This document shows, piece by piece, positions 1 to 64,000 of a stretch of 64,000 nucleotides of DNA. The stretch is from assembly GCA_948442255.1 (NCBI GenBank), contig CAOJRT010000003.1, positions 6,315 to 70,314 on the forward strand. Reading direction: 5' to 3'. A program made the translations under genes and the position numbers. How positions within the stretch are numbered: position 1 is the stretch's first letter; every line of letters begins with the position of its first letter. Origin of the DNA: an uncultured Bacillales bacterium. Its GTDB lineage: Bacteria > Bacillota_I > Bacilli_A > RF39 > UBA660. Below the pieces are notes generated by a model, which was given only the letters and a program-made list of their open reading frames with translations, searched no databases and was not told the DNA's origin.

Positions 1-318
1 TGGTTTCCTATCAATAAAATACCACCTCTTGGGTATGATCATAATGAAATACTAGAGGAAGCGATTAAGGAGTTACGTGTCCAAATTGTAAAAAGTAATA
101 TTTTGAAAAGTTTATTTCCTGATGGAGTTACTTTACCTGAATTACAAAAAACTTATGAAGCGATTTTAAATAAGAAATTTGATCGACGAAATTTTAGAAA
201 GAAAATGTTAAGTTTGGACTTGATTGAAGATACGAATTTAACAGACCGATTTGAAGGAAATAAGCCAGCCAAGCTGTATCGCTTTAAAAAACAAATTGAG
301 AATAAGGAAATCTTTTAG
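1..318 (+). CDS. NUDIX/NrtR-like regulator, C-terminal winged-helix part (5' end outside window)
   Basis: Frame 1 is open from nt 1 to the stop at 316-318. The tail FDRRNFRKKMLSLDLIED...KPAKLYRFKK resembles the DNA-binding C-terminal domain of Nudix-related NrtR-type proteins. Confidence 0.5.
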   Translation, partial: WFPINKIPPLGYDHNEILEEAIKELRVQIVKSNILKSLFPDGVTLPELQKTYEAILNKKFDRRNFRKKMLSLDLIEDTNLTDRFEGNKPAKLYRFKKQIENKEIF

Positions 319-342
319 ATTAAGATTAAGAGGTAATTAAAT

Positions 343-600
343 ATGCAGATATTAAAAAAAATCAAAATTGGGCATACTGATTATTATATTATTGTTGATG
401 TAGAATATAAAAAAAATGAAAAAGGTTTTCCTATTTTGAGGCTTAAAAATTATAAAGATGACTATTGGGATGTTGGAGATTGTTCTATTTTAATTGAAGA
501 AGTAGAAAAAAGTTATACCTTAGAAAAGGCAAAACAATATGATGACAATATTAGCTTTATGGCTGATGTTTTATATATTTATGATAGAATTCCTTTATAA
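343..600 (+). CDS. hypothetical protein (85 aa)
   Basis: ATG preceded by AAGAGG RBS. No recognisable motif. A start-less open frame continues downstream in another frame (see findings). Confidence 0.45.
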   Translation: MQILKKIKIGHTDYYIIVDVEYKKNEKGFPILRLKNYKDDYWDVGDCSILIEEVEKSYTLEKAKQYDDNISFMADVLYIYDRIPL

Positions 601-790
601 GTTGTATAAAAAATATTTATATCTCTAAAAATGATATCATCCCTTATTCAGAAGGATATATTTCTAAAGACGATATAGAGGAATATATTAAAGGATTTAA
701 TGTGAAAATGAATTGTAATCTGCACTTTAAACTGAATGATGTCAATACTTGGCAATTATAAGTTTATTTAGCTATAAAATATTTTTTCAT

Positions 791-818
791 AAAAAAAGTA
801 CTATTTTGTACTTTTTTT
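791..818. terminator. bidirectional rho-independent terminator hairpin
   Basis: AAAAAAAGTAC-TATTTT-GTACTTTTTTT: an A-run/T-run flanked stem lying between the convergent genes that end at 600 and 835. Confidence 0.6.
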
Positions 819-834
819 CGTGATAATGCTTTCT

Positions 835-3105
835 TTATTTGGAGCGTTTAGAATATCTTTTTTTTATAGAATAGATTAGAATAGAAAGGAAAGTTCCTAA
901 AGAAAGGAGAATAGAAGGGAGGTAGTTTGATTGGTATTTTAAGGAAATGGTGTGCGTTCCTTCACTAACTTCTATGCCAAGTAAACTATTTAATAGGCGA
1001 ATTGGTTCTGTTTCTTTTCCATCTACAAGTATTTTCCAATCTTTATCATAAGGAATAGAAGTAAAGATGATTTGGTTTTGTTCTACTTCGATTTTCCCTT
1101 CTAAATGGTTATCTTCATAATGCGTATAGTGAATCTGGTTTTTCTTTAAAAATGCATAAGCACTCTTTAGTTTTTCTTCATTTAGCTCGTAGAGGATTAT
1201 CTTGTCGTCCGTTGCCATCTTTTTTTCAATCGAAAGCGTTTGGAACTCTTGGGTATATGTTTCTAATTGATTGTCATATTCTACTTCAAAAGTATATACT
1301 TTTGGAGCATCTAACTCATAGTAATAGTATGTTTCGTCTTCCTTGGTAGGTGATAATTCTATTTTGTCATATAATCCAGTAATTCCTGTCATTGTCTCAA
1401 TGATATTACTTTTGGTGATAGCAGGATTTACTTGATCATAGTCAAGAAGAGTAAGGTCTTTATTGACAGCAAATATTTTTTCTAAAGTATAAGTTCCTTC
1501 TATATTAAGAAGCATTTTGGTATCTTCTTCTGTTTTATAAGAACAAAGGGTGCGATTGATTCCATTGGTAGGGCAACCCAAAGCACTTGTAAGAGAGATT
1601 ATCTGGTTATATCCCATTGAAGTAAATATATTGGTTGTTTTTGTATTTGTATATAAGTTGTAGTTTACTGATTTTTTTAGTTCTTCTTCTGTACTTGTTT
1701 TTCTATAATTTGTATTTTCTGTTTGAAAGTCTTTTATACTATATTTATCGTTTGTTGTAATCGGTTCTAAAGAAATGGTAAAGGCAAGTAGGCTTTCCAC
1801 GCTGATTAGAAGAATTAATAGAACGCTTTTGGGCTTGCTTTTTTTATAGGTGAGAAAATAAAAGGCAATGCCCAAAAGGAAGATTAAGTTAAAAAAGAAT
1901 AAAGATTGTTTTAAGTTTTTATATTCGAGTAAAAGTACTATAAGTACAATTCCTAGAATAATGTAAATCTTTTTGTCTATTTTTCCTTCAAAAGTTTGAT
2001 AATTTTTTATTAGCAAATTTAACATATAAAAAGAGATGATAAAGGTGTAACGGAAAGGAAAACCAAGGGTTTGATGGAATCCATTAATCAAATGGTCAAA
2101 AGGAGGGAAGAAGAAAGCGAGTAAGATAATTAATAAGGCGATTAGAGATGTTATCTTTTCTTTTCTTTCTATTTTTTTGTTTATAAAAAAGTAGATGGTG
2201 TTTATTAAAAGAAGAGAGTTTACGCCAATATTAGGAAATGTATTACCGCTTATATAAGTCATTCTGTTAGTAGTACCATAAAGAAAAGATTTTATAAAGT
2301 CAAAAAATGTTACTATATAATTATTCGTTTCCCCTGTATTTATATTTATTCCCATTTTTAAGAAAGAATCGAAGATGGCATACAAATAAAAGGAAATTAA
2401 TAAGAAAGATATACAAGTACTTAAAAAAATTAATTCAAAAGAATAGAGGCTCTCTTTTTTCGTTCTTTTTTCTTTTATTAGATAAAATATAAAATAGAAA
2501 ATTGTATAAACTGATACTAAAAAGGCCATATAGAAGTTTGTAATATATAAATAAGCAAGTGTGAAAATATAGAGTAGACATTTTTTCTTATAAAGGATTT
2601 TTTCTAATCCTAATTGAAATAAAGGGAAGATTAAGAAAGCATCTAACCAAATATGATTAAAGTAATAAGCTAAAAACCAACCACAGAATACATAGGATAA
2701 AGTTCCTAAGGTTATCAAAGTATTTTTATTTAGTTTCTTTTTTAAATAATAGGTAGTTGTGATGGAGGTAAGGCCTATTTTTAATAGAGTTACACTTAAA
2801 TACATGCTATTTGGGGTATTAAAAAATAATGCTACTAAGTTTAGGGGACTTGCCAAATAATAAAGAAAATTAAAGATAGTCGGATTCCCTAAGCCATTTA
2901 AGAAGTTATAATTAGTTAAAGTATTTGTTTTTAAAGACATTATAAATTGGTATAACATTGGCTTATATTGTTCTTCGGCATCAGAAATAGTATAATCAAA
3001 TGTTTTAAAAGGATAAATCCCCTCCATCTTAAATGCTATAAGAATAATTCCAATAATAAGAAGTGTATTTATTAGATAAGGAAGTATCTTTTTTAATTTC
3101 GTCAT
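835..3105 (-). CDS. YfhO-family-like polytopic membrane protein (putative glycosyl carrier/glycosyltransferase)
   Basis: 756 aa. Many hydrophobic helices over the first ~450 aa, a soluble extracytoplasmic domain, then a terminal TM helix plus KKRYSKRSK. Size and topology are typical of YfhO. Confidence 0.6.
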   Translation of the reverse strand: MTKLKKILPYLINTLLIIGIILIAFKMEGIYPFKTFDYTISDAEEQYKPMLYQFIMSLKTNTLTNYNFLNGLGNPTIFNFLYYLASPLNLVALFFNTPNSMYLSVTLLKIGLTSITTTYYLKKKLNKNTLITLGTLSYVFCGWFLAYYFNHIWLDAFLIFPLFQLGLEKILYKKKCLLYIFTLAYLYITNFYMAFLVSVYTIFYFIFYLIKEKRTKKESLYSFELIFLSTCISFLLISFYLYAIFDSFLKMGININTGETNNYIVTFFDFIKSFLYGTTNRMTYISGNTFPNIGVNSLLLINTIYFFINKKIERKEKITSLIALLIILLAFFFPPFDHLINGFHQTLGFPFRYTFIISFYMLNLLIKNYQTFEGKIDKKIYIILGIVLIVLLLEYKNLKQSLFFFNLIFLLGIAFYFLTYKKSKPKSVLLILLISVESLLAFTISLEPITTNDKYSIKDFQTENTNYRKTSTEEELKKSVNYNLYTNTKTTNIFTSMGYNQIISLTSALGCPTNGINRTLCSYKTEEDTKMLLNIEGTYTLEKIFAVNKDLTLLDYDQVNPAITKSNIIETMTGITGLYDKIELSPTKEDETYYYYELDAPKVYTFEVEYDNQLETYTQEFQTLSIEKKMATDDKIILYELNEEKLKSAYAFLKKNQIHYTHYEDNHLEGKIEVEQNQIIFTSIPYDKDWKILVDGKETEPIRLLNSLLGIEVSEGTHTISLKYQSNYLPSILLSLGTFLSILIYSIKKRYSKRSK

Positions 3106-3185
3106 AATATCACCAAATTTATTATAACATATTTTAATTCGACAAAATTAGATGAGTTCATGTTTTATTTTTTTATAGAGGTGAA

Positions 3186-3371
3186 ATGATGAAAGTGAAA
3201 GTATTTGATGAAAATCATGAGAAGGATTTAGAAAATAGTATTAATGAATTTCTTAAAGGGCGTAATTGTGATATAATTGATATCAAGTATCAAGTGGCCA
3301 TTACAATGTTTGGAGAAGATCAGATTTATTGTTTTTCCGCTATGGTAATATATAATGAAGAAGTGGGTTAA
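3186..3371 (+). CDS. cse60: sporulation protein Cse60-like
   Basis: ~60 aa. KVKVFDENHEKDLENSINEFL...IIDIKYQV matches my memory of the Cse60/YteV family. GAGGTG RBS. Confidence 0.65.
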   Translation: MMKVKVFDENHEKDLENSINEFLKGRNCDIIDIKYQVAITMFGEDQIYCFSAMVIYNEEVG

Positions 3372-3372
3372 T

Positions 3373-5016
3373 ATGAAAAGAAGTTCTTTTGTAGAAGGTA
3401 CATTAATTGCAACGTTTGCTATTGTTTTTACAAAAATATTGGGAATGCTTTACGTTATTCCTTATTATGCAATGATTGGAGTACAAGGAAGTGCCTTATA
3501 TGCTTATGCTTATAATATTTATGTTATCTTTTTAGATATATCAAGTGCAGGGTTACCTATTGCTATCAGTAAAATCATCAATGAATATAATACATTAGGC
3601 CTTATGGATGCAAAAAAAAGAGCTTATGGAATTGGGAAACGGATTATGCTTTTTTTGTCTGTTTCTATTTTTGTCATTTTGATGGTATTTGCTAATCCTA
3701 TTGCTCATGCTTTACTTGGGGATTTAAGTGGTGGGAATACTATTGAGGATGTTGCTTTTTGTATTCGTTGTGTCTCTTTTGCGATTTTGATTATCCCTTT
3801 TTTAAGTGTGACGAAAGGCTATTTACAAGGACATAATATTATTAATGTATCTAGTTTTAGTCAAGTTATAGAACAAGTGGTCCGTATTGGCATTATTTTA
3901 ATAGGAACCTATTTGGTATTGTATGTTTTTCATGGAAGTGTAACACTTTCTGTTGGAATTGCTATGTTAGGAGCGTTTGTTGCAGGTATTGTTGCTTATC
4001 TTTACATACGGCTTAAAATGAATCGTGATACAAATCCTGATTTACTTTTTGTAGGCGAATATAAAAAAGATGCTATCTCTAATAAAGAGATAACAAAAAA
4101 GATATTTAGTTATGCTATCCCCTTTATTATAATAAATATTGTTAGTAGTTGTTATAATTTTATTGATATGACGTTATTACTTCGTACGTTAAATTATTTG
4201 GAACTTCCTACAGCTGATATTGAATTTGTTACCAGTACTGTTTCTACTTGGGCTCCTAAGATAAATATGATTGTTACAAGTATAGCAATGGGAATGAGTA
4301 CAAGTTTTATTCCAACTATGGTTCATCATTATACACTTAAAAACTGGGAACAAGTCAATCAAAAATTTAATCAAGCTTTACAGATTTTGTTATTTGTTTC
4401 TATTCCAATGACTTTAGGTATTTCAATTCTTAGTGGGGCGATATGGGGTATATTTTATAACTACCAACTTTATGGACAATACATTCTTGCTTTGAATGTC
4501 TTTACAGGTTTATTTATTAATATTTATATGATAGCTTCTAGTGCTTTACAAGGACTGAATAAGTTTAAATTAGTTTATATTTCAACTATTACTGGTTTTG
4601 TTAGTAATGCGCTATTGGATGTTCCTCTTATTTTACTATTTCATACTATAGGAATTCCACCTTTTTTAGGAGCAGTAAGTGCGAGTATTTTAGGGTATGG
4701 TATTAGTATACTTATTACTTTGATTTCTTTAAAGAAAGAGTGCAATTTGAAATATACAGCGACTTTTAAGACGCTAGGGAAAATGCTTATTCCTTTGGTT
4801 TTTATGATAATCGTTGTCTTTATTGGGATGCAAGTAATTCCAGTTAATTTATATAGTAGAGGAAGTTGTATTCTTTATGTAGGTATTCTTTCTTTTCTTG
4901 GAGGGATTGTATATTTCTTTTTATCCTTTAAGATGGGAATTATTACAGAAGTATTTGGTAAGAAAATGACAAATTCTATATTAAAAAAACTTACCTTTGG
5001 TAAGATAAGTATTTAA
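3373..5016 (+). CDS. MOP-superfamily flippase (MurJ/SpoVB/YtgP-like polysaccharide biosynthesis protein)
   Basis: ~547 aa with about 14 hydrophobic segments. N-terminus KRSSFVEGTLIATFAIVFTKILGMLYVIPY is typical of YtgP/SpoVB-type flippases. Alternative upstream ATG at 3355. Confidence 0.75.
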   Translation: MKRSSFVEGTLIATFAIVFTKILGMLYVIPYYAMIGVQGSALYAYAYNIYVIFLDISSAGLPIAISKIINEYNTLGLMDAKKRAYGIGKRIMLFLSVSIFVILMVFANPIAHALLGDLSGGNTIEDVAFCIRCVSFAILIIPFLSVTKGYLQGHNIINVSSFSQVIEQVVRIGIILIGTYLVLYVFHGSVTLSVGIAMLGAFVAGIVAYLYIRLKMNRDTNPDLLFVGEYKKDAISNKEITKKIFSYAIPFIIINIVSSCYNFIDMTLLLRTLNYLELPTADIEFVTSTVSTWAPKINMIVTSIAMGMSTSFIPTMVHHYTLKNWEQVNQKFNQALQILLFVSIPMTLGISILSGAIWGIFYNYQLYGQYILALNVFTGLFINIYMIASSALQGLNKFKLVYISTITGFVSNALLDVPLILLFHTIGIPPFLGAVSASILGYGISILITLISLKKECNLKYTATFKTLGKMLIPLVFMIIVVFIGMQVIPVNLYSRGSCILYVGILSFLGGIVYFFLSFKMGIITEVFGKKMTNSILKKLTFGKISI

Positions 5017-5321
5017 ATCATATACATATTAGTGTAGTTATTGGTTTCGGCGCTACTTCCACCTGACATATTTTCTAATTTGGAAATTCTAGAATCAAAA
5101 CGATTTAATTGTCTTTCTATTTTAGAAATTCTATTTTCTAAATCGCTACTTGTTGTATTCATGTTAGGACCAGCGTAGAAACTTGTTTGGGTATTGGCAG
5201 CTTGGTATGGACCGAATTGTTGAGTGTCCATCGTTGGCATTTGCATATTAGGCATATTAGGGACATAACTTGCTTGTTGGGCGTTATAGTTTGTGAAGAA
5301 AGTATTTCGATCTCTTTTCAT
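5013..5321 (-). CDS. hypothetical N/Q/M/P-rich protein with C-terminal coiled coil
   Basis: Strong AGGAGGAA RBS. Low-complexity N-terminal half, then heptad-like DLENRISKIERQLNRFDSRISKLEN. Confidence 0.5.
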   Translation of the reverse strand: MKRDRNTFFTNYNAQQASYVPNMPNMQMPTMDTQQFGPYQAANTQTSFYAGPNMNTTSSDLENRISKIERQLNRFDSRISKLENMSGGSSAETNNYTNMYMI

Positions 5322-5374
5322 AGGTATTCCTCCTCATTAAAAGTATATGTTAAGTTTTAGAAAGGTTGATAAAA

Positions 5375-6007
5375 ATGCGTCTTAGAAATGTGAAAAATGC
5401 GAAAGAGATTGTGGAAAAAAGTGCTTATGTTGTGCATGATAGTACTTCTCATAAAGGGAAGTTTGCAGAAGAAGTGTTTTTTAATAACAATCCGATTCAT
5501 TTAGAGATAGGAATGGGGAAAGGAAACTTTCTTATTGCTATGGCGAAAAAGTATCCTCATCTTAACTTTGTCGGTGTAGAACGATATGAAAGTGTTGTTT
5601 GTCGAGCACTAGAGAAGCTAGAAGAGGAGCATCTATTAAATTTAAAAATACTAGTAATGGATGCTTCATCTTTAGGGGAAGTCTTTGCCTCTGAAATTGA
5701 AACGATATATCTTAATTTTAGTGATCCTTGGCCAAAGAAAAGACATGCGAAGAGAAGACTTACTTCACTCGCTTTTTTGCCTATTTATGATGCTATTTGT
5801 AAGGAAGAAAAAATTATTGTGCAAAAAACAGATAATGTTTCTTTGTTTGAAAGTTCTATTGTTAGCTTATCTATTTATGGTTATAAAATAGAAGATATTT
5901 CTTTGTCGTTAGCTGATACCGATAAACCTAATTGTTTAACTGAGTATGAAGCTAAGTTTATGGAACAGGGGATTAAAATCAATTATCTTTATGCAAGAAA
6001 AAAATAA
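5375..6007 (+). CDS. trmB: tRNA (guanine46-N7)-methyltransferase
   Basis: EIGMGKGNF SAM-binding motif and NFSDPWPKKRHAKRRL signature. ATG at 5375 lies 10 nt after GAAAGG. Confidence 0.9.
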   Translation: MRLRNVKNAKEIVEKSAYVVHDSTSHKGKFAEEVFFNNNPIHLEIGMGKGNFLIAMAKKYPHLNFVGVERYESVVCRALEKLEEEHLLNLKILVMDASSLGEVFASEIETIYLNFSDPWPKKRHAKRRLTSLAFLPIYDAICKEEKIIVQKTDNVSLFESSIVSLSIYGYKIEDISLSLADTDKPNCLTEYEAKFMEQGIKINYLYARKK

Positions 6008-6063
6008 GTTTTCAAATAGAGGATAAAATGTTATAATTTTATTTGAAATATGGTGAGTCATTT

Positions 6064-6708
6064 ATGAAAAAAATAGTTATATTATTTCTTTTTCTTATAT
6101 TGTTTCTTTGTGGGTGTACGACTTTACAGGAACAATCTTTAGAAGAAATAATACAAGATGCTACAGAAAGCAATTTAAAAATATTTAATAAATATCGTAA
6201 GGGATATAAATATAATTTGCCAGAAGGATTAAGTGTTTTATCAAATTATGATTATAATGAAATATTAAGTGGGGGAGAGTATACTTATTATCTATATATA
6301 GATGGAGTTAGTTATTATAATAAAGTTATTGAAACGTATCATATACAAGAGGAATCTTTTGCTTCTATGCCGATTAATTTTGAAGAAAAATATGGGTACT
6401 TAGAAATAAATGAACTAAAAAGTGGGAAGTATTTTATTGAAATTATGTATAATTATGCTAAAATAGAAGTAATAGTAGAGAAATCTGACATAAAAAGAAG
6501 TTTGTCAAATGCTATTATGTTACTTTCTTCTATAGAGTTTAATGATAATATATTAAAGACTTTATTAGATGAAGATACTGCACAATTTAAGGAATTTGAA
6601 TTTAATATCTTTGAAACTGCTACTTCCGAAAGTGGTTATTTACAAGCTATTGAGGCGGATATATACAAGGAAGATGATGGCGTTCATGATTCTGACTTGA
6701 TTAATTAG
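6064..6708 (+). CDS. lipoprotein, function unknown
   Basis: MKKIVILFLFLILFLCGC lipobox signal. GGTGAG RBS before the ATG at 6064. Confidence 0.7.
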   Translation: MKKIVILFLFLILFLCGCTTLQEQSLEEIIQDATESNLKIFNKYRKGYKYNLPEGLSVLSNYDYNEILSGGEYTYYLYIDGVSYYNKVIETYHIQEESFASMPINFEEKYGYLEINELKSGKYFIEIMYNYAKIEVIVEKSDIKRSLSNAIMLLSSIEFNDNILKTLLDEDTAQFKEFEFNIFETATSESGYLQAIEADIYKEDDGVHDSDLIN

Positions 6709-6720
6709 AGGTGAAACGTA

Positions 6721-7935
6721 ATGGGATTATTTAATAAAATTAAAAATATTTTATTTGAAGATGATGAGATGGAAGAAATTCCAGTATTTACAAAAGAAGA
6801 AAAAGGGAAATTGAGAGAACAAACGAGTGATGAAAAGCCTATTTTGGAAGAAAGGAAAGTTGTTCCTGAACCAAAAGAAATTTTTGTTAAACATGATCCC
6901 ATAAAAGTTGATAATAATACACATTTTAGTAATGTAAAAAGAGATATTGATTTTTCTTATGAAGAGAAAAGCCTTCCTTCTATCACACAAGATATGGTAC
7001 CTAAAAAATTAGAAATGCCAAAACCAAAAGCTCCTGAAAAAAAAGAATCTCCTTTTATGTCTTTTGATGAAGATGAGTTTGAACGAATTAATGCGCATTT
7101 ATTACGTAACGAAAATCGTGAGAAAGAAGAAAAGAAAGAGCATATAAATGTTAAAAAAGGGAATTCTAATAAAGATAAATATAGTTTAGAGTCTAATACT
7201 AAACGACCATTTCGACCATCTCCTGTTATTTCACCTGTTTATGGTATTTTAGATAAGAATTATACAAAAGATGATATTGTTGATAAACAGGATGGAATTA
7301 AAAGAGAGATTATAAGACCTGTTATACGTAGAGAAATAGAAAGTGAAATGGTTAAGCAAGAAGAACCTTTTGAAGTCAATGTGGATAGTGTACGAAAAAA
7401 AGCTTTTGGCTCTTTAGAAGATTTAGAAAAAAGAGCGTTAGATGTACAAGAAAGTTTAATTTCTGTCGAGGAAGAAATTGTTGAATTACCTGCTTACCAA
7501 GAAGTTCCTTTACAAACAGAAGAGAGCATTTCTACATATAATGATAATGAGATAGAAGAGATTCCTTATGAAGATGAAAAGGATTCTATTTTAGAACATT
7601 TGAAAAAAGATATATTAGAAGATGAAGAAGAGTCAGTAGAATCTATTCTAGATAAAGCTCCTTTATTAGAAGAAGACGAGATTGTAAATGAAGTGCCAGA
7701 AGAACAGGTTAGAGGACGAATTTTAGATGATATGGAAAAAACAAGCACTTTACAAATACTTGACGATATTGAAAAGGAATTAAATGCAATTAAACCAATT
7801 ACCAAAGAATATAAGGGAGAAGAGTCTTTGACAGAAAAAGAACGATTAGAGAAAAATGATACATTGGAGAATGATTTGTTTGATTTAATTGATTCGATGT
7901 ATGAAGAGGGAGAGGAGGAAGAAGATAATGATTAG
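6721..7935 (+). CDS. highly acidic hypothetical protein (404 aa)
   Basis: GAGGTG RBS. E/D/K-rich low-complexity protein with no TM segment. Its end overlaps the next gene. Confidence 0.6.
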   Translation: MGLFNKIKNILFEDDEMEEIPVFTKEEKGKLREQTSDEKPILEERKVVPEPKEIFVKHDPIKVDNNTHFSNVKRDIDFSYEEKSLPSITQDMVPKKLEMPKPKAPEKKESPFMSFDEDEFERINAHLLRNENREKEEKKEHINVKKGNSNKDKYSLESNTKRPFRPSPVISPVYGILDKNYTKDDIVDKQDGIKREIIRPVIRREIESEMVKQEEPFEVNVDSVRKKAFGSLEDLEKRALDVQESLISVEEEIVELPAYQEVPLQTEESISTYNDNEIEEIPYEDEKDSILEHLKKDILEDEEESVESILDKAPLLEEDEIVNEVPEEQVRGRILDDMEKTSTLQILDDIEKELNAIKPITKEYKGEESLTEKERLEKNDTLENDLFDLIDSMYEEGEEEEDND

Positions 7936-8221
7936 TACTTTACAAACTATTTTACCTATAATTATTTACTTTTTATTAATAATTTTGATAGTTGTTGGCA
8001 TAATATTAGGTATAAGAGCGATACAAACTCTGAATAAGGTCGATCGTGTTGTAGATGATGTTAATGATAAAGTTCAGTCTTTGAATGGATTCTTTCACTT
8101 AATTGATTTTACAACAGATAAGATTGTTTCTATTACAGATAGAGTAGTAGAAGGTGTCTCTGGACTTATAGGACATATCTTTAAGAAAAGAGAAAAAAAT
8201 AAAAATAAGGAGGAATTATAA
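7928..8221 (+). CDS. small membrane protein, DUF948/YtxG-like
   Basis: GAGGAGGAAG RBS. One N-terminal TM helix followed by a helical region. Sits immediately upstream of a YtxH-like gene, as in Bacillus. Confidence 0.5.
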   Translation: MISTLQTILPIIIYFLLIILIVVGIILGIRAIQTLNKVDRVVDDVNDKVQSLNGFFHLIDFTTDKIVSITDRVVEGVSGLIGHIFKKREKNKNKEEL

Positions 8222-8646
8222 TGAAAAAAAGTAAGATGGGAACATTTATTGCAGGAGCTGCTGTTGGTGTTGGATTAGGTTTTTTATTCGCACCTAAATC
8301 TGGAGCTGAAACAAGAGCAGATTTAAAACAAAAATTAGATGAGTTAGTTAATAAAGTGAAAGATATTGATATGAAAGAAGTGAAAGAATCTTTTATGAAC
8401 AAAATAGAAGATATCAAAGCAGAATTAGCTGATCTTGACAAGGAAAAAGTCGTTTCTATTGCGAAAGAAAAAGCGGAAAACATTAAGAAAAAGCTAGATC
8501 AATTAGCAAAAGAAGCAAAAGATAAAGCATCTCCTGTTATTCAAAAAACAGTTGATGATTTAAGAAATAAAACAATTTCTGTTTTGAAAGATACAGTGAA
8601 GAAATTAGAAGCTACTGAGAAAAAAGAACCTAAAAAGGCAAAATAA
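8221..8646 (+). CDS. YtxH-domain protein
   Basis: GTFIAGAAVGVGLGFLFAPKSGAETRADLKQKL is the hallmark YtxH N-terminus. The rest is coiled-coil. TAATG overlap with the previous gene. Confidence 0.7.
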   Translation: MKKSKMGTFIAGAAVGVGLGFLFAPKSGAETRADLKQKLDELVNKVKDIDMKEVKESFMNKIEDIKAELADLDKEKVVSIAKEKAENIKKKLDQLAKEAKDKASPVIQKTVDDLRNKTISVLKDTVKKLEATEKKEPKKAK

Positions 8647-8657
8647 TATGCTTATTT

Positions 8658-8681
8658 ACTACTTGTTTAAGTAGTTTTTTT
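8658..8681 (+). terminator. rho-independent terminator
   Basis: ACTACTT-GTTT-AAGTAGT followed by a T-run, directly after the ytxH-like stop. Confidence 0.7.
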
Positions 8682-8734
8682 GTTGTAAAAAATGTCTCTT
8701 AATGATATGATTATAAAGAGTAAGGAAGATTGTT

Positions 8735-10699
8735 ATGAGTAAATATTTTAAACTATTATTTTCTTTGTTTTTAGGTCTTTTCTTTTTTTGTTCTTATGGG
8801 AAAGCCATGGAAGGAGAAAATTTACCTAATACTATTAATCAAGATTATATTATTCAAAAATTAGCGAGTAATCCTCAGATTAATTCGGTTCGTTCTGTTG
8901 CAAACGGGATTGTTCAGATTAATTCATCAGGAAGTATTGCTGGATATTATATAGGAACGACGGATAAAGTATCAGCATCTTCTACCTATCGTGTTGCTAC
9001 TACAAACAACACTTATTATGTAGGGGTGAAGAATGGTACTTATTATTTCTGGGTTTATGGAAATGGTCTAAGTACAGGAAGTGTAGCTCCAATTATGTAT
9101 GCTGGAGCCTTAAATGTTACGAATTCTTGTACAAATGAAACAAAAGTGGGAGTTACAGGGACTGGCACAGTAGAGAGATGCTTTGTAGCACAAAATGGAG
9201 CTATTAAACCAGACCAATCAGGGTCTTTAATTACCTGTGCAGCTGGCTATACTATTTCACAAAGTGATATGAAGGTAGTTACAAATGAATGTAATAATCT
9301 TTCTATGTCTTATGGAGGTCAAACTTTAACGAAACGTTATTGTAAAGTTGTTTACTCTTATGAGTGTAAACCTGGGACTGTTGTTTCTACCCCTGCAAGA
9401 CTTACGAGTATGCAAGTTAATGCGGGAAGCTTGAGTCCTAATTTCAATGGTGAAACTTTTAGTTATAAAGTTGCCGTTTCTAGTGATGTTGGTTCTATTA
9501 AAATAGATGCTACTGCTGCTAATGGTTCTTCTTTTGTTTCCAATTATGGACCTAGAACAGTGCGATTAAATTATGGAACAAACAAAGTGGTTATAAAAGT
9601 ACAGAATGCTTCTGGGGAACAAGTATCCTATACGATTTTAGTTACAAGAGCTGATAATCGTAGTACAGTGAATACTTTAAGTAATTTGTCTTTAAGTCAA
9701 GGGGATATAGGAGGATTTAGTGCTGAACAAACTTCTTATTTTGCACGAGTAGATAGTTCAGTATCTTCTTTAGAGATAAGGGCTTCTTTATATGATAGCA
9801 AGGCTTATTTTGAAGAAGGATATGGTCCTAGAAGTGTTGATTTAGCACCAGGATTAAATACGTTTGCAGTTCGTGTACGAAGTGAAGCAGGCACATTACG
9901 TGTTTATACGATTGATATATTTAGAGAAACAGGAGAGGAAAATCCAGGTACATGTACCGCTGATATAGAAAATGTTGCTTTATTAAAAGGAATTGATATC
10001 ACGACGGATTTAGAAAATATTTCTATTCCTAGTATAGAATTTGATTCTAAGGTATTTACTTATTCGATAAAAGTACCTTATAGTGTAGCAAATGTTATTG
10101 TAAAAGGATATACTTTACATGAGGGGGATCTTGTTACAGTAGTTGGAGGAGCTAACTTAGAAGAAGATAAAGAAGAAATTATTACTATTACTATACGTAG
10201 TGCTGAGTGTCAGGAGATAGAGAGAGTTTATACGATAGGAGTTACTCGTACTACAGAAGAGATTAAAAGCAGCAATAGTGAAGTAGCTAGTATTACGGTT
10301 GAAGGGCATGAAGAGTTTACTTTTCAGGCTAATGAACCTTATTCGGGTATAACATTAAAAAAGAATGAGAAAAAATTAAAGAATATTATTGTTAATACGG
10401 TGGATGAAGGAACTACTTGCGAAGCTCTTGGCAATGAGAAGTTAAAATATGGTTCTAAGATTATTATTAAGTGTGTTTCAGAAGATGAGACTTCTACTTC
10501 TGAGTATGTCATTCAAGTAACAGGAGTAAAAAAAGGAACAAATGTCTTCTTTATTATTATTCTTGTTATTCTTGTCATTTTAGTTATTGTGTATATTGTC
10601 TTACGTTTGTTAGGATATAAAATTTACTTTAACTTTGCTATGATAGGAGCTTTCTTTAGAGAAATGTGGCAAAAAATAAAAAATATATTTGATAAATAA
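8735..10699 (+). CDS. surface protein with repeated cadherin-like beta-sandwich domains and C-terminal TM anchor
   Basis: Signal peptide. At least three or four repeats of the pattern L(T/S)S(M/L)..S.G.LSP.F......Y...V......I....A.......Y....V.L..G.N...I.V......Y.I.V.R. Terminal hydrophobic helix VFFIIILVILVILVIVYIVL. Confidence 0.65.
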   Translation: MSKYFKLLFSLFLGLFFFCSYGKAMEGENLPNTINQDYIIQKLASNPQINSVRSVANGIVQINSSGSIAGYYIGTTDKVSASSTYRVATTNNTYYVGVKNGTYYFWVYGNGLSTGSVAPIMYAGALNVTNSCTNETKVGVTGTGTVERCFVAQNGAIKPDQSGSLITCAAGYTISQSDMKVVTNECNNLSMSYGGQTLTKRYCKVVYSYECKPGTVVSTPARLTSMQVNAGSLSPNFNGETFSYKVAVSSDVGSIKIDATAANGSSFVSNYGPRTVRLNYGTNKVVIKVQNASGEQVSYTILVTRADNRSTVNTLSNLSLSQGDIGGFSAEQTSYFARVDSSVSSLEIRASLYDSKAYFEEGYGPRSVDLAPGLNTFAVRVRSEAGTLRVYTIDIFRETGEENPGTCTADIENVALLKGIDITTDLENISIPSIEFDSKVFTYSIKVPYSVANVIVKGYTLHEGDLVTVVGGANLEEDKEEIITITIRSAECQEIERVYTIGVTRTTEEIKSSNSEVASITVEGHEEFTFQANEPYSGITLKKNEKKLKNIIVNTVDEGTTCEALGNEKLKYGSKIIIKCVSEDETSTSEYVIQVTGVKKGTNVFFIIILVILVILVIVYIVLRLLGYKIYFNFAMIGAFFREMWQKIKNIFDK

Positions 10700-10714
10700 A
10701 AAGAAAATGTTATA

Positions 10715-10860
10715 ATATCATTAATTAGTGAGGAAGGAATTTACGACTCTGGAGCTAAAACGTGACTCGCGTTAAGAGGACATAAAGTGTATGAAGTTTC
10801 ATAAACTAAGGTGGTACCGCGATTATTAGTCGTCCTTAGAGTTATGAGATTTTTTTTATT
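10715..10860 (+). promoter_or_regulatory. T-box leader (tyrosine specifier) upstream of tyrS
   Basis: Conserved T-box sequence AACTAAGGTGGTACCGCG at 10804-10821. UAC codon at 10742-10744 is a candidate specifier. T-run at 10851-10858. I could not fold a clean terminator by eye. Confidence 0.7.
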
Positions 10861-10875
10861 TAGAAAGGTGATTAT

Positions 10876-12117
10876 ATGAAAAATATGACAAATTTTGAAG
10901 AACTTATATGGCGTGGTTTAGTAAAAGATGTAGCTGGGGAGGGAATAGAAGAAAAAATTAATGTACCTGGAACAACTTTTTACTGGGGAACTGATCCTAC
11001 AGCAGATAGTTTGCACTTGGGGCATTATAGTTCTTTAGTAACAGCTAAAAGACTAATGCTTATGGGACATAATCCTATCCTTTTATGTGGAGGAGCAACA
11101 GGAAGAATAGGAGATCCAAGACCGACAGCAGAAAGAGAAATTATTAGTATCGATACTTTAAATCATAATATTGATTGTATACGTAAACAAATTGATAAGA
11201 TATTTGGTGGAAAAGCAAAACTAGTTAATAACTATGATTGGTTTAAAGATTATAACTATTTGGATTTCTTACGAGATGTAGGAAAATACATTAATGTCAA
11301 TTATATGCTATCTAAAGACATTATTGATAGAAGGTTAGATACAGGTATTACTTATGCTGAATTTAGTTATATGTTAATACAAGGATTTGATTTTTTACAT
11401 ATGTATGAGAACATGGGATGTACTATGCAAGTTGAAGGTAGTGACCAATGGGGTAATATTACAACAGGAATTGATTTGATACGTAAAATTAAAGGAAAAG
11501 AAGCCTATGCCTTTACCATGCCACTTATTTTGGATTCAACTGGTAAAAAGTTTGGGAAAAGTGAAGGGAATGCTCTATGGCTTGATAAGAATAAAACATC
11601 TAGTTATGAATTATATCAATATTTACTTAATACAGATGATGCAAAAGTAGAAGAATATTTAAAAGTATTTACTTTCTTAACACCAGATGCCATAGTGGAT
11701 GTATTAAATCGTCATATAGCAGTCCCTCATGAAAGACTTGCTCAGAAAACATTAGCAGAATGTATTATTACTGATTTACATGGTGAGGAAGAGTATCGTA
11801 AAGCTGTTCAAATTAGTGAAGCATTATTTGGTGGGGATTTAACTGGTTTATCTGCTGAAGATATTTTAATAGGCATGAAAATGGTTCCAACTATAAATTT
11901 AAGGAATTCTATTTCCTTACTTGAATTATTAGTAGAAAATGGAATATGTTCTTCTAAAAGAGAAGCAAGAGAGATGTTGCAAAGTAATGCTATTTCTCTA
12001 AACAATGAGAAATATACAGATGAAAACTTTGTTGTAACAAATGCTATTGCTATTGATGGAAAAGTTATTATTATACGCAAAGGAAAAAAGAAACAATTTA
12101 TAGGCGTTTTTGCATAA
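10876..12117 (+). CDS. tyrS: tyrosyl-tRNA synthetase
   Basis: HIGH-type motif LHLGHY, KMSKS-type motif KFGKS, C-terminal S4-like domain. Confidence 0.95.
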   Translation: MKNMTNFEELIWRGLVKDVAGEGIEEKINVPGTTFYWGTDPTADSLHLGHYSSLVTAKRLMLMGHNPILLCGGATGRIGDPRPTAEREIISIDTLNHNIDCIRKQIDKIFGGKAKLVNNYDWFKDYNYLDFLRDVGKYINVNYMLSKDIIDRRLDTGITYAEFSYMLIQGFDFLHMYENMGCTMQVEGSDQWGNITTGIDLIRKIKGKEAYAFTMPLILDSTGKKFGKSEGNALWLDKNKTSSYELYQYLLNTDDAKVEEYLKVFTFLTPDAIVDVLNRHIAVPHERLAQKTLAECIITDLHGEEEYRKAVQISEALFGGDLTGLSAEDILIGMKMVPTINLRNSISLLELLVENGICSSKREAREMLQSNAISLNNEKYTDENFVVTNAIAIDGKVIIIRKGKKKQFIGVFA

Positions 12118-12166
12118 GAGATAGAATTGACTTTCTATTTCTTTTTTTGTTAATAATACAAATTAA

Positions 12167-12204
12167 AAAGATGGTAATAAGTGCGAATTCTTATTATCAT
12201 CTTT
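12167..12204. terminator. long hairpin between convergent tyrS and racemase genes
   Basis: AAAGATGGTAATAAG-(8 nt)-CTTATTATCATCTTT: a 15-bp stem with one G-U pair that overlaps the racemase stop codon. Confidence 0.5.
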
Positions 12205-12895
12205 CTAAAGCATAATCTACGATTGCATCAATATGAGATTGGGTTGTATCAAATATGGGAATATCTAGATCATTCTCTTTTATTAGCATCTCAATTTCTG
12301 TACAGCCTAATATGATGCCTTCGATACCATTTTCTTTAATCATATTCTGAATTACTTTCTTGTAATACTCTTTTGATGATTCTTTTATTTCTCCCTTACA
12401 TAGTTCGTCAAATATAATTCTATCAATTTCATTTATATTTTCTTCTTTTTTTGGTGTAGTAACTTTTAATCCGTTTTGTTTTAATTTATTTATAAGAAAG
12501 TCTTCTGTCATTGTGTATTTCGTTCCTAACAAGCCCACGTTTAAAATGTTATTATTTTTACATTTTTTTGCAACACAATCAGCAATGTGAATTAAAGGTA
12601 TTTGAATTTGATTTTGTACCTCATTTGCTAGTTTGTGCATTGTATTTGTAGCAATAACTATATAATTTGCTCCAGCATTTTCTAGGATTTTTGCAATACT
12701 TGCAAGTTTATCTCCTATTTCGATCCATTCGTTTTTAAGTATGAGTGTTCTAATTTCTTCAAAATTGACATTGTATATTAATAATTTAGCACAGGTTAGG
12801 CCCCCAGCAATTTTGTTAACTTGGTTGTTTATTCGCTCATAATAATGAATGCTTGATTCATAGCTCATTCCCCCAATGATTCCTATTGTTTTCAT
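12197..12895 (-). CDS. aspartate/glutamate racemase family protein (YgeA-like)
   Basis: GIIGGMSYESS N-terminus and the ILGCTE second catalytic motif. The first catalytic position reads ATNTMH (Thr rather than Cys), as I recall for YgeA-type enzymes. Confidence 0.8.
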   Translation of the reverse strand: MKTIGIIGGMSYESSIHYYERINNQVNKIAGGLTCAKLLIYNVNFEEIRTLILKNEWIEIGDKLASIAKILENAGANYIVIATNTMHKLANEVQNQIQIPLIHIADCVAKKCKNNNILNVGLLGTKYTMTEDFLINKLKQNGLKVTTPKKEENINEIDRIIFDELCKGEIKESSKEYYKKVIQNMIKENGIEGIILGCTEIEMLIKENDLDIPIFDTTQSHIDAIVDYALER

Positions 12896-13524
12896 TATCT
12901 ATTTCCTTCTTTCTTTTTAGAAGATTTATTGAGTTTTTTTTAAACTTCTTAGCCGTTTTTTCTTTTGCAAATCTTCTTATTAAAAAAATTATACTATAAG
13001 AGTTTTAAAAATTCTATTTGGGAGAATTATTGATGGGGTCTTTTTCTCTTGTTATGCAGGGTATAAAATATCATCATTCCTAAAGTACATAAAATTAAGT
13101 CATTTATATCTAATACGCCAACTTTAAAAACATATTGAAAGAGTTCTATTGTTAAGAAAATAATAATTGATTGGAAGAGATTAATTGGTATTTTTATAAA
13201 GATCACCTTTGTTAAATATTTCTATTATTGATTTAAAAGGGGTTATATTATAACTTGTTATACTATTATATCTTGCAAAAAATACTATATTAAAGAGCAA
13301 AATTATGTAATATAGAAATACGATTATTTGATAAATCTTTGTTATTGTTTTTTTTATCTTCTATTTTTTCAACATAATTATTTTCGTATATTTTATTTCC
13401 TATAATAATTAAAATAGAGGGTATTAGTATCATACTTAATCTTATAAAATAATTTAATTCGATGTTAGGAACATATTCAAAACTTAAATAAATGATAAAA
13501 CAGATAACATGTAGAGAAAGATGA

Positions 13525-13827
13525 CTAATTTAAATTGAAATTATATTTGTATGTTTTTCTAATTTCGCTATACGCGATTAATTGTTCTGTTTCTTTTTTA
13601 TTTTGTTTCTTTTCTTCTCCATTTAATAATTCAGACACCTTTATTTTTAGTTCTTTCGATAGAGGGATAAGTAAGGAAATATCAGGTGTTCCTCTACCTG
13701 TCTCCCATCTTGAAATAGCTTTTTCTGTAACAAATAACTTTGCTGCTAATTCTTCTTGTGTTATTCCTAGTTCTTTTCTTTTTCTTTTGATAAAATTAGA
13801 AATTTTATTCAAATCTATCTTCATCAC
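13525..13827 (-). CDS. XRE-family helix-turn-helix transcriptional regulator
   Basis: LGITQEELAAKLFVTEKAISRWETGRGTPD is the canonical HTH_3 motif. Confidence 0.8.
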   Translation of the reverse strand: MMKIDLNKISNFIKRKRKELGITQEELAAKLFVTEKAISRWETGRGTPDISLLIPLSKELKIKVSELLNGEEKKQNKKETEQLIAYSEIRKTYKYNFNLN

Positions 13828-13851
13828 CTACTAAATAACAATAATGAGATT

Positions 13852-14034
13852 CTATTTATTCTTCATATTCTTGTTGTGTTTTTTCATTTGTTCTTGATAA
13901 GTTATATATAGTATATCATTGATGTTTAAAATCTCATAATGTTTGCCAATGCTGAAATGAAATCCATCCATAGCGCCTGCCGAATAAGAATATGCTTCAT
14001 AATGGTTCTCACAATTTTCTTTCGCGTTCTTCAT
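13852..14034 (-). CDS. small hypothetical protein (60 aa)
   Basis: ORF only. Overlaps the upstream membrane ORF by 26 nt. Confidence 0.3.
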   Translation of the reverse strand: MKNAKENCENHYEAYSYSAGAMDGFHFSIGKHYEILNINDILYITYQEQMKKHNKNMKNK

Positions 14035-14422
14035 TCAGAGTACCCAATGAAATTAAAAAAGCAAAGAATAGGACAAGAAAAAAGAGATATACAAATATTG
14101 CTATTGCTATAGCAATTACTTTAACAACATGGCTTCCCATAAAACCAATTATAATTAATATAATCATATTTGAGATGGCAAATAATACTTGTAATGTATT
14201 TTTAGAAAATAACCAAAGTAAAAAATATACAATTATAACGAAACTTTTCCCTTTGATTTCTTTTCTAAATCTTATTAATAAGGTTGCATTTAGAAAAATG
14301 AAAGTAAGCATAAAAATTTGATAGAGTAGACCGCCTATTCTTAGATTGATTAATACAATGTTATAAAAGATAAATAACACCATCATTAATATCGCATAAT
14401 AATTAATTAAAATTTTTTTCAT
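14009..14422 (-). CDS. hypothetical membrane protein (4 predicted TM helices)
   Basis: 137 aa, almost entirely hydrophobic helices. Same strand as the XRE gene. Confidence 0.5.
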   Translation of the reverse strand: MKKILINYYAILMMVLFIFYNIVLINLRIGGLLYQIFMLTFIFLNATLLIRFRKEIKGKSFVIIVYFLLWLFSKNTLQVLFAISNMIILIIIGFMGSHVVKVIAIAIAIFVYLFFLVLFFAFLISLGTLNEERERKL

Positions 14423-14603
14423 AAATATTTCCTTCTTTCTAAAATTATCTTATTATAATTATAAAAAGAAGTCTTCCTATGAATCGTAGAATTGTTTATA
14501 ACAATGCTATTTTTTTTGGAAATTTAATAGAGTTTTTTTAGGTAAAATTTGATTTTCTATTTCTTTTTTTATAAAATAAATGAATCTTTAAAGGGGGATT
14601 ATT

Positions 14604-15473
14604 ATGATACCAAGAGAGCAAAGTTGTGATTTAAAACCATTAACACCGCTATCACAAAGTCAATATTCGCGTATTTTCAAAACGAATGATGGGAGGCTGC
14701 TAAAACAAGTTAGTAACCATGTTTTAAATGTCAATACATCTTATGGAATAAACTATGAAGAGAAAATATTACATGCTGATGAAATTATAGGAATCGAGAA
14801 GATTGCAAAACCGCTTACTGCTGTTTATAATGGCAATGTTTTTGTTGGTTATACGATGTGTCCCTTTTTAGGAATGAGCAGTAAAGAGTATTATGCCAAA
14901 CAATCTCTTCTAGATAGTTGTGATTTATATCTCCAAGCGCATTTTTATAAGCAATTGGAGGAGATTGTTAAGGAAGGAAATAAGCAGAGGATGGCTTTTC
15001 CAGATATTGGTTCTGGGGGAAATGTTTTAATTGATGAGAGAAACTCTATTTCTTTAGTTGATTTTGATGGTATGCAGTATGGGAACTATGGTTCTATTTC
15101 AATGACAGAAACCCTTTTTCAAGATATAGAAAATAAACCAAAATATTTTATTACTCCATCTATTTGCACACCAGAAGTAGATAAATTAAGTTTACTTCGC
15201 TTTTATTTTTTAGCTGCTTTTAATGTGCAGTTGCATCATGTGGGAGAATATGTCCATTTTTCTGTTATGACATTAAAAGAACTTTTTGATTTTTTAGGCT
15301 TGGTAGATGAGGAGAAACTCTTTAACAAAGTAGAAGCTACTATGTCTGATTATAAAGAGGGGATTTTTTTAGGCGATGAAGTTGAACGTATTGCTAGAGA
15401 TTATATGGTTATCCCTTATAAGTTATCTGGTGCTGACGTTTATTCTAAACGATTAATTAAAAAAGCAAGTTAA
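14604..15473 (+). CDS. hypothetical protein with divergent protein-kinase-like fold
   Basis: AAGGGGGA RBS. RLLKQ (beta3 Lys-like), GGNVLIDE (catalytic-loop Asn-like) and LVDFDG (DFG-like) occur in the correct order and spacing. Confidence 0.55.
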   Translation: MIPREQSCDLKPLTPLSQSQYSRIFKTNDGRLLKQVSNHVLNVNTSYGINYEEKILHADEIIGIEKIAKPLTAVYNGNVFVGYTMCPFLGMSSKEYYAKQSLLDSCDLYLQAHFYKQLEEIVKEGNKQRMAFPDIGSGGNVLIDERNSISLVDFDGMQYGNYGSISMTETLFQDIENKPKYFITPSICTPEVDKLSLLRFYFLAAFNVQLHHVGEYVHFSVMTLKELFDFLGLVDEEKLFNKVEATMSDYKEGIFLGDEVERIARDYMVIPYKLSGADVYSKRLIKKAS

Positions 15474-15569
15474 GATATTCTTTGGAATATTTTTTTATGT
15501 TCATAAAGATTTTATAAAAATAGCAAGACTACTCTTTTTTTCATACAATAAAGGGAAAGGAGTTTTATT

Positions 15570-15749
15570 ATGTACTATCGTTATAATTCTATGGATGATC
15601 GTTTTGGTGGATTTTGGGTACCTTTTTTATTGGGAGGATTAGGTGGAGCTGCTGTAGTAGGAGTTAGTAGACCTAGACCTGTTTATGTTAATCAAGGTCC
15701 AATGCCATATCCGCCATATGGTCCTTATCCAAGACCTTATTACTATTAA
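15570..15749 (+). CDS. unlisted 59-aa Gly/Pro/Tyr-rich small protein with one TM segment
   Basis: ATG 8 nt after GGGAAAGGAG. MYYRYNSMDDRFGGFWVPFLLGGLGGAAVVGVSRPRPVYVNQGPMPYPPYGPYPRPYYY. Just below the ORF-track cutoff. Overlaps the 3' end of the convergent gene. Confidence 0.4.
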   Translation: MYYRYNSMDDRFGGFWVPFLLGGLGGAAVVGVSRPRPVYVNQGPMPYPPYGPYPRPYYY

Positions 15750-16776
15750 AATTGATTGCTAGTCCAATTAGGAAATAAAGAGTGATTGTTGATGAGCCTC
15801 CATAACTTAAAAAGGGAAGAGGAATACCAATAATAGGGACTAGCGATAGATTCATGAAAATATTATAAAACACTTGAAATAATAAGAGGTTAAGAAGTAT
15901 AAAATTATAAATATTTTTTATACTTCTTTTTTTTTCTGTATTCTTTATAAAATATAAAAATAAAGATAGGTAACAAAGAAGGAGTAAGATAAAAATGCAA
16001 CTATTATATTTACTAATAATAGAGGCGAAGATAAAATCGTTATGATTTTCTGGAATATATAGTAATTTATTTGCTCCAATTGCTATTTGAGAATTAATAG
16101 TTTGCATATTATCCTTATTTTTAAAAGAGATAATGCGATCAATTCGATAGAATAGTTTAGAACCATAAATGTCTATTAAAACTTGTTTATTTGAGATAAA
16201 TAAAACAATATGGAATATGCCAATCAAGAAGATAAAGATAGTAATAGAAATGGCTATTTTTTTCTTTATTTTGCTATATTTTAATGTGGAAAGTAAAATA
16301 ATGAAGTAAAAGATAATCGCCCCTGTATCGGGCTCTAAAAAGGTTAATATTGAAGGGATAAGAACAAGAATGAATTTTTTAAAAAAAGAGCTACCTTTGT
16401 TGGTTAAATCCGTTAAATAAATTAATAAGGCAACTTTGGCTATTTCACTTGGTTGAATAGATATGTTATAAATATGAAGCCATGCTTTTGCTCCTTTTAC
16501 TTCTCTTCCAATAATAAGAACAAGAAGAAGTAAAAATAAAGAAATTAGATAAAAATATTTACTATATTTTAATAATTCTTTCTTTTTGATTAAAGAGACT
16601 ATTATAAGAATTAAAAAAGATAAACCATAAAATAGGAGTTGCTTGGTGAAGTATTCTGTTTCTTTTAAATAAAGGAGACTGATACTATTAAGAATTAAAA
16701 TTGGTATTAGTATATAATATGTTTTAATAAGTTTTTTCATATTATTAGGATAGGCAAAAAAAGGTAATTTATACAT
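15688..16776 (-). CDS. FtsW/RodA/SpoVE-family peptidoglycan polymerase
   Basis: IQPSEIAKV, EPDTGA and PLPFLSYGGSS motifs, about 10 TM segments. Start uncertain (16776 or 16740); neither has a clear RBS. Confidence 0.8.
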   Translation of the reverse strand: MYKLPFFAYPNNMKKLIKTYYILIPILILNSISLLYLKETEYFTKQLLFYGLSFLILIIVSLIKKKELLKYSKYFYLISLFLLLLVLIIGREVKGAKAWLHIYNISIQPSEIAKVALLIYLTDLTNKGSSFFKKFILVLIPSILTFLEPDTGAIIFYFIILLSTLKYSKIKKKIAISITIFIFLIGIFHIVLFISNKQVLIDIYGSKLFYRIDRIISFKNKDNMQTINSQIAIGANKLLYIPENHNDFIFASIISKYNSCIFILLLLCYLSLFLYFIKNTEKKRSIKNIYNFILLNLLLFQVFYNIFMNLSLVPIIGIPLPFLSYGGSSTITLYFLIGLAINFNSNKVLDKDHMADMALDLD

Positions 16777-16799
16777 ATAATGGAATAAGGAGGGAATGT

Positions 16800-17087
16800 A
16801 TGAAATTACCTAGTGTTTATGCAAATCGTATTGATAAACCGATTAAAAATAATGAAGAAGTATTTCATCAAGAGAGAGGAGCTAAAGTTGCAAAAAAGGA
16901 TCCTAAAGATTTAAAAAAGTATTTTGATCGTAATGGATATGCAAATAAGTTGGTTGTTAAGTTAAAAACAGAAAATGGGGAAAAAGTAGAAAAATTAATT
17001 CTTTATAAAGATACTTATGTTATAACTATCAATAATGAGCGCATCCCATTATCTTCTATTTTAGACTATGAAGTAAAAGAAAACTAA
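16800..17087 (+). CDS. hypothetical protein (95 aa)
   Basis: AAGGAGGGA RBS. No recognisable motif. Confidence 0.55.
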   Translation: MKLPSVYANRIDKPIKNNEEVFHQERGAKVAKKDPKDLKKYFDRNGYANKLVVKLKTENGEKVEKLILYKDTYVITINNERIPLSSILDYEVKEN

Positions 17088-17111
17088 ACATTTGCGTGTT
17101 TAGTTTGTTTT

Positions 17112-17429
17112 TTATTTTAACATTTGTTTAATGCAATCTTTTAATTGTTTTGCGTCCTTGTCAAATATAATTTTTACTTGATTATCAATTTCTACAATTC
17201 CTTTGGCACCTAGCTTTTGAATGCCTTCTTTGTTGACAAGAGTTGTATCTTTTAAAATGACTTTGAAACGAGACATGTTACATTCAGCATTGATAATATT
17301 GTCTTTTCCTCCTAAATATTTAATTAATTTATTTACTTCTGAAGAAAAATCTTTTTTATTTAATTTTATAACGATTAGAGAAATTATCAATAAAACAATT
17401 ATAATGATTAAATATTGTATCCATTCCAT
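17112..17429 (-). CDS. membrane-anchored PTS EIIB-like domain protein
   Basis: N-terminal TM helix, then LIKYLGGKDNIINAECNMSRFKVILKD resembling the EIIB(Glc) Cys loop. No EIIC/EIIA partner nearby. Confidence 0.5.
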   Translation of the reverse strand: MEWIQYLIIIIVLLIISLIVIKLNKKDFSSEVNKLIKYLGGKDNIINAECNMSRFKVILKDTTLVNKEGIQKLGAKGIVEIDNQVKIIFDKDAKQLKDCIKQMLK

Positions 17430-17551
17430 TCTTTCATCACCTGTTGTTACATTATACTATAGATTTAAAAAAAATAAAAGCCTATAACTAGCACCTATTT
17501 TTAAATGTAACATAAATTAATAGTGAGATATATAGGAAAGGGTGATTAATA

Positions 17552-17986
17552 ATGTGTTGTAAAGATAATCATGAAAATAACTCTTTAGCAGAAATCTTGA
17601 GTGTTATTTTGGTATTACAACAAAATGCGTGTGTAGATAGTTGCTTAGATTCTTGTGATAGACCTATGTTAGGTGGTGGACCAACTTGTTTGGTATGTAA
17701 TACTAGACCAGTAATGCTTTATACTTGTGGTTCTAATGGAACACCTTGGAGTATGCCAACTTCTAAAGACTCGACAGCAAGTTGTAGTGGTACTATGGCA
17801 GGATGTTCAACAGTATTTAGAGTAGAAAAGATTGAAGGAGATTGTTGTACTTTTAGAGTATTACAAGATAATCCTGACACAACTAGTTTATATCCTTATG
17901 TAACAACAAACTCTGTATTTACTATGGATATAGGATGTTTATGTAGCATTAGATGTTTAACTGATACTTTTGTTGAATGTGTATAG
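17552..17986 (+). CDS. CotY/CotZ-family spore coat/exosporium protein
   Basis: Cys-rich 144 aa. STVFRVEKIEGDCCTFRVL and FTMDIGCLCSIRCL align with the B. subtilis CotZ motifs as I remember them. Confidence 0.65.
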   Translation: MCCKDNHENNSLAEILSVILVLQQNACVDSCLDSCDRPMLGGGPTCLVCNTRPVMLYTCGSNGTPWSMPTSKDSTASCSGTMAGCSTVFRVEKIEGDCCTFRVLQDNPDTTSLYPYVTTNSVFTMDIGCLCSIRCLTDTFVECV

Positions 17987-18078
17987 TAGAAGAGTGCTTC
18001 TTTAAGAGGCGCTTTTTTTATGCTCTTGCCTTTTTTCCTATCCTCTTTTATAATATAAAAGCGTTAGGTGGTCTTTAT

Positions 18079-18987
18079 ATGGTTACATTAAATGAAAAAG
18101 AAATAGTAAGAGCGGGTATAAAAATAAAATTAGAAGAATTAGATAGACAAGGGGCTTTTTCTTCTGGAGAAAGATTGCACATTGAGAGAGAATTACTAGA
18201 AAAAGCTCTGTTTGATTATTTATACTTACCTCGAGCAGTTATGAAAGTTCCTGTTTGGTCAGGAGATTTTTTAAGCAAGATTGATTTAAGTGAAGTCGAT
18301 TTTAGCCATGTAGCTTGGAGTTTCTTTTCTAAAGGAAAACTTTATTCCTATTATATGCAAAATGCTACTTTTGCTACTTATTTTAATCGTGTTTTTGAAG
18401 AGGGAAAACAAGTTATATATAGAAATACAAATGCAAAGATAGATTTTTCTAATTCTTTTGAAGCTTTGCATAGCAAAGCTAAAAGAGCAATAGTGGAGAA
18501 TTGTGATTTTTCAAATACTGATTTATCTAATAACAATTTTTCAATTTTTTCTTATGCGACGTCATGTGGGTTTGCTCATACAAATATAGATTTCGGTGAC
18601 TCCTTTAAAAGTTATTATGGAGGGAATACAAGTTTTTGTTCTTTTAAAGGAAATGATTTGTGTGGCAAACAAACTAGTCTTTTGGCTTTTCTTCTTTGTA
18701 TAGGTGGATGCGAGGAGAATGATTTTTCAGATACTGGTTTGAATTTTTGTTTTTCAAAAGAAGAAATGAAAAAATTACAAAATGAAACTGCAAGTATCTA
18801 TGCAAATAAATTTTTATCTTGTTTGAAAAATGGTTATTTAAAGGGATGTTATCTTAATGGAGTTTTGCTTCCAACAGAAAAAGAGGGACAAGAAATATTG
18901 GTTTTTAATTTATTTGGTAGGAGACCAAATCTGCCAGAGCAGGAAGAGGATTCAAAGCTTACTATGAAAAATCCAAATATGCAGTAA
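18079..18987 (+). CDS. hypothetical protein with pentapeptide-repeat-like segments
   Basis: AGGTGG RBS before the ATG at 18079. Segments such as CDFSNTDLSNNNFS, NIDFGDSF and ENDFSDTGLNF. Confidence 0.45.
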   Translation: MVTLNEKEIVRAGIKIKLEELDRQGAFSSGERLHIERELLEKALFDYLYLPRAVMKVPVWSGDFLSKIDLSEVDFSHVAWSFFSKGKLYSYYMQNATFATYFNRVFEEGKQVIYRNTNAKIDFSNSFEALHSKAKRAIVENCDFSNTDLSNNNFSIFSYATSCGFAHTNIDFGDSFKSYYGGNTSFCSFKGNDLCGKQTSLLAFLLCIGGCEENDFSDTGLNFCFSKEEMKKLQNETASIYANKFLSCLKNGYLKGCYLNGVLLPTEKEGQEILVFNLFGRRPNLPEQEEDSKLTMKNPNMQ

Positions 18988-19007
18988 AAAAGCACATGAA
19001 GTGCTTT

Positions 19008-19934
19008 TTAGTTTGTATAAAAACGATAGAAATTGATGGAAGGATGATTAAATAAACGGATGTTATATTTTGTTGTGCCTAATCCGTAAGAAATGAATAT
19101 TTCTGTATCATTTATTTTATAAGATTCTTGAGAGTAATCTTTGGCGTTGTCATCCAAAAAAAGAGGAGTTTGAAATGGTCTTATAAGCCCTCCTAAGGAA
19201 TGCCCTGCTAAAATCATGTTGGGATGGTAAGGAAGAACTTTATTAATTGCATTAGGTTCATGAGTAAGGACAATTTTGTAATAAGAAGATGTATCTTGTT
19301 CTTCGATAAAATTTGTTAAAATAGTATAATTGGGATTCGTACTAAGAGGAGAGAAACCGATAATTTCAATAGGTATTTCGTCTTCATAATAGAGAAGTTT
19401 TGCTTCGTTTTCAAGAAGGATAAATCCCGCTTGTTCCATTATTTCTTTATAATCTTTATTTTCTAAGTCGGCATTTCCGTAGATTGCATATTTATATAGA
19501 GTCGGTTCTAACTCATCTAGTAGATTTATTAATTCTTTTTTCGTTTCATCGTTTATTGAAATATTTTCTTCAATAAGGTCGCCAGTAAAGAAAATAATGT
19601 CGGGGTGGTAGCCGTTTATTTTCTTTATAATTTTTGCCAATTGTTTTTTATCTACTGAAGTTCCATAGTGGATGTCTGAAAATTGGATTGCCTTCATACC
19701 ATGCCAACTACTAGGTATGTTTTCACTAGCAACTTTGTATTCTTTTATATCGATTATTTTATTGCCAATTGTTTTTCCATAAATGAAAGTGGCGATAAAA
19801 AGAAGGATTATTCCAATTAGAAATTTTTTTAAGATGGGATGTCCCTTTTTTTCTTCTATTTGTTCTATTTTGCTTGTTTCTTCTTGTATAGAAGGGAGTG
19901 GTAGTGCTTCATTATATCTTTTTTCTTCTTTCAT
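19008..19934 (-). CDS. membrane-anchored metallophosphoesterase (YkuE-like)
   Basis: SDIHYG, GDLIE, YGNAD, THEP and GHSLGG calcineurin-like motifs after an N-terminal TM helix. Confidence 0.8.
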   Translation of the reverse strand: MKEEKRYNEALPLPSIQEETSKIEQIEEKKGHPILKKFLIGIILLFIATFIYGKTIGNKIIDIKEYKVASENIPSSWHGMKAIQFSDIHYGTSVDKKQLAKIIKKINGYHPDIIFFTGDLIEENISINDETKKELINLLDELEPTLYKYAIYGNADLENKDYKEIMEQAGFILLENEAKLLYYEDEIPIEIIGFSPLSTNPNYTILTNFIEEQDTSSYYKIVLTHEPNAINKVLPYHPNMILAGHSLGGLIRPFQTPLFLDDNAKDYSQESYKINDTEIFISYGLGTTKYNIRLFNHPSINFYRFYTN

Positions 19935-20605
19935 AGCAAGCCTCCTAATATAAATATATCTATTAATGTTATTATATTATGAAATGCATGGATAGAGATA
20001 GAGGAAAATATATTGCTTGTCTTTTTGTAAGTAAAGCTAAGCGTAATTCCTAAGGATAGGAAAGGGATTAGATAAAAAAGGGAGAGTGGATTATTTAAAG
20101 AAGAGAATATATGTAAAAAGGCAAATGAAGTACTCGTAAAAAGTATAAAAAGAAAGGGGGATGAAAAGGCTTTGTTAAAACTTTTTCTAAAGGCTATTTC
20201 TTCTATTATAGGAGAAAAAAGTGTTGTTATTATGGTTTGTGTTATAGGCATTTCTTGAAATAATCTTATATTGTCTTCTTGATTTTTTAATGGGGGAACT
20301 CCTATTACATTTAGTATATAATTGGAAAAAATCATTATGCTTGTACCAATTAACCATGCAAATAGAGCTGTTTTTACATACTTTCTCCTATTTTTTATAA
20401 AGTCTTTTCCTTCTTCTTTTAAATCATTTCTATAAAGCAATAAAAAAATAAACGAAGTAAGGGAGTATATGATTAAATAAAGAATACTTCTTTTTTTTAT
20501 AAAAAAAAGGAAAGGTATACTTAATAGGGAAGGAAGTAAAAAGTAAAGTCCCATAATTAAGATACCTTTTATAAATTCATTTTTATTAATTGTATTTTTT
20601 AACAT
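19931..20605 (-). CDS. CPBP (CAAX) family intramembrane metalloprotease
   Basis: EEIAFRK, FAFLH and HAFHN motifs in a polytopic protein. ATGA overlap with the downstream gene. Confidence 0.8.
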   Translation of the reverse strand: MLKNTINKNEFIKGILIMGLYFLLPSLLSIPFLFFIKKRSILYLIIYSLTSFIFLLLYRNDLKEEGKDFIKNRRKYVKTALFAWLIGTSIMIFSNYILNVIGVPPLKNQEDNIRLFQEMPITQTIITTLFSPIIEEIAFRKSFNKAFSSPFLFILFTSTSFAFLHIFSSLNNPLSLFYLIPFLSLGITLSFTYKKTSNIFSSISIHAFHNIITLIDIFILGGLL

Positions 20606-20620
20606 ATTGCAAACTCCTTT

Positions 20621-21076
20621 TTATTCATTGATGTATTTCATGGCTTTTAATCTAGCAAGAATGACATCTCTTTTTTTTGCACCAATAATTCTTGTAGAAG
20701 TTGATTTTTCTACGCCGTTTTCAATAAATACAGTTGTAGGAGTTCCGCTTGTGTTAGCAATATCTTTTAAATAAGCATTTTCTTCTTTACTTAGTTTATG
20801 TTCGTCTATTTCATAAGCAATGATATTGTATTCTACTAAAATTTCTTTTAAGACAGGTTTGTATTCTGCACAATGAGTACAGTCTGTTTGCGTAATTACT
20901 AAAATAAAAGTTTCTTTGTTGTTTATCTTTTCTTGTAGGTCTTTAAAATTAAGTTCTATTAAATGGTTGTCTTCCTCTGTTTTCTTTTTATTTAATATAA
21001 TTCCAGCATAAACCAAACCTAAAACAGAAAGTAAAATAATTACAATTGTTATTATAGATATTATTTTTGATTTCAT
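20621..21076 (-). CDS. membrane-anchored thioredoxin-fold protein (CxxC = CTHC)
   Basis: N-terminal TM anchor and a thioredoxin-like domain with TQTDCTHCAEYKP. Divergent from the large locus. Confidence 0.75.
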   Translation of the reverse strand: MKSKIISIITIVIILLSVLGLVYAGIILNKKKTEEDNHLIELNFKDLQEKINNKETFILVITQTDCTHCAEYKPVLKEILVEYNIIAYEIDEHKLSKEENAYLKDIANTSGTPTTVFIENGVEKSTSTRIIGAKKRDVILARLKAMKYINE

Positions 21077-21130
21077 TTCTTAATCACCTATATAAATATA
21101 GCATAATCAAAAAATATCTGCAATTTAATA

Positions 21131-21159
21131 TTGTTATTTTGACTACTTGATGTTAAAAT
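21131..21159 (+). promoter_or_regulatory. candidate sigma-A promoter for the large locus
   Basis: TTGTTA-17 nt-TAAAAT about 30 nt upstream of the 21188 start. Such matches are common in AT-rich DNA. Confidence 0.3.
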
Positions 21160-21187
21160 TATAAGTAGAAAATAAGGTTGGTGCTTT

Positions 21188-21940
21188 ATGAAAAGAAAAA
21201 TTTTATATAGTCTATATTTTTTAATCATGCTTTTTGGTTTAGGGAGTATCGTTTTTGCTGAGGGGGAATGTACTTTAGAAGCAAGAAGTGATTTACGAGG
21301 ATTGGCTTCTAATATTAATATTGTCTATCAAGAAGTATCGGAGTATGTTAAGAACGAAGATTATGAAGAGGGAGATATTGATGCGGATCCAGAATATCTA
21401 CAAAAATACCTTGTTATCAAAATATATAATTTAAGTCCTCATTTAAGATTAGAAATGACTTATGGGACTCCTAATGATTCTACAAGTATTACCTATAATC
21501 AAGCTGATCAAGATGGAGTTATTACTTTGGTACCAAGTACTAATGAATATGTTATTACTTATACATTTAATGTTTATGGTAGTTCTTCCGCTTGTTATGG
21601 TCAACTTTTAAGAACAATTAAACTAACTTTACCAAAATATAATTATTATTCAGAACGCTCTGTTTGTGATGATATTCCAGATTATTTTATGTGTCAAACA
21701 TATACGACTTATGATATTAATCCGACAAACTTTTTGGATAGTGTGAATGCTTATAAAGAGAAATTAAAAACACAGAAAAATGAAATAGATGAAAATGGGG
21801 ATGTGAAGGATAATACAAGTATTATAAATAAAACGGCATCCGTTATAACGAAATATAAATATGTTATTATCGGAGTTATCTTAGTTATAGGGGTTGTTGT
21901 TACTATTATAATAGTGAAAAAGAAAAGGAGTGTATTATAA
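21188..21940 (+). CDS. exported Cys-containing protein with C-terminal TM anchor, unknown function
   Basis: Signal peptide (..GSIVFAEG). C-terminal VIIGVILVIGVVVTIIIV+KKKRS. TAATG overlap with the giant ORF. Confidence 0.65.
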   Translation: MKRKILYSLYFLIMLFGLGSIVFAEGECTLEARSDLRGLASNINIVYQEVSEYVKNEDYEEGDIDADPEYLQKYLVIKIYNLSPHLRLEMTYGTPNDSTSITYNQADQDGVITLVPSTNEYVITYTFNVYGSSSACYGQLLRTIKLTLPKYNYYSERSVCDDIPDYFMCQTYTTYDINPTNFLDSVNAYKEKLKTQKNEIDENGDVKDNTSIINKTASVITKYKYVIIGVILVIGVVVTIIIVKKKRSVL

Positions 21941-24900
21941 TGAAGAATCTTGATATAAGAAAATATGCAATTTTTACTATTGTATGCTTCTTATCTTTTT
22001 TTGGTTATAGAGTGTATGCAGCTGAAGCAGTAGTTGTTACGCCAGGGAAACCCGCTACATTGATTGGAACAATGAACTATGAAAATGCTGTTTGTTACGT
22101 GAATAATAAGCAAATTACTCCAGAGAGTGAATATAATGATGGAAAATATCGTGTATATTATGATGATAGTAAGACGGATATATTGATACAATCTACTCAA
22201 GCGGGAGTGGGTTCAGATTTGTCTGTTTTTTGTACTTATGACAGACATATGGAAATTGTTAATTCTAACAAGGTAGAAGTTGGTGGCAAAGGAGATGTTA
22301 CTGTTTCTGTTTCATCTTTCTCTTTTGAAGGAGCTTCGAGAATTACTTTAGATATGGATGAGCAATTTAATAGTGAGTATACGATTACTTCGTGGATTAG
22401 TAATATCGGAATAATGGAAAGTGTTTCTATTAATGATGCAAGAATTAATACAAGTGCTTGTGTTGCAGGAACAGATACTTGTAAAATCACATTAAATAGC
22501 CCAGTTACTTCTTCAGGACAAGTAATTGGGGAGATTAAATATCGTGATAAAGATACAGGTGGACAGAATACATTAACCGTTATTATTAATATTAAAGATA
22601 CGTGGTTTTTAAAAGCAGATGGTGGAAATTATGCGAAGACTTGTGATTTTAGTTCTTCTTTATGGGAAAAACGTGATGGTGATTCCAATGTTTGGTATTC
22701 TAAACAAGGAGTGGATATTGCTTTTAATAATGTACATTTTCCTTCTTGTGAAGTAGATACAGATTATAACCCTTTGATAGAATTTAAAGGATGGGTATAT
22801 CAAAAAAGAGATGCTGATTTAGATGCTAATAATGCTGGTCTTGTTAATGGAAACTTCCAAACCGTTGATTATTGTACAACAGTAGCCAGTAAATATCCTA
22901 GTTTATTTGGCTTTGTGAATGCAGGACAAAGTGTTGATCCAAGAGATATTCATTATGGGTATGTATTTGCTTGCTATGCTAGTAGAGGAATCGCCCTTGA
23001 TATGAATGGAGGGACTGCCTCTTTAGATGGTAATGTTTGGAAACTTTATACTTCTAAAGATGGTTTATATAGTGATAAACATGGGTATAATGGTCTTTAT
23101 ACTTATACAGGTGGTGGAAATATAGCACTTCCTAGTAGTGTAAATCCTCCTGCTATCTATGCAAATACGGCTGAATTTGTTGGTTGGAAGAATAAAAAGA
23201 CAGGAGAGGTTGTTCCAGGTGGAACTACGGTTAATGGAAATGATGGGACTATCTATACTGCTACATTTAAACAAAAAGGCACTTCTAATGGGGGCTCTAG
23301 TGGAGAAGCTGAGCTTGGTGGATATGAGATAAAAACAGTTTTTGTTGGAGAAACATCGGAAATTATTTTACAGAATGGTTATACTTGTACTAGTTATGAT
23401 AGTGATAATTTTTCTATAACTAATGGTGGGTCTGTTGCTGGTGAATCAAGATGTAAAATTACTGGCAAAGCAAGTACTAATGGACAATTTATCAATGTAC
23501 CTTTTGTAAATACTAATGGAGCGACTTTTACTTATAAAATAATGGTTTCTACACGAGATGGGCTTGGAGGAAATCTTATTATAGGAAATCCAACCATTAA
23601 TATTCAAATCAATACAGATTCTTTAAATAATTCGAATGGTGGAAGTGGGATAAATGCTTCTGAAGGATATGGATGTCAAAGTTTCCGAGTTACAAAGATA
23701 AGAGGCGATAAATCACAGACTCCGTTGAAGTCTGGTGATTATCAGTTGGATATTATGCATTATGGTTTATCTTGTGCTACAGCTGGATATGCTGAATTGC
23801 AATATGATAGTTTGTGTTTGGATCCAGGACGTACCGCACCTGCGGTTGGTGACTTATATCAATATGAGAGAAGAATTTCTCCGAACTGGAATGACGGCAG
23901 TGATATGGCACAATTTGATAATGCTATTGCCTATCTTATCTTTAAAACAATGAATGTTTCGCCAAAAGAAGATGCAAATGGGAATAATACGCATGCTTAT
24001 AGAAAAGCCCTAACGTCAGCAAATGTTGCAGTACGTATTTTAGAATTTGTATATAATCAAGATAATGGTACAAATGCTACGCAAAAGTTATCCTCGCATT
24101 ACTTGACTTATTTAGCTATCGCAGCTAATTTGAAAGAAAAAGTAAGAACAGGAACTGTAACTTATGATGACTTAGTGAGTGCTACAGGTGGGGTTTCTCC
24201 TTCTTGTGAGGCAGGACGATATTGTTTAAATGAAGTGGCTGGAAATGGACAATTTTCTGTTATTCAAGAAGTTGTGGATTTACTGAACTTTAGACAAGTG
24301 GGTAAAGCGGATATAGTTATTTCTGAGATGAGTCATCCCAAAAATGAAGTCAAAATAGATTCGATTGATGGCTACATAGTTAATTTTTCGGGAAAAATGA
24401 CTTTGCCTAAAGCTTCCCTTGTTGTACCTCAGCAATTGTTTGGCCAGAATTTCTTAGTAACTTTAATCAATAGAGATGCTAATATAAAAAATGCTGCGCT
24501 TACATCTCAGCAATGTATTGAAGTTGATGGACATACGGAGTGCTCTTATAGTGGATATGTTGATACAACACCTACTGGAGGAGTTGTTCCTGGTGGGACA
24601 AATTTTGCTGTAAAAGTGGCATATAAAAGTAATTATTCTTTAGATAATGCGGTTTTATTAAAGATAACGCATTCTACGAAGATTGCACAAAGGTTTATAG
24701 CCTTTAATGAGCATTTGGAAGCATTCTTCTATTTGAATTTGTCCGGAAGTAACAATTGTAATGCATTAATTGCAGCGGCTGGTGATAGTGAAGAGAACGC
24801 ACAAATTGCTGTTAATGCAGGATGTTGTACAGTAGAGCTACAAAAAACAAATCCAATTTTCTATAATAAGTATTGTAGAAAAAATTGTACTTATGATGAG

Positions 24901-27618
24901 ACTTATAATTTGGTTGATGGTTCTAATGACTTTGTTTGTACGAACCAAGATCAAGATTTTAATTCAATTAAAGAAGCAACGACAACTTTAAATCAAGAGA
25001 ATTATGCTTGTATCGTAGATGTTTCTGCGAAAGTAGGAACAAATGCTAGTTTGAATTATCAGCAAGCTTTAACTGCTACAGAGAATATGACTGATTTTAG
25101 AGGAAATATTTTATCTGTTGGTGAGTATAATTCGCAAAATGGAGTGGCTGGAACAGGAAATCCTTATTGTCGTGTTACTTGTAAGGAAGATTGGACATTT
25201 AAAACGCCTGGATTTAGTAACTTTACTGGTGAAAATGCTGTAAAAGCTGGATCTTATTTCACAATTAATCAAAATATGGCTCTTGCTTCTACTAAAACAT
25301 GTGTAACGACTTATATTGATATTGATGGTTATAAACTTAATTTGGCAACTATTTCTAATTCGATAATGAATGCGACGAATGAATATAGAGCTCGTGCACA
25401 AGCTATGAGTAATCGAAATATAACATATGAACCTCATGAGTATTATACAACCTATGTTCGTAGCGGAAGTGAGAAAAATATGGTTACTTGTACAGCTGCA
25501 GATGCAGATAAAGAAGGATGTACTACTTCTACAGGTTATGGAACTTACCAATGTCCTACGGGTCAATGTGAATGCTCTTCAACTGGATGGCAACTTACTA
25601 ATGAGTGTAGTCAGACTCCTTCTACCCAAGTAACTGGTCAATACCAAGACGGTTATAAAGTAACTTATAAAGCACAAAAAGCAACTTGTAATGTTGCTAA
25701 GCTAAGTGTTTTGCCTGGAACTTATTACAATAGATATAATAATTATGTTTATGGCTCTGGTAATTTGAGTTCTAGTTTAGCGCCAATAGGTAGTACTAAT
25801 GAAGTTCTTAGCGGATTTGTAGCAGGAGATAGTGAAAAAACAGTCGTTTGTACTAATGAGAAATGTACGGCACAACTTCCAGATGGTACAGACGCAAATG
25901 GAAATCCTAAATATAAATATGTTGATGATTATATTGATATAAATAATAATCGTATCGCATTGGAGAGTAATGGAAGCTGTCAAACATTTACTACTGAGAC
26001 TGATGCTATCAATGCTTTAACACCAGGATTAACTTATAATGGTGAAAGCTTAACTGGATCAATGCAAAGATTATCTAATGAAGTAAATGCTTGGAATCAA
26101 CAAGCAAAGATTGCTTCTGATAATTTTGGAAAATGTCAAAATTTCTATATTTATAATAATAGAGATGTAGGAACAAATAGTACTGTGTATGGTGGAGCTG
26201 GTGCTTATGTTGTAGTTGGAGGCGGTGATACCAATCTTCAAAATTCTGGTTCTACTGTTAATATTTCTGATCTTTTTGATCCAGTGATTAAATATAAATA
26301 TGATGAAGAAACTTATATGAGTTATGTAGGAGATAATAATACTTATATTTTAGACAAATTTAATGGAGCTAGTACTAATACCTATTATTATAACGTAATT
26401 AATCCATCTACTTATTCTGGACAACAAGTTCCAAGTACATTACATGCAGAACAAAGACCATTATGTTATGTAGAAAATGGATATACTGGAAATTTCGATG
26501 GTGCTAAGATGTATTGTAAAGTTGTTAATTTCCATTATTATGATGCTCATTATATTAAAACTGAGCTTACTCAAGGAGGAACATTTAAGAATAATGTTAC
26601 TTGGTATACAAGACAATATGGTGGAATTATTTACCCAGGAACTGGTGGATCTGATGAAGAAAGACTTCAGAATGCGAAACGAAATTCGGGTAATTTAAAT
26701 GATACGATGGAGTGGACACGCTTAGGACAGAATGATGTGTTCCCAGTACAATTAAATACAAGAAGAAATGTATATCAATATGTATTTACTTTTGAAAATA
26801 TTGGTACTTATATGAGTGGTGATAAGAATCATAATAGTGAACAAGATTTAGGTAGAATTATGGGAAGTAGTACTTCGGTTGCTATGTATAACTTTAATAC
26901 TTGCTTCTATGAAGTTTATGAAGGTATGTGTTTATGTTGTGGTAGAACGATGAGTTCAACGGCTCGAGTAGAAAATGAAACTAATATAGATACTACGCAA
27001 TATGTTCCTAATCGTGGTAATAATTATAGTAACAATACGGCAAATTCTGTTAATTTAAATGCTAATGGAACATTAGGTTTCTATACAAATTCTGTATCAT
27101 TATCTGATTTGGCAGGAGCTTCTAATGGTTTTGCTAGTTCTTCTAACTGGGGAGATAAAAATGAATATTTCTATAATGGAAATATCTATTATACGGATAA
27201 AGGTTCTTCCTTAGTGTCTGCAATTGAGAACAAAGGGGAAACTATATATGGCGATACTCCTGAATACTCTTATACTTTGAATCCTAGTGCATTATCTGCT
27301 ATACGCAATATGGAACATAGTAAAAATTATGCTGTTCAAACAGGAGATTTGACGGCGATGGGTTCTTATAAAATGCAAGGAGGAGATGCCTCTAGTGATG
27401 GGGCTTCTAACGTTTTACTTACTCATTTTAAAAGTAATTTCTTAGATAAGATAAAAGAATATGAAACAGCTGAATATAAAGGTTTATTATTTACAAATAA
27501 ACAGATGGCAGATAAGTGTTATGTTACTAATGCTGCAGATGTTGGAAATTCTAATTATAAAGATTGTCGCTGGATAGATTACATGGATGATGATGGTTAT
27601 CGACTAGTGTTTAAATAG
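21940..27618 (+). CDS. giant secreted Cys-rich protein (1892 aa), putative adhesin/effector
   Basis: Signal peptide ending VYAAEA. No LPXTG and no C-terminal TM. About 46 Cys by my count. One Listeria-Bacteroides (Flg_new)-like repeat around aa 349-444. Confidence 0.8.
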   Translation: MKNLDIRKYAIFTIVCFLSFFGYRVYAAEAVVVTPGKPATLIGTMNYENAVCYVNNKQITPESEYNDGKYRVYYDDSKTDILIQSTQAGVGSDLSVFCTYDRHMEIVNSNKVEVGGKGDVTVSVSSFSFEGASRITLDMDEQFNSEYTITSWISNIGIMESVSINDARINTSACVAGTDTCKITLNSPVTSSGQVIGEIKYRDKDTGGQNTLTVIINIKDTWFLKADGGNYAKTCDFSSSLWEKRDGDSNVWYSKQGVDIAFNNVHFPSCEVDTDYNPLIEFKGWVYQKRDADLDANNAGLVNGNFQTVDYCTTVASKYPSLFGFVNAGQSVDPRDIHYGYVFACYASRGIALDMNGGTASLDGNVWKLYTSKDGLYSDKHGYNGLYTYTGGGNIALPSSVNPPAIYANTAEFVGWKNKKTGEVVPGGTTVNGNDGTIYTATFKQKGTSNGGSSGEAELGGYEIKTVFVGETSEIILQNGYTCTSYDSDNFSITNGGSVAGESRCKITGKASTNGQFINVPFVNTNGATFTYKIMVSTRDGLGGNLIIGNPTINIQINTDSLNNSNGGSGINASEGYGCQSFRVTKIRGDKSQTPLKSGDYQLDIMHYGLSCATAGYAELQYDSLCLDPGRTAPAVGDLYQYERRISPNWNDGSDMAQFDNAIAYLIFKTMNVSPKEDANGNNTHAYRKALTSANVAVRILEFVYNQDNGTNATQKLSSHYLTYLAIAANLKEKVRTGTVTYDDLVSATGGVSPSCEAGRYCLNEVAGNGQFSVIQEVVDLLNFRQVGKADIVISEMSHPKNEVKIDSIDGYIVNFSGKMTLPKASLVVPQQLFGQNFLVTLINRDANIKNAALTSQQCIEVDGHTECSYSGYVDTTPTGGVVPGGTNFAVKVAYKSNYSLDNAVLLKITHSTKIAQRFIAFNEHLEAFFYLNLSGSNNCNALIAAAGDSEENAQIAVNAGCCTVELQKTNPIFYNKYCRKNCTYDETYNLVDGSNDFVCTNQDQDFNSIKEATTTLNQENYACIVDVSAKVGTNASLNYQQALTATENMTDFRGNILSVGEYNSQNGVAGTGNPYCRVTCKEDWTFKTPGFSNFTGENAVKAGSYFTINQNMALASTKTCVTTYIDIDGYKLNLATISNSIMNATNEYRARAQAMSNRNITYEPHEYYTTYVRSGSEKNMVTCTAADADKEGCTTSTGYGTYQCPTGQCECSSTGWQLTNECSQTPSTQVTGQYQDGYKVTYKAQKATCNVAKLSVLPGTYYNRYNNYVYGSGNLSSSLAPIGSTNEVLSGFVAGDSEKTVVCTNEKCTAQLPDGTDANGNPKYKYVDDYIDINNNRIALESNGSCQTFTTETDAINALTPGLTYNGESLTGSMQRLSNEVNAWNQQAKIASDNFGKCQNFYIYNNRDVGTNSTVYGGAGAYVVVGGGDTNLQNSGSTVNISDLFDPVIKYKYDEETYMSYVGDNNTYILDKFNGASTNTYYYNVINPSTYSGQQVPSTLHAEQRPLCYVENGYTGNFDGAKMYCKVVNFHYYDAHYIKTELTQGGTFKNNVTWYTRQYGGIIYPGTGGSDEERLQNAKRNSGNLNDTMEWTRLGQNDVFPVQLNTRRNVYQYVFTFENIGTYMSGDKNHNSEQDLGRIMGSSTSVAMYNFNTCFYEVYEGMCLCCGRTMSSTARVENETNIDTTQYVPNRGNNYSNNTANSVNLNANGTLGFYTNSVSLSDLAGASNGFASSSNWGDKNEYFYNGNIYYTDKGSSLVSAIENKGETIYGDTPEYSYTLNPSALSAIRNMEHSKNYAVQTGDLTAMGSYKMQGGDASSDGASNVLLTHFKSNFLDKIKEYETAEYKGLLFTNKQMADKCYVTNAADVGNSNYKDCRWIDYMDDDGYRLVFK

Positions 27619-27633
27619 GAAGGAGAGAAAATT

Positions 27634-28095
27634 ATGAAAAGTTCGTATTGGGGTTATTGGCTAATACTACTTGGTGTCTTTATCGTAGGTGTTATGATGT
27701 TATCGCAAAATGCCACAACAACAGATACACAAGATTATTACCAATTAAAAGAAGTAGCAAATGGGGCTATCTATGATTCTATTGATTATTCTTACTATAC
27801 GCAAACGCATCAAGTAAGAATGATTAAAGAGTTGTTTGTTGCTAACTTTGTAAAAAGGTTTGCCAATACTGTGCCTATGACAAATACTTATAAAGTGGAT
27901 TTTTATGATTTATATGAATCTCCTCCTAAGGCTAGCGTGAAAATATCTACTACTTCAGGTACATTTGTTATAGCAGGGGGATCATCAAATCTTGACATTG
28001 TTAATTCCATTGATTTGATTGTAGCGTTTAATAATGGACAACTTGCTTCACCAGAAGGCGGACCAATTTTAAGTGGTTGTCCATATTATGATTAG
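27634..28095 (+). CDS. N-terminally anchored small exported protein, unknown function
   Basis: GGAAGGAGAG RBS. One N-terminal TM helix (WLILLGVFIVGVMML) followed by a ~120-aa soluble domain. Confidence 0.6.
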   Translation: MKSSYWGYWLILLGVFIVGVMMLSQNATTTDTQDYYQLKEVANGAIYDSIDYSYYTQTHQVRMIKELFVANFVKRFANTVPMTNTYKVDFYDLYESPPKASVKISTTSGTFVIAGGSSNLDIVNSIDLIVAFNNGQLASPEGGPILSGCPYYD

Positions 28096-28109
28096 ATAGG
28101 AGAGTAAAA

Positions 28110-28910
28110 ATGGGAAATATATTAGTGCCTTTTAAGAAATTTTTAAGTAATAAAAATACAATTACTATATTAGGTGTGTTACTAGGGTTAGTTGTTTTAT
28201 ATTTTGGATATACTTGGAGAATAAAACAAAGTATAAGTCCACAGATGGTTCCTTATGCTACACAGACTTTGCAATCAGGAACAAAAATTACTGAAGATAT
28301 GATTGGTTATGCGGAAATACCAAGAGATACGATTAATACAATGAGTGGTATTATTACAGATGTGAATGCTATTCGTAATAAGTTGGTCGCTTATGATAGC
28401 AAGATACCGGCAAGTGGTTTCTTCTTTAGCGATAATATAATTGATGAATCGGAAATGCCGGACTCTGTTTTTTCTAATATACGTGATGGTTATACTATAT
28501 TTACTTTAGATGTAGACAATCATTCTACTTATGGTAATTCTATTATGCCAGATAACAATATTGATTTATATTTGAAGACAACTGATGAGTCAGGTAATTT
28601 AGTGTTTGGACGTTTTATTACACAAATTCAGGTATTAGCAGTTAAAGATAGTAGTGGAAATGATGTTTTTGCAAATAAAGATGATTTGAAAGAACCTTCT
28701 CAATTATTATTTGCAGTACCAGAAGATTTGTTTTTATTACTTAGTAAAGCTTATTACTTAGGTAATTTTGAAATAATACCAGTTCCAAGAAATAGAACGT
28801 ATGCTAATAGTTCTGGGGCTACTGAAATTACCACGGAAGTATTACAACAAATGATAATTGAAAAGACATTTATTATACCTGGTGAGTGTACTGATATAAC
28901 AAATTGTTAA
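28110..28910 (+). CDS. CpaB/RcpC-like Flp pilus assembly protein (SAF domain)
   Basis: N-terminal TM helix, then VPYATQTLQSGTKITEDMIGYAEIPRD..., the pattern of the CpaB SAF domain. Confidence 0.55.
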   Translation: MGNILVPFKKFLSNKNTITILGVLLGLVVLYFGYTWRIKQSISPQMVPYATQTLQSGTKITEDMIGYAEIPRDTINTMSGIITDVNAIRNKLVAYDSKIPASGFFFSDNIIDESEMPDSVFSNIRDGYTIFTLDVDNHSTYGNSIMPDNNIDLYLKTTDESGNLVFGRFITQIQVLAVKDSSGNDVFANKDDLKEPSQLLFAVPEDLFLLLSKAYYLGNFEIIPVPRNRTYANSSGATEITTEVLQQMIIEKTFIIPGECTDITNC

Positions 28911-28936
28911 TATAAAAATAAAAAGAGGGTGAAAAA

Positions 28937-30376
28937 ATGGATGGAAATGTTTTCTCCCAAATGGATTTTGGTCCTCTTACAGAGTTTTTAGAAGATGATG
29001 ATGTAACAGATATCTCCTATAGTAATGGTGGACAAGTTTGGTTAAAAACATTGTCAAAGGGTATTTATCAAGTGGAACGACCTGATATTAATAATCCTTT
29101 TATGGAGAAATTAGCATTCCAGTGTTCAAATGTTATGGGTAGAACATTTAATATGGCTCATCCATTTTTAGATGCCGAGAGTGCTGAATTACGTATGAAC
29201 TTTGTACACGATTCCATTGCTACCAATGGAGTCGCTTGTTTAATTCGTAAAACTCCAGCAAAAATAAGATTAAATAAAGATAAATTACTTAATGAACAAT
29301 ATATTACAGAGCAAATGCATGATTTTTTAATTAAATGTGTTTGGGGACATTGTAATATTATGGTGGCAGGAGAGACTGGTTCTGGTAAAACAGAGTTAGT
29401 TAAATATCTTGCTTCGAATACTAAAGAAGATGAGAAGATTATCTCTATTGAAGATACATTAGAGCTTCACTTGGATAAAATATTTCCTCATCGTGATATT
29501 GTAGCGATGAAAACAAATAATATTGCGACTTATTCTGATTCTTTAGTTGCTTGTATGCGACAAAATCCAATTTGGATATTACTTGCTGAGGTACGTTCTG
29601 CTGAAGCTGTTATGGCAGTACGTAACTCTATATCTTCTGGACACCATATTATTTCTACTATCCATGCGGATAAAGCATCTAGTATTCCTATGCGTATGTA
29701 TGCTTTGCTAGAAGGAAGTCAAGATATTGAACAATATTTGTCTTCTATTCATCGTTATGTGCAAATTGGAATCTATGTTAAAGGATACTATTCTAAAGCT
29801 TTGGATCGTTTTCAACGTGAAATTATGGAAATATGTGAATTTTATGTGGATGATAAAACAAATAAACCGATGACGAATACTTTGTACTCTAAAACATTAG
29901 ATGGTAAAGTTACATTACGTAATCCCACAAAGAAATTATTGGATTATTTAGCTATTGGAAACATCTATTTTGATACAGATGATGTTTTTGGGCTAGGGGA
30001 TGCTGATACAAAAGAAGATATTAGTATTACAAGAGATGGAAGTAAAGATAATTTGGCGAATAAAGCTACAAATGTTAATTTGAATCAAATGAATCAATTT
30101 TTAAATGAAACAGAAGGTACTACTACTTCTGGTAGTGATGGGGCACAGATTTCTCCACAAAGGATTGTACCAAATGTAGCTTCTTTAGGTAATCAAGGAG
30201 TACAAGTTCAACCTGTAAAACCAATAGTACAAGCGAATCCTGTAATGCCGAAAACAACTGTTACACAGGTTCCTGGGACCTCACAAGTATCTAATGGTAA
30301 TTCGATAGGAGTACAACCTGTACGAGTAACTCCACTTGCTACACCATCTGTAGTGAGTGAAGCGGAAATATTATAA
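28937..30376 (+). CDS. CpaF/TadA-family secretion ATPase
   Basis: Walker A GETGSGKTE, Asp box IEDTLEL, Walker B ILLAEVRSAEA, His box GHHIISTIHA, plus a ~120-aa Q/V/P/T-rich C-terminal tail. Confidence 0.85.
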   Translation: MDGNVFSQMDFGPLTEFLEDDDVTDISYSNGGQVWLKTLSKGIYQVERPDINNPFMEKLAFQCSNVMGRTFNMAHPFLDAESAELRMNFVHDSIATNGVACLIRKTPAKIRLNKDKLLNEQYITEQMHDFLIKCVWGHCNIMVAGETGSGKTELVKYLASNTKEDEKIISIEDTLELHLDKIFPHRDIVAMKTNNIATYSDSLVACMRQNPIWILLAEVRSAEAVMAVRNSISSGHHIISTIHADKASSIPMRMYALLEGSQDIEQYLSSIHRYVQIGIYVKGYYSKALDRFQREIMEICEFYVDDKTNKPMTNTLYSKTLDGKVTLRNPTKKLLDYLAIGNIYFDTDDVFGLGDADTKEDISITRDGSKDNLANKATNVNLNQMNQFLNETEGTTTSGSDGAQISPQRIVPNVASLGNQGVQVQPVKPIVQANPVMPKTTVTQVPGTSQVSNGNSIGVQPVRVTPLATPSVVSEAEIL

Positions 30377-30389
30377 GGAAGGTGAAGAT

Positions 30390-31283
30390 ATGGAATTAGT
30401 TTTATGGATTATAATAGCCGTATTTGTTTTAGCGTATCGCTATAATACAGGGGATAATGTGTATAAGTTCTTGTCTGATACAATAGCTAATGTCTATAAT
30501 ACTTACGCTCCTTATAGTTTTAGAGAAGTAAGAGAAAAAACAAAAGAATTGGGGTATGAGTATACTCCTAAACAATATGCTATGCAAATCCTTTTTTTAG
30601 GAGGAGCAGCTGGAATTATCACCTTTATGTATTTCTATAGTTTGCCTATAACGATTGTGTATGTTACGATTGCTATTTGTTTTGTTCCTTATTTGGCTTA
30701 TTTAAGAACGCAAAGGTTATATAGTGAATACTTATTTGAGCAAATACAAGTTTATACGACTAACGTTATTATGGAGTTTAACACAACCCAGAGTTTTGTA
30801 AAATCTTTAGAAGGAGTTAGAGATTCGGGGATTTTGGAAGATCCTGTTCTTCGTGATGTAAAAACGATGATACAGATGTCTTATGAAAATGGTACTATTG
30901 ATGAGTCAATTGAGTTCTTTAATCAAAAATATCCTTACTATATGGTAAAAAATATGCATCAACTTTTCTTGCAAATAACAAAAGAAGGAGCTAGAGATTC
31001 TGGAGAAGCCTTAGAGCTTATGTCTATGGATATAGATGCTTTAGTCGAAGGAGTTTATCGTGATCGAATGGATAGACAGACTTTCCATAAAAAATTTGTT
31101 ACCTTTGGTTTTGCTTTATTTCTACTTGTCATGGTTATGCAACTCTTGTTTGGTAGAGAGTCTTATATGGAACTTTTGGAGTCTTGGTATGTGCCTATAA
31201 TCTTACATGCTATTATTATTATCAATTGTTATTTCTTAGTAACGGGGGAAAAATACTATAATGAAGACGTAGGAGTTGAGTGA
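30390..31283 (+). CDS. TadB-like platform membrane protein (T2SS-F fold)
   Basis: AAGGAAGGTGA RBS. TM helix, two TM helices, a ~130-aa cytoplasmic helical domain, then terminal TM helices. Lies next to the CpaF-like ATPase. Confidence 0.55.
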   Translation: MELVLWIIIAVFVLAYRYNTGDNVYKFLSDTIANVYNTYAPYSFREVREKTKELGYEYTPKQYAMQILFLGGAAGIITFMYFYSLPITIVYVTIAICFVPYLAYLRTQRLYSEYLFEQIQVYTTNVIMEFNTTQSFVKSLEGVRDSGILEDPVLRDVKTMIQMSYENGTIDESIEFFNQKYPYYMVKNMHQLFLQITKEGARDSGEALELMSMDIDALVEGVYRDRMDRQTFHKKFVTFGFALFLLVMVMQLLFGRESYMELLESWYVPIILHAIIIINCYFLVTGEKYYNEDVGVE

Positions 31284-31284
31284 T

Positions 31285-32073
31285 ATGTTTATTGAGATTC
31301 TAGTAATTGGTGTCCTTGCTTTTGTTATTTTAACAGTAAATGGATATATAAAACCGAATAAGTTTATTGTAGATAATCAAGATATTTTCATGCGTCTTAA
31401 AGAAGAAGATTATGCCTTTTTAGTAAAAGCAAAATATGGGGATGGGTTAGATCCTGATGTACTTTTTCAAAAAAGAATTCGTAATGGAATGGTTGTTATT
31501 GTCTTATTAATTTTTATGATGTTGAGTAGTTTGACTGCTGTTAAAGTCGTTGTAGCGTTTGTAGGTGGATTTGTAGTATTTAAATTAGATTATCTTAATT
31601 TACAAAATTATTATAAAGCGCATTTGTTACAAATTGATTCTATGTTGCCTTATTATTTGAAAGGCTTAGAAATATTAATACAACACTACACAGTACCAGT
31701 TGCTATTGGTAAATCAATTGCTGACGCACCTGAGATATTCCGTGATGGTTTGGTGGAACTAATTAATAAAATAAATGCTGGAGATTCTACGGTTGGTCCT
31801 TATATGGAATTTGCTAAGACCTATCCAGTAAGAGATTCTATGCGTATGATGCGTCTTTTGTATCGATTGAGTTTAGGTAGACAAGAAAGAAAACAAGAGC
31901 AGTTAATTACATTTTCTAAAACGATTTCTAATTTACAACAAAAGGCAAGAGATACTCGTTATAAAGCGAGACTTGATAAGATGGAAAGTAAGACGATGAG
32001 TATGTTAGTTTGTACTGGTGTAGGTGTTATGATTTTACTTGTTATAGCTGTTATGAATATGATGGGAACTTAA
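31285..32073 (+). CDS. TadC-like platform membrane protein (T2SS-F fold)
   Basis: AGGAG RBS 9 nt upstream. Same topology class as the preceding gene. Confidence 0.55.
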   Translation: MFIEILVIGVLAFVILTVNGYIKPNKFIVDNQDIFMRLKEEDYAFLVKAKYGDGLDPDVLFQKRIRNGMVVIVLLIFMMLSSLTAVKVVVAFVGGFVVFKLDYLNLQNYYKAHLLQIDSMLPYYLKGLEILIQHYTVPVAIGKSIADAPEIFRDGLVELINKINAGDSTVGPYMEFAKTYPVRDSMRMMRLLYRLSLGRQERKQEQLITFSKTISNLQQKARDTRYKARLDKMESKTMSMLVCTGVGVMILLVIAVMNMMGT

Positions 32074-32098
32074 GCAAATGAAAGTTTGCTTTTTTTTT
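32073..32098 (+). terminator. rho-independent terminator after the tadC-like gene
   Basis: AGCAAA-TGAAAG-TTTGCT followed by T8. Confidence 0.6.
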
Positions 32099-32123
32099 GG
32101 CTGAAACTTTTTTCAACTTTTTG

Positions 32124-32155
32124 TTGACAAGTTGTTACGAGGGGAGGGGTATAAT
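32124..32155 (+). promoter_or_regulatory. candidate promoter of pilin A1
   Basis: TTGACA ... TATAAT, but with a 20-nt spacer by my count, so non-canonical. Confidence 0.3.
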
Positions 32156-32193
32156 AGTAATAGATATTAGATAATAGAGGAGGATATAAATAT

Positions 32194-32496
32194 ATGAAAG
32201 AAGCAACAGGAGAATTAAATATGACTGTTATTACAGTAGTTGCTATTGCAGCTGTTGGATTGATCTTTACCATGTTTGTTTGGTCAAACATTCAAGCTAA
32301 CTTAATGATGAATACAGCTTGTTCCAATATAGATATGAATGGGAATTATTCGGCGCAATTAACAGATGATGGAACTTCTTCAGCAACTTCTAGAGGAGAG
32401 GGGACAGTATTTTGTTCTGGTTTTGAGTGCACGGCTACTTATAATGGAAGGGAATATAAAAAGCAATGTAATGGTAACAGAGTAGCAGAAAAATAA
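32194..32496 (+). CDS. Flp/Tad-type pilin-like protein A1 (100 aa)
   Basis: GAGGAGGA RBS. MKEATGELN + hydrophobic helix MTVITVVAIAAVGLIFTMFVW, then a small 4-Cys globular part. Confidence 0.65.
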   Translation: MKEATGELNMTVITVVAIAAVGLIFTMFVWSNIQANLMMNTACSNIDMNGNYSAQLTDDGTSSATSRGEGTVFCSGFECTATYNGREYKKQCNGNRVAEK

Positions 32497-32532
32497 AGTT
32501 GGATTCAAATTGAAAAATAGAAGTTTACAAAA

Positions 32533-32667
32533 ATGAAAGAAGCTATTGGTGAATTTCATTCTTTGCTTTTATGTGCTCTACAATATAAAAAGTATGTAAT
32601 ATAGAATGAGATGTTTAGATGTTGTGGGATATAATGAAAATAATTTAACTTATTGTTATATACCTGG
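32533..32667 (+). pseudogene. decayed copy of the 77-aa pilin-like gene
   Basis: The first 22 nt are identical to 33109-33130. The TM-coding segment is deleted, there is an in-frame stop after 23 codons, and the 3' part again aligns with 33240-33298. Confidence 0.65.
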
Positions 32668-32737
32668 AACTGGGAATATAAGTGAATGAGAGGTTGCTTT
32701 TTTCTTTACAACTTTTGTCTATTTTTTTTTGTTTTTC

Positions 32738-32766
32738 TTGATAATAAAATAGGAAGGGTGTATAAT
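32738..32766 (+). promoter_or_regulatory. sigma-A-type promoter of pilin A2
   Basis: TTGATA-17 nt-TATAAT, about 40 nt upstream of the 32808 start. Confidence 0.55.
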
Positions 32767-32807
32767 AACAATAGATAATAAAATAATAGAGGAGGATTTG
32801 ATTATAT

Positions 32808-33089
32808 ATGAAAGAAGCGACAGGAGAATTAAATATGACCGTTATTACAGTAGTTGCTATTGCAGCAGTTGGTTTAATCTTTACCATGTTTGTTTGGCCA
32901 AACATTCAGGCTAATTTAATGATGAATACAGCTTGTTCTAACATGGATATGAATGGAAATTATGAAGCTGCTGATAAAACAGCTCAGTCAGGAGAGGGAA
33001 CTATTAAATGTTCGAATTTTATATGTACTGCCACTTATAACGGAAGACAGTATCAGAAGGATTGTACACCTTCTAGTGCTAAAAAATAA
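32808..33089 (+). CDS. Flp/Tad-type pilin-like protein A2 (93 aa)
   Basis: 50 of the first 52 residues are identical to A1. The C-terminal half is divergent but keeps 4 Cys. Confidence 0.65.
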   Translation: MKEATGELNMTVITVVAIAAVGLIFTMFVWPNIQANLMMNTACSNMDMNGNYEAADKTAQSGEGTIKCSNFICTATYNGRQYQKDCTPSSAKK

Positions 33090-33108
33090 TAATTAGGAGT
33101 TGAACTAA

Positions 33109-33342
33109 ATGAAAGAAGCTATTGGTGAATTAAATGGTACGATTATAGTTATATCAGCCGTTGCTTTACTGGCGGCTTTTTTCTTTACTTTTATGTGGCC
33201 TAATTTACAAAGGGGAATGAAATATAGAGCAAGATGTTCAGATGCTATTTGTGATGTAGGATATAATGAAAATAATTTAACTTATTGTTATATGCCAGGC
33301 GATGATAAAACGAATTATTTTGAGTGTCCATATAAAGGGTAG
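33109..33342 (+). CDS. pilin-like protein C (77 aa)
   Basis: MKEAIGELN + hydrophobic helix, with a 4-Cys C-terminal part. Confidence 0.6.
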   Translation: MKEAIGELNGTIIVISAVALLAAFFFTFMWPNLQRGMKYRARCSDAICDVGYNENNLTYCYMPGDDKTNYFECPYKG

Positions 33343-33352
33343 GTGAAGCAGA

Positions 33353-33880
33353 ATGAAGGAAGCTATTGGAGGTACTTGGATTTTTGGTATTGTTATAACG
33401 CTAGTAGCTTTTTTTACTGCGTTTATTAGCTTTTCTTTAAATTACTCTCGTTGTTATAAAGTAAAAAATGAGATGCTAAGTGTTATTGAACGTAACAATG
33501 GTGTAAATAAGGACTCTATTACAGAAATTAATAAATATATAAATAGTATTGGTTATAGTGGAGTAGGAAAGTGTGAACCGCAGGCGAATGCGGCTTGTTT
33601 GGTTGGGTTTAAGAAAAATGATAATACACAATCTTTTACTAGTATTTCTACACAACAGTATAATTATTGTATAGAGAAGATGGTTATGAATCGTGATGGG
33701 AAGAATAGTCAAATAACAGGAATGCCAACCTCTGCCTACTATCATGTTCGCGTATTTTTTACATTAGATATGCCTGTTGTAGGACAATTCTTTAATTTGA
33801 AAGTAGAGGGAGAAACGGCTACTGTCTATTTGCCTAATGATGCGAATCATTTTACTAATTGTTCTGTAAAGGATGAGTAG
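33353..33880 (+). CDS. TadE-like minor pilin/pseudopilin (175 aa)
   Basis: MKEAIGG + hydrophobic helix TWIFGIVITLVAFFTAFISF, then a ~140-aa domain. Confidence 0.5.
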   Translation: MKEAIGGTWIFGIVITLVAFFTAFISFSLNYSRCYKVKNEMLSVIERNNGVNKDSITEINKYINSIGYSGVGKCEPQANAACLVGFKKNDNTQSFTSISTQQYNYCIEKMVMNRDGKNSQITGMPTSAYYHVRVFFTLDMPVVGQFFNLKVEGETATVYLPNDANHFTNCSVKDE

Positions 33881-33894
33881 AGGGGAGTGTTCTT

Positions 33895-34446
33895 ATGAAG
33901 GGTGCTATTGCTAATGTTTGGTTTATTGGGATTATGGTAACTTTTATTTTTCTATTTTCTGCTTATATAATTGTTACTGTAGAATACTCTAAATCTTTGA
34001 AATATAAAAATGTTGTCTTAAATATAATTGAAGAAAATAGTGGAATGATTAATAATTCTGCTGTTCAAACGAAGTCTTCAATCGTTATTCCTGGAAAAAC
34101 AGTAAAAAATCCAAAAGGGACTATCCAAAAGATTAATGTTTATTTGGCTGGAAGTGGATATTCAGCAATGGGGGTCTGTCCTACAGATGATGGATATATT
34201 TGGTATGGTGTAGATGATTTAAGTACTGAAGTAACTCCTTCTATTAAAAGAGCCGAGAAAAATAAAAAGTATTATTATTGTTTTGCTAAGTTTAAGAATT
34301 CTAATAAAAATACAAATTATTATAAAATTAGACTTTATTATAAATTTCAGCTTCCTGTAGCTGGTTTTGAAGCTGCATTTAAGATTGATGGAACGACGAA
34401 GGATATTTATGGAGTTAAAGACTCTGGATGGGAAATTAGTAGATAA
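33895..34446 (+). CDS. TadE-like minor pilin/pseudopilin (183 aa)
   Basis: MKGAIAN + hydrophobic helix VWFIGIMVTFIFLFSAYIIV. Paralogous organisation to the preceding ORF. Confidence 0.5.
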   Translation: MKGAIANVWFIGIMVTFIFLFSAYIIVTVEYSKSLKYKNVVLNIIEENSGMINNSAVQTKSSIVIPGKTVKNPKGTIQKINVYLAGSGYSAMGVCPTDDGYIWYGVDDLSTEVTPSIKRAEKNKKYYYCFAKFKNSNKNTNYYKIRLYYKFQLPVAGFEAAFKIDGTTKDIYGVKDSGWEISR

Positions 34447-34458
34447 GGAGAGATTTTA

Positions 34459-35526
34459 GTGAATGTTATTGTTTCTAATAAATATTCAGCTATGTTATCT
34501 GGATTAAATAATAATCCTAATATAGATTTAATTAAAACGGTAAATGGTGAATTTGATGTTGATAGTTTAATTGCTCAATTTCAAAATTTCTTTTTTAATA
34601 AAATGATTCTTGATATAACTGCGATTAAAGGGTATCAAGATATTTCGCAAATACAGCGTTTGTCTTTTGGAATGGATATGGGTAAAATTATTTTACTCTT
34701 GGATGATTCAGAAGTGGTTAATTCTCCACAATATCTTTCTGAGTTGGTTTCGATGGGGATTTATAATTTTACAAGGAATATAGAAGCGATTCCTTATTTA
34801 GTAGAAAATCCAAATAAGTATAAGGATGTAGCTCAATTCCATTTGTTGGGACAGAGTGGTGCGAGTGATTCTTCTACTGGTGGAGGAACATTCCTGGGAA
34901 GAGGAACTTCTAATAGCCAAGATTTTATTGAACCTATCCCTTCTACCCCTAATATGAGTCCTACAAGAGTCATTGGGTTTATTAATTTAACGGAGCATGC
35001 AGGAGCGACTTCTTTGATTTATATGTTGAAGAAGCAACTTTCTTTATACTATCGTGTTAGATGCTATGAAATAGATAAAAATGACTTTATTTATTTTAAT
35101 GATCCTGATTTGAATAGTGTAAGTAGTACAGAGTTTGCTGCTATTATAAAAAATCCGATGAATGTTCATGTTGTTTTGGTTGACTTGAATAATAGTTCTT
35201 TAGAAAATGAATGCTCTGAGGTGGTTTATTTGATTGAACCTACTACTTTAATGTTAAATCGTATGATTCGAAAAGATAGAAGTATATTAGATAAAATAAA
35301 AAATCGTGTTGTTGTATTAAATCAAAGTTTACTTAATCAAAATGATGTAAAAGATTTTGAAAGTGAAGCAGGGTGTATTGTTTTTTCTAATATTCCTCCT
35401 TTGGATGATAAAAAAGAGAGACATCGTTCGATTGATGAGTTCTTAAATAAGCTTGGGTTTGACAAAAATAGACCAACTGGAGAGGGTAATAAGGGGGCAA
35501 AATTGTTTGGAATTGTCAAAGAGTGA
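34459..35526 (+). CDS. TadZ/CpaE-like protein (receiver-like N-domain + degenerate ParA/MinD-like domain)
   Basis: GTG start 6 nt after AAGGAGAG. A CheY-like alternating pattern (KIILLLDD...LVSMGIYNF), a G/S-rich linker, then VIGFINLTEHAGATSL in place of a KGGxGKT P-loop. Confidence 0.45.
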   Translation: MNVIVSNKYSAMLSGLNNNPNIDLIKTVNGEFDVDSLIAQFQNFFFNKMILDITAIKGYQDISQIQRLSFGMDMGKIILLLDDSEVVNSPQYLSELVSMGIYNFTRNIEAIPYLVENPNKYKDVAQFHLLGQSGASDSSTGGGTFLGRGTSNSQDFIEPIPSTPNMSPTRVIGFINLTEHAGATSLIYMLKKQLSLYYRVRCYEIDKNDFIYFNDPDLNSVSSTEFAAIIKNPMNVHVVLVDLNNSSLENECSEVVYLIEPTTLMLNRMIRKDRSILDKIKNRVVVLNQSLLNQNDVKDFESEAGCIVFSNIPPLDDKKERHRSIDEFLNKLGFDKNRPTGEGNKGAKLFGIVKE

Positions 35527-35535
35527 CAATAAAAC

Positions 35536-35564
35536 TTGACATATTTCAAAATATTACATAAAAT
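35536..35564 (+). promoter_or_regulatory. sigma-A-type promoter ahead of the T4SS-like module
   Basis: TTGACA-17 nt-TAAAAT, about 30 nt upstream of the 35597 start. Confidence 0.55.
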
Positions 35565-35596
35565 TAGATTATGAAATGAAGGAGATGTGAAAAATT

Positions 35597-35938
35597 ATGG
35601 GATTTTGTCAAGAAACAGTTGAAATTTGGTCTTTAATTGGAAAAATTTTATTTATATTTAAGATAGTAATTCCTATTTTAATTATTATATTTGGAATGAT
35701 TGATTTAGGAAAAGCTGTTGTAGCAAGTAAAGACGATGAAATCAAGAAAGCAGTGAAATCATTAGGAATGAGAGCGCTTGCAGGAGTATTTATATTCTTT
35801 GTTCCGACTTTAGTTGGATTTGTTATTGGTCTTGCTAGTGGTTTTGATGACGTAAAGTCTGACTATGAAATTTGTGAACATTGTGTAGCAAGTCCTTTTG
35901 GTGGGTATTGTACAGAAGCAGTTAATGCGAAGAATTAA
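35597..35938 (+). CDS. VirB2/TrbC-like two-TM hairpin protein, paralog 1
   Basis: GAAGGAG RBS. Two hydrophobic helices joined by the short polar loop KAVVASKDDEIKKAVKS, and a 4-Cys tail. Located immediately 5' of the VirB6/B3/B4-like genes. Confidence 0.4.
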   Translation: MGFCQETVEIWSLIGKILFIFKIVIPILIIIFGMIDLGKAVVASKDDEIKKAVKSLGMRALAGVFIFFVPTLVGFVIGLASGFDDVKSDYEICEHCVASPFGGYCTEAVNAKN

Positions 35939-35956
35939 TTATTACAGATAAGAAAA

Positions 35957-35986
35957 AACGATATTTATTGGAATATTGTTTTTTTT
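35957..35986 (+). terminator. weak terminator/attenuator hairpin after the first VirB2-like gene
   Basis: AACGATATT-(6 nt)-AATATTGTT (one G-U pair) followed by T6. An extended -10 (TGGTATAAT, 35988-35996) follows. Confidence 0.4.
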
Positions 35987-36019
35987 ATGGTATAATTTTT
36001 TTGATATGAGGTGAATTTT

Positions 36020-36436
36020 ATGCCTAGAAAGATATATTGGTTAGTTTTATTTGTATTTTGCATGTTTTTCTTTCCTACAGTTAAGGCATATGAAATAGAT
36101 GGCGATATGCAATATCGTTTGGATAAACAAGTGGAGATAAAGAGTGAAACTTGTGAAAGTATTTTAGGAGATCCTGAGGATGATACAAGTTTTGCTTATT
36201 TTTTACAAGAGGCCTTTACTATCATTCAATGGGCAGGACCTGTTTTATGCGTTATATTATCTTTAGTTGATTTTGTAAAAGCAGTTGCGAGTCAAGATAA
36301 AGATGCTATTCAAAAGGCGATTAAAACATCTATAAAACGATTTGTTTTTGCGGTTTTATTATTTTTCTTGCCAATGCTTGTGAACTTTCTTTTAGGAGAT
36401 GTATTGGGTTGGTATGGCACTTGTGGAATTAAATAG
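36020..36436 (+). CDS. VirB2/TrbC-like two-TM hairpin protein, paralog 2 (with signal peptide)
   Basis: GAGGTG RBS 7 nt before the ATG at 36020. Signal peptide ..PTVKAYE. The core DFVKAVASQDKDAIQKAIKTSIKRFVFAVLLFFLPMLVNFLLG aligns with paralog 1. Confidence 0.4.
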   Translation: MPRKIYWLVLFVFCMFFFPTVKAYEIDGDMQYRLDKQVEIKSETCESILGDPEDDTSFAYFLQEAFTIIQWAGPVLCVILSLVDFVKAVASQDKDAIQKAIKTSIKRFVFAVLLFFLPMLVNFLLGDVLGWYGTCGIK

Positions 36437-36451
36437 GAAAGGGGGATTTCT

Positions 36452-39067
36452 ATGCTTTTAGGTAATATTATTAAAGATGGATTTTTGGGTATTATTTTAA
36501 CGTTAGATTCTATAATTTATTCTTTAATTAGTTCTGCTTATAAAATTTTTATGGCTTTAGCTGGAGCTAGGTTATTATCGACAGATGCTTATACAGCAAT
36601 TGCCAATAAAATTTATATAGTGGTTGGGGTTGTTATGCTTTTTGTTCTTGCATATGCTATGTTAAAAGCTATTATAGATCCTGATCAAGCTGCTAAAGGA
36701 GATTTGGGAGGACCTAAGCTTATTAAGCATGTAATTATAGCGGTTATAGGGCTTGCTGTTGCTCCTGTTTTATTTAATTTACTTTATCAAGTACAAGGGC
36801 TTGTTATGGAAAATAATGTTTTGGGAAAATTATTTTTTAGAAGTGATAATGAAACCTATGACTATCCTGATATTACAATAAATAACGGGGAAGAAACTGT
36901 TATGGTTCCTATGGATGAAGAATCTAATTATTATAATAATATGATACAAAAAATAGGAGGAGCTCATGTAGCAACAACGATATGGCAAGCTTTCTTTTAT
37001 CCTGTAGAAGAAGGGCAAGAGTCCGAAATTGAAGCAGATTCTAGTGTTTTACATGTAACTAGTGTAGGATTAGGGCTCGGATGTGCTGTAGGTATAGGTG
37101 TTGCTATTGCTGGTGTAGTTGGATCGTTTTTTACGGCAGGAACATCTTTACTTATAGCTGGAGCTGGTTTAGCTGCTTGTGTTGCATCTGCCTCTACAGA
37201 AGGGAAAGCTAATAAAATTGATGAGTTGCTTAATGGTAAAACATTTACTTTAGAAGAGGCTTATATTTATACCTCTTCTGAAGGAGACTTTTGGATATAT
37301 CAAGGATTTATAGAACCTTTAAGCGATGATGAAATTCATTACTCCTGGTTTTTGTCGACCGTGGTTGGCTTATTTGTTGCTTATGCTTTCGTAACTTTTA
37401 GTATTGACATGGGAATGCGTGCTGCTAAACTTGCTTACTATCAGATTATTGCGCCAATACCGATTATTTTACAGATATTACCCAAATTTAAAGATTCTTT
37501 TAATAAATATATTAAATCTGTTATTTCTACATTTATAGAAGTGTTTATTCGTATTACGGTTGTTTATGTTATTGTTTATATTATGTGTCATTTAACCGAT
37601 ATGTTTTCTACTTCTGCGATGTGGGCAGGCATGAATTTACCTGAGAGAATGCTAGCGAGAGCTCTACTTATGGTGGGATTAGTCTTATTTGCTAAACAAG
37701 CACCTAAAATGATTGGAGAAACGTTTGGTATTCAAAGTGGAAGTCTAGACTTAGGTATTCGTAAGAAACTTGCTGAAGGTGGTGCTTTTACGGCGGGAGC
37801 TTTCCTTGGAGGAGGAATTTCTACAGGAGTACGAGCTATGACGAATGCAGGTGCTAATATTAAAAAGAATTGGAATGATAAAGTTAAAGGCCAGACTTTT
37901 GCTAATGGAAGAGAAAAATTTAAAGCTGGGGCTTCTGTTATTGGGGGCGGAATAGCAAGAGGAGCTTTAAGTACAGTTGCTGGAACAGCTTCTGGTGCTG
38001 TAAGATCTGGATATGCAGGACGTAAGGCCGCCAATGTTAAAGATATGCAATCAGCAGCAAGAGAAGGTATTGGAAGAGCCACTTTAAAAAGAGATCAAAG
38101 AGCGACTTACCGAGATTCACATCAAGCGATGAAAATAGATGAGTTAGAAGATGCAGTAAGAAAAAATACTGCTGGAAAAACTGGTATTAAAAAATGGACA
38201 GCAGGGATTTCTACAATTGTAGGTGGTACTGGAGTTGCTGGAGGTCACGCTCAAGATGCTGTTACTAGTGTACTTCGTTGGGCAGGTATTTCGAATACAG
38301 AGACTTTGAAAAAAGAATTAGAAGGTGTCGACAAATTCGATAAAAGTTTGGATGATTTAAAAAATGCTGCTAAAACTCTAATAAATGGAGATGCCCAGAA
38401 AAATAAAAATAAGGACTATGGCGTTAAAGAAAACTTTGATTACTCTAAATTGAATGATAAATTGAAGAATAATAGTTATGTCCAACAAACTTTTAAAAAT
38501 TTTTCTACGGCTACCTTAAATACATTGCAAAAACAATTAGAAATAGCTAAAACAAAGGGTGAGATAGATATTGGAGGTAACAAGTTTTCTTATGAGGACT
38601 TAGCTGCGATTGAAGGTTTGTATGTTAAACAGTTTACAGAAAAAGTTGCTAACCGAGCTTTAGCAACAGAAGAACACTATAATAGTTATACTGTTACCGA
38701 AAGAACTGATTTAGCAGATGTTCGTTCTGCTGCTGCCGCATTCAAAAATGAATTACAGAAGAACATAGGATCCTCTGTTGTTGCGGATGCGATTGATGAT
38801 ATGGGAGCAGCTATCGTTTACAATAGTGATGGCTCTATTGATTATGATAAAGATGCACAAGGAAATATAATTGGATATCGAAGAACAACTGCCAATAGTA
38901 AAGTTACTTCTGCTGATATTACTTCTACCGATTTACGTATTGATAATGAAGGTATGATTAGTAAAATTCAAGATGCTGCAAAACGTAGAAGAGCGAAAAT
39001 TAAAGAAGATTTGGCTGATCGTCAAGCGAAAGAAGAAGCTTCTGGAAAAGATAATAAAAATAAATAG
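36452..39067 (+). CDS. VirB6/TrbL-like polytopic channel protein with long C-terminal hydrophilic domain
   Basis: 871 aa. About 8 TM helices in the first ~430 aa, including Gly/Ala-rich helices, then a ~440-aa soluble K/A/G-rich region. Its position matches ConG/TcpH-type genes. Confidence 0.55.
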   Translation: MLLGNIIKDGFLGIILTLDSIIYSLISSAYKIFMALAGARLLSTDAYTAIANKIYIVVGVVMLFVLAYAMLKAIIDPDQAAKGDLGGPKLIKHVIIAVIGLAVAPVLFNLLYQVQGLVMENNVLGKLFFRSDNETYDYPDITINNGEETVMVPMDEESNYYNNMIQKIGGAHVATTIWQAFFYPVEEGQESEIEADSSVLHVTSVGLGLGCAVGIGVAIAGVVGSFFTAGTSLLIAGAGLAACVASASTEGKANKIDELLNGKTFTLEEAYIYTSSEGDFWIYQGFIEPLSDDEIHYSWFLSTVVGLFVAYAFVTFSIDMGMRAAKLAYYQIIAPIPIILQILPKFKDSFNKYIKSVISTFIEVFIRITVVYVIVYIMCHLTDMFSTSAMWAGMNLPERMLARALLMVGLVLFAKQAPKMIGETFGIQSGSLDLGIRKKLAEGGAFTAGAFLGGGISTGVRAMTNAGANIKKNWNDKVKGQTFANGREKFKAGASVIGGGIARGALSTVAGTASGAVRSGYAGRKAANVKDMQSAAREGIGRATLKRDQRATYRDSHQAMKIDELEDAVRKNTAGKTGIKKWTAGISTIVGGTGVAGGHAQDAVTSVLRWAGISNTETLKKELEGVDKFDKSLDDLKNAAKTLINGDAQKNKNKDYGVKENFDYSKLNDKLKNNSYVQQTFKNFSTATLNTLQKQLEIAKTKGEIDIGGNKFSYEDLAAIEGLYVKQFTEKVANRALATEEHYNSYTVTERTDLADVRSAAAAFKNELQKNIGSSVVADAIDDMGAAIVYNSDGSIDYDKDAQGNIIGYRRTTANSKVTSADITSTDLRIDNEGMISKIQDAAKRRRAKIKEDLADRQAKEEASGKDNKNK

Positions 39068-39091
39068 AATAAAAAAAGGGATGTGTGATCT

Positions 39092-39436
39092 ATGGATAAT
39101 AAAAATAACACTTACTTAATACCAGCCAACTCCAAAAAGTCAATGTTAATACTTGGTTTTTTTACAGGTTTTGATTTGGCATTATTCTTAACTGGTTTGG
39201 GAATTACGATTATATTTTTGTTGGTTATTAAAAGTTCTAATTTACTTGTTATGGTAGGGCTATTGTCTCCAGCATTATTAGCTGCTTTTTTAGTAGCACC
39301 TGTGCCAAATTATCATAATGTATTAACATTAATACAAAATATATATCGTTTTTATACAGGAAGAAAAAAGTATTATTGGAGAGGATGGTGTGCTAGATAT
39401 GAGTCAGCAAAGTCAAACAGTACAAATTCAAAATAG
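39092..39436 (+). CDS. PrgI/VirB3-like small membrane protein
   Basis: 114 aa with two adjacent TM helices after YLIPANSKKSMLILGFFTGFDL. Directly precedes VirB4. Confidence 0.55.
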   Translation: MDNKNNTYLIPANSKKSMLILGFFTGFDLALFLTGLGITIIFLLVIKSSNLLVMVGLLSPALLAAFLVAPVPNYHNVLTLIQNIYRFYTGRKKYYWRGWCARYESAKSNSTNSK

Positions 39437-39974
39437 TAGTCGATATACAGATGATTGGGTTCCAATTAAGAGTATTTTAAATGGAATGATACAATTAGAT
39501 AATGGATATTATGTTTCGGGAGTTAAAATATCACCTAAAAACTTATTTATTTTAGATGAGAGTGAAAGAGAAGTCGTTTTATTTAACTTACAAAATCTTT
39601 ATAATATGATAGATTATGAATATTGGATGGTTGTAGCTGATCGTCCTGTTGATATTAATTTGTATTTATCTGAATTACAATTGATGTATCAAAATTCGAC
39701 TGATGGAGCAATTCGTAAATTGATACTGCAAGATATTAATAAAGCAAATGCCTTTATGGGGGCAGAATATAATGTAGTTGATACAGAGTATTTTATTCTA
39801 TTTAAAGAGAAGAGATTAGAAGTTGTGCAGAAACGAATTCATTCTTTGATTGGTGGTTTTGCTAATGCAACTATGAATGCTTCGCAAGTAACTAATGCCG
39901 ACTTGCGTATGATTTTAGATAACTTCTTAAATGGTGGTATGACTACTATGTTTGGGACGGTGATGGCAGCATGA
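39399..39974 (+). CDS. VirB4-family protein, N-terminal domain as a separate ORF
   Basis: DDWVPIKSILNGMIQLDNGYYVSGVKISPKNLFILDESERE resembles the N-terminus of Gram-positive VirB4 proteins (Tn916 Orf16/ConE type). Ends in an ATGA overlap with the next ORF. Confidence 0.6.
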   Translation: MSQQSQTVQIQNSSRYTDDWVPIKSILNGMIQLDNGYYVSGVKISPKNLFILDESEREVVLFNLQNLYNMIDYEYWMVVADRPVDINLYLSELQLMYQNSTDGAIRKLILQDINKANAFMGAEYNVVDTEYFILFKEKRLEVVQKRIHSLIGGFANATMNASQVTNADLRMILDNFLNGGMTTMFGTVMAA

Positions 39975-41755
39975 ATTTAAAAAATGAAATCGCCCCTAAG
40001 GGATTACAATTTAAACCAACAGAATTTATTATAAGCGGAAAGTATGCGACCATTTTAACTGTGATTAGTTATCCTAAATATATCACGCCTGGATTTTTAG
40101 CGAATATAACGAATATTTCGGGTGTTAAAGTTGTTGCTAAACATATTCCTATCGAATTTTCGACTATTTCGAATATGTTAAATAAAGAGATTGCCGATTT
40201 AAAAATGCGTTATCAAAGTGAAAGAGATCAAACGATTCAAGAAAGAATTAGGCAAGATTATGAATCTTTAGAAAGTTTTATATCCATGCTTGCGGCTACA
40301 CAAGCTCGTATTTATGACTTTCAATTACATATTATGATTACTGCAAGTAATCCTGATGAATTAGAGATGAAAAAAGTACAAGTCCGTAGTTATATTGATG
40401 CTTTAGGAATGCGTGCTATTGCTCTCATGTTTGAACAAGAAAAAGTTCTTAAATCGATTATCCCTATCTTCCCTAAACAAGATATTGAAGATCGTATTGG
40501 TACGCCGATTCCTTCTGTTACTATTTCTGCTATGTATCCTTTTGTTTTTGATAGTATTAAGGACCCAGGAGAATCTGCTTTATTAGGTGTAGATTTTTCA
40601 GGTGGAGTTGTTCTTTTTAACCAGTTTTTATACAAAATAAAGAAAGAACACAATCGTAACAATGCGAATATGGTTATTTTAGGTACTTCAGGAAGTGGTA
40701 AATCAACAGCTGCTAAATTGTTAGTACGTAGCCATATTCGTAATGGATATAAGGTTATTTGTGTTGATCCTGAAGGAGAACTTGAAGAGATGTGCCGTAA
40801 CGTAAATGGTAGTTATCTTGATTTAGGTAAGGGTGGGGAATTTGGAATGATTAACCCTTTGGAGGTTGTTCCTGATGCAGATCAAGAAGAGTTACAACAA
40901 GGGCTTGGTTATACAGTTCTTACTAGAGCATTACAATCTTTAAAAGCCTTCATGAAATATTATTCTCCTAGTGTAGAAGATGACGTTTTAGCGATGTTTA
41001 GTGAAGTTGTTCAAGATACTTATAAACGCTACAAAATTGATTTTGATACCGATTTTTCACAATTAAATAGTGAAGATTTTCCTACGTTTGATGATGTTTA
41101 TGCTACTATAAAGGGACGTTTGTTATCTATGCCAGAGAAAACAAGAGAAAAAGATGTTATGGAGCGACTTGAATTGAAAGTTCGACCTCTTGTTCGTGAA
41201 TTGCGTTATTATTTTACAGGGCATACTACTTTAGACATTGATAGCAATATTATTGTCTTTAATATAAAGGAATTAATGAATAGTGATGATAATATACGAA
41301 ATGCGTTATTCTTTAATATTTTAAAATATGCTTGGGGACTTTCTTTAAATAAAGAAGAGACAACCGTTCTTTGTGTAGATGAAGCACATGTTTTATTATC
41401 TACCCGTAATGAGTTGGGAGCTGAGTTCTTAGCTCAAATGCAAAGACGTGCACGTAAATATAATACTGGTACTATAATTATTACCCAACAACCTACTGAT
41501 TTTGCCGCACCTAATTTAATTATGCATGGGAAAGCAATATTTGATAATGCTTCTTATTACTTAGTTATGGGCTTAAAGAAGCAGGCTGTTGAAGATTTGT
41601 CATTGCTTGTTGATTTAAATGAGAGTGAAATGGATAGTATTAAATATTATAATCAAGGAGAGGCTTTATTTATTTGTGGAAGCCGACGTATGAGAGTTCA
41701 TATTTTATGTACACAAGAAGAGTTAGATTCTTTTGGAGCAGGTGGAGGCTTGTAA
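39971..41755 (+). CDS. VirB4-family T4SS ATPase (C-terminal ATPase part)
   Basis: Walker A GTSGSGKST, Walker B LCVDEAHVLL, and IIITQQPTDF. 594 aa. Confidence 0.85.
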   Translation: MNLKNEIAPKGLQFKPTEFIISGKYATILTVISYPKYITPGFLANITNISGVKVVAKHIPIEFSTISNMLNKEIADLKMRYQSERDQTIQERIRQDYESLESFISMLAATQARIYDFQLHIMITASNPDELEMKKVQVRSYIDALGMRAIALMFEQEKVLKSIIPIFPKQDIEDRIGTPIPSVTISAMYPFVFDSIKDPGESALLGVDFSGGVVLFNQFLYKIKKEHNRNNANMVILGTSGSGKSTAAKLLVRSHIRNGYKVICVDPEGELEEMCRNVNGSYLDLGKGGEFGMINPLEVVPDADQEELQQGLGYTVLTRALQSLKAFMKYYSPSVEDDVLAMFSEVVQDTYKRYKIDFDTDFSQLNSEDFPTFDDVYATIKGRLLSMPEKTREKDVMERLELKVRPLVRELRYYFTGHTTLDIDSNIIVFNIKELMNSDDNIRNALFFNILKYAWGLSLNKEETTVLCVDEAHVLLSTRNELGAEFLAQMQRRARKYNTGTIIITQQPTDFAAPNLIMHGKAIFDNASYYLVMGLKKQAVEDLSLLVDLNESEMDSIKYYNQGEALFICGSRRMRVHILCTQEELDSFGAGGGL

Positions 41756-41788
41756 AAGTGAAACTTGCTTTTTTTCTTGGCTTTTTTA

Positions 41789-41797
41789 TGCTATAAT
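41789..41797 (+). promoter_or_regulatory. extended -10 element upstream of the hydrolase gene
   Basis: TGCTATAAT about 25 nt upstream of the 41823 start. No clear -35. Confidence 0.35.
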
Positions 41798-41822
41798 TCT
41801 TTTAGTATGAACGGGTGGTACT

Positions 41823-44090
41823 ATGAAATCAATGGATGATAAAATTATTGATTTAGCTAAAAAAAGAGGGCTTTCTATTCCAGCAGGTTTAGAAAAAAGA
41901 GAAATTCTTTATTTTATTGCCGATCAATTGGAGATTGATTTTCAATATAGTGACGAAAGTGCTGAAGAGTTACTTCAAATTTTGATGGAAGAGTATGAAC
42001 CTAATTCTTCTTTCGAACCAAGTGGGGATGAGGAAGTAGAAGCACTTGATGAATCGAACGAAGAACAGGAAGTCAAGCATTCTAGCGATTTTTCTGAAGG
42101 TGATTCTTTTCCTAATCAAAGTGATAATCCTTTATTGGCTTCTTCTGGGGAGGAGGATTCTTCTACAGGCGGAAGTAGTCCTAATAAAAGAAATCAAAAG
42201 GAAGAAAATCCTGCTTCATTTCAAAATGACTTGTCTAATAATTCTCCTTCTAAGAAGGAGATTGATAAAGATTCTTCTTTTGATGGAACTAAAGATAAAC
42301 AAGAAGACTCTAAAAAAGAAGAGCCAGAAAAGAATCCAAATACCCAAGGAGATGCGACTTCTCCTAAAAAAAATTCTTCTCTTAGTGGCGGACAAGGGGG
42401 AGACGGAACATCTTATGCATCTAGTAATTTACAGCATCAAAAAAAGATACAACAAGGAAAAGATGCAGAAGAATCGGGAGATTCTAAAGGAAAAGGGGTT
42501 CCAAAAAAGACCAAAAACGATAAGCAGAAGATTTTTCCTAAAGGAGAAGGTAGTGGTTCTAAAGGTTTAAAAAGATTATTTAATCACAAATTGGGCGGTG
42601 AGAAAGGTTCTTTTCGTCTCGGAGATTTAAAAACAGCATTATTAAAGTTTTTTACAGAGCATAAAATACTTTGTTTTTCTCTTGTTGTTCTTTTGGTTGT
42701 CTTTATTATTATTTTGATTGTGGTAATAGAAGATGCTGCAAATGGCGGTGGAAAAACAGGGACACGCTGTAATTATGAATTAAAGGGTGTAATTGAGTCA
42801 GGGACTGTTTCTTTAAATGATGTACAAGTGGAACTTATCAATTGTGATGGAACGCCTAGTGATTATACGATTTTGGGTACTGTCGATTTTGAAAAATATG
42901 TAATTGGTGTTGCATTGGCTGAGATTGGGAGTAGTTCTCCTGATGAAGCCATTAAAGCACAAATTGTAGCGGCAAGAAATTTTGCATTGACTAGAAATAG
43001 TGGGATGTGTCCTGGAAGCCCTTCTACTTGTTTTTATGGCTATAATGTAAATAGCAATACGATTCGTATGCGCGCTTGTGAAGCAGATCAAGTTTATTGG
43101 GATTATACAAAAGATAATTATAGAGAAGATAGAGGTTCTATATCTTTATATTCTCCAGAAGTGGATGCAAGTAGTGGAGTATTATGGCATTCTGCTTTGT
43201 CTGATGAGCGAATCTCTGAAATTAATACACTTGCTGAAGAAGTACGAGGAGTTGTCTTGTTAGATGATAAAGATTATGTTTTAAAAACACCTTATAATGC
43301 AAGTGTTTCTGTACAATTTCAGAATGATGCTAAAGAAGGTAAAGATTATCAAGAGATTTTATCTCGCCAATATGGCAGTGATAATTTCCACACATCGGTT
43401 TGTTCTTCTTATGGTGTTATTGATTATGGAGATTATGTGCTTGATAGTACAGGGCATCAAATCATAAAACAAGATTTAGCTTCTTTTTTACAATCAAAAG
43501 GGACGTCTTTAGAAGAGTTTAACCAACTAATTGCCGACAATGTAGATAAAGCTGGTTATGGAACAAGAGCAGGAGTTGTCGTAGCTGGTGTTACTTTAGT
43601 AGGAGAACTTGGAAATCAGTATGGAGTGAAACTTCCTTATTTCTGGGGTGGAGGACATGCAGATGGAGTTGCTGATTCTGCCTTAGCAAAGTGGGGAAGT
43701 AATCAATGTAGTACGTATGCTAACAATCAATGGTATAGGCGTTGCGGTCTTGATTGTTCAGGCTTTATTCCTTGGGTGATGCGTACAGGAGGATATAATA
43801 TAAGTAGGGCTTATGGAGCTGGATCTTTTTATAGAAGTTTACCTGGAGCACAAAGAGTTTCATTAAAATCTACTATGGCTGTGTTAGAACCAGGCGATTT
43901 TATTGAAAGTAATTCACATATTACTATGGTAGTAAGTGTTGATGAAGCGAATCGACAATACATCGTTGTTCATGCAAGTGGAAATCAATCAGGTATTTTA
44001 TTTTCACGATTTGCATTTGATGCGTCGAGTTATTGGGGTGTTAAAATGGATGGTTATTATAATAATCCGCAAAATATAAGGAGCCGATAA
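41823..44090 (+). CDS. bitopic cell-wall hydrolase: SpoIID/LytB-like + NlpC/P60 domains (CwlT/VirB1 functional analogue)
   Basis: YVIGVALAEIGSSSPDEAIKAQIVAARNFAL (SpoIID-like). GLDCSGFIPWVM ... SHITMVV ... VVHAS (NlpC/P60 Cys-His). One TM helix around aa 283-305, preceded by a ~280-aa cytoplasmic region. Confidence 0.8.
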   Translation: MKSMDDKIIDLAKKRGLSIPAGLEKREILYFIADQLEIDFQYSDESAEELLQILMEEYEPNSSFEPSGDEEVEALDESNEEQEVKHSSDFSEGDSFPNQSDNPLLASSGEEDSSTGGSSPNKRNQKEENPASFQNDLSNNSPSKKEIDKDSSFDGTKDKQEDSKKEEPEKNPNTQGDATSPKKNSSLSGGQGGDGTSYASSNLQHQKKIQQGKDAEESGDSKGKGVPKKTKNDKQKIFPKGEGSGSKGLKRLFNHKLGGEKGSFRLGDLKTALLKFFTEHKILCFSLVVLLVVFIIILIVVIEDAANGGGKTGTRCNYELKGVIESGTVSLNDVQVELINCDGTPSDYTILGTVDFEKYVIGVALAEIGSSSPDEAIKAQIVAARNFALTRNSGMCPGSPSTCFYGYNVNSNTIRMRACEADQVYWDYTKDNYREDRGSISLYSPEVDASSGVLWHSALSDERISEINTLAEEVRGVVLLDDKDYVLKTPYNASVSVQFQNDAKEGKDYQEILSRQYGSDNFHTSVCSSYGVIDYGDYVLDSTGHQIIKQDLASFLQSKGTSLEEFNQLIADNVDKAGYGTRAGVVVAGVTLVGELGNQYGVKLPYFWGGGHADGVADSALAKWGSNQCSTYANNQWYRRCGLDCSGFIPWVMRTGGYNISRAYGAGSFYRSLPGAQRVSLKSTMAVLEPGDFIESNSHITMVVSVDEANRQYIVVHASGNQSGILFSRFAFDASSYWGVKMDGYYNNPQNIRSR

Positions 44091-44091
44091 T

Positions 44092-44841
44092 ATGAAATGT
44101 AAAATAATTTTGTTGGTTGTATTTCTTCTTTTGTTATGTGGGTGTAGTGCAGAGGTGCATTTATCTTTTGATGAGAATGGGATAAAAGAAGAAGTGTCTA
44201 TTACTCGTTTTGCAGATCAAAATATGTCTAAAACGATGGTTTATAATCAATACAGAGAGTTTATTCCTGCTTATCATATGGTAGAAGTTCCCGATCCTCA
44301 GCCTGATATAAAAATAGAAGGGATTAGTTACTATAATCGAACTGTTACTGATTTAGGAAATGGGTATCGTTTCTTATATAGTTATACTTATCCATTACTT
44401 AGCTATAATAGAGCAAGAAGTGTAAAAAATAGTTTTAAATCGCCTTATATAAGCAAAGATGAAGAGGGGATTATTACAATTTCTACAGATAAAGGTGGAA
44501 ATATGTTGTTAACACAATATGAAGATTTAGAACGAGTGAAGGTTACGATTGATACAAATGGATATGAAGTTTTAGAATCGAATGGGGTATTTTCAAATGG
44601 AGTTTATTCTTGGGATTTTTCGCAAACGGATAATACAAATTCTATTTACTTGAGTATAAAGAAAAAAGTAGAGGATTCTTCTTTTAATAAACCTGAAAAT
44701 TTAGATCAAATGCAAGAGGAGAAAAAAGAGGAGGAGAATTTTTTACAATCACATCCTTTTGTAGTTATAGCGATTGGAATTGGGGGCTTTTTTATACTTC
44801 TAATTCTTCTTCTAAAAATGAAAACACATAAATATGAATAA
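44092..44841 (+). CDS. lipoprotein with additional C-terminal TM anchor, unknown function
   Basis: LLLLCGCSAE lipobox and terminal VVIAIGIGGFFILLILLL helix. AAGGAG RBS. Confidence 0.6.
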   Translation: MKCKIILLVVFLLLLCGCSAEVHLSFDENGIKEEVSITRFADQNMSKTMVYNQYREFIPAYHMVEVPDPQPDIKIEGISYYNRTVTDLGNGYRFLYSYTYPLLSYNRARSVKNSFKSPYISKDEEGIITISTDKGGNMLLTQYEDLERVKVTIDTNGYEVLESNGVFSNGVYSWDFSQTDNTNSIYLSIKKKVEDSSFNKPENLDQMQEEKKEEENFLQSHPFVVIAIGIGGFFILLILLLKMKTHKYE

Positions 44842-44912
44842 AAGAAGTTAAACTTCTTTTATTTTTAATTGATTATGTAGTATAATAGGAATAGATTTGG
44901 AGTGATTTATTC

Positions 44913-47513
44913 ATGAAATTCCGTATATCTTCACGAGACTTAATCATTTTACTTGCGTTTGCAGCTATTTTGCTTTATTTATGTGCTATTGCTACAACAA
45001 ATATTCATTATTTTAGTTTAAATGGTTCTTTTTATGGGTTAAATCCAATTCCTGGTTTTACGAAGTTTTTGGGAGCTACTTTGCTTCTATTTGCTGTTAT
45101 GTTAGCTATCATTATAACAAGTGTTTCTTCTAAAGTTTTTGAACAAAAAAAAGGTTTTGGACTTGAAATTGGTGAAAAAGAAAATAAAGGGTATTCTAGA
45201 TGGGCGAAAGATAAAGAAATTAAAACTGATTCTGATATAGAGGAAGTAGATCCTTTGCAAGCCGATTCTTCCTATGCAGGTATTCCTTTAGTAAATGATG
45301 GAAAAAAACTATGGGTAGATAATGGTTATTATCATAATCTGGTTATTGGTGCAACTGGTTCAGGAAAATCACAAACTATTGTTGAACCGATGGTAGAACT
45401 ATTAGCTAAAAAAGGCGAAAGTATGATTATTACGGATCCTAAAGGGGAGCTTTATACTGCAGCAGGGGAGTATTTAAAACAAAGAGGATATAACATTATT
45501 GTTTTAAATTTTCGTGATCCACAAAATGGAAATGCATGGAATCCTTTAACGTTACCTCATCAATATTATAAAGATGGTAATGTAGATAAAGCGACTGAGT
45601 TAATAGATGACGTAGCGTTAAATATTTTGTATGATCCAAATAATAAAGGTGAACCCTTTTGGGAAAAATCGTCAGCCGATTATTTCTCTGGTTTAACATT
45701 GGGGCTTTTTGAAGATGCCAAAGAAGATGAAATCAATTTGAACTCGGTTAACTTTATGAGTACAATGGGAGAAGAAAAGTTTGCTGCTAGTGATTATATA
45801 AGAGAATATTTTAAAATGAAGGGTGAATCTTCTAATGCTTATGTATTTGCTTCTAGTACGATTAATGCTCCTGTTGATACCAAGGGCGGTATTTTATCCG
45901 TATTTAGACAAAAAATAAGATTGTTTTCTACTCGTGAGAATTTATCTGAAATGCTTTCTTATAGTGATTTCGATATGCGTGAGATTGGAAGAGAAAAAAC
46001 AGCTGTATTTATTGTCATTCATGATGAAAAAACAACTTATCATAGTTTGGCTACTATATTTATTAAGCAATGTTATGAAACTTTAATTGACATTGCACAA
46101 AAAAATGGTGGAAAATTACCTTTTAGAACGAACTTTATTTTAGATGAGTTCGCTAATATGCCTCCATTAAAAGATGTAACGACGATGGTTACAGCGGCCC
46201 GTTCTCGTGATATGCGATTTACTTTTATTATTCAAAACTTTGCTCAGTTGAAGCAAGTGTATGGAAATGATAATGCGGAAACAATTAAAGGTAACTGTGG
46301 TAATTTAGTATATTTGATTAGTACAGAACTTGCAGCTTTAGAAGAAATTAGTAAAATGTGTGGAGAAGTAAAATCAGATGAAAAAGATAAGACGGCTTCT
46401 ACACCTTTAGTGACAGTTACCGACTTACAAAAATTAAAATTGTTTGAAGCTATTATTATCAGATGGCGTAAACCACCATTTAAAACAAAATATACTCCTA
46501 ATTTTAAAATGGATTGGGGACACGAACATGTTGAAGCAAGTTTTCCATTACGTGATAAAAAGGCAGTTAAATTATTTGACATTAAAAGCTTTGTTAAAGA
46601 GAAGAAAAGACAAAATATGCTTAATTCTTTAGAGAACGGGGGAAGTGATTTGAAAGATCCGTTTGCTCCAAAAGATCCATTTTCTTCGAAAAATCCATTT
46701 GCTCCAAAAGATCCATTTGCTTCTCAAAGTTCATTTGGTGGCACTTCTCCATCTGGGAATTCTGGTTTATTTGGAGGCCTAGGCGGAGGGCTTGATTTAG
46801 ATGCAATGATGAAGGACATTGACCGTAAAATAGCTGAGCTTGATGCAGAAGAAGCAAGACAAAAAGAGGAAATGGAAAGAAAGAAAAAAGAAGCTTTAAC
46901 AGAAAAGGTTCCTTCTTCTATAAAAGAGGTAAATCCAGTTTCCAAAGGTGCTCTTCCATTAGAAAAAGAAGCTGTGCCAGTTCTTCCTGCACTGGATGAT
47001 TTGCCTTTCAAAAAAGAGAAAGAAACGCAAGAAAGAAAAGAACAACTCAATATATATGACACAATTTCAACATCTGTTTCATCTCCTAATTTAACCGATT
47101 TGAAACAAGGAGAAATATCTATGGGTCATGAAAAAGCTAATATTGCTGTTGCTACTAGTAGTCCTGTAGATGATAATGAGTTTGAATTTGAAAATTTACC
47201 AAAAGTAGAGAATGCTTCTATTATTCAACCTAATTATATCAGTGGAACTACAATAAAACCAAATGATACACCAGACTTTAATATATATAATACTGTGCCA
47301 AATTTGATGGATAAAGTTAAAGAAGAAAAAGAGCCTGTTTCTTCTAATGCCATTTCTGTTTCTGATGAGGAAATTGCTCATATTTCTAAAAAATTAGAGA
47401 CTCCTGTAGCGGAAGAAAAAGCCAATGTTAAGATTGACCCTGATAAGGTCGTTATTGACCATAATGTTATATCAGATGATGAATTTTTTGATGATTTCTT
47501 TGGAGATGACTAA
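44913..47513 (+). CDS. VirD4/TraG-family type IV coupling protein with ~300-aa C-terminal extension
   Basis: Two N-terminal TM helices, Walker A GATGSGKSQ, TDPKGELY, Walker B FILDEFANM. Long low-complexity tail ending DDEFFDDFFGDD. Confidence 0.85.
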   Translation: MKFRISSRDLIILLAFAAILLYLCAIATTNIHYFSLNGSFYGLNPIPGFTKFLGATLLLFAVMLAIIITSVSSKVFEQKKGFGLEIGEKENKGYSRWAKDKEIKTDSDIEEVDPLQADSSYAGIPLVNDGKKLWVDNGYYHNLVIGATGSGKSQTIVEPMVELLAKKGESMIITDPKGELYTAAGEYLKQRGYNIIVLNFRDPQNGNAWNPLTLPHQYYKDGNVDKATELIDDVALNILYDPNNKGEPFWEKSSADYFSGLTLGLFEDAKEDEINLNSVNFMSTMGEEKFAASDYIREYFKMKGESSNAYVFASSTINAPVDTKGGILSVFRQKIRLFSTRENLSEMLSYSDFDMREIGREKTAVFIVIHDEKTTYHSLATIFIKQCYETLIDIAQKNGGKLPFRTNFILDEFANMPPLKDVTTMVTAARSRDMRFTFIIQNFAQLKQVYGNDNAETIKGNCGNLVYLISTELAALEEISKMCGEVKSDEKDKTASTPLVTVTDLQKLKLFEAIIIRWRKPPFKTKYTPNFKMDWGHEHVEASFPLRDKKAVKLFDIKSFVKEKKRQNMLNSLENGGSDLKDPFAPKDPFSSKNPFAPKDPFASQSSFGGTSPSGNSGLFGGLGGGLDLDAMMKDIDRKIAELDAEEARQKEEMERKKKEALTEKVPSSIKEVNPVSKGALPLEKEAVPVLPALDDLPFKKEKETQERKEQLNIYDTISTSVSSPNLTDLKQGEISMGHEKANIAVATSSPVDDNEFEFENLPKVENASIIQPNYISGTTIKPNDTPDFNIYNTVPNLMDKVKEEKEPVSSNAISVSDEEIAHISKKLETPVAEEKANVKIDPDKVVIDHNVISDDEFFDDFFGDD
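46653..46742 (+). repeat. five tandem 18-nt repeats encoding K(D/N)PF(A/S)(P/S) hexapeptides
   Basis: AAAGATCCGTTTGCTCCA / AAAGATCCATTTTCTTCG / AAAAATCCATTTGCTCCA / AAAGATCCATTTGCTTCT / CAAAGTTCATTTGGTGGC, in frame within the coupling-protein tail. Confidence 0.85.
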
Positions 47514-47537
47514 TGCATTATGTCATCTTTTTTTTTG
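47504..47537 (+). terminator. rho-independent terminator closing the locus
   Basis: AGATGACTAATG/CATTATGTCATCT near-perfect hairpin overlapping the stop codon, followed by T9. Confidence 0.75.
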
Positions 47538-47562
47538 GTCATATATTATAGTGGTGAGATAT

Positions 47563-47811
47563 ATGAAAAAGATTTTATTAAAAGATTATAAGGAAGAAAT
47601 GGGCGAATTTATTGATGTTAATTATAATGATAGTCAAGTGATAGAACATGCTATTCATATTCCTTATGAGAGATTATTAATTAACCATAAAGAATTGTTA
47701 GATAAAAATAAGAAGTATTTTATTTATTGTAATGGAGGAATTAAATCAAGAAAAGCAGTGAATATTTTAGAATTTTATGGTTATGATGTTACCTTAGTTT
47801 ATCAAGAGTAA
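47563..47811 (+). CDS. single-domain rhodanese-like protein
   Basis: 82 aa. The loop YFIYCNGGIKSRKA resembles the rhodanese active-site Cys loop. ATG at 47563 follows GTGGTGAG. Confidence 0.7.
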   Translation: MKKILLKDYKEEMGEFIDVNYNDSQVIEHAIHIPYERLLINHKELLDKNKKYFIYCNGGIKSRKAVNILEFYGYDVTLVYQE

Positions 47812-47887
47812 AAGTGTAATTTTCTTTACAGATTTCTTTTCTGTATGATTGAGTTTTGATGTAACTTACACTATAATAAGATTAGTG

Positions 47888-48484
47888 ATGTTTATGGAGT
47901 ATTTAAGAGATATGCAGGTATGGCTTGAAAATTTTTTGTTAAGTGCGGGTATTTGGGCGCCACTACTCAGTTCGCTTTTTGTTTTCTTGGAAGGAATATT
48001 TGCTTTTTTACCTTTGTTTGTCTTTGTTACAATTAATGTCCTTACAATGGGACCTCTTTTTGGGGGAATTGTTTCTTGGATTTTAACAACTTTGGGTTGT
48101 TTTTGTACTTGCTTGTTATGCCGTAAGGGACTTTCTAAATTATTTGAAAAATTTACTAAAAATAGACAAGGAATTAAGAAAATTATGAAGAAGATTAATT
48201 CCTTACGCTTTAATCAGTTAATTCTAATTATAGCAATCCCTTTTGCCCCTTCTTTTTTTATTAATGTAGCTGCAGGTTTGTCTAAAATTCCTTTGAAGAA
48301 ATATTTTTATGCTTTATTAGTGGGCAAAATTGTTTCTATTTCCTATTTGGTCTATATTGGAGTTAATGTATATGAATGTTTAACAAATCCAATTGTGTTA
48401 GTAAAAGTTATTTTATTGCTATTAGGAGCTTGGTTAGTTGGACAATTAGTAAGTAAGAAATTCAATATGGATGAGAGGTTTTAG
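47888..48484 (+). CDS. TVP38/TMEM64 (DedA-related) family membrane protein
   Basis: Polytopic. PFAPSFFINVAAGLSKIPLKKYFYALLVGKI motif. Start uncertain (47888, 47894 or 47912). Confidence 0.6.
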   Translation: MFMEYLRDMQVWLENFLLSAGIWAPLLSSLFVFLEGIFAFLPLFVFVTINVLTMGPLFGGIVSWILTTLGCFCTCLLCRKGLSKLFEKFTKNRQGIKKIMKKINSLRFNQLILIIAIPFAPSFFINVAAGLSKIPLKKYFYALLVGKIVSISYLVYIGVNVYECLTNPIVLVKVILLLLGAWLVGQLVSKKFNMDERF

Positions 48485-48486
48485 TT

Positions 48487-49557
48487 ATGGAATATGTTAT
48501 TTTAATTTTATTGATTGGACTTATTTTACTTGCTGTTTTAAATTTAGTAAAAAAGAATGATGACAAAGATTTGGTAGAGAGATTGGGAAAACTGGAAAAA
48601 AATGTAAGTACTGATTTGGGAGATTTTAAGTTTGCTATTCAAAAAAATTTAGTGGATAATTTTGATAAGCTTAATGAAAAAGTAGAAGGAAAATTAACAC
48701 AAATTAATGACAAGGTCAATGAGAGAATTGACCAGAATTTTGAAAAGACGAATAAAACTTTTAATAATATTTTAGAGCGTTTGACGAAGATAGATGAGGC
48801 ACAAAAAAAGATTGATAGTCTTTCTTCAGAAATCGTTAGCCTACAAAGTGTTCTAACGGATAAAAAGACAAGAGGTATCTTTGGGGAGGTTAATTTAAAT
48901 TATATATTAACGAGTGTTTTTGGAGATAAAAGAGGTGTTATTTATGATATACAGCATACAATGAGTAATGGAAGTATTGCTGACTCTATTTTGTATGCTC
49001 CTGAACCCTTAGGAACCATTTGTATTGATAGTAAATTTCCTTTAGAAAATTATGAAAGGATGACGAATAGAAATTTATCTATGGCAGAAAGAGATATGGC
49101 TACTAAGCTTTTTAAAGCAGATGTTAAAAAACATATTGATGCCATTGCAAGTAAATATATTATTCCAGGGGAGACGTCTGATGAAGCGATTCTTTTCTTG
49201 CCAGCAGAAGCTATTTTTGCAGAAATTAATGCATATCATCCAGAGTTACTTACCTATTCATATGATAAAAAAGTATGGATTACGAGTCCTACTACATTAA
49301 TGAGTACTTTAACCATTATTCAGATGATATTGAAGAATATAGAAAGAGATAAATATGCACAAGTTATTCATGTGGAATTAAACCGTTTAAGTAAAGAATT
49401 TGTGAAATATAGAGAAAGATGGGATAAGCTTTCTAGAAACATTGATACAGTTACTAAAGATATCAAAGATATTTATATTACAACTGAAAAGATAACAAAA
49501 AGATTTGATTCTATTAATAGTGTAGATGTTGGAGTAATTGAGCATATTGAAGAATAA
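48487..49557 (+). CDS. rmuC: DNA recombination protein RmuC
   Basis: N-terminal TM helix, long coiled coil, then the RmuC core (TRGIFGEVNLNYIL ... FPLENY ... LFLPAEAIF). Confidence 0.8.
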   Translation: MEYVILILLIGLILLAVLNLVKKNDDKDLVERLGKLEKNVSTDLGDFKFAIQKNLVDNFDKLNEKVEGKLTQINDKVNERIDQNFEKTNKTFNNILERLTKIDEAQKKIDSLSSEIVSLQSVLTDKKTRGIFGEVNLNYILTSVFGDKRGVIYDIQHTMSNGSIADSILYAPEPLGTICIDSKFPLENYERMTNRNLSMAERDMATKLFKADVKKHIDAIASKYIIPGETSDEAILFLPAEAIFAEINAYHPELLTYSYDKKVWITSPTTLMSTLTIIQMILKNIERDKYAQVIHVELNRLSKEFVKYRERWDKLSRNIDTVTKDIKDIYITTEKITKRFDSINSVDVGVIEHIEE

Positions 49558-49588
49558 ATAAAAAAGTTTGGATTGTTTCCAAACTTTT

Positions 49589-50401
49589 TTATCTAAACCA
49601 AATAAATATAAATAGCGATACGAGTATGCAATAAATGGAGAAATACCATAACTTTCCTTTTTTAACAATCTCAGATAACCATTTATATGAAAAGTAAGTT
49701 ACAATAGCAGCAGCAATTAAACCTAAAGTGTACGGAAGAAGAATCGTATTTAGAGTCCCGCTTGTGAAAATATCTTTTACACCTAGCAGCATAGAAGCGC
49801 AACTAACTGGAAAATATAGCATGAACGTGTATTTTAAAGAAGAATCTCTATTTAATTTACAAAGCAGACATCCTACTAAAACAGTGCCACTCCTAGATAC
49901 GCCAGGGAGAAGTGCGATAACCTGCATTAAACCAATAATGATAGCATCTAAATAGGTAATATCACTATCTTTTTTTGTTCCTTTTATATTTCTTACTAAG
50001 AACAACATAAGTGCAGTAAAGAGTAGGGCACAAGCCACTTCTTTTACAGAAATCCATGATTCAATGATATCTTTTAATAGGATACCAGCAATTCCAACGG
50101 GAACGGAACCTACTAGAACTAGTAAACAATATTTAAAATTCTTTTTGTGTTTGTCTTTCTTATCTTTTTTTTCAAAAAAGTAAGCGAAGAAAGAATAGAG
50201 TAGTTCTTTAATGTCCTTCCAAAAGATTAAAAAAATAGCTAGAAAAGAACCGAAGTTTACTATAATTTCAAAATTCGCATCATTAAACATGTTCGTATTA
50301 AATAATTCTTTAAATAAAAAAACATGTCCACTAGAAGATATAGGAAGAGGTTCTGTTATACCTTGAATAATTCCTAATATTATATATTTTATTATGTTCA
50401 T
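49589..50401 (-). CDS. uppP: undecaprenyl-diphosphate phosphatase
   Basis: GITEPLPISSSGH and PGVSRSG motifs, 8 TM helices. ATG at 50401 follows GGTGA; an alternative ATG is at 50413. Confidence 0.9.
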   Translation of the reverse strand: MNIIKYIILGIIQGITEPLPISSSGHVFLFKELFNTNMFNDANFEIIVNFGSFLAIFLIFWKDIKELLYSFFAYFFEKKDKKDKHKKNFKYCLLVLVGSVPVGIAGILLKDIIESWISVKEVACALLFTALMLFLVRNIKGTKKDSDITYLDAIIIGLMQVIALLPGVSRSGTVLVGCLLCKLNRDSSLKYTFMLYFPVSCASMLLGVKDIFTSGTLNTILLPYTLGLIAAAIVTYFSYKWLSEIVKKGKLWYFSIYCILVSLFIFIWFR

Positions 50402-50457
50402 TTTTATCACCATTCTAATTATATACTATTTTTGCTGTTTTAGAAATAGAATAATGT

Positions 50458-50649
50458 ATGAATAAAATTTTATTATTGTTATTAGGAATTTTTTTGTGTA
50501 GTATTGGTTTTTCTTTTTGTATTATTTATTTGAATTTATTTGTTATTGGATATTCTTTTTTTGACTATGTCTTTTATTTGTTTAAAAATTTAGATATCTT
50601 TTATTTAGCTATAGGAGGTCTATGTATTTATAAAGCAAGAAAAAGATAG
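50458..50649 (+). CDS. small hydrophobic protein (63 aa)
   Basis: ORF with two predicted TM helices. No further support. Confidence 0.35.
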   Translation: MNKILLLLLGIFLCSIGFSFCIIYLNLFVIGYSFFDYVFYLFKNLDIFYLAIGGLCIYKARKR

Positions 50650-50657
50650 GTTATTTT

Positions 50658-51662
50658 TTAATAATCTATCTTCATCGCTTCTTTGACTTTTTTCATTTGC
50701 ATACGTGCTTTTTCTTTTGCTTTTTCTGTTCCTTTTTTTAAAATTTCTTCAATTAATTCTGGATTTTCTTCATATTTTTTTCTTCTTTCTTGAATCGGTT
50801 TTAAAAATTCGTTCATATGTGTAATCAGTTCTTTTTTACATGCAACACAGCCACGTGCTCCCTTTTTACATTCTTCACATACTAGTCGGCAGTTTTCTTC
50901 ACTATTTACTAAGTTATGGTAGTAATAAACCATACATTTTTCAGGATTAGCTGGATCATCTTTTTTTATTTTTTCAGGGTCAGTAACTGCTCCCATGATT
51001 TTTTTTGTGACAGTTTCTTCCTCATCAATTAAATAAATGGCATTTCCTAAACTTTTGCCCATTTTTTCATTCCCATCTAGTCCTTTTATACGGGTTGTTT
51101 TTGATAAATAAGGCGTAGGTTCTTTTAAAGTTACCCCATAAATTGCATTGAATTTTCTAACAATTTCACGGCATTGTTCTAGTAGAGGAAGTTGGTCATC
51201 GCCTACAGGAACAAGCTCTCCGTCAAAAGCGGTGATATCAGCAGCTTGGGAGACAGGGTATCCTAAGAAACCATAGGTTATGGATTCTCCTTTTTCGCCA
51301 AAAAGTTCTTTTTTTTGTGCAATTTCTGCTTTAACAGTAGGATTCCTTTGTAAGCGAGAAACTGTAACTAAGTTAGAATAAAAAACTGTCAATTCTGCAA
51401 TTTCAGGAATTTGAGATTGGATAAAAAAGTTTACTTTTTCTGGGTTTAAACCAATGGCTAATAAATCAGCAGTAATCTCTTTGACATTTTTTCTTACTTT
51501 TTCTGGATTGTTAAAGTTATCGGTTAGAGCTTGTACATCTGCAATCTCTAGATAAAATTGGTAGTCATCTTGTAATTTGATGTAATTCTGACCAGCACCA
51601 AAAAAGTGCCCTAAATGAAGATTTCCTGTAGGACGAAGTCCTGTTAAAATTGTTTTTTTCAT
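50658..51662 (-). CDS. trpS: tryptophanyl-tRNA synthetase (with Cys-cluster insertion)
   Basis: HIGH-type NLHLGHF, KMSKS-type KMGKS, and a six-Cys cluster at aa 243-275. Confidence 0.95.
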   Translation of the reverse strand: MKKTILTGLRPTGNLHLGHFFGAGQNYIKLQDDYQFYLEIADVQALTDNFNNPEKVRKNVKEITADLLAIGLNPEKVNFFIQSQIPEIAELTVFYSNLVTVSRLQRNPTVKAEIAQKKELFGEKGESITYGFLGYPVSQAADITAFDGELVPVGDDQLPLLEQCREIVRKFNAIYGVTLKEPTPYLSKTTRIKGLDGNEKMGKSLGNAIYLIDEEETVTKKIMGAVTDPEKIKKDDPANPEKCMVYYYHNLVNSEENCRLVCEECKKGARGCVACKKELITHMNEFLKPIQERRKKYEENPELIEEILKKGTEKAKEKARMQMKKVKEAMKIDY

Positions 51663-51743
51663 AAATTCACATCCTTTTTTAATTTTAACATACTCTGTAT
51701 AAAAAGAAAAATAGAAACCATACTATTTTTAGGAGGAATTTCT

Positions 51744-52292
51744 ATGAAAAAAATATTTATTGGACTGGTAGGTTTGTTTTTTCTTTTCTTCGTTCTAGGT
51801 TGTGGTCGTACTTTAAACGCTAGAGAAGTTGTTGATAATTATTTGAATATGTACATTACTTTAGATAGTCGTGTGGTAAGTCAGTTAGATGAGTTAGCAA
51901 GTAAAGAATATGATGCTGTAGGTTTAAAAGACCTTTATATGGACATCATGAAGAGTCAGTATACGACTATGCACTATCAAATTGTAGGAGAGCGATATGA
52001 TGGTGATAACGCTTATATAACAACAAGAGTAACAGTACGCGATCTTTATAAAGTACAAAGAGATGCTAATTCTTATTTAAATAATCATTCTGATGAATTT
52101 CATAAAACGGATGGAACTTATGATGAAGAGAAATTCTTACGTTATAAGCTAGAAGAAATGGATAAGACAGTCGATACTACTATTTATGATATTGAATTTA
52201 AATTATTAAAAACAGATGATACATGGGAAGTATTACAATTATCAAATCAAGATTTAGAAAAAATTCATGGTGTTTATAATTATGAAGCATAA
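51744..52292 (+). CDS. lipoprotein, function unknown
   Basis: LFFLFFVLGCG lipobox signal. Confidence 0.65.
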   Translation: MKKIFIGLVGLFFLFFVLGCGRTLNAREVVDNYLNMYITLDSRVVSQLDELASKEYDAVGLKDLYMDIMKSQYTTMHYQIVGERYDGDNAYITTRVTVRDLYKVQRDANSYLNNHSDEFHKTDGTYDEEKFLRYKLEEMDKTVDTTIYDIEFKLLKTDDTWEVLQLSNQDLEKIHGVYNYEA

Positions 52293-52362
52293 AAAATAGA
52301 AGAAATTCTTATTTAGAGGACTTAAATAGTCCTTTTTTTCATATGTTAATTTAGGTGGTTGT

Positions 52363-53415
52363 GTGAAAAAAATATTTCTTTTTTTACTTTTATTATTTCC
52401 TTTTTCAACAAAAGCGATTTCTGCAAATTCTTATATTGTCATGGATCAAGATAGTGGAAGAGTTTTAGAAGGAAGTCAAATAGAAAAGGAGAGCTTGATT
52501 GCTAGTATTAGTAAGATAATGACCTGTATAGTTGCTTTAGAATATGGTGATATTGAAAGTACAGTATCGGTTGACAATACGATATTGAAGGCTTATGGGA
52601 GTGGGGTTTATATTCAAGTAGGAGAGGAGCTCACTTTGGATGATTTACTCTATGGTTTGATGCTTCGAAGTGGAAATGATGCGGCCTTAATGATTGCTAA
52701 GCATGTAGCAGGGGATGTTTCTTCTTTTGTCTATCTTATGAATGAAAAAGCTCTTGCAATTGGAATGGAACATACACATTTTGTCAATCCTTCTGGGTTA
52801 GAAGAAAATGATGGGAGTGCAAACACTTCTACGGTTTATGATATGGCATTGTTAACCCGTTATGCGATGCAAAATGAAAACTACAGACGCATAGTGGGGA
52901 CTGAAAATATTACGGTTAAATCAAGTTACAAGACGTATGTGTGGACGAATAAAAATAGATTACTTACTAGTTATTCCCCTTGTACAGGAGGAAAGACTGG
53001 GTTTACCCAAAAAGCTCGACGAACCTTAGTTACTACTGCAAGTCAGGATGATATGTCTATTATCGTTGTTACTTTTAATGATGGAAATGATTTTGCGGAT
53101 CATAAAAGTTTATATGAAAAATATTTTTTTTCTTATAAACGGAAGTTAGTTTTAGATAAAAATGAGGATTATGGTGAACAGGTGTATTTAAAAAGTGATT
53201 ATTATTTATTAAGTAAAGAAGATGATGTTGTGACAACGAAAATAGAAATGGATGAAATAAAAAATCAGGCGGATGGCGAAATTGTAGGAAAGATAAAAGT
53301 CTATTTAAATGGTGAAGAAATCGGTTATCGATATTTGTTTTATGAAAGACCCAGTGTTACAAAGGATAAAAGTTTTCTAAGTAAGTTATTAGATAATGTG
53401 TTATTTTGGAGGTGA
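52363..53415 (+). CDS. dacB: D-alanyl-D-alanine carboxypeptidase (sporulation DacB-like)
   Basis: GTG start after AGGTGG. SISK (SxxK), SGND (SxN) and KTG motifs. Followed by spmA-spmB as in B. subtilis. Confidence 0.8.
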   Translation: MKKIFLFLLLLFPFSTKAISANSYIVMDQDSGRVLEGSQIEKESLIASISKIMTCIVALEYGDIESTVSVDNTILKAYGSGVYIQVGEELTLDDLLYGLMLRSGNDAALMIAKHVAGDVSSFVYLMNEKALAIGMEHTHFVNPSGLEENDGSANTSTVYDMALLTRYAMQNENYRRIVGTENITVKSSYKTYVWTNKNRLLTSYSPCTGGKTGFTQKARRTLVTTASQDDMSIIVVTFNDGNDFADHKSLYEKYFFSYKRKLVLDKNEDYGEQVYLKSDYYLLSKEDDVVTTKIEMDEIKNQADGEIVGKIKVYLNGEEIGYRYLFYERPSVTKDKSFLSKLLDNVLFWR

Positions 53416-53418
53416 AAT

Positions 53419-53991
53419 ATGATTAATAAAATATGGTTTTTCTTAATTGGTTGTGGTCTTATTTATGGTGTATTTAAAGGAATAGATATGGGGAGTGTGT
53501 TTTTAAATAGTGCGGGAGAAGCTTATTCTTTATTAGTAACGATGGTTCCTTTAATTGTTTTATGGTGTGGAATTATGAATATTGCTAGCGAGAGTGGCTT
53601 ATTACATAAGTTTAGCAGTTTATTGCGTCCTTTCTTACGAAAATTAATGCCAAGTGTAAAAAATGATAAAGCTTTGGATTATGTTTCTTCTAATGTGGCG
53701 GCGAATATGCTAGGACTTGGATCAGCTGCAACCCCTTTTGGTTTAAAAGCGATGAAAGAATTGGACAAAGAAAATAAAAATAAAGGCGTTGCTACAGATG
53801 CTATGATTACTTTCTTAGTTTTAAATACAAGTGGTGTAACTATTATTCCCATGACTGTTATTGCTTTACGTATGGCTTACCAGAGTATTAATCCAACTTG
53901 TATAATTATTCCTAGTTTAATTGCGACTTTTATCAGCTCTTTTTCTGGATTACTTATTGATTATTGTATAAGGAGGAAAAATGCTAAATAA
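53419..53991 (+). CDS. spmA: spore maturation protein A (nucleoside-recognition/Gate domain)
   Basis: MINKIWFFLI... polytopic protein with conserved position after dacB. Confidence 0.8.
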   Translation: MINKIWFFLIGCGLIYGVFKGIDMGSVFLNSAGEAYSLLVTMVPLIVLWCGIMNIASESGLLHKFSSLLRPFLRKLMPSVKNDKALDYVSSNVAANMLGLGSAATPFGLKAMKELDKENKNKGVATDAMITFLVLNTSGVTIIPMTVIALRMAYQSINPTCIIIPSLIATFISSFSGLLIDYCIRRKNAK

Positions 53992-54469
53992 TTATATAAT
54001 TCCTTTTATCGTTTTGTTTATTATAAGTTATGGTTTTTTTAAAAAGTGTGATATATATGATCGTTTTATTGCAGGAGCTTTTGATGGATTAAAAATAGTT
54101 TTAGATATTATTCCAGCTATACTTGCTATGATTTTGGCTGTTAATATTTTTGTTGATAGTGGATTGCTTTTAGATTTGTTTAAAGGGAGTAAATATGCTG
54201 AAATATTTCCTATGATTTTTTTACGCCCTATTAGTGGAAATGCTGCTTTAGCTTATTTGAGCCAAGTGTATGCCACGCATGGTCCTGACTCTTTTCTAGG
54301 TTTTTTAGCTAGTATTATCCAAGGAGCAACAGATACAACAATTTATGTGTTAGCTTTATATTTTAGCAGTATAAAAATAAAAAATAGCCGATATGCATTA
54401 TGGGTAGGATTGGCAGCAGACTTTTTTGGAATATTAGCAGCATTCATTGTCGTTCATTTCTTTTTTTGA
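53981..54469 (+). CDS. spmB: spore maturation protein B
   Basis: Overlaps spmA by 11 nt. Polytopic, with RPISGNAAL-type motif. Confidence 0.8.
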   Translation: MLNNYIIPFIVLFIISYGFFKKCDIYDRFIAGAFDGLKIVLDIIPAILAMILAVNIFVDSGLLLDLFKGSKYAEIFPMIFLRPISGNAALAYLSQVYATHGPDSFLGFLASIIQGATDTTIYVLALYFSSIKIKNSRYALWVGLAADFFGILAAFIVVHFFF

Positions 54470-54484
54470 TATACTTATAAAGAG

Positions 54485-54988
54485 ATGATGAAAATGAAGG
54501 TAAAGAAAAGAATTTGTAAAATTTGCGGAAAAGAAAATGAAAAAGACGTTACGTCGTGTGTTTTTTGTAAAACATCGTTTGATACCCGAAAAAGTTGTCC
54601 ACGTTGTGCTAAACGAAATTTTTTAAGTAATGAGAAATGTGATAATTGCGGTTTTTCTTTTACTAGAAAAAGTATGGGTTTGGTAAGAAATTTTCTTCTT
54701 TCTTTTTTCCTTGTTTTTGTTTTGTATCTTTTTTTATTTTTGCATAAAGAAAGAATGGTTGAACATATTACGCTCGGATTAAAAATAGGGGCTTTATTTT
54801 TGTTTATTAGTGTTCTTCTTTCAACCTTTACTTATGGAAAAAAAGAAAAAATACGTTATAGCGCTGAAGAAGAAATGATAAGTAAAAATTTACGTTTTTT
54901 TAAAGTATTTAGTCGGGTTGTTTTTGTTATTGGTCTTTTTCTTGCTATTGGCTTTTTACTTTATTTTATTTTAAAGGATATTTTATAG
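54485..54988 (+). CDS. double zinc-ribbon membrane protein
   Basis: CKICG...CVFC and CPRC...CDNCG pairs, followed by three TM helices. Confidence 0.55.
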   Translation: MMKMKVKKRICKICGKENEKDVTSCVFCKTSFDTRKSCPRCAKRNFLSNEKCDNCGFSFTRKSMGLVRNFLLSFFLVFVLYLFLFLHKERMVEHITLGLKIGALFLFISVLLSTFTYGKKEKIRYSAEEEMISKNLRFFKVFSRVVFVIGLFLAIGFLLYFILKDIL

Positions 54989-55064
54989 AAAGTAAGTTAA
55001 GAGGAATCTGATTCGCTGTTTCTCTTTTTTTCTTTCTATAGTATAATGGAACTTAGGTGATTTT

Positions 55065-55781
55065 ATGGATCGATTACAAAAGGCGATTGCTGCAAGTGGA
55101 TATTGTTCAAGAAGAAGAGCAGAAGGACTGATAGAAGAAGGTAAAGTTAAAGTTAATGGAGTATCGGTGAAACAATTAGGAACAAAAGTAGAAACAGAAG
55201 ATATTATTGAAGTGAACGGAGAGGTTATTACTAAACAACAAAAAAAGGTTTATTATTTACTTAATAAACCTAGCGGCTATATTTGTAGTTTGAAAGATGA
55301 GAAAGGAAGAAAAGTAGTTACGGACTTAGTTGATACGAAGCTGCGTATTTATCCGATTGGTAGATTAGATTATGATACAACAGGATTACTTCTTTTGACC
55401 AATGATGGAGAGTTTGCTAATTTACTTATGCATCCTTCTAATGAAGTAGAAAAAATTTATAGAGCAACGGTTGAAGGTATTCTTACAGGTGAGGAGATTT
55501 ATTCTTTAAAAAAAGGGATTTTTATTGATGGGAGAAAAGTAGTGCCTTCTCGTTTTAAAGTAAAATCAAAAAATACAAATAAACAAACTTCTATTGTTGA
55601 AATCGGTATCGTGGAAGGAAGAAATCATATTGTTAAGAGAGTCTTTTTGGAATTAGGACATCCTGTTTTAAAATTAAAAAGAGAAAGATATGCTTTTTTA
55701 CATGTTGCAGATTTAAAAATAGGGGAATATCGTTCTCTTACAATAAAAGAAATCCGTAAATTCTATGAGTTAAAAAAATAA
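55065..55781 (+). CDS. rluB: 23S rRNA pseudouridine synthase RluB/RsuA family
   Basis: S4 domain (RLQKAIAASGYCSRRRAEGLIEEGKVKVNG) and catalytic GRLDYDTTGLLLLTNDG. Confidence 0.85.
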   Translation: MDRLQKAIAASGYCSRRRAEGLIEEGKVKVNGVSVKQLGTKVETEDIIEVNGEVITKQQKKVYYLLNKPSGYICSLKDEKGRKVVTDLVDTKLRIYPIGRLDYDTTGLLLLTNDGEFANLLMHPSNEVEKIYRATVEGILTGEEIYSLKKGIFIDGRKVVPSRFKVKSKNTNKQTSIVEIGIVEGRNHIVKRVFLELGHPVLKLKRERYAFLHVADLKIGEYRSLTIKEIRKFYELKK

Positions 55782-55801
55782 GAGTTCTTGGTGGAACTCT
55801 T

Positions 55802-56092
55802 TTATGCTGTTGCTAATATTTCGTCTGTGTTTTCTGCTTCTGTATTGTCGACTTCCTTATGTTCTTCTTTTTGACAAGTACAGTTAGGGCAATTTTCACA
55901 TTCTGCTTCGGCTATATAGATTGCTCCTACTGGGCAAGCATCAATTGCTTCTTTCACTGGTTCTGTGTCTAAATTTTCTTGTGAAATTACTATTGAAGTT
56001 CCTAAGTTGTTATCAAAATCAAAATGTTCACTATCTATAGCACAACAAGCGCCACATCCAATGCATTTTTCATCAACTACTAATTTTTGCAT
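55802..56092 (-). CDS. 4Fe-4S ferredoxin with Cys-rich acidic C-terminal extension
   Basis: CIGCGACC ... ACPVGAI cluster ligands. ATG at 56092 (MQKLVVDEK) follows AGGAGGAA. Confidence 0.8.
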   Translation of the reverse strand: MQKLVVDEKCIGCGACCAIDSEHFDFDNNLGTSIVISQENLDTEPVKEAIDACPVGAIYIAEAECENCPNCTCQKEEHKEVDNTEAENTDEILATA

Positions 56093-56206
56093 TATATATT
56101 CCTCCTTTTTTCCTTTTTTATTATACACGTGTAAAAGAAATAAATAAAGTATTTTCAAAAATCTTTAATATATGATATTATATATATGATAAGGAGGAGC
56201 AAGTTT

Positions 56207-57307
56207 ATGCAGTCAAGAATGGATAGATATAATACTATTGTTCCAAAAGATAAAGAAGCTTCTCAGCAGAAAGAAGTAAGGAAAATAGGTGCTAGTAGAC
56301 AGCAAAAGAATCAAGATTTGTATAAAGAAGTTAGTAATACAGAAATTGAACACTTTGATATTAATAATAATGTTTCTATTATAGGAGATAATGCAGATAA
56401 CATTGATATTGATCAAGTTCGTGATATTCTTGATCGTCGTTATAAAACGAATGCTCCTAAAAATAAAAGCATTGGAACTGCTGTTCAGGAAGATGTAGTT
56501 CCTATTCGTTTGGATGAGACAAGAGAGTATGATTTAAATACTGTTCTTAAGCAAGCCAAATCCTCAAAAGAAATTAATTATGAAGAAGATCGTTTGCGTA
56601 AATTACATAATACCCAATATGATATATTGATGAAACTTGATATCAAAAAAGAGGAAGATGTCCAAAAAAAGGCGAATGATATTAAAGAATTTGATGTAAG
56701 TCATATGACAATCGAAGAAGCAGAAAGTATAACGAGTGTGAATGAGATACCAGAAGAAGATTTGAAAAAAGCGTCTCAAAATGTTAAACCAAGCGAAAAA
56801 AAATTATTGGATTTGATTGATACTATTACTTCAAAAGAAGCTTTGATTTCAAAAGAAGATTATCCGTTTGATGAAGAAGACGATGCTACAGCATTAGATC
56901 CACTTGATTTATTAAGCGATTTAAGGGGGAATGAGGACACTCGCGTTTTAGGTGCTGCCGAGATTACGGCTGCGCTTACAGCAGTAGAAGAAACAGAGGA
57001 TACTGTGCCTATTCCACAAGAAGAAGATCGTAACGATAAAGATAGTGTTTCAATAGATAAGACCTTTTCTCGTAGTAACAATAGAGAAAATTTACAAGAA
57101 AATATTGATAGCACCAAAACAGACAATCTTCATTTAACTCACAATCAAATGTTTAAAACGAATGATTTTGAAGAATTTAAAGATATTAAAGATGATATGA
57201 AAGTAACTAAAATATTAATCAAAATACTCATTGTGATTATTGTACTTGTTTTTATATTTGGGATTGTAATGGTTGTAAATAAATATTTGCATTTAGGACT
57301 ATTTTAA
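56207..57307 (+). CDS. hypothetical acidic protein with C-terminal TM anchor
   Basis: AAGGAGGAG RBS before the ATG at 56207. Terminal ILIKILIVIIVLVFIFGIVMVV helix. Confidence 0.55.
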   Translation: MQSRMDRYNTIVPKDKEASQQKEVRKIGASRQQKNQDLYKEVSNTEIEHFDINNNVSIIGDNADNIDIDQVRDILDRRYKTNAPKNKSIGTAVQEDVVPIRLDETREYDLNTVLKQAKSSKEINYEEDRLRKLHNTQYDILMKLDIKKEEDVQKKANDIKEFDVSHMTIEEAESITSVNEIPEEDLKKASQNVKPSEKKLLDLIDTITSKEALISKEDYPFDEEDDATALDPLDLLSDLRGNEDTRVLGAAEITAALTAVEETEDTVPIPQEEDRNDKDSVSIDKTFSRSNNRENLQENIDSTKTDNLHLTHNQMFKTNDFEEFKDIKDDMKVTKILIKILIVIIVLVFIFGIVMVVNKYLHLGLF

Positions 57308-57337
57308 TAATAGTTCTTTTTTTTCATATAATGTATT

Positions 57338-58015
57338 ATGAAATTGAGAAAAGTAAAAAAATACAATGGCTTATGGATTCTTGTTCTTATTTTGGTAAAT
57401 AGTCTTTTTTTAGTAAACGTTATAGGGAAAAAGGCAACGGCGAATATAGATTCACTCGTTATAAAAACAGTAAATCAAAATACATATGATTATATTTTTC
57501 ATGCAATAACAAAGGAAGTTATGTCTCAAGAGGAAATCAATCAATTTATTTATTTTAACAAAAATAAGGAGGAAGAAATCGAGTCCATAGAATATCGTTT
57601 GGATGTAGCTTATGCTTATTTAGACAATATTGTTGTCAAATTATATGATCAAATTAATCAGTTAAAAATAGATAGTATTTATTATAATCAAGAAAAAAAT
57701 GTTTTCTTTTTACCTGTAGGTTATTTCCATAATAATATATTTTTTAGTCATTTGGGATCGAAGGTACCTTGTAAAGTTGAATTACTTAGTAATGTAAAAA
57801 TTTCTTTTAAAACTAAAGTTCGAGATTATGGGATTAATACTTTGTTAATTGAATTTTATTTAAATGTGGAAACCATCCATACTATTATTAACCCTTTGAG
57901 TCAAGATTTTGGTGAGCAATACGAAATCTTGTTATCTTCTAAAATCGTGAATGGAAAAATACCAACTTATTATGGAGGTGTAATAGAAAAAAATAGTCAA
58001 ATTGTAACTGGTTAA
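57338..58015 (+). CDS. yunB: sporulation protein YunB
   Basis: N-terminal TM helix. LPVGYF...GSKVPCKVELLSNVKISFKTKVRDYGINTLLIEFYLNVE matches the YunB core pattern. Confidence 0.7.
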   Translation: MKLRKVKKYNGLWILVLILVNSLFLVNVIGKKATANIDSLVIKTVNQNTYDYIFHAITKEVMSQEEINQFIYFNKNKEEEIESIEYRLDVAYAYLDNIVVKLYDQINQLKIDSIYYNQEKNVFFLPVGYFHNNIFFSHLGSKVPCKVELLSNVKISFKTKVRDYGINTLLIEFYLNVETIHTIINPLSQDFGEQYEILLSSKIVNGKIPTYYGGVIEKNSQIVTG

Positions 58016-58062
58016 TTTTTGGAAACTATGTTACTATTATTTTATCTAGAGGTGAAGAAAAA

Positions 58063-58341
58063 GTGAAAGAAATTTTAATCAATGATGCAAAGTATGAAAT
58101 AATTGAGAATTATAATGACGCGATTGTTATTGATGTTTTGAAAGAAAAAATTACGGATTATTATGATGAATTCGACTTTATTGTTGGAGATTGGGCTTAT
58201 GGGAAAGTTCGTCTTAAAGGTTTTTTTTCTAGTAACAATCCTAAATGTAAGAATTATAACGATATCGCCTCTTTGCAAGACTATATTCAAAATAATTGTG
58301 CTTATGGATGTAAGTGGTTTCAAATTAAGAAAAAAGTATAG
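58063..58341 (+). CDS. yutD: YutD-like protein (DUF1027)
   Basis: GTG start after GAGGTGAAG. YEIIENYNDA...FDFIVGDWAYGKVRLKGFF is the YutD signature. Confidence 0.7.
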   Translation: MKEILINDAKYEIIENYNDAIVIDVLKEKITDYYDEFDFIVGDWAYGKVRLKGFFSSNNPKCKNYNDIASLQDYIQNNCAYGCKWFQIKKKV

Positions 58342-58505
58342 TAACCTTTTTACATACTTAGATGGGCTAATAGGAAAGTTAGATAAAAGAAGCAAAATAG
58401 CCATAAAATGTGATGATATTAGGAGAATGTTTTCTTTTCGAAAAAAGGAATTGAAAACCTTTTTTTTCTTTGTTATAATAATCTATAGAATAGAGAGGGA
58501 TTGCT

Positions 58506-59771
58506 ATGCCAGAAAAGATATCAATCTTAAAGGAATCTGGTGAAGTGTTGAATTCTAATATAGTTTCAATTTTTTCCATTCCAGAATCAGAAAAAAAATA
58601 TATAATTACTACAGAAAATGCTGTGGATCCTCATGGGCTTACTGTTTTTCATGTGAGTGAAATAGTAGGTGATGAGTTAGTAAAAGTGTCTACAGATGAA
58701 GAGTGGTCAGCTATAAAAACGATTATGCGTTCTATTATTTCAGGAAGTGTAGGTTCTTTTCAGTATCAACCTTTGATAGAAAAAGCAAATGTTAAAGGGC
58801 AATATTCTAGAGATATTTCGGTTAGTTCTTCAGCTGCTAAGCAAATGACAGATAATTATAATAATGCTTTGAAAACTATGAAGGAACAAATTGTTTCGGT
58901 GCCTGTGAATACTCCCTCTGTTTCTGTGTCCAATTCTATTTTTCCTACAGATACTGTGCAGCCTACTGAGGAAAATGAGGTTATTCCAGGTATCGCTGAA
59001 GTGTCTACAGATGAAAATTCTACGCCTACAGAAGGAGGTATTTCCCCTGTTAGCAATACTTTTTATAATACAGGATTAAGTAATGAAGTGAATTTGTCCA
59101 ATGTAGATTCGTCTAATCTTAATGTAGTTAGTGTAGCGACACCAGTACCAAATGCAGCGCTTGATCAGGGTAATATTCCTGCGCCTGTAAATGTTGTACA
59201 AGCTGGAGAGACTAGTACTGAAGGAAGCTCTATTTCTAATTTGCCTGTTGTTGATGAGGTATCAACAGTTTCCTCAATAGAACCTGTACAAATAGGCAGT
59301 CAAAACGATGAAATGGCAACTAATATATCTCCCTCTAATCTGGTTGGTGAAGTGTATTCAGAAGATATTTCAAATAAAGATTTGCGAATATCTCCAGTAG
59401 AACCTGTTAATGTGGAAGTTCAGCTTTCGCGTGAAGTTTCTCCCATTGTACCAGAAGCACAAATTGCACAATCATATAGTAATGTAGTGAATTTAAGTTT
59501 GGGAGATATTAGTAGAGCTTCCAATGTGGAAGAAATTGTTCAAATAGTGAGTGGTGCTTTTTCAGAAAGTCTTCGTACTATATTGAATGTTGCAATGGAA
59601 ATGCGTACTGATTTGTCTCAAAAGGAAAAGATTTTAAATGAGCGTGAGGCAACTATCAATCAGCGCGAAAAGATGATAAATGATCAGTTGATGGTTATGA
59701 TGAATAATTTTTCTACTATGAAGCAAGCCAGTTCGCCGCAGGATGATACTGGAGCAAAGCCTGTTGCTTAG
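58506..59771 (+). CDS. hypothetical protein: small N-terminal domain, S/T/V/P-rich linker, C-terminal coiled coil
   Basis: AGAGAGGGA RBS. No TM segment and no catalytic motif seen. Confidence 0.55.
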   Translation: MPEKISILKESGEVLNSNIVSIFSIPESEKKYIITTENAVDPHGLTVFHVSEIVGDELVKVSTDEEWSAIKTIMRSIISGSVGSFQYQPLIEKANVKGQYSRDISVSSSAAKQMTDNYNNALKTMKEQIVSVPVNTPSVSVSNSIFPTDTVQPTEENEVIPGIAEVSTDENSTPTEGGISPVSNTFYNTGLSNEVNLSNVDSSNLNVVSVATPVPNAALDQGNIPAPVNVVQAGETSTEGSSISNLPVVDEVSTVSSIEPVQIGSQNDEMATNISPSNLVGEVYSEDISNKDLRISPVEPVNVEVQLSREVSPIVPEAQIAQSYSNVVNLSLGDISRASNVEEIVQIVSGAFSESLRTILNVAMEMRTDLSQKEKILNEREATINQREKMINDQLMVMMNNFSTMKQASSPQDDTGAKPVA

Positions 59772-59829
59772 ATTTTATATATAAAAGAAACTTCATGAAT
59801 ATCATGAGTTTTTTTTCATATATTTTAGT

Positions 59830-60705
59830 ATGAAAATGTTAGATATAGAAGAATTAAAAAAATTGGTATATGCTAATTATCAAATGCAAATCGATTCTTA
59901 CAAGGAAATATCGGAAGGGTATGTTTTTTTTAATAATGATGTATGTTATTATTTTGTTCCTTCTGTTTTTGATGTTTCTTATTTACAAATGGTATATGAA
60001 ATTCAAAAAGAAGCGACTAAAAAGGGAGTTCGTTGTCATGAATTCGTTTTAAATAGTAAAGGTGGGCTTGTTTCGGAGCATTATATTTTATTTAAGCTGA
60101 ATACACTTATTGATGAGATTACTTTTGATGATATTCGAGCGTTTAGTATTTCAGTCGATTCCTCTTTTATCAAAGAGTATGTTAGTATGCCTGATTTTTG
60201 GCGAAAAAAAATAGATTATTTGGAGTTTCAATTATCAGAACTTTCTTCTAGCATTTTGATTAATAACAGTTTTGATTATTATTTGGGGGTTGCAGAAATT
60301 ATTTTAAAATATTTGCACGAAATTCCAGATGACAAAGGTGTTTTATGCTTAAGTCACAAAGAATTTAAAAGTTTAAATAGTTTAGATTTTTATAATCCGC
60401 TTTATTTTACTTTTGACTATTATTTGAGAGATGTTGCTTATTTTATTAAATTTACTAATGATTTTGAGCTTTTATATTCTATTCTAGATACCTATTCTTT
60501 TCGGCCTTATGAATATGCCTATTTCTTTTCTAGAATGTGTTTTCCTTTTTTTTATTTTAATTTACTTTCTGAAGTTTTACTTAATGAAAAAAATGAAAAA
60601 CAGCTTGGTAAATATATTTTGCAGAACAAAGAGTATGAGAATTTTTTATTTCACATGGAGAAAATTTTTGGGGTTTATATATTTTCGTGGTTAGAATTTA
60701 AATAG
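59830..60705 (+). CDS. hypothetical protein, possibly CotS/YutH-like coat-associated kinase-fold protein
   Basis: Assignment rests mainly on synteny (between yutD and the yutI-like NifU gene, as in B. subtilis) and on size. Motifs were not verified. Confidence 0.35.
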   Translation: MKMLDIEELKKLVYANYQMQIDSYKEISEGYVFFNNDVCYYFVPSVFDVSYLQMVYEIQKEATKKGVRCHEFVLNSKGGLVSEHYILFKLNTLIDEITFDDIRAFSISVDSSFIKEYVSMPDFWRKKIDYLEFQLSELSSSILINNSFDYYLGVAEIILKYLHEIPDDKGVLCLSHKEFKSLNSLDFYNPLYFTFDYYLRDVAYFIKFTNDFELLYSILDTYSFRPYEYAYFFSRMCFPFFYFNLLSEVLLNEKNEKQLGKYILQNKEYENFLFHMEKIFGVYIFSWLEFK

Positions 60706-60838
60706 AAAAATAGATGGAAAATATTTTATCTTGATAATGAGCAAGATTGGGAGTTAGTGTGGAGTGGACTATAAAATAAAACAAAGGAAACTAAGAGCGA
60801 GGAGAGATAAAAAATTTGTAAATGCTAAAAAAAAATCA

Positions 60839-61120
60839 TTAAAGCTCTACGTTAATGACGCCTTCAATTTCGGGGACTTCCGCTTTTATACTTTCATATA
60901 AACCATTTTTGATTGTTTCATCAGAGAATAAACAAGCTTGGCAGGCACCAGTTAATTTTACATAGACGATTTTATCCACATAGCTTATAAATTCTACGTC
61001 TCCGCCATCCATGTTGAGATAGGGGCGTAATGTCGCTAAAACGTCTTTTATCTTTTGAATGTCGTTATTGGCATTTGAACTTGTATTTTTTTTGTTATTC
61101 ATCTGAATCACCTTAATCAT
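60839..61120 (-). CDS. NifU-like Fe-S cluster carrier (YutI/Nfu type)
   Basis: LRPYLNMDGGDVEFI ... LTGACQAC motif. Confidence 0.85.
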   Translation of the reverse strand: MIKVIQMNNKKNTSSNANNDIQKIKDVLATLRPYLNMDGGDVEFISYVDKIVYVKLTGACQACLFSDETIKNGLYESIKAEVPEIEGVINVEL

Positions 61121-61189
61121 TATAACTTAATTTCTATTTTGTGTAAATATTAGGTTATGGTATAATTCTTGTGTGAGGAGAACGAAAAA

Positions 61190-61528
61190 ATGTATAAAAA
61201 AGGTGATATTATAACAGTGAGAGTTACTGGTATAGAAGATTATGGAATCTTTGTTATGATAGATGACACATTTACAGGTTTGATACATATATCTGAAATT
61301 TCTGATAAGTTTGTTCGGAATATAAATGATTATGTCGGTATCGATGAACAAATTTATGCTTATGTTATTTCTTGTGATGATGTTGAAAAAAAAGTTAAGT
61401 TATCTATAAAAAATTTAGATTATAAGATGGATGGGAGTTGTAATCCTGATAAGTTGGATGGCTTTCGTGCTTTACGTGAACAGTTGCCTAAATGGGTAAA
61501 TGATTATAAAAAAGAGAATCGAGAGTGA
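61190..61528 (+). CDS. S1 RNA-binding domain protein (YugI/GSP13-like)
   Basis: KKGDIITVRVTGIEDYGIFVMIDDTFTGLIHISEIS. GAGGAG RBS before the ATG at 61190. Confidence 0.8.
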   Translation: MYKKGDIITVRVTGIEDYGIFVMIDDTFTGLIHISEISDKFVRNINDYVGIDEQIYAYVISCDDVEKKVKLSIKNLDYKMDGSCNPDKLDGFRALREQLPKWVNDYKKENRE

Positions 61529-61537
61529 TTCTTTTTT
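61515..61537 (+). terminator. rho-independent terminator
   Basis: AGAATC-GAGAGT-GATTCT + T5, overlapping the stop codon. Confidence 0.55.
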
Positions 61538-61591
61538 CAGCGTTTAAGATTGAAAGCTATAATTATAATTTTGACAAATTTCCAAAATAAA

Positions 61592-61612
61592 AAAGGATTT
61601 TAATTATCCTTT
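61592..61612. terminator. hairpin downstream of tRNA-Leu (minus strand)
   Basis: AAAGGAT-TTTAATT-ATCCTTT. On the minus strand it is followed by a T-run. Confidence 0.5.
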
Positions 61613-61623
61613 AAATTTAACAA

Positions 61624-61712
61624 TGGTGCCCAAGGCCGGACTTGAACCGGCACGAGGGTTAAATCTCGCAGGATTTTAAGTCCTGTGCGTCTACCTATTC
61701 CGCCACTTGGGC
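61624..61712 (-). tRNA. tRNA-Leu (anticodon UAA), type II with long variable arm, CCA encoded
   Basis: Reverse complement GCCCAAG...CUUAAAA anticodon loop...GCCGG-TTCAAGT-CCGGC-CTTGGGC-A-CCA folds as a cloverleaf. Confidence 0.9.
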
Positions 61713-61740
61713 AAGCACCTGTCCTTTGTAAGACTTCTTA

Positions 61741-61769
61741 AGTATATCGCTTTTTAATTATATTTGCAA
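61741..61769 (-). promoter_or_regulatory. candidate promoter of tRNA-Leu
   Basis: On the minus strand: TTGCAA-17 nt-TATACT, about 25 nt upstream of the mature 5' end. Confidence 0.5.
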
Positions 61770-62436
61770 GTCTTTTTCTCTTATTTCTATTTTTCTTTAA
61801 AAAATGATAAAGATTTATTCTAATATTTTTACAAAGTTAGTGTTTTACGTAAATTTTATTGTAAATTTAGTTTTTAAACTTATTGCAGTTTTTATTTTCT
61901 TGTTGGGTATTTGATATTTTATTAATTTTTCTCTAAAAAGAATGCCAAATAGTTCTTTTATATATACTTCTATGAAAGTTTCTTTAGACGGAGTTTCGTC
62001 TAAAGATTTAATCGACATATCTAAAAGTTAAATTTGATAACATCTTTTTTTTAAATATTTATCTGCAGAATGCCTATTTGGAACATACTTTCTAATTTGT
62101 TTGTTAATATTTTATACATTAAATTTTTAATTAAAATATAAGGATTACAAAATAATAATATACATTTTTCTTCTACAGTATTTTTTGAAAAACAATTACC
62201 CCAAATATCATAAAACGAGGTTCTATGTCGGTTATAAAAACTGGGATAATTTACTGAAAACGCTCAATGTCAGTAGTAAGTTTATTGTTATATGTTTCTC
62301 TTTTCCATTATTTGCTTTCTTTCATTAAATTATAAGGAAGTAAATTTATTATAATCATACTTATTTCAGGTTTTTATACTTAAAACGAAATTTCAAAAAA
62401 TAATCTGCAGAAATTAATGTTTCATAGAGATTTATG

Positions 62437-62466
62437 TTGACATCTATTTTTTATATATGCTATAAT
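62437..62466 (+). promoter_or_regulatory. promoter of the tRNA operon
   Basis: TTGACA-18 nt-TATAAT with extended TGC (TGnTATAAT), about 30 nt upstream of tRNA-Ser. Confidence 0.65.
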
Positions 62467-62494
62467 CAATTTGTCGCTGAAGAAAGTTGACATT

Positions 62495-62587
62495 GGAGGA
62501 ATACCCAAGTCTGGTTGAAGGGACCGGTCTTGAAAACCGGAAGGTCGTGTGAGCGGCGCAGGGGTTCGAATCCCTTTTCCTCCGCCA
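62495..62587 (+). tRNA. tRNA-Ser (anticodon UGA), type II, CCA encoded
   Basis: GGAGGAA/TTCCTCC acceptor stem, CUUGAAA anticodon loop, long variable arm, GGTTCGAATCC T-arm. Confidence 0.9.
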
Positions 62588-62596
62588 TTAGTTTAT

Positions 62597-62673
62597 CGCG
62601 GGATAGAGCAGCCTGGTAGCTCGTTGGGCTCATAACCCAGAGGTCGTTGGTTCAAATCCATCTCCCGCAACCA
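62597..62673 (+). tRNA. initiator tRNA-fMet (anticodon CAU)
   Basis: C1-A72 mismatch and three G-C pairs closing the anticodon stem (GGG/CCC) around CUCAUAA. One U-U mismatch in the T-stem. Confidence 0.85.
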
Positions 62674-62677
62674 TGAT

Positions 62678-62754
62678 GGTCCGTTAGTCTAGAGGCCTAT
62701 GACGTCTGCCTGTCACGCAGAAGACCACGGGTTCGAATCCCGTACGGACCGCCA
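62678..62754 (+). tRNA. tRNA-Asp (anticodon GUC)
   Basis: GGTCCGT/ACGGACC acceptor stem, CUGUCAC anticodon loop, ACGGG-TTCGAAT-CCCGT T-arm, CCA encoded. Confidence 0.9.
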
Positions 62755-62760
62755 TTATAT

Positions 62761-62836
<76 letters not shown>

Positions 62837-62934
62837 GATTGATAGGAAACTCGAACTTTTTATTCGAGAGTAATAAATATTAACTAGAAGTACCGTCTAG
62901 TTTTTTTGTTATTTGAGAATGGAAGTGATGAGTT

Positions 62935-63201
62935 ATGAAGGAAGTTAAGGAATTAGAATTTGATAAGGAAGTCTTAAAAAGGATTGAAATGATATGTAGA
63001 TTTGCTTGTGTTAAACCTATTATTAAACAAGGAAGTATTATCAATATCAAAGGAACTAACATTGCTTATGTAAATCCACATATTATAACAGTGGGAAAGA
63101 ATAATTATTTAATCTTTAATGGAAGTGATACTTTATTTATAAATGATTATTCTAAGAGTATTAAATTAAAGGATTTGGAAGTTCATATTAAAACAAATTA
63201 A
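62935..63201 (+). CDS. hypothetical protein (88 aa) between the tRNA operon and the recombinase
   Basis: ORF with a GGAAGTGATGAG-type RBS region. No motif recognised. Confidence 0.4.
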   Translation: MKEVKELEFDKEVLKRIEMICRFACVKPIIKQGSIINIKGTNIAYVNPHIITVGKNNYLIFNGSDTLFINDYSKSIKLKDLEVHIKTN

Positions 63202-63309
63202 TTGTTTTAAAACTAGGCGTGCAAAAAGGAAGTACAATACTTGAGGTTAAAAGTATGGTCTTTTTGTACTTTTAATCTCTCTAAAAAAATAAGAAAAAAG
63301 GAGAGATGA

Positions 63310-64000
<691 letters not shown>

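Follow-up and report, generated by a model that had tools for sequence, protein, structure and literature searches.

The closest described counterparts of the locus analyzed here are the conjugation operons of the pLS20-family plasmids of Bacillus, the Listeria pLGUG1/pLM80-type plasmids, and the Enterococcus pZB18-type plasmids. On the filament side, these operons encode, in order, an adhesin, the g36/DUF5411 protein, a CpaF/VirB11-group ATPase, two polytopic proteins of ~260 aa, a pseudopilin-like protein (about 120 aa or more), and tiny Flp-like proteins. The T4SS side comprises a VirB2-like hairpin protein, a VirB6 protein of the pLS20_p028 family, a VirB3-like protein, a free VirB4 N-terminal domain, VirB4, and a bifunctional wall hydrolase, together with a VirD4 of the CD1115 family. 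In the plasmid literature, the ATPase is named "VirB11," its neighbors are listed as unknown, and Gram-positive systems are said to seem pilus-less. In particular, the 2021 study of pLS20 notes the "VirB11" ATPase, while the Tad-like nature of the neighboring genes went unrecognized there (PMC8557374).

The same gene order is found in the window, that is, the whole 64-kb stretch of DNA that was analyzed, where positions 21188 to 47513 hold 22 intact co-directional plus-strand genes, with a Tad-like type IV filament module placed ahead of a VirB4/VirB6/VirD4 T4SS module. The first-pass annotation had described this plus-strand run, its limits, and its motifs, all of which are present in the sequence. 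Its count of about 25 open reading frames, however, has to be lowered to 22 intact ones and one dead pilin copy, and five genes had escaped it, i.e., those for the 1892-aa Cys-rich protein, the 250-aa protein, the DUF5411 protein, the 194-aa VirB4 N-terminal fragment, and the 249-aa lipoprotein. Moreover, it had presented the pairing of the two modules as an undescribed fusion. Since the pairing recurs, in the same order, within a single conjugation operon of three unrelated plasmid families, it is, as judged from the sequences, not a new fusion. What is new is the setting, as the locus is chromosomally fixed and vertically inherited across uncultured gut Bacilli, without a relaxase.

Filament-side genes

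19931..20605 (-): CPBP/CAAX-type intramembrane protease (Pfam Rce1-like, 2.9e-13), syntenic with the system
20621..21076 (-): membrane-anchored thioredoxin-like protein with a CTHC motif (Pfam Thioredoxin, 1.2e-6; TM segment at residues 5-23)
21188..21940 (+): 250-aa secreted protein with a signal-like N terminus and a C-terminal membrane anchor (TM segment 225-243)
21940..27618 (+): 1892-aa secreted Cys-rich giant protein (signal peptide, 47 Cys) that may bind the target surface as an adhesin
27634..28095 (+): DUF5411 protein with an N-terminal TM segment (Pfam DUF5411, 1.7e-49)
28110..28910 (+): CpaB/RcpC-like protein (TIGR03177, 1e-7, and Pfam RcpC, 4.6e-4, neither reaching its cut-off)
28937..30376 (+): hexameric secretion ATPase of the CpaF/TadA-FlaI-VirB11 group, 479 aa (Pfam T2SSE, 3.7e-26)
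30357..31283 (+): TadB-like platform protein with a GspF-type cytoplasmic domain; ATG 30390 is the probable true start
31276..32073 (+): TadC-like second platform protein with three TM segments; ATG 31285 is the probable true start
32194..32496 (+): pilin-like protein 1, major type, with 4 Cys, a single TM helix, and the leader MKEATGELN
32534..32605 (+): defunct, shortened duplicate of pilin 3, located within a tandem duplication of 614 nt (direct repeats D1, D3, D4, D7)
32808..33089 (+): pilin-like protein 2, major type, paralogous to protein 1
33109..33342 (+): pilin-like protein 3, major type (77 aa, 4 Cys)
33353..33880 (+): minor-type (TadE/pseudopilin-like) protein 4 (leader M(K/R)E(A/S)IGG)
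33895..34446 (+): minor-type pilin-like protein 5
34459..35526 (+): 355-aa cytoplasmic two-domain protein (receiver-like N-terminal domain, ParA/MinD-class NTPase domain)

The thioredoxin-like gene, previously taken as the left boundary, is indeed divergent on the minus strand, but it probably belongs to the system. Since thioredoxin and CAAX-protease genes accompany the system in relatives, the true left edge is probably 19931 or 19008. The thioredoxin-like gene is syntenic in 21 relatives, and a divergent PedC-like gene with 35% identity lies upstream of the module in the distant relative L167. Furthermore, in 47 relatives the sequence reaches far enough to look upstream of the CpaB-ATPase genes, and 34 of these have the CPBP protease there together with a metallophosphoesterase. 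A CPBP gene is also contained in the pZB18 operon, with weak direct similarity to that of the locus (5e-3). The probable role of the thioredoxin-like protein is to deal with disulfides of the exported Cys-rich components, and the CPBP protease might at most be put forward as a candidate pilin-leader peptidase.

The 250-aa protein, which had no family match in family searches, is syntenic and shows 34% median identity. The gene for the 1892-aa protein alone takes up more than one-fifth of the locus length, occupies the slot of the TED/SpaA adhesin in the plasmid operons, and is the fastest evolving of the locus (29% median identity); its product has no match in Pfam, NCBIfam, or PDB. Of the earlier description of the next-but-one product as a CpaB-like SAF-domain protein, the first part holds, given the sub-cut-off TIGR03177 match and the similarity (30% identity, 9e-38) to an L167 protein bearing a proper RcpC Pfam match, whereas no SAF domain was detected.

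The 479-aa ATPase carries the motifs GETGSGKTE, IEDTLEL, ILLAEVR, and GHHIISTIHA and matches CpaF (2.8e-15), FlaI (4e-14), and VirB11 (1e-13) in PDB. For the TadB-like protein, the AlphaFold2 model (pLDDT 84, pTM 0.71) gave the cytoplasmic domains of EpsF/OutF as top Foldseek matches, with probabilities of 0.96/0.85/0.82, an E value of about 2, and TM-scores of 0.67-0.73 relative to the target; the TadC-like and TadB-like families show weak paralogy (E about 0.05). The five pilin-like genes reported before are all present and intact. The leader of pilin 1 is nearly invariant across species, and pilin 2 matches the start of pilin 1 over 160 nt with 93% identity. In the 355-aa protein, which had no sequence match in Pfam, NCBIfam, PDB, or the plasmids, the alignment reveals a degenerate Walker A motif (HAGAT[TS]) in the NTPase domain. 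Its C-terminal domain as modeled by AlphaFold2 (pLDDT about 85) retrieved the SIMIBI NTPases HypB, UreG, ParA, FleN, and MinD (E values of 1e-5 to 1e-3), with no TadZ structure among the top 50 Foldseek matches. The protein is TadZ-like and may at most be regarded as a candidate TadZ.

T4SS module

35597..35938 (+): VirB2-like two-helix hairpin protein a (two TM segments, 4 Cys; Pfam T4SS_pilin PF18895, 5.8e-5, below gathering score)
36011..36436 (+): VirB2-like hairpin protein b with a signal peptide (T4SS_pilin PF18895, 1.3e-4, below gathering score)
36452..39067 (+): VirB6-like polytopic channel protein with about 7 TM segments and a long C-terminal extension (NCBIfam pLS20_p028, 7.6e-6)
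39092..39436 (+): VirB3/PrgI-like small membrane protein (TM hairpin)
39390..39974 (+): free-standing VirB4 N-terminal domain (TrsD-like), 194 aa, its last 4 nt overlapping the start of virB4
39971..41755 (+): VirB4 ATPase (C-terminal motor part), 594 aa (Pfam TraG P-loop/AAA_10, about 1e-14)
41823..44090 (+): membrane-anchored bifunctional cell-wall hydrolase, SpoIID-type and NlpC/P60-type (Pfam SpoIID, 3e-10)
44092..44841 (+): 249-aa lipoprotein with a C-terminal TM anchor (lipobox LLLCGC, TM segment 223-241), syntenic
44913..47513 (+): VirD4-type coupling protein, 866 aa, whose long acidic tail is of low complexity (KDPFAP repeats)
47503..47537 (+): hairpin resembling a terminator (stem of 7 bp, loop of 11 nt) with T9 after it, read directly from the sequence

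A consensus promoter match (35536-35564) precedes the gene for VirB2-like protein a. VirB2-like protein b weakly matches the NCBIfam mycoplasma-ICE membrane proteins MMCAP2_0566 and Mbov_0396. VirB4 is split. The 594-aa part, with the motifs GTSGSGKST and VDEAH, covers positions 294-890 of the mycoplasma-ICE VirB4 model NF045975 (1e-104) and also matches CD1110 (2.6e-48), while the 194-aa fragment covers positions 96-276 of NF045975 (3.4e-13) and matches TrsD (0.02); a homologue of the fragment bears a weak PF26593 TraC-like match. The hydrolase, whose NlpC/P60 motif DCSGF was read in the sequence (TIGR02594, 4e-4; TM segment 284-302), is the VirB1 equivalent. The 249-aa lipoprotein, with TrsH and TraV matches at signal-peptide level only, may be a stand-in for the VirB8 or lipoprotein slot.

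VirD4 shows the motifs GATGSGKSQ and ILDEFANM, matches T4SS-DNA_transf (9e-54), TrwB_AAD_bind (7e-24), and TraG-D_C (8e-24), and passes the NCBIfam CD1115 cut-off (305 bits versus 250); 18-nt tandem repeats lie within its gene (46649-46738). The terminator-like hairpin overlaps the virD4 stop codon; the terminator announced earlier is therefore real, but a 7-bp stem with an 11-nt loop does not make it strong. Overall, motifs and profiles (T2SSE, NF045975, T4SS-DNA_transf, and CD1115) bear out the juxtaposition of a Tad-like module and a Gram-positive-type T4SS.

Correspondence with the plasmid operons

Ten components of the locus match their positional equivalents in the plasmids. The three ATPases do so by phmmer, with E values of 1e-39 to 1e-50 (6e-43 for the 479-aa ATPase, equivalent to pLS20 gene 37, the "VirB11"). 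For seven families, the positional equivalent is the best hhalign match: DUF5411 with g36, i.e., pLS20 gene 36 (8.4e-7, probability 91.5), TadB with g38 (2e-3 over 211 columns), TadC with g39 (7.8e-7, probability 91.7), pilin-like proteins 4 and 5 with g40 (1.6e-5 and 1.6e-4, the former being the equivalent of pLS20 gene 40), VirB6 with g49 (1.6e-7, probability 93.9), and VirB3 with the DUF5592 protein g50 (2.8e-4 over 87 columns). By hhalign, no plasmid partner was found for the 355-aa, VirB2-like, 194-aa, 249-aa, and 250-aa proteins.

Different from the plasmids, VirD4 lies at the operon end and not before VirB6, a CpaB/RcpC-like protein is added, the 1892-aa Cys-rich protein replaces the thioester or SpaA adhesin, the pilins are Cys rich, and a thioredoxin is linked to the system. 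The locus lacks the Rap/Phr/Rco regulators and the surface-exclusion gene named in the pLS20 literature. Moreover, whereas the plasmids carry a MobP2 relaxase and a replicon, the window locus has neither, and it is chromosomal and syntenic across species.

Chromosomal setting and conservation

As the first-pass annotation had noted for the two flanks, the locus is set among core genes, and the same ones recur in uncultured gut Bacilli (RF39-like) of dozens of species. In particular, metallophosphoesterase, CAAX protease, and thioredoxin on the left and rhodanese, VTT/DedA, RmuC, and BacA on the right are constant in relatives down to 72% VirB4 identity. Relatives of the ATPase occur in 225 species genomes, on contigs of up to 1 Mb, and relatives of VirB4 in at least 549 metagenome contigs. 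The median identities of the motors across species (VirB4, 85%; pilus ATPase, 78%; VirD4, 62%) compare with 79% for RmuC and 42% for both BacA and VTT, so that VirB4 and the pilus ATPase are conserved like the core gene RmuC or more, while the exposed parts of the locus diverge fast (29-40% median identity). VirD4 is retained in 33 of 35 relatives, which argues for recruitment of a cytoplasmic cargo. The genes from VirB2 to VirB4 have been lost in L061 and L079, so that some lineages can do without the machine.

In agreement with the earlier claim, neither a Pfam match to a relaxase or integrase nor any other DNA-processing or mobility gene was found in the locus or the other window ORFs scanned, and no oriT was found. 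MobP2-like sequences were absent from 2.64 Mb of related loci, and in about 160 relatives the 10 kb around the locus never contained a MobP2-like relaxase. No near-identical plasmid DNA was found for the locus. It could be argued that the locus is an ordinary ICE, an integrated plasmid, or a decaying remnant, with relaxase and integrase beyond the stretch examined, given that this covers 64 kb of the genome, that the characterized homologues all reside on plasmids or ICEs with a relaxase, and that two relatives show internal deletions. The constant core flanks, the conserved motors, the intactness of all 22 genes, the lack of MobP2-like relaxases nearby, the absence of att-like or other direct repeats around the locus, and a GC content without compositional break (0.30-0.36 versus 0.26-0.33) make this highly improbable. 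Domestication, advanced earlier as a possibility, is likely in view of the chromosomal synteny, the conserved motors, and the lack of mobility genes found.

Linkage of the two modules

The comparison of relatives proposed with the first annotation indicates that co-inheritance is not obligatory. Among relatives with sufficient sequence, roughly half have the modules separated, i.e., 17 of 36 ATPase-centered loci, and neither TadC nor the 355-aa protein lies upstream in 21 of 40 VirB4-centered loci; it follows that a physical or functional coupling of both parts is something we infer. The two might be independent machines that are often adjacent, a Firmicutes-wide DUF5411-type Tad-like adhesion pilus and a T4SS. 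This would fit the ATPase-TadB-TadC modules without an adjacent T4SS in many relatives (for example, L023, L047, and L053) and in more distant genomes (L168), the T4SS loci without an adjacent Tad module (L104 and L143), and the CpaF+PilC+DUF5411 system predicted in Clostridia (PMC9523054). We nonetheless consider it quite unlikely, as the pairing and its order recur in the three plasmid families, adjacency holds in lineages as distant as 72% VirB4 identity (L156 and L160), and the pilins and the 355-aa protein remain with the T4SS, and not with their presumed assembly ATPase, in the split loci L128 and L132. Because of this last observation, the module boundary, previously drawn between the TadZ-like and VirB2-like genes, is better placed between TadC and the first pilin.

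Proposed function

We hold with considerable confidence that the locus encodes a pLS20-type apparatus and that this has been domesticated. With more modest confidence, we favor the full reading of a chromosomally fixed, vertically inherited, relaxase-less machine for contact-dependent transfer, with DNA as its likeliest cargo. Such an apparatus would natively consist of two coupled parts. The filament machine would include the CpaB-like protein, the CpaF/VirB11-group ATPase, two GspF-fold platforms, five pilin-like proteins (leader MKEA(T/I)G), and the TadZ-like NTPase, accompanied by the giant Cys-rich adhesin, the DUF5411 protein, the membrane thioredoxin, and the CPBP protease. The T4SS translocon would comprise two VirB2-like proteins, VirB6, VirB3, the split VirB4, the hydrolase, the lipoprotein, and VirD4. 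It is possible to hypothesize that filament and adhesin locate and hold a neighboring cell, that the hydrolase opens the wall, and that VirD4 then passes the cytoplasmic cargo to a VirB4-powered VirB6/VirB3 channel.

Given that no relaxase, oriT, or DNA-processing gene was found, DNA is suggested as cargo by analogy with every characterized homologue, and we rate it slightly short of an even chance. If it were DNA, the machine could let cells exchange parts of their chromosomes. An enzyme encoded elsewhere would then do the nicking, or the route would be an unconventional one like the chromosomal transfer of mycoplasmas, which is a precedent for such exchange through a pore of this kind (PMC12857230).

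The direction of transfer could also be the opposite, with the pilus capturing DNA from cells or the environment for import, as in ComB or Ced. In other organisms, DNA uptake is a role that Tad or Flp pili, as well as T4SS relatives, can fulfill, and import needs no relaxase. However, the locus has a conserved VirD4 coupling protein, which to our knowledge the import systems ComB and Ced do not have, it contains no ComEC/ComEA-type genes, and its close homologues are all export-type conjugation systems; import is therefore very unlikely. The archaeal Ced import system has been described elsewhere (PMC9905601).

Comparison with other systems

The T4SS of Patescibacteria (CPR), a different phylum from the Bacilli host of the locus, is likewise MPF-FATA derived, chromosome fixed in an uncultured lineage, and mostly without a relaxase (PMC12102498; PMC10633639), and both systems have VirB2-like PF18895 proteins, a TrsD-like VirB4 fragment, and a PrgI/VirB3-like protein. 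The type IV filament genes, which share the operon in the locus, form separate systems of another type in Patescibacteria. By this comparison, the locus could encode a lifestyle organelle that serves not gene transfer but attachment to bacteria or host cells and the extraction or exchange of proteins, nucleic acids, or nutrients, on which a reduced-genome gut lineage would depend. The chromosomal, relaxase-less, lineage-wide occurrence (PMC12102498, PMC12857230) speaks for this, as do the conserved motors and the fast-evolving giant adhesin, with extra adhesin genes in some relatives. On the other hand, VirD4 is tightly linked in the locus, while the patescibacterial coupling protein is usually not near virB4 and was not essential (PMC12102498). 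Furthermore, the VirB4 core is missing in two relatives, and the window carries genes for an ordinary cell-wall and division set as well as for spore-associated proteins, with no sign of epibiont life. Even counting in its favor that the MAGs of this lineage would belong to the small-genome, auxotrophic order RF39, we regard such an organelle as rather unlikely.

Compared with the preferred transfer machine, the mycoplasma ICEs (MICE) provide the best-scoring NCBIfam family for the locus VirB4 (NF045975, Mbov_0397 ICE VirB4) and a neighboring membrane-protein family weakly matched by a VirB2-like protein. Different from the split VirB4 of the locus, the NF045975 model is a single 894-position profile; MICE are mobile, using a DDE transposase, whereas no mobility genes were found in the locus. 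We know of no Tad-like module in MICE.

Tad/Flp (type IVc) systems share with the locus a CpaF/TadA-group ATPase, two single-domain GspF-fold platform proteins, an RcpC/CpaB-like protein, several small pilins, TadE-like minor pilins, and a ParA/MinD-class partner. However, the pilin-like proteins of the locus have the leader MKEA(T/I)G and no Flp G/XXXXEY motif, its platform proteins have no Pfam T2SSF match, an A24 (TadV) prepilin peptidase was not found in the locus or the window ORFs scanned, and the ATPase scores about equally against CpaF, FlaI, and VirB11.

Finally, although they are Gram-negative mobile elements with type IVb pili, relaxases, and separate gene clusters, unlike the locus, IncI R64/TP114 and PAPI-1 resemble it in that a type IV filament and VirB4/VirD4 ATPases cooperate there in cell-to-cell DNA transfer (PMC12857230, PMC9045228).

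Chromosomal setting of the locus

The locus (window positions 21188 to 47513, plus strand) holds 22 intact ORFs, which overlap or are separated by short gaps, and one dead pilin copy, instead of the approximately 25 ORFs counted in the first-pass annotation, whose reading of the anatomy as a run of Tad-like pilus and T4SS genes holds. The window is AT rich (GC content of about 0.26 to 0.36), with the GC content of the locus slightly above that of the flanks. The flanking genes are ordinary chromosomal ones, both on the left, near and far (YfhO, a MurJ-like flippase, TyrRS, glutamate racemase, and FtsW), and on the right (rhodanese, DedA/VTT, RmuC, BacA, TrpRS, and a PBP5-type carboxypeptidase).

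Landmarks of the window around the locus
8735 to 10699: 654-aa protein, encoded about 10 kb upstream of the locus, with three cadherin-like beta-sandwich domains (1.8e-24); probably another surface protein
10876 to 12117: TyrRS
17552 to 17986: CotZ-like protein, 16 Cys in 144 aa (6.5e-13), spore-associated family
19931 to 20605: CPBP/CAAX-type intramembrane protease
21188 to 47513, plus strand: the locus
Overlapping the virD4 stop codon: terminator-like hairpin, 7-bp stem followed by T9
47564 to 47811: small rhodanese-domain gene, 3' of the terminator
50658 to 51662: TrpRS
57338 to 58015: YunB (5.9e-15), spore-associated family

The start of the rhodanese-domain gene is most likely the ATG at 47564, not position 47425 of the mechanical ORF list, and the gene follows VirD4 in relatives with listed ORFs (L061, L104, and L143). 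In no part of the window, which includes both tRNA synthetase genes, does a T-box leader attain the gathering score of Rfam. The spore-associated CotZ-like protein and YunB occur here in a lineage often labelled "Tenericutes," and the window encodes a full cell-wall gene set (FtsW, MurJ-like, PBP5, and BacA).

Among the window ORFs scanned, those of the locus included, no match was found to relaxase, integrase, replication, or partition families, as the first-pass annotation had stated for the locus, and no recombinase was found either. Furthermore, no plasmid replicon, MobP2/MOBL-type relaxase, or Rco/Rap/Phr control was found in the window, and a MobP2-like relaxase had no match in the window or in about 160 related loci. 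No direct repeats bracket the region from 21.1 to 47.6 kb, near-identical DNA was not found in any PLSDB plasmid, and the Rfam scan of the locus yielded no riboswitch and no other RNA element. Since promoter-like sites (82) did not exceed the 88 expected from shuffles, no operon claims were drawn from them.

Relatives of the pilus ATPase were found in 225 species-representative genomes, on contigs of up to 1 Mb, all of them MAGs of uncultured gut bacteria labelled "Bacilli," "Tenericutes," or "Firmicutes," among them Candidatus Coprovivens (Bacilli incertae sedis in NCBI), CAG:582, and "Mycoplasma sp. CAG:956," which we take to belong to the order RF39 in GTDB; relatives of VirB4 occur on at least 549 metagenome contigs. 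Synteny was examined by tblastn of all window proteins, from 64 kb of the genome, against 160 fetched loci extending 10 kb on each side of the match. In many species, the left part reads metallophosphoesterase (minus), CAAX protease (minus), thioredoxin (minus), p250 (a 250-aa protein), giant protein (1,892 aa), DUF5411, CpaB, ATPase, TadB, and TadC, followed, after an insert of 0 to 6 kb, by pilins, p355 (355 aa), VirB2a/b, VirB6, VirB3, p194 (194 aa), VirB4, hydrolase, p249 (249 aa), and VirD4 and then by rhodanese, VTT, RmuC, and BacA (minus), a right flank that is conserved down to 72% VirB4 identity. Given this synteny and the lack of bracketing repeats and of a recombinase, the possibility of an ordinary ICE was rejected, and the gene orders argue that the locus is inherited vertically at a fixed chromosomal site. 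The earlier idea of domestication holds, and the same flanking core genes recur across species.

A putative Tad-like filament module

The pilus-like half encodes an ATPase of the T2SSE family (Pfam, 3.7e-26). In the comparison with PDB entries, CpaF (best, 2.8e-15), FlaI (4e-14), and VirB11 (1e-13) scored nearly equally, so that the sequence of the ATPase alone cannot separate a pilus motor from a T4SS VirB11; in NCBIfam, every match was below the cutoff, VirB11 (TIGR02788) ranking first. The assignment as a plain VirB11 was set aside on account of the two downstream partners with a probable GspF-type fold and of the pilin-like genes that follow. The fold evidence for these platform proteins comes from one of the two, the TadB-like protein, and homologues were used as input for structure prediction. 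Its AlphaFold2 model is confident (pLDDT of 84 and pTM of 0.71), and it is best matched in fold by EpsF/OutF, platform proteins of the T2SS, in their cytoplasmic domains (probability of 0.82 to 0.96, TM-score to the target of 0.67 to 0.73, and E value of about 2). No Pfam T2SSF match was obtained for the TadB-like and TadC-like window proteins or for ten remote homologues retrieved by an exhaustive HMMER search, and PDB profile searches with the TadB-like, TadC-like, and 355-aa families gave no match. A paralogy between the TadB-like and TadC-like proteins was not retained, since their profile comparison yielded an E value of only about 0.05.

Upstream of the ATPase, the CpaB-like protein showed direct matches below the cutoff (TIGR03177, 1e-7; PF16976, 4.6e-4), and the RcpC/CpaB component of a Tad/Flp pilus was recognized through a relative that occupies the same gene position, has a solid RcpC Pfam match, and shares 30% identity with it (9e-38 over 236 residues).

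Five short pilin-like proteins present a polar leader of 9 to 10 residues and then one hydrophobic helix. Three of them, the small ones, carry the leader MKEATGELN, and the other two, larger and TadE-like, carry M(K/R)E(A/S)IGG; across species, these leaders are nearly invariant beside a diverging remainder of each pilin, which suggests a site of processing or recognition. The Flp motif G/XXXXEY is absent from these leaders, with no EY at positions +5/+6, and neither the locus nor the other window ORFs scanned yielded an A24 prepilin peptidase (TadV/CpaA), a CPBP protease being syntenic instead. Such CPBP/CAAX-type proteases adjoin these systems both in RF39-like chromosomes and in Enterococcus plasmid pZB18 (L163, 11641 to 12087), with weak direct similarity between the proteins of the window and of pZB18 (blastp, 5e-3).

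In the pilin region, we could also notice a 614-nt tandem duplication (window 32190 to 33131), which gave rise to pilin genes 1 and 2 (160 nt, 93% identity) and left between them a truncated, dead copy of pilin 3 (about 32534 to 32605). The TGEL core of the leader (MKEATGELN..., window 32194 to 34446) recurs in a 52-aa Flp-like protein encoded by a distant relative (VKDYTGELV..., L168, 11820 to 11978), and an N-x-(S/T) triplet directly follows this core in most major-type pilins.

The 355-aa protein combines a receiver-like N-terminal domain, modelled with low confidence, with a fold of the ParA/MinD class, the alignment showing both this two-domain layout and a degenerate Walker A motif; its C-terminal domain was modelled as a SIMIBI NTPase. 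It had no sequence match to Pfam or NCBIfam families or to the PDB, and no TadZ structure appeared among its top 50 fold matches; in design, it is TadZ-like and a candidate for that family. In architecture, the pilus-like half would be a Tad-type machine for a type IV filament, from which two features that define Tad systems are missing, namely, the motif of the pilins and the peptidase.

The T4SS half and the exported proteins

VirB4 is split into a 194-aa N-terminal domain and a 594-aa motor, which jointly span positions 96 to 890 of the mycoplasma-ICE VirB4 family NF045975 of NCBIfam (3e-13 and 1e-104, respectively); the second-best NCBIfam family of the motor is CD1110 (2.6e-48), and Pfam supports the assignment as well. 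VirD4 matches the CD1115 family with 305 bits, above the curated cutoff of 250, and contains the three Pfam T4CP domains (PF02534 among them, 9e-54). The 871-aa polytopic protein matches the pLS20_p028 VirB6 family weakly (NCBIfam, 7.6e-6), two hairpin proteins match Pfam T4SS_pilin (PF18895) just under the gathering score, and the hydrolase presents a SpoIID domain (3e-10) and a visible NlpC/P60 motif, DCSGF, with no match in the PDB sequence search. Of a monoderm conjugative T4SS of the MPF-FATA type, the locus has VirB4, a VirD4-type coupling protein, VirB6-like and VirB3/PrgI-like proteins, and a bifunctional wall hydrolase, and no cognate relaxase was found in the locus or the window ORFs scanned. 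VirD4 ends in a long C-terminal tail, acidic and of low complexity, in which four 18-nt tandem repeats (window 46649 to 46738) encode a KDPFAP-type repeat.

Several genes had been overlooked in the earlier annotation, namely, those for a secreted protein of 1,892 aa with 47 Cys, which has no detectable family in Pfam or NCBIfam and no PDB sequence match, the 250-aa anchored protein, the DUF5411 protein (1.7e-49), the VirB4 N-domain fragment, and the 249-aa lipoprotein. The exported parts (giant protein, pilins, and VirB2-like proteins) are Cys rich, and a divergently transcribed, membrane-anchored thioredoxin lies at the left edge of the locus.

Conservation and splitting of the two halves

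To express conservation, the median of the identities with each window protein was taken over sets of loci that were shared.

Median identity, by group
Motors and cytoplasmic parts: VirB4, 85%; pilus ATPase, 78%; p194, 71%; TadB, 68%; p355, 65%; TadC, 62%; VirD4, 62%
Neighbour genes: RmuC, 79%; thioredoxin, 52%; BacA, 42%; VTT, 42%; metallophosphoesterase, 36%; CAAX, 31%
Exposed parts: giant protein, 29%; p250, 34%; p249, 35%; VirB6, 40%; minor pilins, about 40%

Motors conserved at the level of a core gene together with fast-changing surfaces are what one would expect of an actively used, contact-making machine, unlike a decaying element.

The two halves are often, not obligatorily, adjacent. 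Where an ATPase-centred locus extended 8 kb or more past TadC (36 loci), it ran on into pilins and T4SS in 19 cases and did not in 17, and 40 VirB4-centred loci with 10 kb upstream contained TadC (11 loci), the pilin/p355 block with TadC out of reach (8 loci), or neither (21 loci). In split loci (L128 and L132), the break falls between TadC and the first pilin, and pilins and p355 remain with the T4SS, so that the module boundary had to be moved from where it was first drawn; fused loci occur in lineages with a VirB4 identity as low as 72% (L156 and L160).

The TadC-pilin junction is a variable slot in relatives (L009, 13866 to 19312; L001, 13259 to 16324; L018, 13185 to 18788), containing YfhO-like, membrane glycosyltransferase-like, and FAD-oxidoreductase-like genes or a second giant Cys-rich protein (about 1,870 aa, 54 Cys), a content that may point to modified surfaces or pilins and to diversified adhesins. 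In L128 (616 to 2836) and L132 (1102 to 3321), the separate pilin-T4SS block is preceded by two secreted proteins rich in Cys and by an additional, third gene for a VirB2-like hairpin. The block from VirB2 to VirB4 is missing in two relatives (L061, 3107 to 9842, and L079, 7290 to 13887), where TadC or p355 is directly followed by hydrolase, lipoprotein, and VirD4, with no VirB2-like, VirB6, VirB3, or VirB4 gene; these variants could reflect either natural core loss or MAG misassembly, and the lack of VirB4 argues against universal essentiality. Distant chromosomal relatives of the Tad-like module occur with or without visible T4SS genes (L167 and L168). In L167 (8717 to 12774), the order is PedC/thioredoxin-like (minus), RcpC, TadB-like, TadC-like, and p355 homologue; no gene for an ATPase separates RcpC from TadB-like, and ribosomal-protein and ECF-transporter genes adjoin.

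Proposed working and cargo

As the most likely working, we infer that the Tad-like machine would assemble a short filament of MKEATG-leader pilins, whose disulfides the thioredoxin would form or check and whose leader the syntenic CPBP protease might, speculatively, remove. The filament and the giant adhesin would bind a neighbouring cell, the hydrolase would open the wall, and VirD4 would feed cytoplasmic cargo into a conduit of VirB6, VirB3, VirB4, and possibly the VirB2-like proteins.

By analogy, DNA export or exchange between cells is the most likely function, since all characterized homologues move DNA and VirD4 is kept in 33 of 35 relatives; nicking would be due to an unlinked or unconventional enzyme. 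As precedents, the chromosomal transfer of mycoplasmas and pXO16, a relaxase-less system (PMC9673590), come closest.

The main rival to DNA export, compatible with the same findings, is a role in dependence on partner cells, as in Patescibacteria (PMC12102498, PMC12857230), whose domesticated T4SS the locus resembles in being chromosomal, lineage-wide, relaxase-less in the locus and its surroundings, and accompanied by VirB2-like PF18895 proteins (at a sub-gathering score). We regard as unlikely, taken as a whole, the proposal that gut RF39-like Bacilli are a second, unrelated reduced-genome lineage that, as Patescibacteria did, made the conjugation machine of monoderms a core organelle of a life on, or together with, other cells, retaining its built-in Tad-like pilus, docking onto the partner cell by pilus and giant adhesin, and moving through the T4SS macromolecules on which the bacterium depends.

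The guts of humans and animals commonly harbour RF39-like Bacilli, which are essentially uncultured, and our literature search found no paper that links RF39 with its own secretion system or pilus. A 26-kb envelope machine among the most conserved features of its region offers a lead to RF39 biology, be it cell-cell DNA exchange or partner-cell dependence, and could guide co-culture attempts.

Comparison with pLS20-type conjugative plasmids

The first-pass annotation held the pairing of a Tad pilus with this T4SS to be undescribed. A tblastn search of plasmids with the ATPase retrieved "CpaF/VirB11 family" genes of pLS20-family Bacillus, pLGUG1-type Listeria, and Enterococcus plasmids, whose annotated operons present the following order: a thioester or SpaA adhesin, a small protein with an N-terminal TM helix, the ATPase, two membrane proteins of about 260 aa, an N-TM protein of about 120 aa, tiny Flp-like proteins (47 to 50 aa), a two-helix hairpin (annotated TrbC/VirB2 in pZB18), VirD4 (CD1115), VirB6 (pLS20_p028), DUF5592, a protein of about 200 aa, VirB4, a VirB8-like protein, and a lytic transglycosylase/C40 hydrolase. 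A MobP2 relaxase comes next after the operon in the pLS20-like and pLGUG1 records, and the MOBP relaxase typed by PLSDB in pZB18 lies outside the stretch examined. The three ATPases were linked to their plasmid equivalents by phmmer, and in an all-against-all hhalign comparison of 16 window families with 14 plasmid families, the positional equivalent was the best match for seven window families.

Window families and their plasmid equivalents (pLS20 gene numbering; hhalign E value)
DUF5411: gene 36, 8e-7
TadB-like: gene 38, 2e-3 over 211 columns
TadC-like: gene 39, 8e-7
Pilin-like protein pil4: gene 40, 2e-5
Pilin-like protein pil5: gene 40, 2e-4
VirB6: gene 49, 1.6e-7
VirB3: gene 50 (DUF5592), 2.8e-4

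Thus, ten components match positional equivalents in the pLS20-family order from gene 34 to gene 54, and the "fusion" is a feature that belongs, by inheritance, to a conjugation system known from plasmids and is not new in this genome. No link to window families was found for plasmid genes 45, 46, 47, 51, and 53, and hhalign gave no plasmid partner for the 355-aa, VirB2-like, 194-aa, 249-aa, 250-aa, and CpaB-like families, the 355-aa protein having no match by tblastn against plasmids either. Different from the pLS20 family, VirD4 is relocated, and the setting is chromosomal, with no plasmid replicon, relaxase, or control genes in the window. The comparison argues that an uncultured gut lineage carries, in this locus, a pLS20-type apparatus that is chromosomal, domesticated, and devoid of a relaxase.

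In the literature on pLS20, a VirB11 homologue is noted, genes 36 and 38 to 47 are listed as unknown, and no pilus components are said to be encoded (PMC8557374); a system of CpaF, PilC, and DUF5411 was predicted in Clostridia by a language-model study in 2022 (PMC9523054). The genes around the pLS20-type "VirB11" (L161, the pLS20-like plasmid NZ_OX419552, 19395 to 24205; L162, pLGUG1, 15330 to 21976; L163, pZB18, 17011 to 21736) include a DUF5411-like gene 36, platform-like genes 38 and 39, a pseudopilin-like gene 40, Flp-like proteins of 47 to 50 aa (gene 41, duplicated in L161), and a VirB2-like hairpin (gene 45), and they look like a Tad-like filament module; by the comparison, this module would comprise pLS20 genes 36 to 41. 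The field currently describes Gram-positive conjugation as working without a pilus. If the reading as an organelle for contact with other cells were true, pLS20-type conjugation would use a so far unrecognized Tad-like pilus, an idea directly testable in the tractable pLS20, which is known for efficient mating in liquid. With this locus, the domestication of conjugation machinery extends beyond Patescibacteria and the archaeal Ced system to a lineage of Bacillota.

Follow-up and report, generated by a model that had tools for sequence, protein, structure and literature searches.

A described counterpart of the locus analysed here is the operon formed by genes 34–41 of pLS20-family plasmids (the Tie adhesin, p36, the 'VirB11' p37, p38, p39, p40, and p41). 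Genes 36 and 38–41 are listed as 'Unknown', and Gram-positive elements are said to make no conjugative pili (PMC8557374). Gene order is the same in both, with an adhesin, a DUF5411-like protein, an ATPase, two polytopic proteins, and small transmembrane (TM) proteins preceding the T4SS genes. The pLS20 operon differs in being plasmid-borne and typed with a MOBP relaxase; no CpaB-like gene was detected in it, and its small proteins have neither the MKEAxG leader nor the 4-Cys head described below. In the 64-kb window (the whole stretch of DNA that was analysed), the small proteins are encoded by five adjacent genes at 32194–34446. We interpret these as the pilin set of a Tad-like filament machine within a chromosomal Gram-positive-type T4SS locus, cleaved by a peptidase encoded elsewhere, an interpretation to which we give about even chances.

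All genes of the locus lie on the + strand. The first of them (21188..27618) encode a 250-aa protein that has a signal sequence and is anchored at its C-terminus, and an 1892-aa Cys-rich surface protein without a Pfam match, presumed to be an adhesin; both positions are conserved among loci. The Tad-like block opens with a DUF5411 protein (27634..28095; Pfam 1.7e-49), a homologue of pLS20 p36 (hhalign 88.8%), whose start resembles that of the pilins (MK[ES]SYWG, here MKSSYWG, then a TM segment). Its AF2 model comprises a TM helix, a polar linker, three helices, and a five-strand sheet, and gave nothing significant in a Foldseek search against the PDB. As this model resembles an anchored globular protein, the DUF5411 protein was not counted as a sixth pilin. 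It is followed by a CpaB/RcpC-like SAF protein (28110..28910), with matches to RcpC (4.6e-4; 20.5 bits, cut-off 28.8) and TIGR03177 (1e-7; 31.5 bits, cut-off 71) that were both below cut-offs, and with an hhalign probability of 99.7% to the SAF-domain protein of a Tad-like module of Priestia.

The next gene (28937..30376) encodes a secretion ATPase of the TadA/CpaF/VirB11 family, which matched T2SSE above the Pfam cut-off (3.7e-26), in line with the PilB/TadA/VirB11 superfamily typical of type IV filament (TFF) machines, and the NCBIfam models of VirB11, TadA, TrbB, and FlaI below cut-off; its match to pLS20-family p37 was at 1e-45. The TadB-like platform protein (30357..31283) had no direct Pfam match and was recognised by homology to a Priestia protein (phmmer 4e-15, hhalign 93.8%) that is annotated as T2SS F family and itself falls just under the Pfam T2SSF cut-off (3.4e-5); it also matched pLS20-family p38 (5.5e-6). 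The TadC-like platform protein (31276..32073) was likewise tied to its Priestia counterpart (phmmer 3e-12, hhalign 97.3%) and to Listeria p39 (9.5e-5). Assignment of both as TFF platform proteins is thus by transitive homology only, via the Priestia pair.

Downstream of the pilin genes lies p355 (34459..35526), an orphan cytoplasmic protein that was found in 85 loci, always 3′ of the pilin genes. It may be TadZ-like; searches of Pfam, PDB sequences, and hhalign comparison with ParA/TadZ proteins gave no match, and no TadZ/CpaE (ParA-like) protein was recognised in the locus. Two VirB2-like (T4SS_pilin) genes follow (35597..36436; PF18895 5.8e-5 and 1.3e-4, both below cut-off), and then the Gram-positive-type T4SS core (36452..47513), which encodes a VirB6-like 871-aa protein, VirB3-like and TraC-like proteins, VirB4, a SpoIID-domain hydrolase, a 249-aa protein, and VirD4. 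VirB4, VirD4, and a cell-wall hydrolase, as expected of a Gram-positive conjugative T4SS, are all present (P-loop_TraG and AAA_10, T4SS-DNA_transf at 9.1e-54, and a SpoIID domain). Signs of mobility (relaxase, origin of transfer, integrase or plasmid) were not recognised: no relaxase or integrase family was detected in any ORF scanned, and the flanks consist of housekeeping genes that are syntenic across species. A megablast search of plasmids and phages with the locus as query gave no match.

In the 87 loci that were fetched from uncultured gut Bacilli, the genes were on the chromosome and in syntenic order. These hosts apparently have small genomes, and the locus is apparently inherited vertically. 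In species-representative genomes of such Bacilli, 509 stretches matched the pilin pattern, and the pilin family comprised 2037 clusters at 90% identity and 555 at 50%. Searches of the literature on DUF5411, Tad in Gram-positive conjugation, and RF39/RFN20 pili yielded no published description of the family, and a full-text search for the leader strings yielded no paper. The Pcp locus of pCP13 was considered as a relative and set aside, its paper having no pilus or pilin content.

The five ORFs and their N-termini were found exactly where the sequence-only reading had placed them, and in all five, as in one decayed copy, an MKEAxG or MKGAIA start precedes about 22 hydrophobic residues. Copy 1 of the major pilin (32194–32496; 100 aa; N-terminus MKEATGELNMTVITVVAIAAV) consists of the MKEATG leader, a 22-residue hydrophobic helix, and a 4-Cys head. 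Copy 2 (32808..33089; 93 aa) has an identical N-terminus, and residues 1–12 of the major pilin (MKEATGELNMTV) are invariant across the 87 loci. An N-x-T that is conserved at residues 9–11 is a conceivable glycosylation site, which we mention only as a remark. The 77-aa paralogue (33109..33342; MKEAIGELNGTIIVISAVALL, beginning MKEAIGELNGT) is related to the major pilin by BLASTP (1e-14) and hhalign (99.8%). Four Cys are present in each of these three short proteins, as claimed, and they are invariant across the major-pilin family. Two longer, minor pilin-like proteins complete the set. The N-terminus of the first (33353..33880; 175 aa; MKEAIGGTWIFGIVITLVAFF, beginning MKEAIGGTW) matched the 77-aa family (hhalign 89%) and, weakly (54%), pLS20 p40. 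The second (33895..34446; 183 aa; MKGAIANVWFIGIMVTFIF, beginning MKGAIANVW) is a paralogue of the first (BLASTP 5e-21; hhalign 100%), and its family has Ser, Gly, Ala, or Val at residue 6.

Most loci have four pilin genes, compared to five here; the usual set is one major pilin of about 90 aa, the 77-aa paralogue, and a pair of minor pilins, each about 175 aa long. Both MKEATG genes and the decayed copy derive from one recent tandem duplication of about 610 bp (32063..33300, + strand; repeat families D1–D6 at a spacing of 576–632), of which the unit includes a hairpin bearing a T-run, a region resembling a promoter, and an RBS, together with the major pilin gene and the beginning of the 77-aa one. 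The decayed start of the duplicated 77-aa gene was confirmed at 32533..32604 (+ strand; MKEAIGEFHSLLLCALQYKKYVI and a stop, with MKEAIGE extended as MKEAIGEFHS), and a further fragment of it lies at 32620–32667 (repeat families D2, D3, and D6). Public assemblies break inside the duplicated region, at 32632–32656 and 33259–33293. A promoter-like TTGATA-17-TATAAT is located at 32738–32766; such sites were not commoner here than in shuffled sequence. Four 'RNA-Seq' runs that include the window were rejected as expression data on account of their flat contig depth and DNA-like behaviour.

The pilin-like nature that had been ascribed to these proteins was upheld by the adjoining Tad-like ATPase and platform genes and by the predicted structure of the major one. 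Its AF2 model (pLDDT 76) has a helix over residues 5–44 and a four-strand sheet, i.e., the long N-terminal helix with a hydrophobic first half and the beta-sheet head of the type IV pilin fold. Foldseek of this model against the PDB returned nothing significant, with the best pilin-related matches at E above 1. Pfam and NCBIfam gave just sub-threshold noise on the five proteins (DUF1523, HRM, and a marginal, non-significant NCBIfam match at E 0.037 to the archaeal bindosome pilin BasC), and no unrelated small-membrane-protein family matched in either. The missing Foldseek match counts against our interpretation, as does the existence of genomes in which the pilin block adjoins T4SS genes without Tad genes nearby.

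Both observations would suit membrane-anchored T4SS accessories that share an N-terminal anchor only and serve in a wall-spanning channel or in surface recognition rather than as filament subunits. The block of pilins, p355, and the first VirB2-like gene is indeed invariant, also next to the T4SS in those genomes, and the 4-Cys head is also found following ordinary TM anchors and repeated in tandem (P0258, P0260, P0305, and others). In most loci, however, an ATPase and two platform proteins, the hallmark of filament assembly, are encoded 5′ of these genes. The approximately 34 N-terminal residues hardly vary, whereas identity among the heads drops to about 40%, and one major protein is accompanied by several minor paralogues with a common leader, both of which are pilin patterns; moreover, the model shows a helix with a small sheet and not a separate anchor, linker, and domain. 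We consider an accessory role quite improbable.

The conservation of the leader was quantified in 310 members of four paralogue families from the 87 loci. The pattern M-[KR]-x-[ASTG]-x-[GAS] was present in 87/87, 67/68, 116/127, and 25/28 members of the four families and, by these counts, is well beyond chance. Residue 2 was Lys or Arg in 306 of the 310 members; at residue 6, three families had Gly (87/87, 61/68, and 108/127 members), and the fourth had Ser, Gly, or Ala (25/28). Synonymous codons vary freely within the leader while its amino acids are fixed, indicating that selection acts on the peptide itself, and ATG, TTG, and GTG starts share one position, so its length is fixed too. The sequences thus place the leader M-[KR]-x-[AST]-x-[GSA] under strong purifying selection. 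To call it ultra-short, as had been done, was an overstatement, since the leaders of canonical Flp/TadE genes in this lineage are 4–5 residues long.

The misfit to the G/FxxxE and Flp processing motifs that had been noted was borne out and extends to the PilFind motif ([GAS]-x4-[DE] with 14 or more uncharged residues after it), of which the published −1 set is Gly/Ala/Ser. This motif was found in 0/87, 0/68, 2/127, and 0/28 members of the four families, compared to 4/4 canonical pilins of the same lineage used as a control. None of the five proteins matched Pfam N_methyl (the GFxxxE site), Flp, or TadE, and the Flp motif G-x4-E-[YF] is absent from these pilins; the same expression recovered true Flp and TadE genes in other loci (L059 and L097–L120). 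Nor does the major pilin, with its 4-Cys head, resemble mature Flp pilins of about 40–60 aa without a head. Failure of the PilFind motif by 308 of 310 members weighs against our interpretation, and so does the atypical site: the basic residue (Lys/Arg) is at −5 where −2 is usual, position −4 is acidic, and Glu and Thr occupy +1 and +5, the Thr in place of a Glu.

The absence of a prepilin peptidase from the locus, also claimed from the sequence, held both here and in the 87 related loci. A TM scan, a motif scan, and profile searches revealed no A24-like ORF in the locus or anywhere else in the window, where the polytopic ORFs are Rce1-like, VTT, BacA, FtsW, MurJ, YfhO, TadB/C-like, and VirB6/B3-like; no GxGD or GD.K motif was found in a hydrophobic context, and no A24 peptidase was found in the 10 kb beyond the left end of the window. 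Within 10 kb on each side in the 87 loci, a TM scan, motif pairs, and profiles detected no A24 gene either. Both home-made peptidase profiles (TadV and Bacillaceae CpaA-like) were negative, and those polytopic ORFs of these loci that had no assignment, as read from sequence and motifs instead of a Pfam scan, resemble a Ca2+/cation exchanger, Lgt, VanZ-like proteins, a ZIP transporter, PAP2, a thioredoxin-CcdA fusion, and proteins of the CPBP type.

Two observations make this absence in cis say little in these genomes. No A24 gene was found within 10 kb of 25 closely related Tad loci of canonical type in the lineage either, by TM scan, motif scan, and both profiles. Class III pilins of the canonical kind (KG|FTLIE, KG|QALVEY) are present on contigs of the same lineage, and contigs with MKEATG pilins also hold canonical type IV pilins (L044) and a Flp/TadE/TadZ/TadA/TadB/TadC operon (L059). 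With such substrates in the lineage, an A24-type peptidase is almost certainly encoded. A divergent class III signal, cut after Gly6 in trans, is therefore the most likely reading. In the DUF5411-type modules of Bacillaceae plasmids, a TadV-like peptidase is encoded in cis (profile E 5.6e-11 to 2.2e-5), alongside a pilin-like protein with an MSEG start and then a hydrophobic stretch; the 172-aa ORF of Priestia has no Pfam match and was tied to TadV-type peptidases through homologues and the profile.

The leader could instead be removed by a protease outside the A24 family, for which a candidate is the Rce1-like (CPBP) intramembrane protease whose gene (19931–20605, − strand) is divergent from the locus and lies immediately upstream of it. 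Its EExxxR, FxxxH, and HxxxN motifs are intact, and in 16 fetched loci, including the rearranged L059, the CPBP gene and a metallophosphoesterase gene adjoin the first gene of the locus; a thioredoxin gene was detected beside it in only 4 of these 16. The genes further out (FtsW, CotZ, PTS EIIB) are just as syntenic, however, so the adjacency may be ordinary conservation of gene order. No such gene is near the loci that have no upstream Tad genes (L018, L035, and L041), a polytopic ORF with a putative CPBP-like ExxxR occurs at an unrelated position next to a canonical Tad locus of the lineage (L099), and we know of no CPBP protease that acts on pilins. Removal of the leader by a non-A24 protease, whether this one or another, is highly improbable.

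A different explanation of the missing peptidase is that the pilins are not processed and keep their six N-terminal residues, the Tad-like motor assembling them without a prepilin peptidase. Lys2, Glu3, and Glu7 would then replace the charge pairing that in classical type IV pili involves the N-terminal amine and Glu5, and Gly6 would be structural. Beyond the lack of a peptidase in the window and near the 87 loci, this would agree with the invariance of leader residues 2–6 of the major pilin, which despite synonymous drift are conserved like the helix behind them, as expected of residues retained in the mature protein; this invariance also speaks against our interpretation. The leader is, furthermore, roughly charge-neutral (Lys and Glu), unlike typical basic leaders. 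The small TM proteins of the pLS20-family p36–p41 module have short polar N-termini with no conserved Gly at −1, and no peptidase is annotated in the fetched stretches around that module. On the other side, all characterised type IV filament systems require an A24 peptidase, to our knowledge. A small residue 6 and Lys/Arg at position 2 are kept in four divergent families, as a shared processing site predicts. The canonical substrates of the lineage and the TadV-like gene of the Bacillaceae modules argue in the same direction. Assembly of unprocessed subunits is a serious but less likely alternative; if true, it would break a rule that has so far been general for type IV filaments. The broader proposal that such a filament, with MKEAxG retained and no prepilin peptidase, is a pilus or pseudopilus integral to Gram-positive T4SSs, its pLS20 relatives being the long-missing 'conjugative pilus' of Gram-positive bacteria, seems to us rather unlikely. 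On that proposal, the entire apparatus of these gut Bacilli, chromosomal, without a relaxase, and vertically inherited, may serve obligate cell-cell attachment, like the T4SS in Patescibacteria.

Under the interpretation that we prefer, cleavage in trans, each pilin would insert with its N-terminus in the cytoplasm by means of a class III-type signal made up of the six-residue leader and about 22 hydrophobic residues. An A24-family prepilin peptidase from elsewhere in the genome would cut after residue 6, and the mature major pilin would begin Glu1-Leu-Asn-Met-Thr5. The TadA/B/C motor would pull the subunits out of the membrane and stack them via their N-terminal helices. The four invariant Cys of the head would form two disulfides, for which the adjoining TM-anchored thioredoxin (20621..21076, − strand; CTHC motif, PedC-like) is a candidate oxidoreductase. 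The resulting filament, perhaps together with the giant surface protein, may provide the cell-cell contact needed by the adjoining T4SS.

Motif-based finders of the PilFind kind, as well as Pfam and NCBIfam, overlook this family altogether. If cleaved as proposed, it widens the range of class III-type signals to sites whose basic residue is at −5, with Glu next to the cut (+1) and Thr at +5. The locus also has a Tad-like filament module physically joined to a Gram-positive-type T4SS, a kind of system to which reviews still deny pili. As the pLS20 homologues 36 and 38–41 are without an assigned function, the reading is testable in a tractable Bacillus plasmid.

Among known filaments, the locus shares with Tad/Flp (type IVc) pili a CpaF/TadA-family ATPase, two single-domain TadB/TadC-like proteins, and a row of small pilin genes with very short leaders ending in Gly; its SAF protein may be of CpaB/RcpC type, and in those systems, too, the peptidase may be encoded elsewhere. 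It differs from them in the absence of G/XXXXEY from its pilins and of a recognisable TadZ or TadV, in being embedded in a T4SS locus, and in a major subunit with a beta head that is predicted to be disulfide-bonded, whereas Flp has no head. With type IVa pilins (PilA type), the proteins have in common a Gly-terminated leader some six residues long, about 20 hydrophobic residues including a VVAI stretch, and, in the predicted model, a helix with a small sheet, with putative disulfides in the head. They depart from these in having Glu at +1, where PilA-type pilins have Phe, Thr at +5, where those have Glu, and a basic residue at −5 instead of −2, and are N_methyl- and PilFind-negative. Archaeal class III signals do not require Glu at +5, and archaeal type IV pilins and archaellins (processed by PibD, FlaK, or EppA) resemble the present proteins in their short leaders with Gly, Ala, or Ser at −1. 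They normally have Lys or Arg at −2, however, and no archaeal-type peptidase or pilin family match was obtained here.

The chromosomal T4SS of Patescibacteria is comparable in being of monoderm type, in occurring in apparently small genomes, and in its arrays of T4SS_pilin-like genes. That system belongs to another phylum and is essential for epibiotic growth (PMC12857230; related account in PMC12102498), whereas the present one has a Tad-like module and a separate pilin set fused to the T4SS.

Re-reading of the window reproduced exactly the five ORFs and N-termini claimed in the sequence-only reading, at 32194–32496 (100 aa), 32808–33089 (93 aa), 33109–33342 (77 aa), 33353–33880 (175 aa), and 33895–34446 (183 aa), together with the decayed copy at 32533, which reads MKEAIGEFHSLLLCALQYKKYVI and then a stop. 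The first ATG is preceded by a GGAGG ribosome-binding site, and no in-frame start codon was found 5' of it. Both MKEATG genes (the major pilins of 100 and 93 aa) and the decayed start of a 77-aa gene originated from a tandem duplication of approximately 610 bp (32063–33300), after which one copy of the 77-aa gene decayed. The duplicated unit comprises a hairpin with a T-run, a promoter-like region, a ribosome-binding site, the major pilin gene, and the first part of the 77-aa gene behind it; breaks in public metagenome assemblies fall exactly at these repeats. The usual set in related loci is four genes, one of ~80–100 aa, one of 77 aa, and two of ~160–190 aa. Paralogy among the pilin genes is clear from pairwise comparison of the 93- and 77-aa pilins (BLASTP 1e-14, hhalign 99.8%), of the 175- and 183-aa proteins (BLASTP 5e-21, hhalign 100%), and of the 77-aa family with the N-terminus of the 175-aa family (hhalign 89%).

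Leader residues were counted over 87 fetched loci for each paralogue family. Lys or Arg occupied residue 2 in 87/87 major pilins, 67/68 77-aa pilins, 124/127 proteins of the 175-aa type, and 28/28 of the 183-aa type. Residue 6 was Gly in all 87 major pilins, Gly (61), Ser (6), or Thr (1) in the 77-aa pilins, Gly (108), Ser (11), or Ala (3) in the 175-aa type, and Ser (13), Gly (7), Ala (5), or Val (3) in the 183-aa type. Residues 1–12 of the major pilin, MKEATGELNMTV, were invariant save for one Leu at residue 10. Because these residues are fixed while synonymous sites in codons 3–6 vary freely (Ala4: GCA 38, GCT 35, GCG 14; Gly6: GGA 47, GGT 33, GGC 6), and because the start codon, either ATG or TTG, keeps a constant position, the leader peptide and its six-residue length must be under purifying selection. 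A start of the form M[KR][EDTA][AS]xGEL[NSD] was present in 138 of the best 150 representatives at 50% identity.

We give about an even chance to the reading that these proteins form the pilin set of a Tad-like filament machine and that a peptidase encoded at another place in the genome cleaves their divergent class III signal behind residue 6. That the pilins are left unprocessed was considered unlikely, with roughly one chance in four: a leader that is invariant and roughly charge-neutral would agree with it, as would the lack of any Gly at −1 in the small TM proteins of pLS20-family relatives, but a small residue at position 6 is kept in four families. The leader lies outside the canonical pilin motif, as had been proposed: the PilFind rule, [GAS]-x4-[DE] followed by 14 uncharged residues (PMC3244431), was matched by only 0/87, 0/68, 2/127, and 0/28 members of the major, 77-, 175-, and 183-aa families, respectively, and by 4/4 canonical pilins found in the same lineage. 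Its description as ultra-short had to be dropped, since canonical TadE/Flp leaders of the lineage are at least as short (for example MKKG, MNKRG, MGKRG). Its true oddities are a basic residue at −5 rather than −2, an acidic one at −4, a Glu at +1, and no Glu at +5. A cut after residue 6 would give a mature major pilin starting Glu1-Leu-Asn-Met-Thr5. Matching its VVAI stretch to what we take to be the equivalent stretch of type IVa pilins yields the same six-residue register, with Phe1 and Glu5 of the latter replaced by Glu and Thr.

The reported absence of a prepilin peptidase from the locus held for the entire 64-kb window, which contains no A24-like gene; none was found in the 10 kb past its left end or within 10 kb on either side of the 87 loci. 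The final search was run with a TadV profile, built from seven TadV genes adjoining TadA in unrelated metagenome loci; this profile does detect polytopic proteins of 172–188 aa from plasmid modules of Bacillaceae (E 5.6e-11 to 2.2e-5; L008:1461–1979, L091:10001–10558, L093:10001–10564). These have D...N and PGDTK motifs and no Pfam match, and one carries the JGI name 'Flp pilus assembly protein protease CpaA'. To judge by these features, DUF5411-type Tad modules seem to encode divergent prepilin peptidases; given the profile match, such related modules do have a TadV-like peptidase in cis. The pilin-like gene of one Bacillaceae module starts MSEG, followed by a hydrophobic stretch.

Canonical class III substrates share contigs with MKEATG pilins: three KG/FTLIE type IV pilins adjoin three tyrosine recombinases (L044:5251–7319), and a complete canonical operon encodes Flp (G/QALVEY), two TadE-like proteins, TadZ, TadA, TadB, and TadC (L059:15336–20186). 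Members of the lineage therefore almost certainly possess an A24 peptidase. No A24 gene was found within 10 kb of 25 close relatives of this operon (L097–L121; 62–78% TadA identity, GC 23–29%), so this lineage evidently encodes the peptidase at some other place even for orthodox pilins. Both observations count against unprocessed pilins, and they weaken the absence of a peptidase in cis as evidence for an absence of processing. In PilD substrate mutants, Gly at −1 is critical for cleavage, with +1 and +5 of little weight; MKEATG/E is thus a plausible substrate.

The pilin genes lie within one long same-strand locus (21188–47513). It begins with genes for a 250-aa anchored surface protein and a 1892-aa Cys-rich protein (no Pfam match), followed by a DUF5411 protein (27634–28095; Pfam 1.7e-49), a CpaB/RcpC-like SAF protein scoring below family cut-offs, a TadA/CpaF/VirB11-family ATPase (T2SSE 3.7e-26), and two polytopic proteins directly preceding the pilins. 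This pair had no Pfam match of its own. It is homologous to the pair after the ATPase on a Priestia koreensis plasmid (phmmer 4e-15 and 3e-12; hhalign 93.8 and 97.3%), one of which is annotated as T2SS F family and matches Pfam T2SSF just under the cut-off, and its members were therefore named TadB-like and TadC-like. After the pilins come an orphan 355-aa cytoplasmic protein, p355 (34459–35526), two VirB2-like T4SS_pilin genes (35597–35938 and 36011–36436; weak, just under the Pfam cut-off), genes for VirB6-like, VirB3-like, and TraC-like proteins and VirB4, and finally those for a SpoIID-domain hydrolase, a 249-aa protein, and the VirD4 coupling protein. VirB2 homologues are generally described as missing from Gram-positive T4SSs; up to four such genes occurred in other loci. 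Present in 85 loci, p355 always comes after the pilin genes; its sequence is rich in invariant Asp, Glu, Ser, and Thr and includes an HAGAT motif, with no match in Pfam or PDB sequences. An assignment of p355 as ParA/TadZ was not supported, for want of detectable similarity. Since housekeeping genes (TyrRS, TrpRS, FtsW, RmuC, BacA, MurJ, and sporulation genes) flank the locus, no integrase or relaxase was found at or around it, and its neighbours are unchanged in other species, it is chromosomal and vertically inherited; it is not an obvious mobile element.

The divergent stretch upstream of the locus (19008–21076, minus strand) encodes a metallophosphoesterase and an Rce1-like CPBP protease, which occupy this position in 16 fetched loci, and, adjoining them, a TM-anchored thioredoxin (CTHC, PedC-like), which is shared by four of the 16. 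Cleavage of the leader by a non-A24 protease such as this CPBP protein is very improbable, for ordinary synteny would account for the adjacency equally well, and loci with an isolated pilin block do not show it. In L013 (14479–15702), L022, and L073, by our own reading of motifs, a 403-aa thioredoxin-CcdA/DsbD-like membrane fusion comes after the VirB2-like gene. Thioredoxin-type genes fit a disulfide need of the 4-Cys pilins and of the giant Cys-rich protein. Directly 5' of the major pilin gene, about ten loci have a YfhO-like GT-C glycosyltransferase gene (L011, L012, L021, L038, L040, and L060, between TadC and the major pilin gene; also L018, L019, L045, and L059), and an Asn-x-Thr/Ser pattern is kept at residues 9–11 of both small pilins; a link to putative pilin glycosylation is possible.

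The AlphaFold2 model of the major pilin (42 sequences, mean pLDDT 76) predicted a helix over residues 5–44, kinked near Pro31, and a four-stranded sheet, a pilin 'lollipop' shape; because Foldseek against the PDB gave no significant match, the fold serves only as description. All four Cys are invariant. The 4-Cys head also occurs behind ordinary TM anchors in other proteins (P0258, P0260, P0278, P0305, P0356, P0358, P0361, P0371), in some after an N-terminal part predicted to contain two TM helices and in some as two or three tandem copies, so the head is a modular extracellular domain. This occurrence behind ordinary anchors speaks for the view that the proteins are not filament subunits at all, but the motor genes and the conservation pattern speak against it, and we consider it improbable. 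In the DUF5411 model (pLDDT 66) a TM helix is joined by a polar, Thr-rich linker to three helices and a five-stranded sheet, which suggests a globular domain on an anchor more than it does a pilin. Its layout recalls NTF2 or VirB8 folds; Foldseek gave weak matches including KSI, SnoaL-like, and NTF2-like proteins, none significant.

Relatives of the 93-aa protein number 2037 among clusters at 90% identity and 555 among those at 50%, and 509 stretches of species-representative genomes fit its pattern. All matches came from uncultured gut MAGs labelled Bacilli, Tenericutes, Mollicutes, 'Mycoplasma sp.', Candidatus Coprovivens, or Clostridium sp. CAG:628 and CAG:1000, names that suggest RF39/RFN20-type Bacilli with small genomes; the organism of the window is present in mouse gut metagenomes. 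Across the 87 loci the invariant block consists of the major pilin, the 77-aa pilin, two minor pilins, p355, and one VirB2-like gene, usually preceded by the Tad-like genes and followed by the T4SS core, either of which is locally absent in places.

Overall, we rate these proteins as putative pilins of a type IV filament whose class III-type signal is non-canonical, encoded in a previously unrecognised Tad-like/T4SS hybrid locus; our literature search found no paper that deals with these pilins or their leader, or that treats the module as Tad-like. The nearest characterised relative is the pLS20-family conjugation operon, which runs from the Tie adhesin through p36, 'VirB11' p37, p38, p39, p40, and p41 to VirD4 and the rest, and is homologous gene by gene. 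Its genes 36–41 (B. velezensis pDSYZ, 9403–13262; Listeria pLIS25, 8988–13026), placed between Tie and the T4SS genes, form a Tad-like module of DUF5411-like, ATPase, TadB/C-like, p40, and 47-aa Flp-sized proteins, p40 weakly resembling the 175-aa protein. In the 2021 description, genes 36 and 38–41 were listed as unknown and Gram-positive elements were held to lack conjugative pili (PMC8557374); pilin genes were likewise described as absent from Gram-positive T4SS classes in a 2025 paper on Patescibacteria (PMC12102498), and a 2025 T4SS review mentions neither Tad nor pLS20 (PMC12857230). Patescibacteria possess chromosomal T4SSs with VirB2-like pilin arrays essential for epibiosis (PMC12857230, PMC12102498). 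The locus at 21188–47513 is alike in its chromosomal siting and is syntenic in many uncultured gut Bacilli species, and by analogy it may serve a contact-dependent lifestyle rather than conjugation.
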